The notes under the pieces were generated by a model, which saw nothing but the letters and a program-made list of their open reading frames with translations, was not told where the DNA came from and ran no database searches. From an uncultured Alphaproteobacteria bacterium (GTDB taxonomy: Bacteria; Pseudomonadota; Alphaproteobacteria; Rs-D84): DNA of 18,884 nt. Position 1 is the stretch's first letter; every line of letters starts with the position of its first letter. The DNA lies in contig CALXXY010000010.1 of the NCBI GenBank assembly GCA_944392815.1, positions 1 through 18,884 of the forward strand, read 5' to 3'. The position numbers and the translations under genes were made by a program. Shown piece after piece: positions 1 to 18,884 of this stretch.

Positions 1-1514
1 ACCGTCACAGGTTTAATTTTCCCATCGCGTGGGTCAACCATACCGCGCAAATCAGCAAAATGAAAATCAGAATGACTGGTACGATTGCGCACAGCCGCAT
101 TGCGGAAAATGGACAGACCCTCCATCACGGTGGAAATAATGGAACCGCGTTCTTTGTCGGGCGTGTTTGCCAATTGCGTCAATTCAGAAACACATCTGTG
201 GGAATATGAATATTGGCGCGCTTCGTCCACGGCGGCGATGAACAAATCATGCATTGGGTCGGCCAACGCCACCATTTGATCACCGGCGCGACGGCGTTCC
301 TCCATTTCCTGGGCCATAGATACCTGGCTGGTGGTAATCCAATCCAAAATCATGGACAGTGATGCTTCGTGTCCAATCCATGCGTCTGGAATTTTATCCC
401 ATGTACCAATGTGCACATAATTCATCGCGTTTAATTCGCCGCGTTGCAACATGGAATACGCCGCATACGCATTCGGGTCATTCATCATAGACAGGTAATA
501 ATCCCCCAGCACGGCGGCATCTTCGGCATCAAATGCGCCGGACGAAATTCGTGCATAAAAATAATCGTCGGCCTTGGCACGTTCCACTTTGGACACAATA
601 AATTGCACCAACCCAGACAACGCCGCGCGCCCAGATATTGTCCAGTGCGGATCCGCAGACGATGATTCTTTGTCCGGAATTAACACGTTGCACATGGAAT
701 CGATATACAAATCGCGCTGTTCGGGGTTAAACGGCACATGTTCCGGCGACAGCGGATTCCACGATGGATAATAAATCCCGCGTTCTGGGTCGTCCTGACC
801 CGCCCAGTTCATAATAAACACCGGCCCCACAGTCGAACGATATGCGGACGATGATTGGTACAATTCGGGCTTTGGGTCATTTATAATCATCGATACATTG
901 TTGCATTCGAATATTGTTGGCAACACGACGCCATATGTTTTACCAGTCCCCGGGGGCGCAACGCATAACGCAGACAAACATTCGTTCATCATTAATGGCT
1001 TTTTCTTGAAATACCCCAAAACCATCATGAAACCCTTTAACAGACCCATTTTTTCGATGTCTTCCTTGGACGCCTTGTTGGACGATTTGTCATCGAATTT
1101 ATCGTTGCCGTACGGGTTGAATTCCTTGATTAACGTGCTGTCAGCCATAAAGAAATACGCGATAATCGGCAACAATGGCACCATGCACATGATATCAGTC
1201 CGCAACAACGTGCGCATGAACCAGGCCGGAACCTCGGCCAATATGGACATGCCACCACTGGTTAACATATTTTGGAAATACAGCACAGTCCATTGCTGGG
1301 TTGCCGGTGACCACCCCGCGCGCCAAATGTGTTCAATCCAGAACGATAAACCAAACGCAGCCGCGCACACCAACCAAATACCCACCGCCCATCGCAGCGA
1401 CCAAAACAGCGACGCCATGGGGGTGCGCAAACTTTCTTTGTATGCGGTGGATTTAAAGATATTTAAACCTTTGCCTTTGCCACCTGCGGATAAAATCTTG
1501 AACTTTTCGACCAT
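1..1514 (-). CDS. virD4: VirD4/TraG-family type IV secretion coupling protein (3' end lies beyond the window's left edge)
   Basis: Manually translated stop-free minus-strand frame from ATG at 1514 to position 1 (504 full codons): MVEKFKILSAGG..., N-terminal hydrophobic segments, Walker A APPGTGKT followed by YGVVLPTI (936-959), SMIINDPKPEL, SWNPLS, DPHW, and RGSIISTVMEGLSIFRNAAVRNRTSHSDFHFADLR...PVTV. All are typical VirD4 motifs. It is not in the ORF track, presumably because no stop codon falls in the window. Confidence 0.9.
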   Translation of the reverse strand, partial: MVEKFKILSAGGKGKGLNIFKSTAYKESLRTPMASLFWSLRWAVGIWLVCAAAFGLSFWIEHIWRAGWSPATQQWTVLYFQNMLTSGGMSILAEVPAWFMRTLLRTDIMCMVPLLPIIAYFFMADSTLIKEFNPYGNDKFDDKSSNKASKEDIEKMGLLKGFMMVLGYFKKKPLMMNECLSALCVAPPGTGKTYGVVLPTIFECNNVSMIINDPKPELYQSSSAYRSTVGPVFIMNWAGQDDPERGIYYPSWNPLSPEHVPFNPEQRDLYIDSMCNVLIPDKESSSADPHWTISGRAALSGLVQFIVSKVERAKADDYFYARISSGAFDAEDAAVLGDYYLSMMNDPNAYAAYSMLQRGELNAMNYVHIGTWDKIPDAWIGHEASLSMILDWITTSQVSMAQEMEERRRAGDQMVALADPMHDLFIAAVDEARQYSYSHRCVSELTQLANTPDKERGSIISTVMEGLSIFRNAAVRNRTSHSDFHFADLRGMVDPRDGKIKPVT

Positions 1515-1523
1515 TGTGTTATG

Positions 1524-1552
1524 ATTATATCAGAAATTTACACGATTATAAA
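1524..1552. promoter_or_regulatory. Divergent promoter region virD4/rsmE; extended -10 (TGaTATAAT) on the minus strand
   Basis: 56-bp AT-rich gap. Minus-strand TATAAT at 1524-1529 (preceded by TGA) and again at 1545-1550; plus-strand TATAAA at 1547-1552 overlaps the second. Confidence 0.5.
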
Positions 1553-1570
1553 TCAGAATTAAAAAAGTTT

Positions 1571-2230
1571 ATGAAAAATATCCCGCGTGTATTTTTGGGC
1601 GACAGTATTGTGTCTGGTATATCAATGCCGGCACCACGTGATGTGGCGCATTATTTAACGCACGTTATGCGCCGGCACGATTTTTTGGCGTTTGGTGGCG
1701 GGGCTGAATATAACGCGTCTGTATCAGATGACGGCAAAACAATATTAATCGGTGACAAAACGCCCCATGCTGACCCGTCAAACGATATTACATTGCTGTT
1801 TTCACCGATTAAAAAAACAGATGATTTATTAAACATGGCAACCCAATTGGGTGTTGCTGCATTTCAGCCGGTAATAACGGGTCGCACCGTTGCGCAACAT
1901 ATAAATTGGGCGCGTATGGAAAAAATAGTGACGGAAAGTGCCGAACAGTCCAACCGCAACAGTGTGCCAAAAATTTTGCCAATAAAAAAATTTGATGAAA
2001 TTGATTTATCGCACATCGTCTTTGCCGATGAACGCGCCGCATATGGTGCAGAATTGCCAACCGCCGCCCGCGGTGCGAAATATATATTCATCGGGCCCGA
2101 GGGCGGATTCACCGACACCGAATTTGCCGCATTTGACGCGGCCGGTGCCACGGGCATTTCATTGGGCAAAACAATTTTGCGTGCGGAATTGGCCGCCGCA
2201 ATTGCAATCAGCCGGGTGAAAAATGACTGA
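1571..2230 (+). CDS. rsmE: 16S rRNA m3U1498 methyltransferase RsmE
   Basis: HYLTHVMR, ATQLGV, ESAEQSNR, IFIGPEGGF and SLGKTILRAELA motifs. Start moved from 1514 to the ATG at 1571 (MKNIPRVF) to avoid overlap with virD4. Confidence 0.93.
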   Translation: MKNIPRVFLGDSIVSGISMPAPRDVAHYLTHVMRRHDFLAFGGGAEYNASVSDDGKTILIGDKTPHADPSNDITLLFSPIKKTDDLLNMATQLGVAAFQPVITGRTVAQHINWARMEKIVTESAEQSNRNSVPKILPIKKFDEIDLSHIVFADERAAYGAELPTAARGAKYIFIGPEGGFTDTEFAAFDAAGATGISLGKTILRAELAAAIAISRVKND

Positions 2231-2921
2231 ACGTATTGCAAAATTCATAGCGGGCACTGGATTTGCGTCGCGCCGTGACGCGGAAAGGTTAATTGCCGCC
2301 GGCCGCGTGACGATTAATGGCGCGCGTGTGGATACCCCAGTCACGTTTGTAAATGAAAATGATGAAATCGCTGTAGACGGCGTGCCGCTGCATGCACACG
2401 AAAAAATAAAATTATACGCATTTCATAAACCAGTCGGCACAATGACAACGTCGCGCGACCCAGAACACAGAAAAACTGTTTATGATGTATTGGACGCGCA
2501 GTACAAAAATTTAAAATATGTTGGCCGGTTGGATTATAATACATCTGGATTGTTGCTGATGACGAATGACGGCGATTTGGCACGCAAATTGACTTTGCCA
2601 TCATCAAATATTTCACGCACATATATCGCGACTGTATCACGCACAGATGACAACGGATTAAATCGTGCGCGTCGTGGCGTGACGGTTCGCGGCATAAAAT
2701 ACAGACCTATGCAAATTGACGTGATTCAAAAAAATGTTTTGCGCGTCACCGTGACCGAGGGTAAAAAGAATGAAATCCGCATAGTCCTGCGGGCGTGTGG
2801 TTGTCCTGTGACGAAATTACACCGCATATCGTTCGGCCCAATCCAGTTGGGAAATTTATCTGTTGGAAAAATTCGTGAAATTAATCAGAAAACAATTGAC
2901 GCATTGTTAAAAACTCTCTAA
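2223..2921 (+). CDS. rluB: RsuA/RluB-family rRNA pseudouridine synthase with S4 domain
   Basis: ERIAKFIA..G.ASRRDAE S4 domain, HKPVG, VGRLDYNTSGLLLMTNDG (catalytic Asp), EGKKNEIR, LHRISFGPI. 8-nt overlap with rsmE. Confidence 0.85.
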   Translation: MTERIAKFIAGTGFASRRDAERLIAAGRVTINGARVDTPVTFVNENDEIAVDGVPLHAHEKIKLYAFHKPVGTMTTSRDPEHRKTVYDVLDAQYKNLKYVGRLDYNTSGLLLMTNDGDLARKLTLPSSNISRTYIATVSRTDDNGLNRARRGVTVRGIKYRPMQIDVIQKNVLRVTVTEGKKNEIRIVLRACGCPVTKLHRISFGPIQLGNLSVGKIREINQKTIDALLKTL

Positions 2922-2924
2922 TAT
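2896..2924 (+). promoter_or_regulatory. Putative sigma70 promoter for the TPR gene
   Basis: TTGACG-17 nt-TAATAT overlapping the end of rluB; GAGGGAG ribosome-binding site at 2937-2943. Confidence 0.55.
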
Positions 2925-2950
2925 TCAAATATCACCGAGGGAGATTTATC

Positions 2951-3937
2951 ATGAAAAAACAAACCGCCAAAAAGAATTCAACCACGTCCAAACGGGCCGC
3001 GCCCGCTGTGCGTGCAACAAAAAACGCATCTGCGAAATCATCGTACAGTCCGTGGTCAATATCTATTTATGTTTATTGGTTCATAATTTTGTTCTTTATC
3101 GCGGCAACGTTTTATATCCTGGGGCGCAGCCACAGCACATGTATTGATACCGCCACCAACAATGTCGAAATAACAGAAGAGGCATTATTACAACCCGTCG
3201 ATTATTACACAAATGCACGTGATAAATTGTTGGCGGGCAATACCACTGACGCAATCGCAGATTTAACAACGGCGATTGACGCGGGCAATGCCACGGCCGA
3301 CATGTACGTCCTGCGGGGCGAGGCATACATGCAAAACGCGGATTATCGCAACGCACTGATGGATTTCAATTCCGCCCTGGAAATAGACCAGGTTAATGCA
3401 GTCGCATATTATGACCGCGCACTGTTAAATATCAGATTAGAAGATTATAACACAGCATTGTCCGATATAAACAATGCGTTGGCGGCGCAAACGGCAAAAC
3501 CATCGGACGTGTTGCAAATGCGTGATTTGTATGCAAAACGCGGTCAATTAAACCTGTGGCTGAAAAATTGGCAGGGCGCGGTTGCGGACTATACAAATTC
3601 ACTTGCCCGACCCGAGGGTACAGTCGACCACTCCGCATACGCCAACCGGGCCGAGGCATACACCCAAATGGGTAATTACGCCGACGCAATAAATGATTAC
3701 GCCACGGCCATTCGGATTATTTCCGAACAGATTCAGGGTGCAACAACCGACTCCGCGCGTGAAAATTTATCCAGCAGTGCCATGACATATTTTGAAAAAT
3801 CAGCGGCGCTGAACCTGGCCAACGGCAACACGGTCGCCGCCCGCAGCGATTTGGATTCTGCGTACACAATTGCGGCCGCGTTAATGGACACCGCCAGCAT
3901 GGACAGAATTCAAAACATGATTAATGAATTAAGTTAA
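2951..3937 (+). CDS. Membrane-anchored tetratricopeptide-repeat protein
   Basis: Lys/Ala-rich N-terminus, one TM helix (ISIYVYWFIILFFIAATFYILG), then repeated TPR signatures (YVLRGEAYMQNADYRNALMDFNSAL, AYYDRALL, AYANRAEAYTQMGNYADAINDY). Confidence 0.85.
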   Translation: MKKQTAKKNSTTSKRAAPAVRATKNASAKSSYSPWSISIYVYWFIILFFIAATFYILGRSHSTCIDTATNNVEITEEALLQPVDYYTNARDKLLAGNTTDAIADLTTAIDAGNATADMYVLRGEAYMQNADYRNALMDFNSALEIDQVNAVAYYDRALLNIRLEDYNTALSDINNALAAQTAKPSDVLQMRDLYAKRGQLNLWLKNWQGAVADYTNSLARPEGTVDHSAYANRAEAYTQMGNYADAINDYATAIRIISEQIQGATTDSARENLSSSAMTYFEKSAALNLANGNTVAARSDLDSAYTIAAALMDTASMDRIQNMINELS

Positions 3938-3954
3938 GAATAAAAAACGATAAT

Positions 3955-3983
3955 AAAAAATCCCGCGATGCGGGATTTTTTTT
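3955..3983. terminator. Bidirectional intrinsic terminator between the convergent TPR gene and fabZ
   Basis: AAAAAA-TCCCGC-gat-GCGGGA-TTTTTTTT. Confidence 0.85.
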
Positions 3984-4434
3984 ATACCTGTTTATCCAAC
4001 GGATTGTGTGAATCCATAATGGCTGTGAATGTGGCCTCGGATACTTTTTTGCCACTGACCATAGCGATACCGTGGAACTTATACAAACGCATTTTGGACA
4101 TGATTAATTCAACATGCAATTCCAAAACGTCGCCTGGCTTTACAAAATGTGAAAATTTGATTTTTTCCATTGTTGTAAAATACCCCAGCGTTTTCCCATC
4201 GTTCACACCCATACGCGCCAACGCGATAAAACATGCAGTTTGGGCCAGGGCCTCGATAGTCAATACGCCGGGCATAATTGGATTACCCGGGAAATGCCCG
4301 GCACACCAAAATTCATCATCGCGAACGTATTTGATACCAACACCACTTGTTTCATTGTATTCGCGAATTTCATCAACCAATCGCATAGCCCCACGATGAG
4401 GTATGACTTTTTCAATACCTTTTGCGTCTATCAT
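3982..4434 (-). CDS. fabZ: 3-hydroxyacyl-ACP dehydratase FabZ
   Basis: IPHR..MRLVD and GHFPGNPIMPGVLTIEALAQ (catalytic His/Glu), VKPGD; lies after lpxD; GGAG RBS. Confidence 0.95.
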   Translation of the reverse strand: MIDAKGIEKVIPHRGAMRLVDEIREYNETSGVGIKYVRDDEFWCAGHFPGNPIMPGVLTIEALAQTACFIALARMGVNDGKTLGYFTTMEKIKFSHFVKPGDVLELHVELIMSKMRLYKFHGIAMVSGKKVSEATFTAIMDSHNPLDKQV

Positions 4435-4445
4435 TTATACTCTCC

Positions 4446-5489
4446 TTAATTTTTTGCATTTTTGCGCAACCAAGCGTAATGGCGCATAAATTCAGTCCCA
4501 GGCCCCGCCGGATATCCCATGTGGCGTGCACCGTCTGGCACATTTCTGAATACACCGCTGTGGGCGCCAACCTCGGCATCATTGCCGATATGAACGCCGT
4601 TTGCAATTCCAACCTGGCCCGCCAATAACGCGCGGTCGCCAATAACAGTCCCGCCGGCCAAACCAACGCCAGACGCCAAAAAGCATTCCGAACCCACCAC
4701 GACGCCGTGCGCAATTTGACACAAGTTATCTATTTTAGTCCCGTCGCCAATGCGTGTGTCTGTCATCGCGCCGCGATCAATGCATGTGTTTGCACCAACA
4801 GATACGCGATTGCCAATCACCACGCGCCCAACGTGCGGAATAAACACGTTGTGCCCGTTTTGCCGGGTGTATCCAAATCCGTCTTTGCCAATAACAGCGC
4901 CGGCATTTATCACACAGTCCGCGCCAATGGTTGCGTTTTCAATATGTGCGCCCGTTTGAATAATTGTATTTGCACCAATCGTCACATTGCGCCCAATAAA
5001 TGCACCCGGATAAATTTTCACGTTTTCTTCGATAACTGCACCACGTTCGATGGTTGCGTATTGTCCAACATACACGGTTGTGCGTCGCCGGAAAAACACA
5101 CCCCGTTCCACAGTCGCGCGCCGGCTGATACCGAAACGCGGTGGTTCGCGGTAAATTTCGCCCAGTATTTTTACAATGTTTCCGCGCGGGCTGTCCGTAA
5201 TCAACAGCGTTGCGCCACGTGGCGCATTTTGTGCCTGTTCCGGTTGCACCAATATCACAGACGCGCGCGTGTTTTTTAATACCGCGATTGGCAGAATTTT
5301 AAACGCAGAACTGTTTTGTTCAGTCGAATAAAATGCCAACTGACCCGGGCGTGCGTCCGCAATCGGGGCGACGCCGCGGATAACAGTATCCGCATTTCCA
5401 CGTAATTCCAGACCGAATTTTTCGGCCAACTGGCCGGCTGTTGTTTGTGTGGCCGCCGGCATGAACCAAGATTTAATTTTGTTTAACAT
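4446..5489 (-). CDS. lpxD: UDP-3-O-acyl-glucosamine N-acyltransferase LpxD
   Basis: Hexapeptide repeats, IGKDGFGY, IPHVGRVVIG, GANTCIDRG, GTKIDNLCQIAHGV (catalytic His), GYPA. Start set at ATG 5489 because the longer ORF start overlaps the upstream terminator. Confidence 0.93.
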   Translation of the reverse strand: MLNKIKSWFMPAATQTTAGQLAEKFGLELRGNADTVIRGVAPIADARPGQLAFYSTEQNSSAFKILPIAVLKNTRASVILVQPEQAQNAPRGATLLITDSPRGNIVKILGEIYREPPRFGISRRATVERGVFFRRRTTVYVGQYATIERGAVIEENVKIYPGAFIGRNVTIGANTIIQTGAHIENATIGADCVINAGAVIGKDGFGYTRQNGHNVFIPHVGRVVIGNRVSVGANTCIDRGAMTDTRIGDGTKIDNLCQIAHGVVVGSECFLASGVGLAGGTVIGDRALLAGQVGIANGVHIGNDAEVGAHSGVFRNVPDGARHMGYPAGPGTEFMRHYAWLRKNAKN

Positions 5490-5495
5490 ACCGGG

Positions 5496-5501
5496 ATTAT
5501 A
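5496..5501 (-). promoter_or_regulatory. -10 element (TATAAT) just upstream of lpxD, possibly a leaderless transcript
   Basis: Minus strand reads TATAAT-cccggt-ATG with no Shine-Dalgarno; it lies downstream of the skp terminator. Confidence 0.45.
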
Positions 5502-5527
5502 TCCGTTTTTTTTGAAATTAAAAGCAT

Positions 5528-5555
5528 AAAAAACACCGCCCAAATCGGGCGGTGT
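5528..5555 (-). terminator. Intrinsic terminator after skp
   Basis: 9-bp stem ACACCGCCC/GGGCGGTGT (5533-5541/5547-5555), 5-nt loop, followed by a T-run on the minus strand. Confidence 0.75.
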
Positions 5556-5570
5556 AATAATCGGGTCAGA

Positions 5571-6236
5571 TTAAAAACCCTGTGGTGTGTCCATTTTTAC
5601 TTTGGATACTTTTTTATCCAACGCAGAAATCACTTCGTTTGTGATATCCAAATTGGCTGCATTTTGACCCAAGCGTGTGAAACGACCGTCAATAACCATG
5701 GACAGATCTTTCTTAGCAATCACACCCTCGATAATTGGATCCAGATGTTTTTCCTGGACTTCGTTCAATGCTTTTTGGAACGACACTTCGATGCTTTGTG
5801 CGCGTTCTGTCAAATCGCGTTGCAATTCAGTCACGCGATTTTGATAATCAACGATACGACGTTGCAATGCGTCACGGGACAAAACGTCCTGGGATTCTTC
5901 GATTTCAGTTTTTTCTTCTTCTAATTCTTTTTGTCTGGATTCCAATTCATCGCGCAGTTTGTCCTCGTATTTGGCGCGCTGTGCGGATAAATCTTTTAAC
6001 ACAGCGGCCTGGGTTTGAATTGCGTCCATACGGATAACTGCGATGCGCAAATCGGCGGCATTCGCGGCGTCAGTTGTGACAACCTGCAGTGCTTCTTCTG
6101 CGGAAACAGTTTTTTCACCGCGCAACGCAGACAGCCCCCAAATGCCCAGTGCCGCAACCACGACAACAGCAACGGCAATAATGCCATATTTTACGTATTT
6201 TTTCCCAGCCGAACTGGATTGATTTTTGTTTGCCAT
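5571..6236 (-). CDS. skp: OmpH/Skp-family periplasmic chaperone
   Basis: IAVIRMDAI start strand, long charged coiled coil, LSMVID and LDITNEVISALD end motifs; upstream of lpxD-fabZ; AGGGG RBS before ATG 6236. The N-terminal hydrophobic segment is long. Confidence 0.85.
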   Translation of the reverse strand: MANKNQSSSAGKKYVKYGIIAVAVVVVAALGIWGLSALRGEKTVSAEEALQVVTTDAANAADLRIAVIRMDAIQTQAAVLKDLSAQRAKYEDKLRDELESRQKELEEEKTEIEESQDVLSRDALQRRIVDYQNRVTELQRDLTERAQSIEVSFQKALNEVQEKHLDPIIEGVIAKKDLSMVIDGRFTRLGQNAANLDITNEVISALDKKVSKVKMDTPQGF

Positions 6237-6267
6237 AATTTCCCCTTTTTTTATTTTATACACGGGC

Positions 6268-6276
6268 AGTATAACA
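6268..6276 (-). promoter_or_regulatory. Extended -10 promoter element for skp
   Basis: TGtTATACT on the minus strand in the AT-rich gap upstream of skp. Confidence 0.45.
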
Positions 6277-6314
6277 ATAAATTTTTAAAAATAAAAGTGA
6301 AAGTTATTCCGATT

Positions 6315-6989
6315 TTATCGCGCAGGCACCAAACGAATTTCCACGCGCCTGTTGGTCAGTCGCCCTATGTCGTCCTGGGCGGCGATGGGGCGTGTGGCCC
6401 CGCGTCCAACAATGAACATGCGTGCGGTGTTAATGCCGTGCTGGGACAAATACACGCCGACCCTTTGTGCCATGTCCAATGATAATGCGTCGGCCGCCGC
6501 CGCAGACATTGCGTCTGTATATCCAGCGATTTCCAAAAATGTTGCGTCATATTTTTTCAAAATTTTGGAAATAGTTTTCAACGTATCTGCACCATCTGCG
6601 GAAATATCGGCAACGTTTAATTCCATAATTGCGTCACGCACCAAAATCACAACAACATCAGTGCCTGCGCGCTGGACAGAAATTCCGGGCTTGCGCAATG
6701 CGTCATATAATTCATATTCCAAATTCGCCATGTAATTGACACTGGTGGCGGTATCGTTTTGAACCTTGTCCCCGTATTGGGCCGCCGCCGGCGTATCCAC
6801 AGATGATATTAATTTCCCACCTGCACCCAAAAATACAGGCCGCTTTGCAATACGCGCTGTTTCCGTCATATCAGTAAAACTGGCGCCGCGCAGATAGTGT
6901 GACCATGTGTTTCGTGCAGGGCTGTGATACCGTATGCACCCGGTCAATAATATTACAGTTGATAAAATCGCGATATTATACGATTTCAT
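6315..6989 (-). CDS. OmpA-C-like domain lipoprotein (YiaD/Pal-like), degenerate peptidoglycan motif
   Basis: Lipobox LTGC at residue 18; LEIAGYTD, VGRGATRPIA and NRRVEI motifs; GGGG RBS. Confidence 0.85.
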   Translation of the reverse strand: MKSYNIAILSTVILLTGCIRYHSPARNTWSHYLRGASFTDMTETARIAKRPVFLGAGGKLISSVDTPAAAQYGDKVQNDTATSVNYMANLEYELYDALRKPGISVQRAGTDVVVILVRDAIMELNVADISADGADTLKTISKILKKYDATFLEIAGYTDAMSAAAADALSLDMAQRVGVYLSQHGINTARMFIVGRGATRPIAAQDDIGRLTNRRVEIRLVPAR

Positions 6990-6998
6990 ACGTCCCCA

Positions 6999-7460
6999 TT
7001 ATTCTATGACAAAAGATATATTGTTTGTGTTCGTTGAAAAACAATTCGGGTCATTCGATGTTAATTCAACATTATTCACAATCATGCGCGTGGCCCATTG
7101 TGGTGGTGTGGCGGTAAAATATTGACATTCGCCCTGGGTTAAATTCACCAGATTAATCGCGAACGCGGCCCCATCATCAACAGCGGCCACCGACCAATCG
7201 TCGCCGCCAATTGGTGCGTTTGCATTTGCCAACGCCCCCGCATCAACCAAATATTGCACAGACAACCCAGTATAATCACCGCGCATATCCATCAATAATT
7301 TAGTGTTGCGTACAATTTGTTCCATTTCAGTTGACGCAATTTTGCGCATTTGATTATTACGAATAACATTGTACATGCTGATGGCGGCGGCACTCATAAT
7401 CCCAGCAATGGCCAACACGCCGATAATTTCAATCATCGAAGCCCCGCGTTCATGAATCAT
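6999..7460 (-). CDS. Type IV pilin, PilS/type IVb major-pilin-like
   Basis: Class III signal MIHERG|ASMIEIIGVLAIAGIMSAAAISMY (Gly-1, Glu+5). The DYTGLS...APIGG...FAINL...C...IVNN...C...NISF pattern with two C-terminal Cys resembles PilS-type pilins. 153 aa. Confidence 0.8.
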   Translation of the reverse strand: MIHERGASMIEIIGVLAIAGIMSAAAISMYNVIRNNQMRKIASTEMEQIVRNTKLLMDMRGDYTGLSVQYLVDAGALANANAPIGGDDWSVAAVDDGAAFAINLVNLTQGECQYFTATPPQWATRMIVNNVELTSNDPNCFSTNTNNISFVIE

Positions 7461-7477
7461 ATCATTCCCCCATATTT

Positions 7478-9025
7478 TTATTTTACGCCAACAATTTCCG
7501 CGTCCGCAAACAAATCCATTGCGCTGGCCACCAATGGATCAGATTCTAATTCTTCTTTTTTCTGTTCAGTAATGGTGTGCGCATGCGGTGATTCCGTCAT
7601 GCGTTCCAATGTCCATGCATGCCCAGTTTTATTTTCCAGCCACACCGACAATTTATGCGCAAAATCGGCATCGCCCCGTCTGTCATAATATTTAATGGTG
7701 TTGTTGGAAATTTCGACAACCTCCAGATTGCTGGTATAGTACGAATACAGCAAAATTTCTTTGGAATGTTGCAACGCGTTTGCCAAATCATTTGCGTTGT
7801 TGATTTCCAACATTTGCGTGTTTTGCTGTGTTGCTGCCGCGGGCGCAGCGACTGGGGCTGGCGCAGATTGTGGCGCATTTGATTGCTGTTGTTTTAATAT
7901 ATCCGCCACAGATGGCATATCGGCAATATGCATCAAACGTATAACCAACATATCAAAGCATTGCTTTTGATTTCCAGACGCCTGCATTTCAGGCACGGCC
8001 GCCACCATAACCTGCCATATGCGTGACAGAGTATTCAGTGACACACGTGCATCGATTTTTGCAATTTGTTCACGTTGATCCGCGGTATATGGGGAATTAG
8101 TCACCTGGCCGGCGCGAATGGCCGGGTGCATACGCGTTGCCCAATGTGTCCATTCCATCATATCGGTCAACAGCATGGACAAATCGGCACCATTATTGTA
8201 AATTTCGTCCACTTTGGCCAATGCCGCGGCCGTATCCCCGGACAATAAAGTTTCCATAAAGCCAACAACAACCCCGCGGTCGGCGCGCTTTAACATGGCC
8301 AACACCGCCGCTTCGTCAACATGCCCGCCCGTTTGCGCAATTGCCTGGTCCAACAAAGACAATCCGTCACGCACAGACCCATCGGCCGCCCGCGCCAGCA
8401 ATTCATTTGCGCCATCGGTTAATTCAATTTTTTCCTGTTCGGCAATCCATGCGAAATGCTTTTTCAGTGTTTCCACAGGCACACGCACCAAATCAAAACG
8501 TTGGCACCGAGATAAAATAGTGACCGGTACTTTGCGTATTTCGGTTGTCGCCAAAATGAACACGACGTGTTCTGGTGGTTCCTCGAGTGTTTTCAGCAAC
8601 GCATTAAACGCCGGCACGGATAACATGTGCGCTTCGTCGATAATGTAAATTTTATAACGTCCATTTGTCGGGCGATATTGCGCAGTATCCAAAATATCAC
8701 GCATATTATCCACGCCCGTATGTGACGCAGCGTCGATTTCCATAACGTCAATATGTTGGCCGGCTGCAATTGCGCGACAGTTTTCGCACACGCCGCATGG
8801 CGTTGCCGTTGGGCCATCGGACGATAAACAGTTTAATGCCTTGGCCAATATGCGGGCGGTACTGGTTTTCCCAGTTCCACGAATGCCGGTAAAAATATAC
8901 GCGTGTGCAATGCGGCCGGTATTGATTGCGGTGGTCAAAGTTTTGACCAACACGTCCTGGCCAATCAAAGAATTAAAATCCTGGCTGCGATACTTGCGTG
9001 CTAAAACTGTGTAATTGCTGTCCAT
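7478..9025 (-). CDS. dnaX: DNA polymerase III subunit gamma/tau
   Basis: LARKYR, Walker A GIRGTGKT, Zn motif C...PCGVCENC, EIDAAS, IIDEAHML, NALLKTLEEPP, TILSRCQRF, GSVRDGLSLLDQ; AAGGAAG RBS before ATG 9025. Confidence 0.97.
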   Translation of the reverse strand: MDSNYTVLARKYRSQDFNSLIGQDVLVKTLTTAINTGRIAHAYIFTGIRGTGKTSTARILAKALNCLSSDGPTATPCGVCENCRAIAAGQHIDVMEIDAASHTGVDNMRDILDTAQYRPTNGRYKIYIIDEAHMLSVPAFNALLKTLEEPPEHVVFILATTEIRKVPVTILSRCQRFDLVRVPVETLKKHFAWIAEQEKIELTDGANELLARAADGSVRDGLSLLDQAIAQTGGHVDEAAVLAMLKRADRGVVVGFMETLLSGDTAAALAKVDEIYNNGADLSMLLTDMMEWTHWATRMHPAIRAGQVTNSPYTADQREQIAKIDARVSLNTLSRIWQVMVAAVPEMQASGNQKQCFDMLVIRLMHIADMPSVADILKQQQSNAPQSAPAPVAAPAAATQQNTQMLEINNANDLANALQHSKEILLYSYYTSNLEVVEISNNTIKYYDRRGDADFAHKLSVWLENKTGHAWTLERMTESPHAHTITEQKKEELESDPLVASAMDLFADAEIVGVK

Positions 9026-9048
9026 GGTGTAAACTTCCTTTTGGCCAC

Positions 9049-9076
9049 AGCATAGCAAAACACAGTAAAAATTCAA
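9049..9076 (-). promoter_or_regulatory. Putative sigma70 promoter of the dnaX-pilin-ompA unit
   Basis: Minus strand TTGAAT-16 nt-TATGCT, with TG extended -10. Confidence 0.45.
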
Positions 9077-9106
9077 GGGTTAAAGTTGCGCCCCCGCACG
9101 GAAAAA

Positions 9107-9415
9107 TTATTTTTCATTCATGATGAAATCAGGCAGTGTTGCGTCGTCTTCATCAGTTGTGTCCACTGCGTCAGCCGTATCGACAATTTCCTCTATATTT
9201 GGTGTTTTGTCGCCGCCCCCACGGGTGGAATCTATTTTGCCCTGTTCGGCATTAACAATGCGGCCATAATGTTCGGCGGCCTGCATTAAACGTTCGCGTT
9301 CAATTTCGTCGGACGTTTGGCGCGCCTGGTCCATGTATTGTTTTCTTTTCTGACGCCATTTATGACAGCGCTGAATCATCTGTCCTACGGACGATTGGTT
9401 TTTCTTGTTTTGCAT
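9107..9415 (-). CDS. DUF4167-like protein
   Basis: YMDQARQTSDEIERERLMQAAEHYGRIV matches the alphaproteobacterial DUF4167 'Q.AEHY.RI' motif; acidic tail. Start uncertain (9415 chosen). Confidence 0.7.
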   Translation of the reverse strand: MQNKKNQSSVGQMIQRCHKWRQKRKQYMDQARQTSDEIERERLMQAAEHYGRIVNAEQGKIDSTRGGGDKTPNIEEIVDTADAVDTTDEDDATLPDFIMNEK

Positions 9416-9490
9416 ATTCGTTTTATTTGTTTTTATAATCAGGAAATAATTCGGCAACGATTTTTAATTCGTTCCCATTCAACATCGCGA

Positions 9491-9542
9491 ATGATAAAGC
9501 ATCTTAAAACTGATTGCAATATTTTTTTTCAATTGCTATTAT
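9491..9542. promoter_or_regulatory. Symmetric bidirectional sigma70 promoter with shared palindromic -35 (TTGCAA)
   Basis: TTGCAA at 9514-9519. Plus strand: 17 nt, then TGcTATTAT (-10 at 9537-9542). Minus strand: 17 nt, then TATCAT (9491-9496). Confidence 0.55.
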
Positions 9543-9569
9543 CCTTCAGTGTAGGAGGGTGATTGAAAT

Positions 9570-10931
9570 TTGTCGCGTCAAAATGGAAACTTTTTACTGC
9601 AGGCATTATTGGCGCTGACGCTGATATTTTCATTTATCCCGTTTTTTGCCGGACGATTGGCTGCGCGTGATATGGATTCGCAAATGTATGCGTCCACCCA
9701 AAAAATCGAGGTTGCCCAAACAGCAGCGCGCATTTTTATCCGTGAACGTGCGAACGATTTGCCATATAACACAACGGTCGTGTCCGGCAATAATTTTTCT
9801 GATTTACTGGAATCATACGGATTGCCGTTGGGGTTTATTCCGCGTACCGCACTGGGCCAGGATATTTCCCTGGTTATAAACAAAACACCAATTGCAGTCA
9901 CGGCATATTTGCGGATATCGGGCGGCGATTTGTCGGCTGTCCAGTTGGCGGAATTGGCGCGTCGCGTTGGTTTTTATGCGACTGTGTCGGGGTCTGAAAT
10001 AAATGTTGGGTTGGCGTTGGACGCCGGGTATTCAGATGTTGTTCGCCGCAACGAAACAGATTTGGATAACAGTGCGTTTTTAACGGATTTGGACATGGGT
10101 GGTTTTTCTTTTACCAGGGGCGGACAAATATTCGCACGTCGCGGCGAATTTGATACGGCGCAATTTGGAACTTTATCAATCTTTGGTACCGAAGATGGCC
10201 GCAAAACGCGCAGTAATATCGAAGATATGGCCGCAAACATGGCCGTGTTTCAAAGTGGACTGGGTGAATCGGCGTTGTCATTAACGCGCGGTTCGTTATA
10301 TGTTGGTAATATTTCGGCGCGTACATTGTCTATGTTTGGCGACACGGGGAATTTTACATCAAATGCGGCCGCAGCATATGATTTTGCAATGACGGCCGGC
10401 CGCACGAGTTTTTCAGGTCCCCTGGAATGGACTGTTGGCGGTGACGTTATCAGTGAAAATATAAATTTCAGCGTTGAACGTTTGGATATCGAATCATATA
10501 TTGACGCGTCCCGTGGCCAGGACGTATACATTGACCCCGACGAATTATCTGTGTCGTCACGTACCGGTATTGAAACAGGCACATTAATTGCGTCAAATGT
10601 CACCATGCGCGACCAAACGTCCGACGCATTAAATAATGGCGAAACAGGTTTGGTGATTTTGGACATTCGCCCCGCTGGGACATCTGTGTTGCCCGATGTT
10701 TTGTTGGACACAATCAGCAATGACGGATTTAAAATTCTGGACGACCCGTCGGATTCGGGCGATAAAACGGTAAATTGTCGTGATATCATTGCCGAAATGG
10801 ATAATCACACGCGGTACAACGCGCGTTCTTTGGCACAGTATTTGGTGTGCCAATATGTGTTTTGGCAACGGTTGGAACAACGCATAGATATAAAACAATG
10901 TTTGTTGGACGGGCGCAGTGACTGTAAATAA
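9570..10931 (+). CDS. PilV(shufflon N-terminal)-like large minor pilin 1, non-canonical (Gln at +5)
   Basis: TTG start after an AGGAGGG RBS; MSRQNG|NFLLQALLALTLIF; PilV-constant-region-like AARIFI...LESYGLPLGF..RTALGQ and RRNETDLDNSAFLTDLDMGG; beta-rich stalk; four Cys in the C-terminal ~55 aa. Confidence 0.65.
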   Translation: MSRQNGNFLLQALLALTLIFSFIPFFAGRLAARDMDSQMYASTQKIEVAQTAARIFIRERANDLPYNTTVVSGNNFSDLLESYGLPLGFIPRTALGQDISLVINKTPIAVTAYLRISGGDLSAVQLAELARRVGFYATVSGSEINVGLALDAGYSDVVRRNETDLDNSAFLTDLDMGGFSFTRGGQIFARRGEFDTAQFGTLSIFGTEDGRKTRSNIEDMAANMAVFQSGLGESALSLTRGSLYVGNISARTLSMFGDTGNFTSNAAAAYDFAMTAGRTSFSGPLEWTVGGDVISENINFSVERLDIESYIDASRGQDVYIDPDELSVSSRTGIETGTLIASNVTMRDQTSDALNNGETGLVILDIRPAGTSVLPDVLLDTISNDGFKILDDPSDSGDKTVNCRDIIAEMDNHTRYNARSLAQYLVCQYVFWQRLEQRIDIKQCLLDGRSDCK

Positions 10932-10932
10932 A

Positions 10933-12123
10933 ATGAAATTTTTTTCAAATTCTGAACGTGGCGCCAGCATGTTGGAAGTTTTGCTGGCCATGGCGATTGT
11001 TGCCATGGCAACCCCGTTTTTATACAGTCAAATTGCAGATACCAATGATACATTGCGCGATATGGCTGTCGCGAATGAAATTACAGATTTGCGCGACCCG
11101 GTGTTGAATTTTGTCCGTTTGAATCAGGGCGATTGGCCGGCCACTGCGCAGATAAAATTATCAGACGACGAATTGAATGAAATATCCGAAATGCCAACCG
11201 CCGGATTCATAGATAAATATACAGTGCGTGGTGCTACTATGACGGACGTATATTTGGCATTTGATATTGATGACACAGAATTGCGCACCAATCAAATCGC
11301 GCGCCACATTGGTGCGGACGCGGCCGTTGTTGGTGCGGACGGCATTGCATACGGGCGTGCATGGGCGGTGGCGGCGCCTGATTTTAAACCCGGTGATTTG
11401 ATATACAGAATATCGCGCGACATATCGGGCCAGGATAAAACCCAATACCTGCACAGAACTGAAACAGGCGAAGAAAACCTGAACATGATGCTGCGTGATT
11501 TGAATATGAACAATAATCGCGTGTATGATGTTGGTGGCGTGTTGGCGGATTCCGCCGAAATACGTGGTGCGGCCGCCCAGTTTGTTGACACGCCCCGCCT
11601 GACGGCGGACACACTGTATTTTTCATCTGGCGCGAATTTGGACGGCGATGTGGCGAATTTTGGTTCTATGCGTGTGACGGGTGATATATCAGGATTTCGT
11701 AATATTTACGCCGATACATTAAACGGCCGCACATATACAACCCAGGGTCGAATAATAACCGATCGTGCCACGGTATTAAATTCCGTGAACGTGGGGAATA
11801 ATTTGGAATTAAAATCGGATTCTGCGCGCACCATCAGTGGATTTACTGGTATCACGGCACACACGGTATTAACATCGTATCTGTCAACCGAAGAAATTAT
11901 ATTCTATGATAATTTCGGCCTGACCGTATCGGGCGAATTGCTGTATTCGACAACTGTTCCAATCAGAATAGGGCGTTGGTCATTCCCGTCATACACGCCG
12001 CCCCAGTTTGCTGAATTGCACCTGGACAGGGCAACGGTGCCACCCGCCCCGTCTGCGTCTGAATTTGATGCGATTATGTCATCTGATTGGGAAACGGCCA
12101 GACCAGTGGAAATAACGCAATGA
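10933..12123 (+). CDS. PilV(shufflon N-terminal)-like large minor pilin 2
   Basis: ERG|ASMLEVLLAMAIVAM class III signal; AYGRAW and YLHRTETGEENLNMMLRDLNMNNNRV resemble the PilV constant-region 'LYR...LN.M.T.IDMG.N' motif; ATG 1 nt after the previous stop. Confidence 0.75.
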   Translation: MKFFSNSERGASMLEVLLAMAIVAMATPFLYSQIADTNDTLRDMAVANEITDLRDPVLNFVRLNQGDWPATAQIKLSDDELNEISEMPTAGFIDKYTVRGATMTDVYLAFDIDDTELRTNQIARHIGADAAVVGADGIAYGRAWAVAAPDFKPGDLIYRISRDISGQDKTQYLHRTETGEENLNMMLRDLNMNNNRVYDVGGVLADSAEIRGAAAQFVDTPRLTADTLYFSSGANLDGDVANFGSMRVTGDISGFRNIYADTLNGRTYTTQGRIITDRATVLNSVNVGNNLELKSDSARTISGFTGITAHTVLTSYLSTEEIIFYDNFGLTVSGELLYSTTVPIRIGRWSFPSYTPPQFAELHLDRATVPPAPSASEFDAIMSSDWETARPVEITQ

Positions 12124-13436
12124 AAAAATGGAACAGAATTTTTACAGGTCACAAATCGAATCAGCGTGGCGCAATGCTGGTTGAATTGCTGATGAGTGTT
12201 GCGTTGGCCGCAATCATAATGCCGTTTATTTTCCGATATCAGCAAAGCATTGCTGTCCGTGCCGAAAACATCGCAATCACGCGCGACATGTCGGAAATCC
12301 AGGACGCATTGGAACGCTATATTTTGGATAACCGCGAATTGTTGCTGAACACAGTCGGCCGTAATATCACGCGTGTTAATATGTCTGATTTGATTGAATA
12401 CGGATTGAACCCTGATTTATCAGATAATGACGATTATCAATTGCGCGTATTGAAATCAAACGATATCGACGACAGGGCCACTTTACAGGGTGTCATAGTT
12501 TTTTCGTCTGATGAAATTAATCCTATGCGCACACGCGAAATTGTGGCAATGGGCGGCGACGAAATGGGTTTTATCGAAGGCAACCGTGCATACGGCACAT
12601 TCGGTGCATGGCGTGCAGATACTTTGGATATGGGGCTGGACGTGACGGACGGCATTGTTGAAACCACATCGGTCAATCGTGATAATGCGTTGTATTTATA
12701 TCGCGTGCCAACGGATAATGCATCTGATGCGATGATGTTGTCGGGATTGAACCTGGGCGGGCACGATATAACGAACGCAGCGTTTTTTGACGCGTCATCT
12801 GCGGAATTTGGTGAAACATTGACCATGGGCGTTGCGGTTGCGGACGACGTAATTTTTCAAAATCGTACAACATTGGACAATTTGCTGAACGTGGCCAGTG
12901 CAACTGTATCGGGCATTTTATCATCAGATTCCAGAACGATGGAGGTTGCGCGTAATTTCTCTCTGGCGGATACAGGAAAATTCACCAGTTTAACAACAGG
13001 TGACCTGTATGTATCAAATATGACATTGGGGGGATTATCAATCAATTCGGATTTGGACGGCCCAGCATTGTTGAATGTGAATCGATCTGTTGATATGACG
13101 GGCGGCACAATTGACGCAATGTTCGTGACGGTTGGATTTGCAGGGTCAATAACACCACGCCTGGTTGTGTACGACAGAATCGAAGATTCCAATAACCCCG
13201 CATATTTTTGGGACCTGAATGCATCAGTTGCCAACATGTTCGACATTACTTTGCAAAATTTAACCGATTTGGCCCAGTTGGCGGTTGCCTATGAAAACGC
13301 GTCCAACACAGAATCAGGCAAAATATTCGGCGCGGTTGCCGCAAACAATAACGCCACAGTGTCTGATTACATGAACGCCATATCGGAAATCCAGGCGCGC
13401 GTGCGCGCAAAATATCGGTTGTTGAATTTGGAATAA
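12120..13436 (+). CDS. PilV(shufflon N-terminal)-like large minor pilin 3
   Basis: QRG|AMLVELLMSVALAAII class III signal; ALERYI...MSDLIEYGL, AYGTFGAW and YLYRVPTDNASDAMMLSGLNLGGHDITN; ATGA overlap with the previous gene. Confidence 0.78.
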   Translation: MKKWNRIFTGHKSNQRGAMLVELLMSVALAAIIMPFIFRYQQSIAVRAENIAITRDMSEIQDALERYILDNRELLLNTVGRNITRVNMSDLIEYGLNPDLSDNDDYQLRVLKSNDIDDRATLQGVIVFSSDEINPMRTREIVAMGGDEMGFIEGNRAYGTFGAWRADTLDMGLDVTDGIVETTSVNRDNALYLYRVPTDNASDAMMLSGLNLGGHDITNAAFFDASSAEFGETLTMGVAVADDVIFQNRTTLDNLLNVASATVSGILSSDSRTMEVARNFSLADTGKFTSLTTGDLYVSNMTLGGLSINSDLDGPALLNVNRSVDMTGGTIDAMFVTVGFAGSITPRLVVYDRIEDSNNPAYFWDLNASVANMFDITLQNLTDLAQLAVAYENASNTESGKIFGAVAANNNATVSDYMNAISEIQARVRAKYRLLNLE

Positions 13437-13456
13437 TTTGTGGTATAAAACATCAT

Positions 13457-13966
13457 ATGAAAACAGTATGTGATTTTTGCAAAACAGAATATTCATTGGA
13501 CGCGATTCCGACCGGACCGGTGAAATGCGCAGTGTGTGGTCATACCTGGGTTGTGCCACGTCCCCAGCGTCGTAATTCAATATTGGTATTCATTGCGGCA
13601 CTGTGCGCGTTAATGGCGGCGTGTGTGTTTGCGGTGGCGGTTATGTACAAACACAGGGTGACGGAAATTCAAACCCACCCGTTAATTGCGGAAATTGGCG
13701 ATATAACAACGGACGTTGACGACAGCGGTACAATGCACTTTGTGGTCAGTGGCCGCGTGGTTAATCGTTCAGACCAGATTTATGGTGTGCCCGGACTGGT
13801 TGTGATTTCATATGACGCAAATGGTGCGGTTATCGATAAACAGCGATTTTTACCGCCGGCAACTTTGTTGGACGCGGGCGACAATGCTGGATTTATGCAC
13901 ACTTTGTCCGTGCCGGTCGACAATGTTGAAAAAATAGCCGTCGAATTGGAAACCCAGGGGGACTGA
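13457..13966 (+). CDS. Zinc-ribbon (MJ0042-type) + TM + DUF3426-like protein, ZitP-like architecture
   Basis: CDFC-x16-CAVCGHTW zinc ribbon, TM helix (ILVFIAALCALMAACVFAVAVMY), then a beta-rich domain with VSGRVVN and VPGLVVISYDANG typical of DUF3426/FxLYD-like folds. Confidence 0.7.
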   Translation: MKTVCDFCKTEYSLDAIPTGPVKCAVCGHTWVVPRPQRRNSILVFIAALCALMAACVFAVAVMYKHRVTEIQTHPLIAEIGDITTDVDDSGTMHFVVSGRVVNRSDQIYGVPGLVVISYDANGAVIDKQRFLPPATLLDAGDNAGFMHTLSVPVDNVEKIAVELETQGD

Positions 13967-13967
13967 T

Positions 13968-14462
13968 ATGAAACGCATATTTACTGCTGTGATTTGTGGC
14001 GTTATGTTTATTGCCGGCGCATATGCAGCCGACGCCCCAACCCAGGGTGGCGGTGGTGACGCGCCCGCCCCACAACCACGCATCAGCATTTTTTCCACCA
14101 GCACCGATTGGCAGGCATTAACCGGCCTGCGTTATTCGGAATATCGTGGCGAATTCATTCCATCATCTGGAATTGTCGGACGTGGATTGGTGCTGTATTA
14201 TCTGGACGGATTTCCATGTTATGGCCTGGGCGAAGGGGTCCGTGTCTGGATTGGCCCCAATAATAAACACGAAGGCGAACTGCGCCTGGCGTGCATATAC
14301 GCCCCAACCGAAATAAAATTTACATGGCGCAACGCCGCCCGTGACGCAGACCAGGCACAAAGTACCGGCATTTTAACATGCCCGGTTGAATCGTCTGGCC
14401 GTGAATTAACCATAGATTTATCCGATTGTGAAAAGGGCCCCGATTGGGACGAATACAAATAA
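13968..14462 (+). CDS. Small secreted hypothetical protein
   Basis: Sec signal ending AYA|A, Gly/Pro linker, four Cys in the mature domain; GGGGG RBS; tightly packed between its neighbours. Confidence 0.7.
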   Translation: MKRIFTAVICGVMFIAGAYAADAPTQGGGGDAPAPQPRISIFSTSTDWQALTGLRYSEYRGEFIPSSGIVGRGLVLYYLDGFPCYGLGEGVRVWIGPNNKHEGELRLACIYAPTEIKFTWRNAARDADQAQSTGILTCPVESSGRELTIDLSDCEKGPDWDEYK

Positions 14463-15421
14463 TGACAGATACACGCCATTTTGTTGTTTCTGATGAATTC
14501 GCGTCTGTGCGTCTGGATAAATTTTTGGTCGCGCAAATTCCTGAATTGACCCGCAGTGAAATCCAACGTTGCACAGTCACACTGAATGACGCGCCGGCCA
14601 AATTTGGCGCACGTTTGCGGGTTGGGGATAAAATTGCCGTGACAATACCCGAACAAAAAACTTTTGTGGCGGCGGCCAATATCGCGTCCGATTTTGATCT
14701 GGATATTTTATTCGAAGACGATGATATAATCGTCATCAACAAACCGCGTGGCGTGGTTATGTACCCATCGGCCGGCAATAATACGGGCACACTGGTGCAA
14801 AACATATTGGCGCATACGCATTTGTCTGCGCTGGGGGGCGACGTGCGCCCAGGGGTTGTTCATCGCCTGGACAGGGATACCAGTGGCGTTATGGTGTTCG
14901 CCAAATCGGACGCAGCATTTCGCGGATTGGTAAAAATATTTTCTGCGCACGATTTGACCAGAAAATATATCGCGTTTGTTTGGGGCGTGCCGAATTGGGA
15001 CGGTGCGGACATTACAGGGAACATTGCGCGTTCATCACGCAATCGCCAAAAAATGAGCATGGTGAAATCAGGTGGCAAACCTGCGCACACAATTGTAAAC
15101 GTGGCGGACGTTTGGCCGCGCGCGGGCGTGTCGGAATTTCGCTGTACATTAATGACTGGGCGCACCCATCAAATTCGTGTGCATTTATCGGCGCATGGAT
15201 TTCCAGTTTTGTGCGACCCGCTGTATGGTCGTGCGTCAAATCGCATGGCGTCTGTGCGCGACGGGGAATTATTGGAATTTTTAAAAACACACAACGGACA
15301 AATGCTGCACGCGGAAATTTTGGATTTCACGCACCCTGTGACGGGCGAAAAACTGCATTTCAAAGCGCACATGCCGCCCGACATGGCCGAATTAAAATCG
15401 ATATTGGACGATATTGGATAA
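14462..15421 (+). CDS. rluD: RluA/RluD-family 23S rRNA pseudouridine synthase
   Basis: S4 domain RLDKFL, INKPRG, PGVVHRLDRDTSG, TGRTHQIRVHL, DPLYG, QMLHA..L.F.HP; TAATG stop/start overlap at 14460-14464. Confidence 0.9.
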   Translation: MTDTRHFVVSDEFASVRLDKFLVAQIPELTRSEIQRCTVTLNDAPAKFGARLRVGDKIAVTIPEQKTFVAAANIASDFDLDILFEDDDIIVINKPRGVVMYPSAGNNTGTLVQNILAHTHLSALGGDVRPGVVHRLDRDTSGVMVFAKSDAAFRGLVKIFSAHDLTRKYIAFVWGVPNWDGADITGNIARSSRNRQKMSMVKSGGKPAHTIVNVADVWPRAGVSEFRCTLMTGRTHQIRVHLSAHGFPVLCDPLYGRASNRMASVRDGELLEFLKTHNGQMLHAEILDFTHPVTGEKLHFKAHMPPDMAELKSILDDIG

Positions 15422-15448
15422 TCGGGGTATTTCGCCCCGAATTTTTTT
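15422..15448 (+). terminator. Intrinsic terminator after rluD
   Basis: TCGGGG-tatttcg-CCCCGA followed by ATTTTTTT. Confidence 0.75.
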
Positions 15449-15480
15449 ATTAAATTTCTGTATTTAAATGTATTTTTCCT

Positions 15481-15508
15481 TTGTCAGATTGTGATTTTAT
15501 GTTATACT
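15481..15508 (+). promoter_or_regulatory. Putative sigma70 promoter for the large Cys-rich gene
   Basis: TTGTCA-16 nt-TATACT with TG extended -10; GGAG RBS at 15523-15526. Confidence 0.55.
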
Positions 15509-15534
15509 TAATCAATAAGTATGGAGTGAGTCGA

Positions 15535-18500
15535 ATGAACTTTCTGAAAAAAACGCTTGGTTTTCTGGCTGTTTGCAGTATTGTGCCCGCGGCATATGCA
15601 TTGACTGCGCGTCCCAGTGTTATAAACACGGTGACAACCGCGTCGCGTCGACTGCCAACAATGACGGCTTATTTAACGAGTTCTGGCACAACAACCGGTT
15701 CAACGTCGAACCTGTTGGATAACGCCGAATGTATCGATGCATACACATCGTGCCTGCATGGCGCGGACGTTTGTGGCCCTAATTTCGAGGAATGCACCAC
15801 AGACGTTTTATTCCACGGTCAAATGCCAAAATGTTTAAGCACGCTGGCCCAGTGTTCTGCATCTGGTATTAATGCGTTGTTTGGAACATCAAACACAACG
15901 GCGTTGGGAAATGTTGCCGCGCGTAATTCGTATGACGAAATCACCGACTATGTATATCCAACCGACGGCAGTGTTTTGGGGCAAATGATTGCCGGTGCCG
16001 CAATTTCGAATATGTACAGCACATCTGACTGTGTGCGTCGCTATACAACATGTTTGCAGCGCGACAATGTTTGCGGTGCGGATTTCGAATTGTGCACAAC
16101 AAACACAGAATTCAGAAAACAGAAAGTATATTGCGATTCCACCCTGGCACGTTGCCAGTCCGATGGCAAAATCGAATTGTTTGGGTCAACAAATACAACG
16201 GTTAACCCCGCCGCCGACAGCCGTGTTGGCGTCATGATTGCCGAGGGCGCAGCCCTGGCCGCGGTTAACGCTGTGTCCACCTGCTACAAGGTTGCAGACC
16301 AATGTATCCTGAACGCATGTGCCCAAAACCCATATAAATGTTACGAGGACGCAACCGTCAGCACAATCAACCTGGTTGATGCGATTAATTCCGGTTCTGC
16401 GGTTGACGCGGCAACAACTGAAATCACGGTTGACACCAATTCCAGTTCTGCTGTGCAATCGTACATCAGAAATGCGTGCCTGGACACAATCGGTTCGAAT
16501 AAATATTGCTATGCGACGTTCTTGGGCAATGGCGTAATGCCAACCGCTTCGCAATTAAGTGACGCCGATAACCAAGAAGACACTTTTGCCGAGGCATATT
16601 CCGCCCGCATGAATTCTTCTATGAAGGCGCGTATCACCGAATTAATCCAGGATTTTGACACCGATGCCAAATCCAACTGCGCCAACACCATTCAGTCATG
16701 CGCAATGCGTGTTTGCGGTGGTGGTTCGGGGGCTGCGTGCTATTCCCAGGTGTTTGGTGCCACGGATAAAACAATTAATAATTCTGTGTCATACAATGAA
16801 ATCAAAACCGGGTGCCAGGATATTGTGAATACCGACCCATATTGCAAATATGCGGCCGCAAATCCGAACGATGTCGGTGGTTATACATACACATATATTA
16901 ATAATAACGCATTTGACACACTGTTCCCGGAATACAGTTCCAGCAGTGGCGACCCAATTGGTGTAATTGCGGCATTGAATGCGTCTTTGGCCACCAGTTA
17001 CAGTGACGCGGCCATCGCGCAAATGCGCACCCAGTGCGAATCTGTGGCGAAAAGTTGCGTACGTTCCATGTGCGGTGAAGATTTCATGAATTGCTATCGC
17101 AACCGTACAGACGTGTATTCGTCATTGACCAACACGGGTTCATCATCGTTCGACAACAGCATGAACAAAGTCGGCGGTGTATTGGATTACACAGTTGTGT
17201 TGGGATTGTGCCTGGATACAGTTAAAAACGCCGACGTATGCCAGGAACACTTGGCGATTGAACAAAACAAATTGAAAATCGCGAATAATTCCACATCGTC
17301 CTGGGGCGCGGGCACAAACAGTGTTCGCCAGGGCTGGATAGACGCCGGTGCCGCGACCAACATTACTGAAAACCAGGTCCAGGCAACCGACGATAACGGC
17401 AATCTGCTGTGCACAGCCAGCGACGGCAGCCAGGGCGTATGCTATTCAGTGGACGCCAGTGGCCGTGTGTACGACACGCCGGTATATATGTCATATTCGA
17501 CATATGTCCAGAACCAGGCAGCGTCGACCCTGTTCCGTGATTTGATATACGATTTGGAAAAAGAAGCCCAGGCAATCTATAACAGCAAATTAACCCAGGA
17601 ACAAAATATGTGCCTGGCTGCGAACAGTGGCGGTATCATGGCGTCTGGTGATACTGGGGGTACATATATGTGGGTGAAATTGCGCGGCAAAAACGTTCCA
17701 AACGATTATACAATAATGGGATTGGGTCGTAATGATTTCGCCGCCAGCAACGAATTGTATGGTTCGTTCTGCAGCGTGCAAGTTCGCCTGCAATCCGATG
17801 ATGCGGATATCCAGAATGTCATGAACGGTGCAGATTGGGCAACCACATACTTTGCGGTTGGCGACGCATTCACCTGCGGCAGCTGGATACCGTCTAATGT
17901 ATTGGAGGATTTGGCCAATCAACATGCTGCCGATGAAACAGCGGGCATGGAGGAACGTCAGCTCACAACAGCACGCTGGCTGACAGCGCTGGGCGCATTG
18001 GGCAGTGGTGTTGGCGGCGCATTCTTGGGCAATGGTATACAAAAGGGCACTATCCTGGGTGGCCTGACAGGCAACAAGAAAGACACCAAAAACAGCCGCA
18101 CGTTGGCCGTGAATCGTATCGAAAGTACAAAAAGTTTGATGAACACGGGCGATTATCAGCAGGCGCAGACCTATATGACATCGGCGGCCTCTTCGGCCAA
18201 GGAATTGGGCGTGCCTGACGGTATTATTACCGCTGCTTCTGATGCTGTCACGGAATGGGCAAACGCATATCGTGCATATGAAAGCGAGACGAATACCACG
18301 AGGAAAAATGAAAAATACAACCAGGCCGAGTCCTTAAGAAACACCGCTGTTAATCGGTTGAATTCGTTGAAAACCGAATGCGAAAACTCGTCCGATTCCA
18401 ACGATGGTGACACATGGTGGAGCCGCAGTGGTGGCGCATTGGTTGGCAGTGTGGTGACTGCTGCGGCCGGGGGCGTCCTGGTGAACAGAGCCACGCGCGA

Positions 18501-18642
18501 TATTCAAAAGGCAAACCTGAGCAAAGCCGAACAAGAGGCCTATGACAAATTTATGAATGATGTTGGTAATCACATCAAATGCTATATCGGCCTGGATGCA
18601 GCCGGCCAATATGGCGACATCATAAGCGTCAGCATGGAATAA
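15535..18642 (+). CDS. Large secreted cysteine-rich repeat protein (~1035 aa) with C-terminal glycine-zipper segments
   Basis: Signal peptide MNFLKKTLGFLAVCSIVPAAYA; five 6-Cys modules; two Gly/Ala-rich hydrophobic segments near the C-terminus; own putative promoter and terminator. No family recognised. Confidence 0.85.
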   Translation: MNFLKKTLGFLAVCSIVPAAYALTARPSVINTVTTASRRLPTMTAYLTSSGTTTGSTSNLLDNAECIDAYTSCLHGADVCGPNFEECTTDVLFHGQMPKCLSTLAQCSASGINALFGTSNTTALGNVAARNSYDEITDYVYPTDGSVLGQMIAGAAISNMYSTSDCVRRYTTCLQRDNVCGADFELCTTNTEFRKQKVYCDSTLARCQSDGKIELFGSTNTTVNPAADSRVGVMIAEGAALAAVNAVSTCYKVADQCILNACAQNPYKCYEDATVSTINLVDAINSGSAVDAATTEITVDTNSSSAVQSYIRNACLDTIGSNKYCYATFLGNGVMPTASQLSDADNQEDTFAEAYSARMNSSMKARITELIQDFDTDAKSNCANTIQSCAMRVCGGGSGAACYSQVFGATDKTINNSVSYNEIKTGCQDIVNTDPYCKYAAANPNDVGGYTYTYINNNAFDTLFPEYSSSSGDPIGVIAALNASLATSYSDAAIAQMRTQCESVAKSCVRSMCGEDFMNCYRNRTDVYSSLTNTGSSSFDNSMNKVGGVLDYTVVLGLCLDTVKNADVCQEHLAIEQNKLKIANNSTSSWGAGTNSVRQGWIDAGAATNITENQVQATDDNGNLLCTASDGSQGVCYSVDASGRVYDTPVYMSYSTYVQNQAASTLFRDLIYDLEKEAQAIYNSKLTQEQNMCLAANSGGIMASGDTGGTYMWVKLRGKNVPNDYTIMGLGRNDFAASNELYGSFCSVQVRLQSDDADIQNVMNGADWATTYFAVGDAFTCGSWIPSNVLEDLANQHAADETAGMEERQLTTARWLTALGALGSGVGGAFLGNGIQKGTILGGLTGNKKDTKNSRTLAVNRIESTKSLMNTGDYQQAQTYMTSAASSAKELGVPDGIITAASDAVTEWANAYRAYESETNTTRKNEKYNQAESLRNTAVNRLNSLKTECENSSDSNDGDTWWSRSGGALVGSVVTAAAGGVLVNRATRDIQKANLSKAEQEAYDKFMNDVGNHIKCYIGLDAAGQYGDIISVSME

Positions 18643-18670
18643 AAAACGGGGCCCCGCCCCGTTTTTTATT
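18638..18670. terminator. Bidirectional-type intrinsic terminator
   Basis: Perfect 15-bp inverted repeat AATAAAAAACGGGGC-ccc-GCCCCGTTTTTTATT overlapping the stop codon. Confidence 0.88.
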
Positions 18671-18786
18671 AGAGTGTAGAGTGTAGATAATACCCACCGC
18701 CACACCGGGCCCCGCGCGACGTGTCGCGTGGGTGGCTAGGCCAGGGTGGTCAGAGAGTTCAAAAAAAACGCACTTAGTCCTTATAC

Positions 18787-18851
18787 TCTGTCATTCCCGC
18801 GCCCGGAGTCCCACACAATAAACATTCTGTCATTCCCGCGCAGGCGGGAAT
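18787..18851. repeat. dRS3/RPE-like palindromic repeat: one complete and one half copy
   Basis: TCTGTCATTCCCGCGC at 18787-18802 and 18826-18841; the second continues to a full ATTCCC-N8-GGGAAT (18832-18851). Confidence 0.7.
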
Positions 18852-18884
18852 AGGGCTTGGGTTGTTATAAGTTATTTAATTGGG

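What the first reader, a model, noticed from the sequence alone, without database searches (positions are those of the whole stretch)
1..15421. Overall system: conjugation-type parts (VirD4, PilS-like, 3x PilV-like) dispersed through housekeeping operons
Seen: each module is joined to core genes (virD4|rsmE, dnaX-pilin, pilins-rluD) with tight spacing, no mobility genes and no compositional break obvious by eye. Known: PilS, PilV and a coupling protein occur together on IncI-type plasmids and some ICEs, where the thin pilus captures recipient cells. Inference: a domesticated cell-capture and secretion apparatus, suited to an epibiotic, predatory or host-attached lifestyle. The ATPase, secretin, platform protein and peptidase must lie elsewhere, and a functional link between VirD4 and the pilus is unproven.
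Basis: inference. Interest (0 to 1): 0.8.

Follow-up and report, generated by a model that had tools for sequence, protein, structure and literature searches.

The report
Domesticated conjugative-type pilus in gut symbiont
A gut bacterium with a very small genome keeps, as permanent chromosomal genes, the subunits of a plasmid-style mating pilus and a secretion-system coupling protein, probably to seize and exploit partner cells.

Summary
The window is a whole contig of a 0.93-Mb 'Candidatus Enterousia' genome (order Rs-D84, chicken gut).

It encodes four filament proteins. One is a PilS-type type IVb major pilin (6999-7460, minus strand). Three are tandem PilV-type minor pilins (9570-13436). 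It also encodes the N-terminal 504 residues of VirD4 (3-1514, minus strand). All lie among housekeeping genes, with no tRNA, no shufflon-like repeats and no GC break.

Single-sequence Pfam searches fail. Profile-profile comparison and a fold search establish the homology.

The assembly machinery lies at three other loci: TcpQ/PilL with the PilN secretin, PilO-PilP-ATPase-platform, and the prepilin peptidase. A scattered VirB-type type IV secretion system (T4SS) is also present.

The genes are single-copy and syntenic, and they co-diverge with dnaX across the order. The PilV triplication predates the split of the six families sampled. In one family virD4 heads the pilus operon.

A complex prediction supports a heterotrimer of the three PilV C-terminal parts: score 0.74, best control 0.30.

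Attachment to partner cells remains an inference. DNA uptake is the main rival. I rate this a new variant of a known kind.

The parts
3..1514 (-). VirD4-type coupling protein, N-terminal 504 residues. The gene runs off the contig start. Full length in relatives is about 705-795 aa.
   Evidence: PF02534 scores 74.2 bits against a cut-off of 20.1. The best NCBIfam families are VirD4/TraG, all far below their equivalog cut-offs. GTGKT P-loop at residue 189 and two TM-like segments. 120 of 121 genomes of the order have one match each, at 42-90% identity. The full-length f5 orthologue also carries TraG-D_C and TrwB_AAD_bind.
6999..7460 (-). PilS-like type IVb major pilin, 153 aa. Six-residue leader, Gly at -1, Glu at +5, two conserved Cys.
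   Evidence: hhalign against 7 plasmid major pilins: 96.3%, E 1.6e-9, 146 columns. With the N-terminal helix removed: 91.8%, E 7.5e-7, against 0.1% for PilV. AF2 mean pLDDT 78.2. The 10 Foldseek hits at E<=1e-3 are all type IVb pilins, and S. Typhi PilS 3fhu scores E 0.01. Single-sequence Pfam PilS gives only E 0.021, 15.3 bits against a cut-off of 22.
9570..10931 (+). PilV-like minor pilin 1, 453 aa. Gln instead of Glu at +5. Cys-rich C-terminus.
   Evidence: Class III signal G|NFLLQ, conserved in orthologues. hhalign against 7 PilV: 96.1%, E 2.8e-9, 264 columns. With the helix removed: 85.9%, E 5.2e-6, against 0.8% for PilS. AGGAGG lies upstream of the TTG start. No Pfam hit.
10918..12123 (+). 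PilV-like minor pilin 2, 401 aa. An alternative ATG start lies at 10933.
   Evidence: hhalign against PilV: 98.5%, E 2.3e-15, 294 columns. Local repeat: 98.5%, E 1.5e-15, 206 columns. With the helix removed: 97.0%, E 9.8e-11. It shares the PilV constant-region motif. In the AF2 model, residues 40-170 have pLDDT 70-89 and the C-terminal half is below 50. The best VIA-align matches for the N-domain are type IVb pilins, Z 6.3-6.7.
12120..13436 (+). PilV-like minor pilin 3, 438 aa counted from the ATG. The open frame begins at 12087.
   Evidence: hhalign against PilV: 98.7%, E 2.7e-16. With the helix removed: 97.6%, E 2.7e-12. Its ATG overlaps the stop of the preceding gene (ATGA). It was the partner chain in the complex prediction.
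6315..6989 (-). OmpA-family protein with a lipobox-like N-terminus, always directly downstream of the pilin gene. It may be an accessory protein. Its role is not shown.
   Evidence: PF00691, E 2.8e-12. It starts 9 nt after the pilin stop. It is adjacent to the pilin gene in all 23 loci that reach it.
13457..14462 (+). Two small conserved genes between PilV-like 3 and rluD: a zinc-ribbon/TM protein (169 aa) and a secreted 164-aa protein. They may be accessory proteins. Their role is not shown.
   Evidence: Weak Zn_ribbon_4, MJ0042 and FxLYD matches. Same position in the Enterousia loci. A homologue of the 164-aa protein lies next to rluD in the f3 loci L057 and L064.

Best explanation
The window holds the filament genes of a chromosomally fixed R64/IncI-type type IVb ('thin') pilus. 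These are one PilS-type major pilin and three anciently triplicated PilV-type tip proteins. It also holds VirD4, the coupling ATPase of a scattered VirB-type type IV secretion system. The genome is 'Candidatus Enterousia' (Alphaproteobacteria, order Rs-D84), an uncultured gut lineage of about 0.9 Mb that lacks most biosynthesis.

Shown:
- Homology of the parts.
- Presence of the machinery at three other loci: PilL/TcpQ with the PilN secretin, PilO-PilP-PilQ ATPase-PilR platform, and the A24 peptidase.
- Single-copy, syntenic, vertically co-diverging inheritance across the order.
- No shufflon.

Inferred mechanism:
- The peptidase cuts the prepilins after the conserved Gly.
- The ATPase and platform polymerise the PilS-like pilin through the PilN secretin.
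- The three PilV-like proteins, made in equal amounts from overlapping genes, join through their beta-rich C-terminal halves into one heterotrimeric tip. This tip primes assembly and binds the surface of a partner cell, as PilV does for recipient cells in plasmid mating.
- The VirB/VirD4 system then moves substrates across the contact.

The system most likely descends from one mobile-element module. Family f5 still keeps this as virD4-pilL-N-O-P-Q-R. In Enterousia it has been broken into at least five pieces.
For: Identity of the pilins:
- Profile-profile comparison gives the pil153 family against 7 plasmid major pilins at 96.3%, E 1.6e-9.
- The three large families score 96.1-98.7% (E 2.8e-9 to 2.7e-16) against 7 PilV proteins, 6 of them annotated 'shufflon system ... 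tip adhesin PilV'.
- The cross pairs score only 0.6-30%.
- The pattern holds after the leader and the first 30 mature residues are removed.
- The pilin model matches type IVb pilins only among hits at E<=1e-3.

Machinery:
- PF06864 PilO scores 50.7 bits against a cut-off of 26.7.
- TIGR03021 PilP scores 36.7 against 34.65.
- The secretin's best family is TIGR02520 (PilN, type IVB).
- A TcpQ-domain protein, T2SSE, T2SSF and A24 are all present.
- The secretin's tblastn hits in plasmids are PilN and BfpB secretins (3008 records, 25-30% identity).
- Plasmid clusters have the same TcpQ-PilN-PilO-PilP-ATPase-platform order.

T4SS: VirB3/4, VirB8/9/10 and VirB11 were found.

Vertical core:
- 41 of 41 relatives match the 401-aa protein.
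- 120 of 121 genomes of the order have VirD4.
- 88 of 121 have PilO. Of the genomes listed as misses, 5 of 5 sampled do hold a homologue at 59-79% identity.
- Synteny is kept.
- Distances co-vary with dnaX.

The PilV trio:
- Exactly three tandem PilV-likes occur in 9 of 9 loci from five other families.
- A quick tree groups them by gene position: 3 label changes, the minimum possible, with 0 of 200 shuffles as low.

Heterotrimer:
- Complex prediction says the model supports binding but does not show it. Score 0.74, best of 3 controls 0.30.
- That mark was reached by 58 of 80 solved complexes and 2 of 110 mismatched pairs.
- The runs agree in at least 54% of contacts, and the partner's pLDDT is at least 64.

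Link to VirD4: the f5 operon.

Lifestyle: the paper PMC12306168 (whole text read) predicts an obligate symbiont or parasite.
Against: - No single-sequence Pfam or NCBIfam model for PilS or PilV passes its cut-off. tblastn of the 401-aa protein against plasmids finds nothing.
- The C-terminal half of the 401-aa model is of low confidence, pLDDT below 50. All VIA Z-scores are below 8.
- The complex job used my own alignments, three chains and paralogous proteins. The calibration therefore holds only roughly, and homotrimers could not be tested.
- Only two T2SSE ATPases were found, so no retraction ATPase.
- No VirB6 was found by PF04610.
- virD4 adjoins the pil operon in only one family, 2 genomes.
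- The leader is short (6 residues), unlike the long leaders usual for type IVb pilins (recalled).
- RNA support is weak. Small contigs from one metatranscriptome library cover parts of the pilin gene and of PilV-like 3 at 95-98% identity, which does not show transcription.
- Nothing tested here shows what the pilus binds.
Confidence: 0.7

Rival explanations
1. The pilus is mainly a DNA-uptake (competence) filament. It would feed a nucleotide-auxotrophic cell, handing DNA to ComEC, and would not be a device for attaching to partner cells.
For: ComEC is present in the genome (PF03772, E 2.7e-51). In the f5 genome G028 a ComEC-like gene lies two genes downstream of pilR. PMC12306168 reports that Rs-D84 lacks nucleotide biosynthesis.
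Against: ComEC is common: 10 of the 14 control genomes have it. The closest characterised relatives, the plasmid and ICE PilS/PilV pili, serve cell-cell contact (abstracts of PMC9045228 and PMC5297154). No retraction ATPase was found. Keeping three large tip proteins is not obviously needed for DNA binding. The two functions do not exclude each other.
Confidence: 0.15
2. The three PilV-like proteins are alternative tips, each a homotrimer or monomer. They would be a hard-wired replacement for the shufflon that widens partner range, rather than one obligate heterotrimer.
For: In R64-type systems one pilV gene yields alternative C-termini by recombination (recalled). No shufflon-like repeats occur here. 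Paralogous chains can be laid together by a structure model because they are alike. With chain 1 replaced, the control still scored 0.30 with 1100 contacts.
Against: The genes overlap or abut, which suggests equal co-expression. All three types are kept, in the same order, in every genome examined across six families of streamlined genomes. The C-terminal halves are well conserved rather than hypervariable. The heterotrimer score of 0.74 lies well above the controls.
Confidence: 0.25
3. It is a type II secretion-like pseudopilus, or a TCP-like pilus, whose main job is to export proteins through the secretin.
For: The best NCBIfam family for the ATPase is GspE (222.4 bits, against 192.1 for PilB). 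The best for the platform is GspF (76.5 bits). All are far below their cut-offs. One PilV-like protein lacks Glu at +5, as GspK does (recalled).
Against: The secretin, PilO, PilP, the TcpQ protein, the pilin fold and the PilV homology all point to the type IVb pilus. No GspD-type match was listed for the secretin. GspC, GspL and GspM were not searched for.
Confidence: 0.07
4. The genes belong to a still-mobile integrative conjugative element or plasmid and were acquired recently.
For: The closest homologues of the machinery are on plasmids, 2496 of 3008 predicted conjugative. The PilO family is patchy across the class: 35 of 298 genomes outside the order (one of the positives is the unpublished genome G175).
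Against: The parts are spread over at least five loci among housekeeping genes. They are single-copy with conserved synteny across the genus and order. Their distances co-vary with dnaX. There is no tRNA, integrase or GC break in the window. No PF03432 relaxase was found in G000, and only 1 sub-threshold hit in 41 genus genomes. Other relaxase families were not searched.
Confidence: 0.03

Closest known systems
Thin pilus of IncI1/IncI2/IncK plasmids (R64, TP114: pilL-pilV)
   Same: It has a PilS-type major pilin, and PilV-type minor pilins with the constant-region motif. It has the PilL/TcpQ protein, the PilN secretin, PilO, PilP, the ATPase, the platform and the A24 peptidase. The gene order TcpQ-PilN-PilO-PilP-ATPase-platform is the same.
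   Different: It is chromosomal and split over at least five loci. It has no shufflon, but three fixed pilV paralogues instead. The pilin leader is 6 residues. The partner secretion system is VirB-type, not I-type. No PF03432 relaxase was found. PilI/J/K/M and the PilT transglycosylase were not searched for.
ICE-borne type IVb pili (PAPI-1 of Pseudomonas aeruginosa, SPI-7 of Salmonella Typhi)
   Same: These are PilS/PilV-type pili encoded in a chromosome. The PAPI-1 pilus recognises recipient LPS (abstract of PMC5297154). S. Typhi PilS is among the fold matches (3fhu).
   Different: Those islands are contiguous, mobile and strain-specific (recalled). Here the genes are dispersed, fixed and core to a whole order.
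TcpB of the Vibrio cholerae toxin co-regulated pilus and CofB of ETEC CFA/III (large tip minor pilins)
   Same: Both are type IVb systems with a large minor pilin made of a pilin domain plus extra C-terminal domains. TcpA and CofA are the top fold matches for the major pilin. TcpB appears among the weak matches to the 401-aa model.
   Different: TcpB and CofB are single genes that act as homotrimers (recalled). Here three distinct paralogues are predicted to form one heterotrimer. The C-terminal parts look beta-helical, but the model there is of low confidence.
Scattered VirB/VirD4 system of Rickettsiales (rvh)
   Same: It is a P-type T4SS whose genes lie in several islets among housekeeping genes of a reduced alphaproteobacterial genome: VirB3/4, VirB8/9/10, VirB11 and VirD4.
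   Different: The lineage is different. virD4 does not follow virB11, and in family f5 it heads the pilus operon. No VirB6 was detected. VirB9 (534 aa) and VirB10 (827 aa) are unusually long. The comparison with rvh rests on recall and on the listing of PMC2653234.
Type IV pili of Saccharibacteria episymbionts
   Same: These are also reduced, partner-dependent bacteria that use type IV pili to bind host bacteria (abstract of PMC11623550).
   Different: The phylum is unrelated and the pili are not of the R64 type. This is a functional analogy only.

Membership tests
R64/IncI-type type IVb (thin) pilus | PilS-family major pilin | tested here: met
   hhalign 96.3%, E 1.6e-9. With the helix removed: 91.8%, E 7.5e-7. 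Type IVb fold. Pfam PF08805 alone is below its cut-off: 15.3 bits against 22.
R64/IncI-type type IVb (thin) pilus | PilV-family minor pilin (Shufflon_N constant region) | tested here: met
   The three families score 96.1-98.7% against 7 PilV, and 85.9-97.6% with the helix removed. The motif is shared. Pfam PF04917 does not hit the single sequences.
R64/IncI-type type IVb (thin) pilus | Shufflon (repeated recombination sites) with an Rci recombinase that varies the PilV C-terminus | tested here: not met
   No repeat family of that kind occurs in 9000-14600. No recombinase domain occurs in the window ORFs. Rci was not searched for genome-wide.
R64/IncI-type type IVb (thin) pilus | PilN lipoprotein secretin with a PilL/TcpQ partner | tested here: met
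   TIGR02520 is the best family at 236.7 bits, below its cut-off of 287.65. A TcpQ-domain protein is adjacent. The best plasmid hits are PilN secretins.
R64/IncI-type type IVb (thin) pilus | PilO and PilP accessory proteins, then the ATPase and the platform, in that order | tested here: met
   PF06864 scores 50.7 against 26.7. TIGR03021 scores 36.7 against 34.65. T2SSE and T2SSF follow, at C2:193478-198185.
R64/IncI-type type IVb (thin) pilus | Prepilin peptidase (PilU, A24 family) | tested here: met
   PF01478, E 6.8e-14, at C3:71388-72284.
R64/IncI-type type IVb (thin) pilus | Carried on a conjugative plasmid or ICE, together with an I-type T4SS and a relaxase | tested here: not met
   The genes are dispersed chromosomal core genes. 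The T4SS is VirB-type. No PF03432 relaxase in G000. Other relaxase families were not tested.
Type IV coupling protein (VirD4/TraG) | T4SS-DNA_transf domain with a P-loop, N-terminal membrane anchor and C-terminal TraG-D_C/TrwB domain | tested here: met
   PF02534 scores 74.2 bits. GTGKT at residue 189 and two TM-like segments. The C-terminal domains were seen in the full-length f5 orthologue. The window copy is cut by the contig end.
VirB-type (P-type) T4SS | Full set VirB2-VirB11 | tested here: inconclusive
   VirB3, B4, B8, B9, B10 and B11 were found, all below their equivalog cut-offs. PF04610 (VirB6) found nothing. VirB1, B2, B5 and B7 were not searched for.
Type II secretion system | GspD secretin, GspG-K pseudopilins and GspC/L/M | tested here: inconclusive
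   GspE and GspF are the top NCBIfam families for the ATPase and platform, but far below their cut-offs. The secretin and the pilins fit type IVb better. GspC, GspL and GspM were not searched for.

The most novel reading that the evidence does not exclude
Order Rs-D84 would be an alphaproteobacterial counterpart of the Patescibacteria: obligate epibionts or micropredators of other gut microbes. They would have converted a conjugation module into a capture-and-injection device. In this reading a thin pilus carries an obligate heterotrimeric PilV spike, made of three paralogues fixed before the families diverged, in place of a shufflon. The spike recognises the partner's surface. A VirB system whose coupling protein was once co-transcribed with the pilus genes then delivers, or withdraws, macromolecules.
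Probability: 0.25. Interest if true: 0.85.

Novelty: new variant of a known kind. Interest (0 to 1): 0.62.

Why it matters
Enterousia and Rs-D84 are prevalent gut bacteria of poultry, ruminants and people. Their genomes of about 0.9 Mb cannot make amino acids, nucleotides or lipids. How they obtain these, and from whom, is unknown.

The only functional study I could read (PMC12306168, whole text) mentions no pili or secretion system for them.

A conserved plasmid-derived thin pilus plus a T4SS gives a concrete, testable mechanism for partner contact. It is also a second example, besides Dot/Icm, of conjugation machinery being fixed in a chromosome. Here it is the mating pilus that was fixed. 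The shufflon is replaced by three fixed PilV genes that may form a heterotrimeric tip, an arrangement I did not find described in my searches.

Tried and rejected
- Single-sequence family searches of the three large proteins (Pfam, NCBIfam) gave nothing usable.
- A PDB sequence search with the A1 profile found 0 hits. The same search with the pilin profile gave only weak pilin hits, E >= 0.016.
- tblastn of the 401-aa protein against plasmids found no match.
- Foldseek of the 401-aa model found nothing at E <= 1e-3.
- hhalign of A1 against one Salmonella 520-aa minor pilin gave 1% probability.
- My first working idea was an ordinary type IVa or T2SS-like system unrelated to IncI pili. I dropped it.
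- The R64 record was requested by an accession recalled from memory. It is not in the collection. PilV and PilS references were taken from other plasmids instead.
- The 2023 Enterousia paper (Microbiology 92:S50) is not held. It may mention these genes.
- Supplements were not consulted.
- Reads: all runs were contigs, so no expression level, strand or transcript ends can be read. Parts of the stretch without cover in the RNA library say nothing.
- The A5 profile found only weak matches in 9 of 298 class genomes outside the order. This neither shows nor excludes relatives there.
- The careful tree did not finish. The quick tree was used.

Full report
WHAT THE WINDOW IS

The window is the whole of contig C10 of a 927,230-bp, 18-contig genome that is 96.8% complete.

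Close relatives found in the public genome collection are titled 'Candidatus Enterousia' or 'uncultured Alphaproteobacteria'. They are MAGs from chicken, ruminant and human gut. They include a closed 958,618-bp chromosome.

NCBI places the genus in Alphaproteobacteria incertae sedis. The paper PMC12306168, read in full, places it in GTDB order Rs-D84. That paper describes the order as uniformly small-genomed. It lacks amino-acid, nucleotide and lipid biosynthesis and lacks respiration. The authors predict an obligate symbiont or parasite. They do not mention pili or a secretion system for Rs-D84.

The DNA of the stretch 6900-13500 occurs in gut metagenomes from 9 studies, mostly chicken.

GENE MAP

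Minus strand:
- virD4: 3-1514, N-terminal 504 aa, open at the contig end.
- fabZ: 3982-4434.
- lpxD: 4446-5543.
- skp: 5571-6263.
- OmpA-family protein: 6315-6989.
- 153-aa pilin: 6999-7460.
- dnaX: 7478-9076.
- 116-aa ORF: 9107-9457.

Plus strand:
- rsmE: 1514-2230.
- rsuA/rluB-like gene: 2223-2921.
- TPR protein: 2951-3937.
- Three large pilin-like genes: 9570-10931, 10918-12123 and 12120-13436.
- Zinc-ribbon/TM protein: 13457-13966.
- 164-aa secreted protein: 13968-14462.
- rluD: 14444-15421.
- 1053-aa Cys-rich protein: 15481-18642.

Spacing is tight:
- The pilin ATG lies 17 nt after the dnaX stop.
- The OmpA-like ATG lies 9 nt after the pilin stop.
- The second large gene starts either 14 nt before the stop of the first (GTG) or 1 nt after it (ATG).
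- The third overlaps the second by ATGA.

There is no tRNA, no shufflon-like repeat family and no mobility domain in the 18 ORFs scanned. GC of the pilin genes (0.444-0.478) and of virD4 (0.49) brackets the contig mean of 0.477.

One correction applies: the plus-strand ORF at 3968-4399 is an artefact lying opposite fabZ.

ARE THE PILIN-LIKE GENES REALLY PilS AND PilV?

Single-sequence searches do not show it.
- Pfam and NCBIfam give nothing above cut-off. The best result is PilS at E 0.021 for the small pilin.
- tblastn of the 401-aa protein against 72,556 plasmids finds nothing.

All four proteins have a class III signal: Gly at -1, Glu or Gln at +5, then a hydrophobic helix. A genome-wide pattern scan finds such signals cleanly only in these four ORFs.

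I built reference sets from annotated plasmids.
- The PilV set has seven proteins. Six are annotated as shufflon-system tip adhesin PilV. The seventh is a Thalassospira protein whose tblastn hits are PilV.
- The PilS set is the seven major pilins encoded beside them.

Profile-profile comparison of the Enterousia families with these sets gave the following:
- Small pilin against PilS: 96.3%, E 1.6e-9, over 146 columns.
- 453-aa family against PilV: 96.1%, E 2.8e-9.
- 401-aa family against PilV: 98.5%, E 1.5e-15. The tool's own run gave E 2.3e-15 over 294 columns.
- 449-aa family against PilV: 98.7%, E 2.7e-16.
- The large families against PilS: only 0.6-30%.

All pilins share the N-terminal helix. 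I therefore repeated the comparison after cutting the leader and the first 30 mature residues. The specific pairs survive:
- Small pilin against PilS: 91.8%.
- Large families against PilV: 85.9%, 97.0% and 97.6%.
- Every cross pair falls to 0.8% or less.

The 401- and 449-aa proteins carry the conserved PilV constant-region motif seen in the PilV alignment.

Structure predictions agree.
- The small pilin model has mean pLDDT 78.2.
- Its 10 Foldseek hits at E <= 1e-3 are all type IVb pilins: TcpA (E 3.3e-5, TM 0.71) and the ETEC CofA pilin (cryo-EM pilus 9iuf and crystal 3s0t). Salmonella Typhi PilS follows at E 0.01.
- The 401-aa model is confident only for residues 40-170, which form a long helix plus a sheet.
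- Its best VIA-align matches are TcpA, the ETEC type IVb pilin and an E. coli PilM, at Z 6.3-6.7.
- The low-confidence C-terminal half resembles beta-helices, at Z 5-6.3.
- All these Z-scores are below the level at which a match stands out.

THE REST OF THE MACHINE

They do.
- C2:196923-193478 encodes, in order: a PilO-family protein (PF06864, 50.7 bits against 26.7), a PilP-family protein (TIGR03021, 36.7 against 34.65), a 545-aa T2SSE ATPase and a 376-aa T2SSF platform.
- C2:78073-75505 encodes a TcpQ-domain protein and then a secretin. The secretin's best family is TIGR02520, 'PilN family type IVB' (236.7 bits, cut-off 287.65).
- C3:71388-72284 encodes an A24 prepilin peptidase.

The secretin's plasmid relatives are PilN and BfpB secretins: 3008 records, of which 2496 are on plasmids predicted conjugative, at 25-30% identity.

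Annotated plasmid clusters show the same order: TcpQ, PilN, PilO, PilP, ATPase, platform, major pilin, then large minor pilin(s).

Only two T2SSE-family ATPases exist in the genome. The second is VirB11-like, so no retraction ATPase was found.

A VirB-type T4SS is also present and scattered:
- VirB3-VirB4 at C6:3562-6279.
- VirB8-VirB9-VirB10 at about C1:254980-259765, beside yidC.
- VirB11 at C1:117622-118617, beside ligA.

No VirB6 was found by PF04610.

INHERITANCE

- The 401-aa protein has full-length orthologues (51-76% identity) in 24 of 24 other genomes of the genus. It has weaker matches in 16 of 16 genomes of five other families.
- In 25 Enterousia loci the block skp / OmpA-like / pilin / dnaX / 116-aa ORF, then PilV-like 1-2-3 / Zn-ribbon / 164-aa / rluD / 1053-aa, keeps its order and orientation wherever the contig reaches. 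Of these, 23 loci reach the pilin gene.
- Pairwise distances of the four pilin genes correlate with those of dnaX (Spearman 0.68-0.82). This is at least as good as for rluD, skp and the OmpA-like gene (0.61-0.69). The pilin genes evolve about twice as fast as dnaX. The pairs are not independent.
- VirD4 gives exactly one match in 120 of 121 genomes of the order, and in 111 of 111 high-quality ones.
- PF06864 is found in 88 of 121 genomes. Of the genomes listed as misses, 5 of 5 sampled do contain a homologue of the G000 protein at 59-79% identity. The misses are therefore failures of sensitivity.
- No PF03432 relaxase was found in G000. Only 1 sub-threshold hit was found in 41 genomes of the genus.
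- Outside the order, PF06864 occurs in 35 of 298 sampled Alphaproteobacteria, many with 1-2.5-Mb genomes (one positive is the unpublished G175).

The system is therefore fixed and vertically inherited in Rs-D84. It is not unique to that order within the class.

TWO NEW POINTS

First, the three PilV-like genes are ancient and non-redundant.
- Nine loci from nine genomes of five other families each carry exactly three large tandem pilin-like genes, in several cases linked to rluD or to skp-lpxD-fabZ.
- A quick maximum-likelihood tree was built of 36 Rs-D84 proteins and 4 plasmid PilV proteins.
- It groups the Rs-D84 proteins by gene position. The label needs 3 changes, the minimum possible. The shuffled mean is 21.2, and 0 of 200 shuffles are as low.
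- The Rs-D84 proteins separate from plasmid PilV with SH-aLRT 99.
- Caveats: the careful search did not finish, branches are long, and support for the position-3 group is weak.

A complex prediction tested whether the three C-terminal parts join (residues 165-453, 165-401 and 180-438, each with its alignment). The tool's verdict is that the model supports binding but does not show it.
- Score 0.74 (runs 0.66, 0.77, 0.74). Best of 3 controls 0.30.
- That mark was reached by 58 of 80 solved complexes and by 2 of 110 mismatched pairs.
- The runs agree in at least 54% of contacts, and the partner's pLDDT is at least 64.
- The interface is very large (1292-1612 contacts) and runs in register along chains 2 and 3.
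- Caveats: the alignments were my own, the job had three chains, and the proteins are paralogues. The calibration therefore holds only roughly, and homotrimers were not tested.

Second, virD4 is physically tied to the pilus genes in part of the order. In both f5 genomes examined, one strand carries virD4, TcpQ/pilL, pilN, pilO, pilP, the ATPase and the platform, with gaps under about 130 nt. In the f4 genome virD4 lies about 10 kb from that cluster. The f5 VirD4 has the full coupling-protein domain set. This fits a single ancestral module that Enterousia later broke up. A rooted phylogeny is needed to show the direction.

HOW IT MOST LIKELY WORKS

Shown: the parts list, the homologies, and the fixed, core status.

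Inferred from established knowledge of type IVb pili and of PilV-dependent mating (abstracts of PMC9045228 and PMC5297154, and recall):
- The A24 peptidase cleaves after the conserved Gly.
- The ATPase and platform extrude a PilS-like filament through the PilN secretin.
- The PilV-like proteins sit at the tip and bind a surface structure of another cell.
- The VirB/VirD4 system acts across that contact.

In a lineage without biosynthesis this would be a device for finding and holding a partner. Saccharibacteria are a functional analogy (abstract of PMC11623550). The identity of the partner (bacterium, protist or host epithelium) is unknown.

RIVALS

- DNA uptake. ComEC is present, and in one f5 genome it lies near the pil operon. 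ComEC is common, however, and the two roles are compatible.
- Alternative homomeric tips instead of a heterotrimer. Not excluded.
- A secretion pseudopilus. GspE and GspF are the top but very weak families. The secretin, PilO/PilP, the pilin fold and the PilV homology argue against it.
- A still-mobile element. The inheritance data speak strongly against it.

EXPRESSION

One metatranscriptome library holds small contigs, at 95-98% identity, over 6920-7240 (the pilin / OmpA-like junction), over parts of dnaX, and over 12770-13063 (PilV-like 3). These are contigs of a relative in an RNA library. They do not show transcription.

NOVELTY

Searches for Enterousia or Rs-D84 found 25 papers. Two further searches combined PilV, PilS, type IVb and symbiont terms. 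None found a description of this system in Rs-D84.

The 2023 Enterousia paper cited in PMC12306168 could not be read, and supplements were closed. It is therefore possible that the genes are listed somewhere.

Every component family is known. The new features are the fixed, fragmented chromosomal form in a whole order of reduced gut bacteria, the replacement of the shufflon by three ancient paralogues with a predicted heterotrimeric tip, the pairing with a VirB rather than an I-type system, and the virD4-pil operon in one family. I rate it a new variant of a known kind, with interest 0.62.

Noticed in passing
window 15481-18642 (+): A 1053-aa Cys-rich protein with an N-terminal signal-like segment and C-terminal hydrophobic segments. 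It has no Pfam or NCBIfam match. It is conserved downstream of rluD in 20 related loci and is among the fastest-evolving genes of the block, at 2.25 times the dnaX distance.
   Followed up: partly
window 3968-4434: The plus-strand ORF 3968-4399 is spurious. The real gene is fabZ on the minus strand (3982-4434; PF07977, E 2.4e-23), which completes skp-lpxD-fabZ.
   Followed up: yes
window 6999-7460 and its orthologues in L031-L054: The major pilin has a leader of only 6 residues (M-x-x-E-x-G). The first mature residue is Ala or Arg across orthologues. That is unusual for a type IVb pilin, which typically has a long leader (recalled).
   Followed up: partly
L082 (G000:C1:250001-266000) 5668-9765: The VirB9 (534 aa) and VirB10 (827 aa) homologues are much longer than the family models. 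The VirB10 homologue has a weak choice-of-anchor D match near its N-terminus. The genes lie beside yidC.
   Followed up: no
L079 (G028:C4:24001-44000) 1331-3709: In an f5 genome the pil operon is followed by a FabG-like short-chain dehydrogenase gene and then a ComEC-like gene (PF03772, E 1e-40). This is a possible link between the pilus and DNA uptake.
   Followed up: partly
L036 and L037, positions 1-1100: In two Enterousia species virD4 lies directly next to fabZ-lpxD, without the rsmE / rsuA-like / TPR genes that separate them in the window. The virD4 neighbourhood is therefore rearranged within the genus.
   Followed up: no
Class-level genomes (e.g. G173, G240, G241, G348, G401): The PilO family (PF06864) is present in both sampled members of several other alphaproteobacterial families, many with 1.1-2.5-Mb genomes. 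Chromosomal type IVb pili may be a wider trait of small-genome Alphaproteobacteria.
   Followed up: no
window 9107-9457 (-): A 116-aa basic/acidic ORF between dnaX and the PilV-like genes, with weak DUF4167 and DUF6381 matches (E 0.0025-0.0037). It is conserved at 52-83% identity in the related loci.
   Followed up: no

Follow-up and report, generated by a model that had tools for sequence, protein, structure and literature searches.

How is the tip of a type IV pilus built in a bacterium that carries three large PilV-like genes in a row? In the type IVb pili described to date, the tip is made either of one homotrimeric minor pilin (TCP and CFA/III) or of one PilV with an end shuffled by a recombinase; in other type IV filaments, heterotrimeric tips are assembled from three unrelated, old families (PMC13533445, PMC10191384). 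The window analyzed, an 18,884-nucleotide stretch from an uncultured alphaproteobacterium, contains three such genes in tandem (Table 1). A first-pass annotation regarded them as minor pilins that arose by an ancient triplication and form either a heterotrimeric tip or three fixed alternative adhesins, and it knew of no described system like this one; literature searches likewise found none.

Table 1. Features of the trio locus, in positions of the window
Feature	Position	Strand	Description
Small pilin	6999..7460	-	MIHERG/ASMIE (slash after residue -1), 153 aa; weak PilS_N (PF08805, E 0.021) and N_methyl matches, below cutoff
Promoter-like site	9514..9542	+	Upstream of gene 1; TTGCAA-17-TATTAT with TG; consensus scan only
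Gene 1	9570..10931	+	Paralogous PilV-like minor pilin of 453 aa; Gln, not Glu, at mature position 5
Gene 1 residues 169-307	10074..10490	+	Main predicted three-chain interface, begins at LDMGG; complex prediction
Gene 2	10933..12123	+	Paralogous PilV-like minor pilin of 396 aa, with Glu5
Gene 2 residues 184-309	11482..11859	+	Predicted three-chain interface; complex prediction
Gene 3	12120..13436	+	Paralogous PilV-like minor pilin of 438 aa, with Glu5; copy nearest bona fide PilV
Gene 3 residues 205-336	12732..13127	+	Predicted three-chain interface; complex prediction

The three reading frames are as tightly coupled as first described, with the same lengths and junctions when read directly. 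Gene 1 starts with TTG, 9 nucleotides downstream of an AGGAGG ribosome-binding site; its TAA stop (10929-10931) is separated by 1 base from the ATG of gene 2 at 10933, and genes 2 and 3 have in common the ATGA at 12120-12123. The genes probably form one cotranscript. The trio is surrounded by housekeeping genes rather than by a transfer region. No RNA dataset was among those listed as containing the window, four chicken-gut runs being only guessed to be RNA; some of the DNA datasets that contain it carry the label chicken gut metagenome.

Are the products pilins? Each begins with a putative prepilin-type N terminus (Gly at position -1, a hydrophobic helix, and Glu at mature position 5, replaced by Gln in gene 1), which reads MSRQNG/NFLLQ in gene 1, ..SERG/ASMLE in gene 2, and ..NQRG/AMLVE in gene 3 and is conserved in orthologs, in keeping with the class III signals proposed at first pass. 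The Pfam N_methyl model matches gene 2 only, and below its cutoff (15.1 versus 21.2 bits). Scanned across the genome, the prepilin pattern picks out the trio and just two small pilin genes, five further matches being judged false from sequence. One of these two is the 153-aa pilin gene of the window, whose product is, to judge from its sequence, a candidate for the major pilin of the trio's pilus. The common motif that the annotation had written as R......M...L.[ML].... is also real, appearing as R..M...L.MGG in all three proteins and conserved among the orthologs of each. R195, M206, L210, and L212 are invariant in 24 gene 3 orthologs, as are R175, M186, L190, and M192 in 25 gene 2 orthologs; in 21 gene 1 orthologs F170, L171, and L174 are invariant and M176 almost so, along with Q11 and four cysteines near the C terminus (C403, C427, C444, and C452). 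The Gln at +5 of gene 1 occurs in 21/21 same-genus orthologs and in one further family (f3), which makes two of six families; the remaining four (f2, f4, f5, and f6) have Glu5 in all three genes. The absence of Glu5 has been taken as a sign of the first, tip-most subunit (PMC5207764, PMC10191384), and Gln5 in gene 1 fits a division of labor among the three paralogs.

The proteins are, as noted at first pass, highly diverged from each other. By BLASTP, genes 2 and 3 are 26% identical (E 2e-8), genes 1 and 2 match at the N terminus only (E 0.026), and genes 1 and 3 give no match. Their profiles nevertheless align by hhalign with probabilities of 98.6% for genes 2 and 3 (E 1e-15, 276 columns), 96.0% for genes 1 and 3 (E 4.4e-9, 209 columns), and 91.5% for genes 1 and 2 (E 8.5e-7, 288 columns), which establishes common descent: the three are paralogs. 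What about the proposed likeness to PilV? The Pfam model PF04917 (Shufflon_N) itself is silent, with no match to the three proteins at an E of 1 or less and none in a six-frame search of the genome at an E of 10 or less; the likeness stands instead through profiles. The gene 3 profile, searched against 1.84 billion proteins, matches P0227 (E 6.7e-13), P0232 (E 2.9e-12), and P0267 (E 1.7e-9), which are bona fide Shufflon_N proteins, meaning that they pass PF04917's own threshold. Aligned against these three proteins by hhalign, gene 3 reaches 99.1% (E 1.7e-18, 251 columns), gene 2 reaches 97.5% (E 6.7e-12), and gene 1 reaches 73.6% (E 2.9e-5), its firmer link running through gene 3. The motif LYR..N.M...L.MGG..I.N lies in register between the trio profiles and the Shufflon_N proteins, and in the tree a branch with SH-aLRT 99 stands between the trio and eight bona fide PilV proteins. 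By profile methods, then, the trio are homologues of the PilV family.

A domain scan found Shufflon_N in 12/49 distant matches of the gene 3 profile and Bactofilin in 5/49; the latter, together with the sequence pattern, are the basis for describing the region past the motif as a putative beta-rich stalk. Nine long distant relatives (about 1,000 aa) gave one Shufflon_N match, one weak Bactofilin match, and nothing else. Pfam and NCBIfam scans of the three proteins returned only subthreshold N-terminal matches, among them a weak GspI match for gene 2 (TIGR01707, E 0.0016, 18.9 bits versus a cutoff of 44.35), with no GspJ or GspK match, so that the trio do not belong to the GspI/J/K families. 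When the PDB was searched by sequence with each of the three profiles, nothing matched past the N-terminal pilin helix, CofB and TcpB included.

The closest known relatives are the PilV proteins of IncI plasmids (R64 and TP114), in which the N-terminal 200 to 250 residues, motif included, are homologous to the trio. PilV there, a large minor pilin, is believed to occupy the tip and to be the adhesin (PMC10654706). A single gene encodes it, and Rci exchanges the 3' end of that gene among two to eight variants (PMC9045228, PMC10654706), whereas here there are three fixed genes. The IncI genes are also plasmid borne, while the trio is chromosomal, amid core genes. The absence of rci and of an inverted cassette, claimed at first pass, agrees with a search of positions 9000-15000 for sfx-like inverted repeats, which gave only short, chance-like repeats, and with the positions of the genome's four tyrosine recombinases, on contigs C1 and C2 and not on the trio's contig. 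No variable C terminus is exchanged through an adjacent shufflon; the C termini of the trio are conserved. The PAPI-1 element of Pseudomonas aeruginosa presumably offers another chromosome-borne case, a PilV-type type IVb minor pilin in single copy, and to our knowledge it has no shufflon.

Is there a pilus for these proteins to serve? The same type of machinery as in the IncI systems is scattered over the genome: a PilN-type secretin, PilO, PilP, an ATPase, a platform protein, and a prepilin peptidase. PAP_PilO (PF06864, E 1.6e-13, above cutoff), T2SSE, and T2SSF sit together in one cluster, and the PilO-like protein matches plasmid-encoded "type 4b pilus protein PilO2". The PilP family model TIGR03021 scores 36.7 bits, above its cutoff of 34.65; the PilN-type IVB secretin matches TIGR02520 at E 4e-70, below that model's cutoff, and Pfam Secretin above cutoff. 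Judged by gene content, this is an R64-like type IVb pilus system.

How consistently are three genes kept? The genome has exactly three profile matches, all on the trio's contig. All three genes are full length at 21/25 same-genus loci, the exceptions being two cut by contig ends and two with one shortened gene, and three full-length tandem genes occur in 13/16 genomes from five other families. In a sample of 121 genomes of the order, 119 have at least one match, including all 111 high-quality ones; there are three matches in 89 genomes, two in 17, four to six in 12, one in 1, and none in 2, the three genomes with one or no match being 61 to 70% complete. Successive genes are separated by -26 to +35 nucleotides, as estimated by a rough start-finding script. 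The expectation that relatives always keep three genes in this order thus largely holds, with the 12 genomes carrying four to six matches against it. Other alphaproteobacteria have one, two, or seven to eight copies of the wider family, and of 50 loci surveyed in other bacteria that carry a bona fide Shufflon_N gene, 48 have a single copy within about 8 kb.

The triplication is ancient, as had been supposed. Gene-position labels require 4 changes on the tree, where the minimum is 3 and shuffled labels average 31.9 (0/200 shuffles were as low). Constraining position 1 to a single clade improves the likelihood (p-AU 0.666), and the corresponding constraint on position 3 is not rejected (p-AU 0.418). 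Across six families, each of the three positions behaves like an orthologous group of its own. Since gene position tracks phylogeny, the triplication is older than these families; recent local duplication as the source of the trio was considered and rejected on the same tree. Purifying selection acts on each of the three genes, with dN/dS of 0.07 to 0.20 (0.08, 0.16, and 0.11 in the least saturated pair), and conservation is even along the proteins, without a hypervariable C terminus.

Do the three proteins meet? One complex was predicted, from the C-terminal parts only (residues 150-453 of gene 1, 165-396 of gene 2, and 185-438 of gene 3). The ipSAE values were 0.84, 0.82, and 0.72 over the runs (median, 0.82), whereas the highest-scoring of 3 controls reached 0.01. 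The mark applied is reached by 58/80 solved complexes and 2/110 mismatched pairs, counts that apply only roughly here because the prediction used three chains and our own alignments. Between-run agreement was at least 58% of contacts and partner pLDDT at least 56, with run 3 the weaker (ipSAE 0.72, partner pLDDT 57, and 505 confident contacts). The model has 883 to 1,395 contacts, continuous along about 130 residues per chain, in a long interface with the chains roughly in register and the C-terminal parts touching one another. When gene 3 is swapped for an unrelated protein, the score of gene 1 falls to 0.01. Proteins closely related to a genuine partner can pass this test as well (10/12 colicin pairs), and because the chains are paralogs, the result predicts stalk trimerization without discriminating the mixed form from homotrimers. 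The heterotrimeric tip proposed at first pass is supported by a model only: the 1:1:1 C-terminal prediction passes clearly, and the model does not separate it from homotrimers of the paralogs.

CofB and TcpB of CFA/III and TCP offer a comparison. Those large minor pilins combine a pilin domain with a C-terminal extension and form a three-chain tip that primes assembly (PMC13533445, PMC5207764, PMC10191384), comparable to the three-chain C-terminal assembly predicted here. CofB and TcpB, however, provide three identical chains from one gene, an arrangement that the three paralogous genes do not share. We consider it reasonably probable that the trio forms the pilus tip as a 1:1:1 heterotrimer that also initiates assembly. 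According to this proposal, three anciently diverged PilV (Shufflon_N) paralogs would serve a chromosomal R64-like type IVb pilus, with one copy each of the gene 1, 2, and 3 products joining in a 1:1:1 complex. Their N-terminal pilin domains would supply the filament's first subunits; starting at the L.MGG motif, the beta-rich stalks of the three chains are predicted to intertwine, roughly in register; and the C-terminal parts, which differ among the three, would come together in a single composite head. Located at the pilus tip, the complex may both prime assembly and serve as an adhesin. The stalk comes from the structural model, while the stoichiometry, tip location, priming, and adhesion are suggested by analogy. 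The bacterium would thus use a fixed heterotrimer where IncI plasmids invert one PilV and CofB and TcpB use a homotrimer.

Might each paralog instead form its own homotrimeric tip, giving three kinds of pilus with fixed specificities, a hard-wired substitute for a shufflon? The C-terminal parts do differ among the three proteins, the specificity of IncI PilV is set by its C terminus (PMC9045228, PMC10654706), CofB and TcpB tips are homotrimers (PMC13533445), and the paralogs can replace one another in models, so that the complex result is compatible with homotrimers. We nevertheless think this unlikely. The genes lie close together or overlap, without a visible switch, and are kept together in almost all sampled genomes; their C termini are conserved like the remainder rather than diversifying. 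In addition, the modeled C-terminal parts are in mutual contact, gene 1 losing its interface upon replacement of gene 3, and the Gln5 of gene 1 fits a division of labor.

Less likely still is that the three prime the filament step by step in the manner of GspH-I-J-K or PilH-I-J-K, as separate minor pilins stacked in succession at its start through their pilin domains only, with the intertwined stalk an artifact of modeling. In most type IV filaments a single operon does encode several different minor pilins, one of which lacks Glu5, and GspI-J-K and PilI-J-K in particular each bring together three distinct pilin-like proteins, encoded side by side, in one tip (PMC13533445, PMC5207764, PMC10191384), much as gene 1 here has Gln5; the sub-cutoff GspI-like match of gene 2 points the same way. 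Those proteins, however, are three distinct old families in contact through globular pilin domains, whereas the trio are paralogous to one another and to PilV, with a predicted long C-terminal stalk whose very large interface is missing from all 3 controls. The order also differs: the Glu5-less gene is last in those sets, 3'-terminal in type II secretion and Gram-positive systems (PMC5207764), and the Gln5 gene comes first here. That the trio functions in secretion or DNA transfer rather than adhesion, either capping a piston-like device of the type IVb or a type II-like kind that exports a partner protein or belonging to a mating pilus that works with the genome's type IV secretion system, appears very improbable. 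In favor of such a role, no retraction ATPase was found in the genome (the second T2SSE-type gene is VirB11-like), the trio's contig carries a VirD4-like coupling protein gene, TCP and CFA/III tips bind secreted effectors (PMC13533445, PMC5207764, PMC10191384), and R64-type pili have a role in conjugation (PMC9045228, PMC10654706). Against it, the trio lies among housekeeping genes outside any transfer region, no effector candidate was identified, and the idea concerns the use of the pilus, with which a heterotrimeric tip would be compatible.

What would a mixed tip mean? If real, an intertwined trio of PilV paralogs would be a third solution to building a tip, in a layout undescribed for type IVb pili, and a clean natural example of a homomer becoming a heteromer through duplication. 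It would also suggest that PilV itself is a three-chain tip, a role for which no statement was found in the literature searched. The trio offers a concrete, conserved surface structure for study in widespread, uncultured gut bacteria with tiny genomes. A fuller evolutionary scenario is plausible, though we stop short of calling it probable: a homotrimeric type IVb tip pilin would have become an obligate heterotrimer by triplication before the order, with genomes of about 0.9 Mb, diversified; the stalks would intertwine and the three C termini form one receptor-binding head; the apical subunit would later have lost Glu5 in some families; and the step from one gene to a trio would have been taken independently in at least one other lineage. 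In this scenario, a trio would be favored because the tip is three-chained, and its universal retention in reduced genomes would imply that the pilus is central to attachment to host or partner cells. As for the independent step, the three copies in another alphaproteobacterium (G234) form their own clade (SH-aLRT 98), so that the tandem trio seems to have arisen more than once.

The three tandem minor pilin genes, g1, g2, and g3, are as tightly coupled as the first-pass annotation described, a single base separating the stop of g1 from the ATG of g2 and an ATGA overlap joining g2 to g3. All three products begin with a prepilin-type signal, and position 5 of the mature g1 protein is Gln instead of Glu. 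The absence of rci and of an inverted cassette, also remarked on earlier, held up: contig C10, which is the entire window, carries no tyrosine recombinase, and no shufflon-like repeats were seen in the flanks of the trio. The assembly (G000) comprises 927 kb in 18 contigs, with a completeness of 96.8%, and the names of homologs point to uncultured gut Alphaproteobacteria. The two small genes downstream of g3 (see the table) may belong to the pilus operon. As in the window, large Cys-rich open reading frames, here of 700 to 1000 aa, neighbor the trio in further families of this order (L040, L043, L047, and L050 to L052).

Features of contig C10 and the second small pilin gene of the genome
Feature	Position	Strand	Description
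Coupling protein	3-1514	-	VirD4/TraG type; PF02534, E 1.2e-20; cut by contig end
OmpA-family lipoprotein	6315-6989	-	PF00691, E 2.8e-12; starts 9 nt past stop of small pilin gene
Small pilin gene	6999-7460		
Promoter-like site	9514-9542		pattern match only
g1	9570-10931	+	453 aa
g2	10933-12123	+	396 aa
g3	12120-13436	+	438 aa
Two small genes	13457-14462	+	between g3 and pseudouridine synthase gene; first, 169 aa, begins 20 nt past g3, MJ0042-type zinc ribbon, weak DUF3426/FxLYD matches; second, 164 aa, secreted-looking, family-less
First terminator-like site with strong stem	15422		3' of pseudouridine synthase gene; pattern match only
Cys-rich protein	15481-18642	+	1053 aa; signal-like N terminus; no Pfam or NCBIfam family
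Second small pilin (contig C2, L058)	61862-62326	-	154 aa; MKYESG|RSMIE

How closely do the three proteins resemble one another, and PilV? By BLASTP, g2 and g3 are the sole clear pair (26% identity, E 2e-8), with g1 borderline. Ortholog alignments from 24 same-genus genomes (A1, A2, and A3 for g1, g2, and g3, with 21, 25, and 24 sequences), compared as profiles, gave probabilities of 98.6% for A2-A3 (E 1e-15), 96.0% for A1-A3 (E 4.4e-9), and 91.5% for A1-A2 (E 8.5e-7), and the R..M...L.MGG motif lies in the same register in all three proteins. The PilV likeness proposed in the first-pass annotation stood, though not through Pfam: scans with Pfam and NCBIfam assigned no family to any of the three, and searching the genome with the Shufflon_N model (PF04917, the family of IncI plasmid PilV) gave zero matches up to E ≤ 10. 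When 1.84 billion representative proteins were searched with a g3 profile, 386 scored E ≤ 0.001; among 49 distant matches scanned, 12 carried Shufflon_N and 5 Bactofilin. Three of the scanned proteins that are bona fide Shufflon_N members (P0267, P0232, and P0227, with passing PF04917 E-values between 5e-46 and 3e-25) were compared together with each trio member by hhalign, which matched g3 at 99.1% (E 1.7e-18, 251 aligned columns), g2 at 97.5% (E 6.7e-12, 203 columns), and g1 at 73.6% (E 2.9e-5, 184 columns). These matches place the trio within the wider PilV family, though beyond the reach of the Pfam model.

When did the triplication occur? In a 59-row tree built on the 280 N-terminal residues, a branch with an SH-aLRT of 99 divides the trio proteins from eight bona fide PilV proteins, and the labels for gene position (pos1 to pos3) require four changes, the minimum being three. 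Forcing pos1 into one clade improved the likelihood (p-AU 0.666), and forcing pos3 into one clade was not rejected (p-AU 0.418); the AU tests covered these two positions, and pos2 is one clade in a second tree (SH-aLRT 88). Together, these results place the triplication before the split of the six families, in line with the ancient event first suggested. dN/dS is 0.07 to 0.20 in all three genes, with dS close to saturation, and conservation is uniform along the proteins.

Retention of exactly three genes by relatives was largely borne out. Within the genus, all three are full length at 21 of 25 loci; two of the others are cut by contig ends, and two have one shortened gene, in assemblies of at least 100 contigs. 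The shortened genes (g1, 263 aa, at L026 of genome G011; g3, 273 aa, at L027 of G012) represent real breaks or assembly errors, in fragmented assemblies with contamination of 4 to 5%. Across five other families of the order, 13/16 genomes have three full-length tandem genes; in the remaining three, the contig is short or runs out, or the first gene is truncated. A wider order sample gave a match in 119 of 121 genomes (111/111 of those of high quality), with three matches in 89, two in 17, four to six in 12, one in 1, and none in 2; some two-match counts reflect sensitivity, and three of those genomes have all three genes in the locus comparison. Spacing between the genes, from a rough script, is -26 to +35 nt.

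In other bacteria, 48 of 50 loci around bona fide Shufflon_N genes hold a single copy; one has two tandem copies and one has three, not all tandem. Other genomes of the class have a match in 32/199 cases (an unpublished genome among them, G171, is the basis of no claim). G304 and G234 each carry three tandem copies, and G208 carries two in tandem plus one elsewhere. On the tree, the copies from G234 group with one another (a clade with SH-aLRT 98) and those of G304 are partly separate, so tandem trios probably arose more than once. Very unlike the trio is the layout in G156 and G322 (one genus; 1.2 to 1.4 Mb), with seven to eight scattered PilV-like genes each, of 370 to 800 aa. A type IVb cluster with PilO2 on a Salmonella plasmid (NZ_CP022118.1, L053) includes three large pilin-like "hypothetical" genes (6205-7644, 17506-18498, and 19041-20477; 479, 330, and 478 aa), whose products have prepilin N termini and weak likeness to the PilV profile.

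What might the three proteins build? The best-supported explanation, and one we consider fairly probable, is that they join 1:1:1 into a complex that initiates a chromosomal type IVb pilus and sits at its tip. The tip location and priming role are inferred by analogy with CofB/TcpB and with the rule, given in PMC5207764, PMC13533445, and PMC10191384, that filaments start from bulky minor pilins and Glu5-less subunits. One complex prediction covered each protein from shortly before the motif to the C terminus (g1 150-453, g2 165-396, and g3 185-438), with custom alignments as input and g1 as the scored partner. Three-chain ipSAE values were 0.84, 0.82, and 0.72, for a median of 0.82, and the highest-scoring of three controls reached 0.01; the tool's mark is reached by 58/80 solved complexes and 2/110 mismatched pairs, counts only roughly valid here. 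Contacts agreed between runs by at least 58%, and partner pLDDT was at least 56. The predicted interface is very large (883 to 1395 contacts) and unbroken through g1 169-307, g2 184-309, and g3 205-336, and the C-terminal parts also touch. The closest pairs progress jointly along the chains, for example in g3/g1 (244-202, 263-227, and 296-267) and in g2/g1 (228-225 and 287-289), and these examples deviate by no more than a few residues from the homologous register of the A1-A3 comparison. The prediction thus fits three parallel, intertwined stalks. With an unrelated protein in place of g3, the g1 score falls to 0.01. The prediction is not a demonstration of binding and, because the chains are paralogs, does not discriminate between a mixed trimer and homotrimers. 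The main rival, three separate homotrimeric tips of the CofB/TcpB kind, seems unlikely to us. As for the claim that no such system has been described, searches of the open-access literature turned up neither tandem PilV paralogs nor a heterotrimeric PilV tip.

The remainder of the pilus system sits away from the trio. One cluster holds PilO-like (PF06864) and PilP-family (TIGR03021, above cut-off) genes, an assembly ATPase, and platform genes; the PilO-like protein matches the plasmid "type 4b pilus protein PilO2." A lipoprotein secretin, nearest to the PilN type IVB family, and a prepilin peptidase gene are also present, as is the second small pilin, which is distant from the first. No retraction ATPase was seen in the genome, as the sole other T2SSE-type ATPase is VirB11-like. 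Small as the genome is, its pilus genes are spread over five or more places. The OmpA-family lipoprotein may be a peptidoglycan-anchored pilus partner. A type IV secretion system is encoded as well, as shown by the coupling protein of contig C10 together with a VirB11-like ATPase (L002, contig C1).
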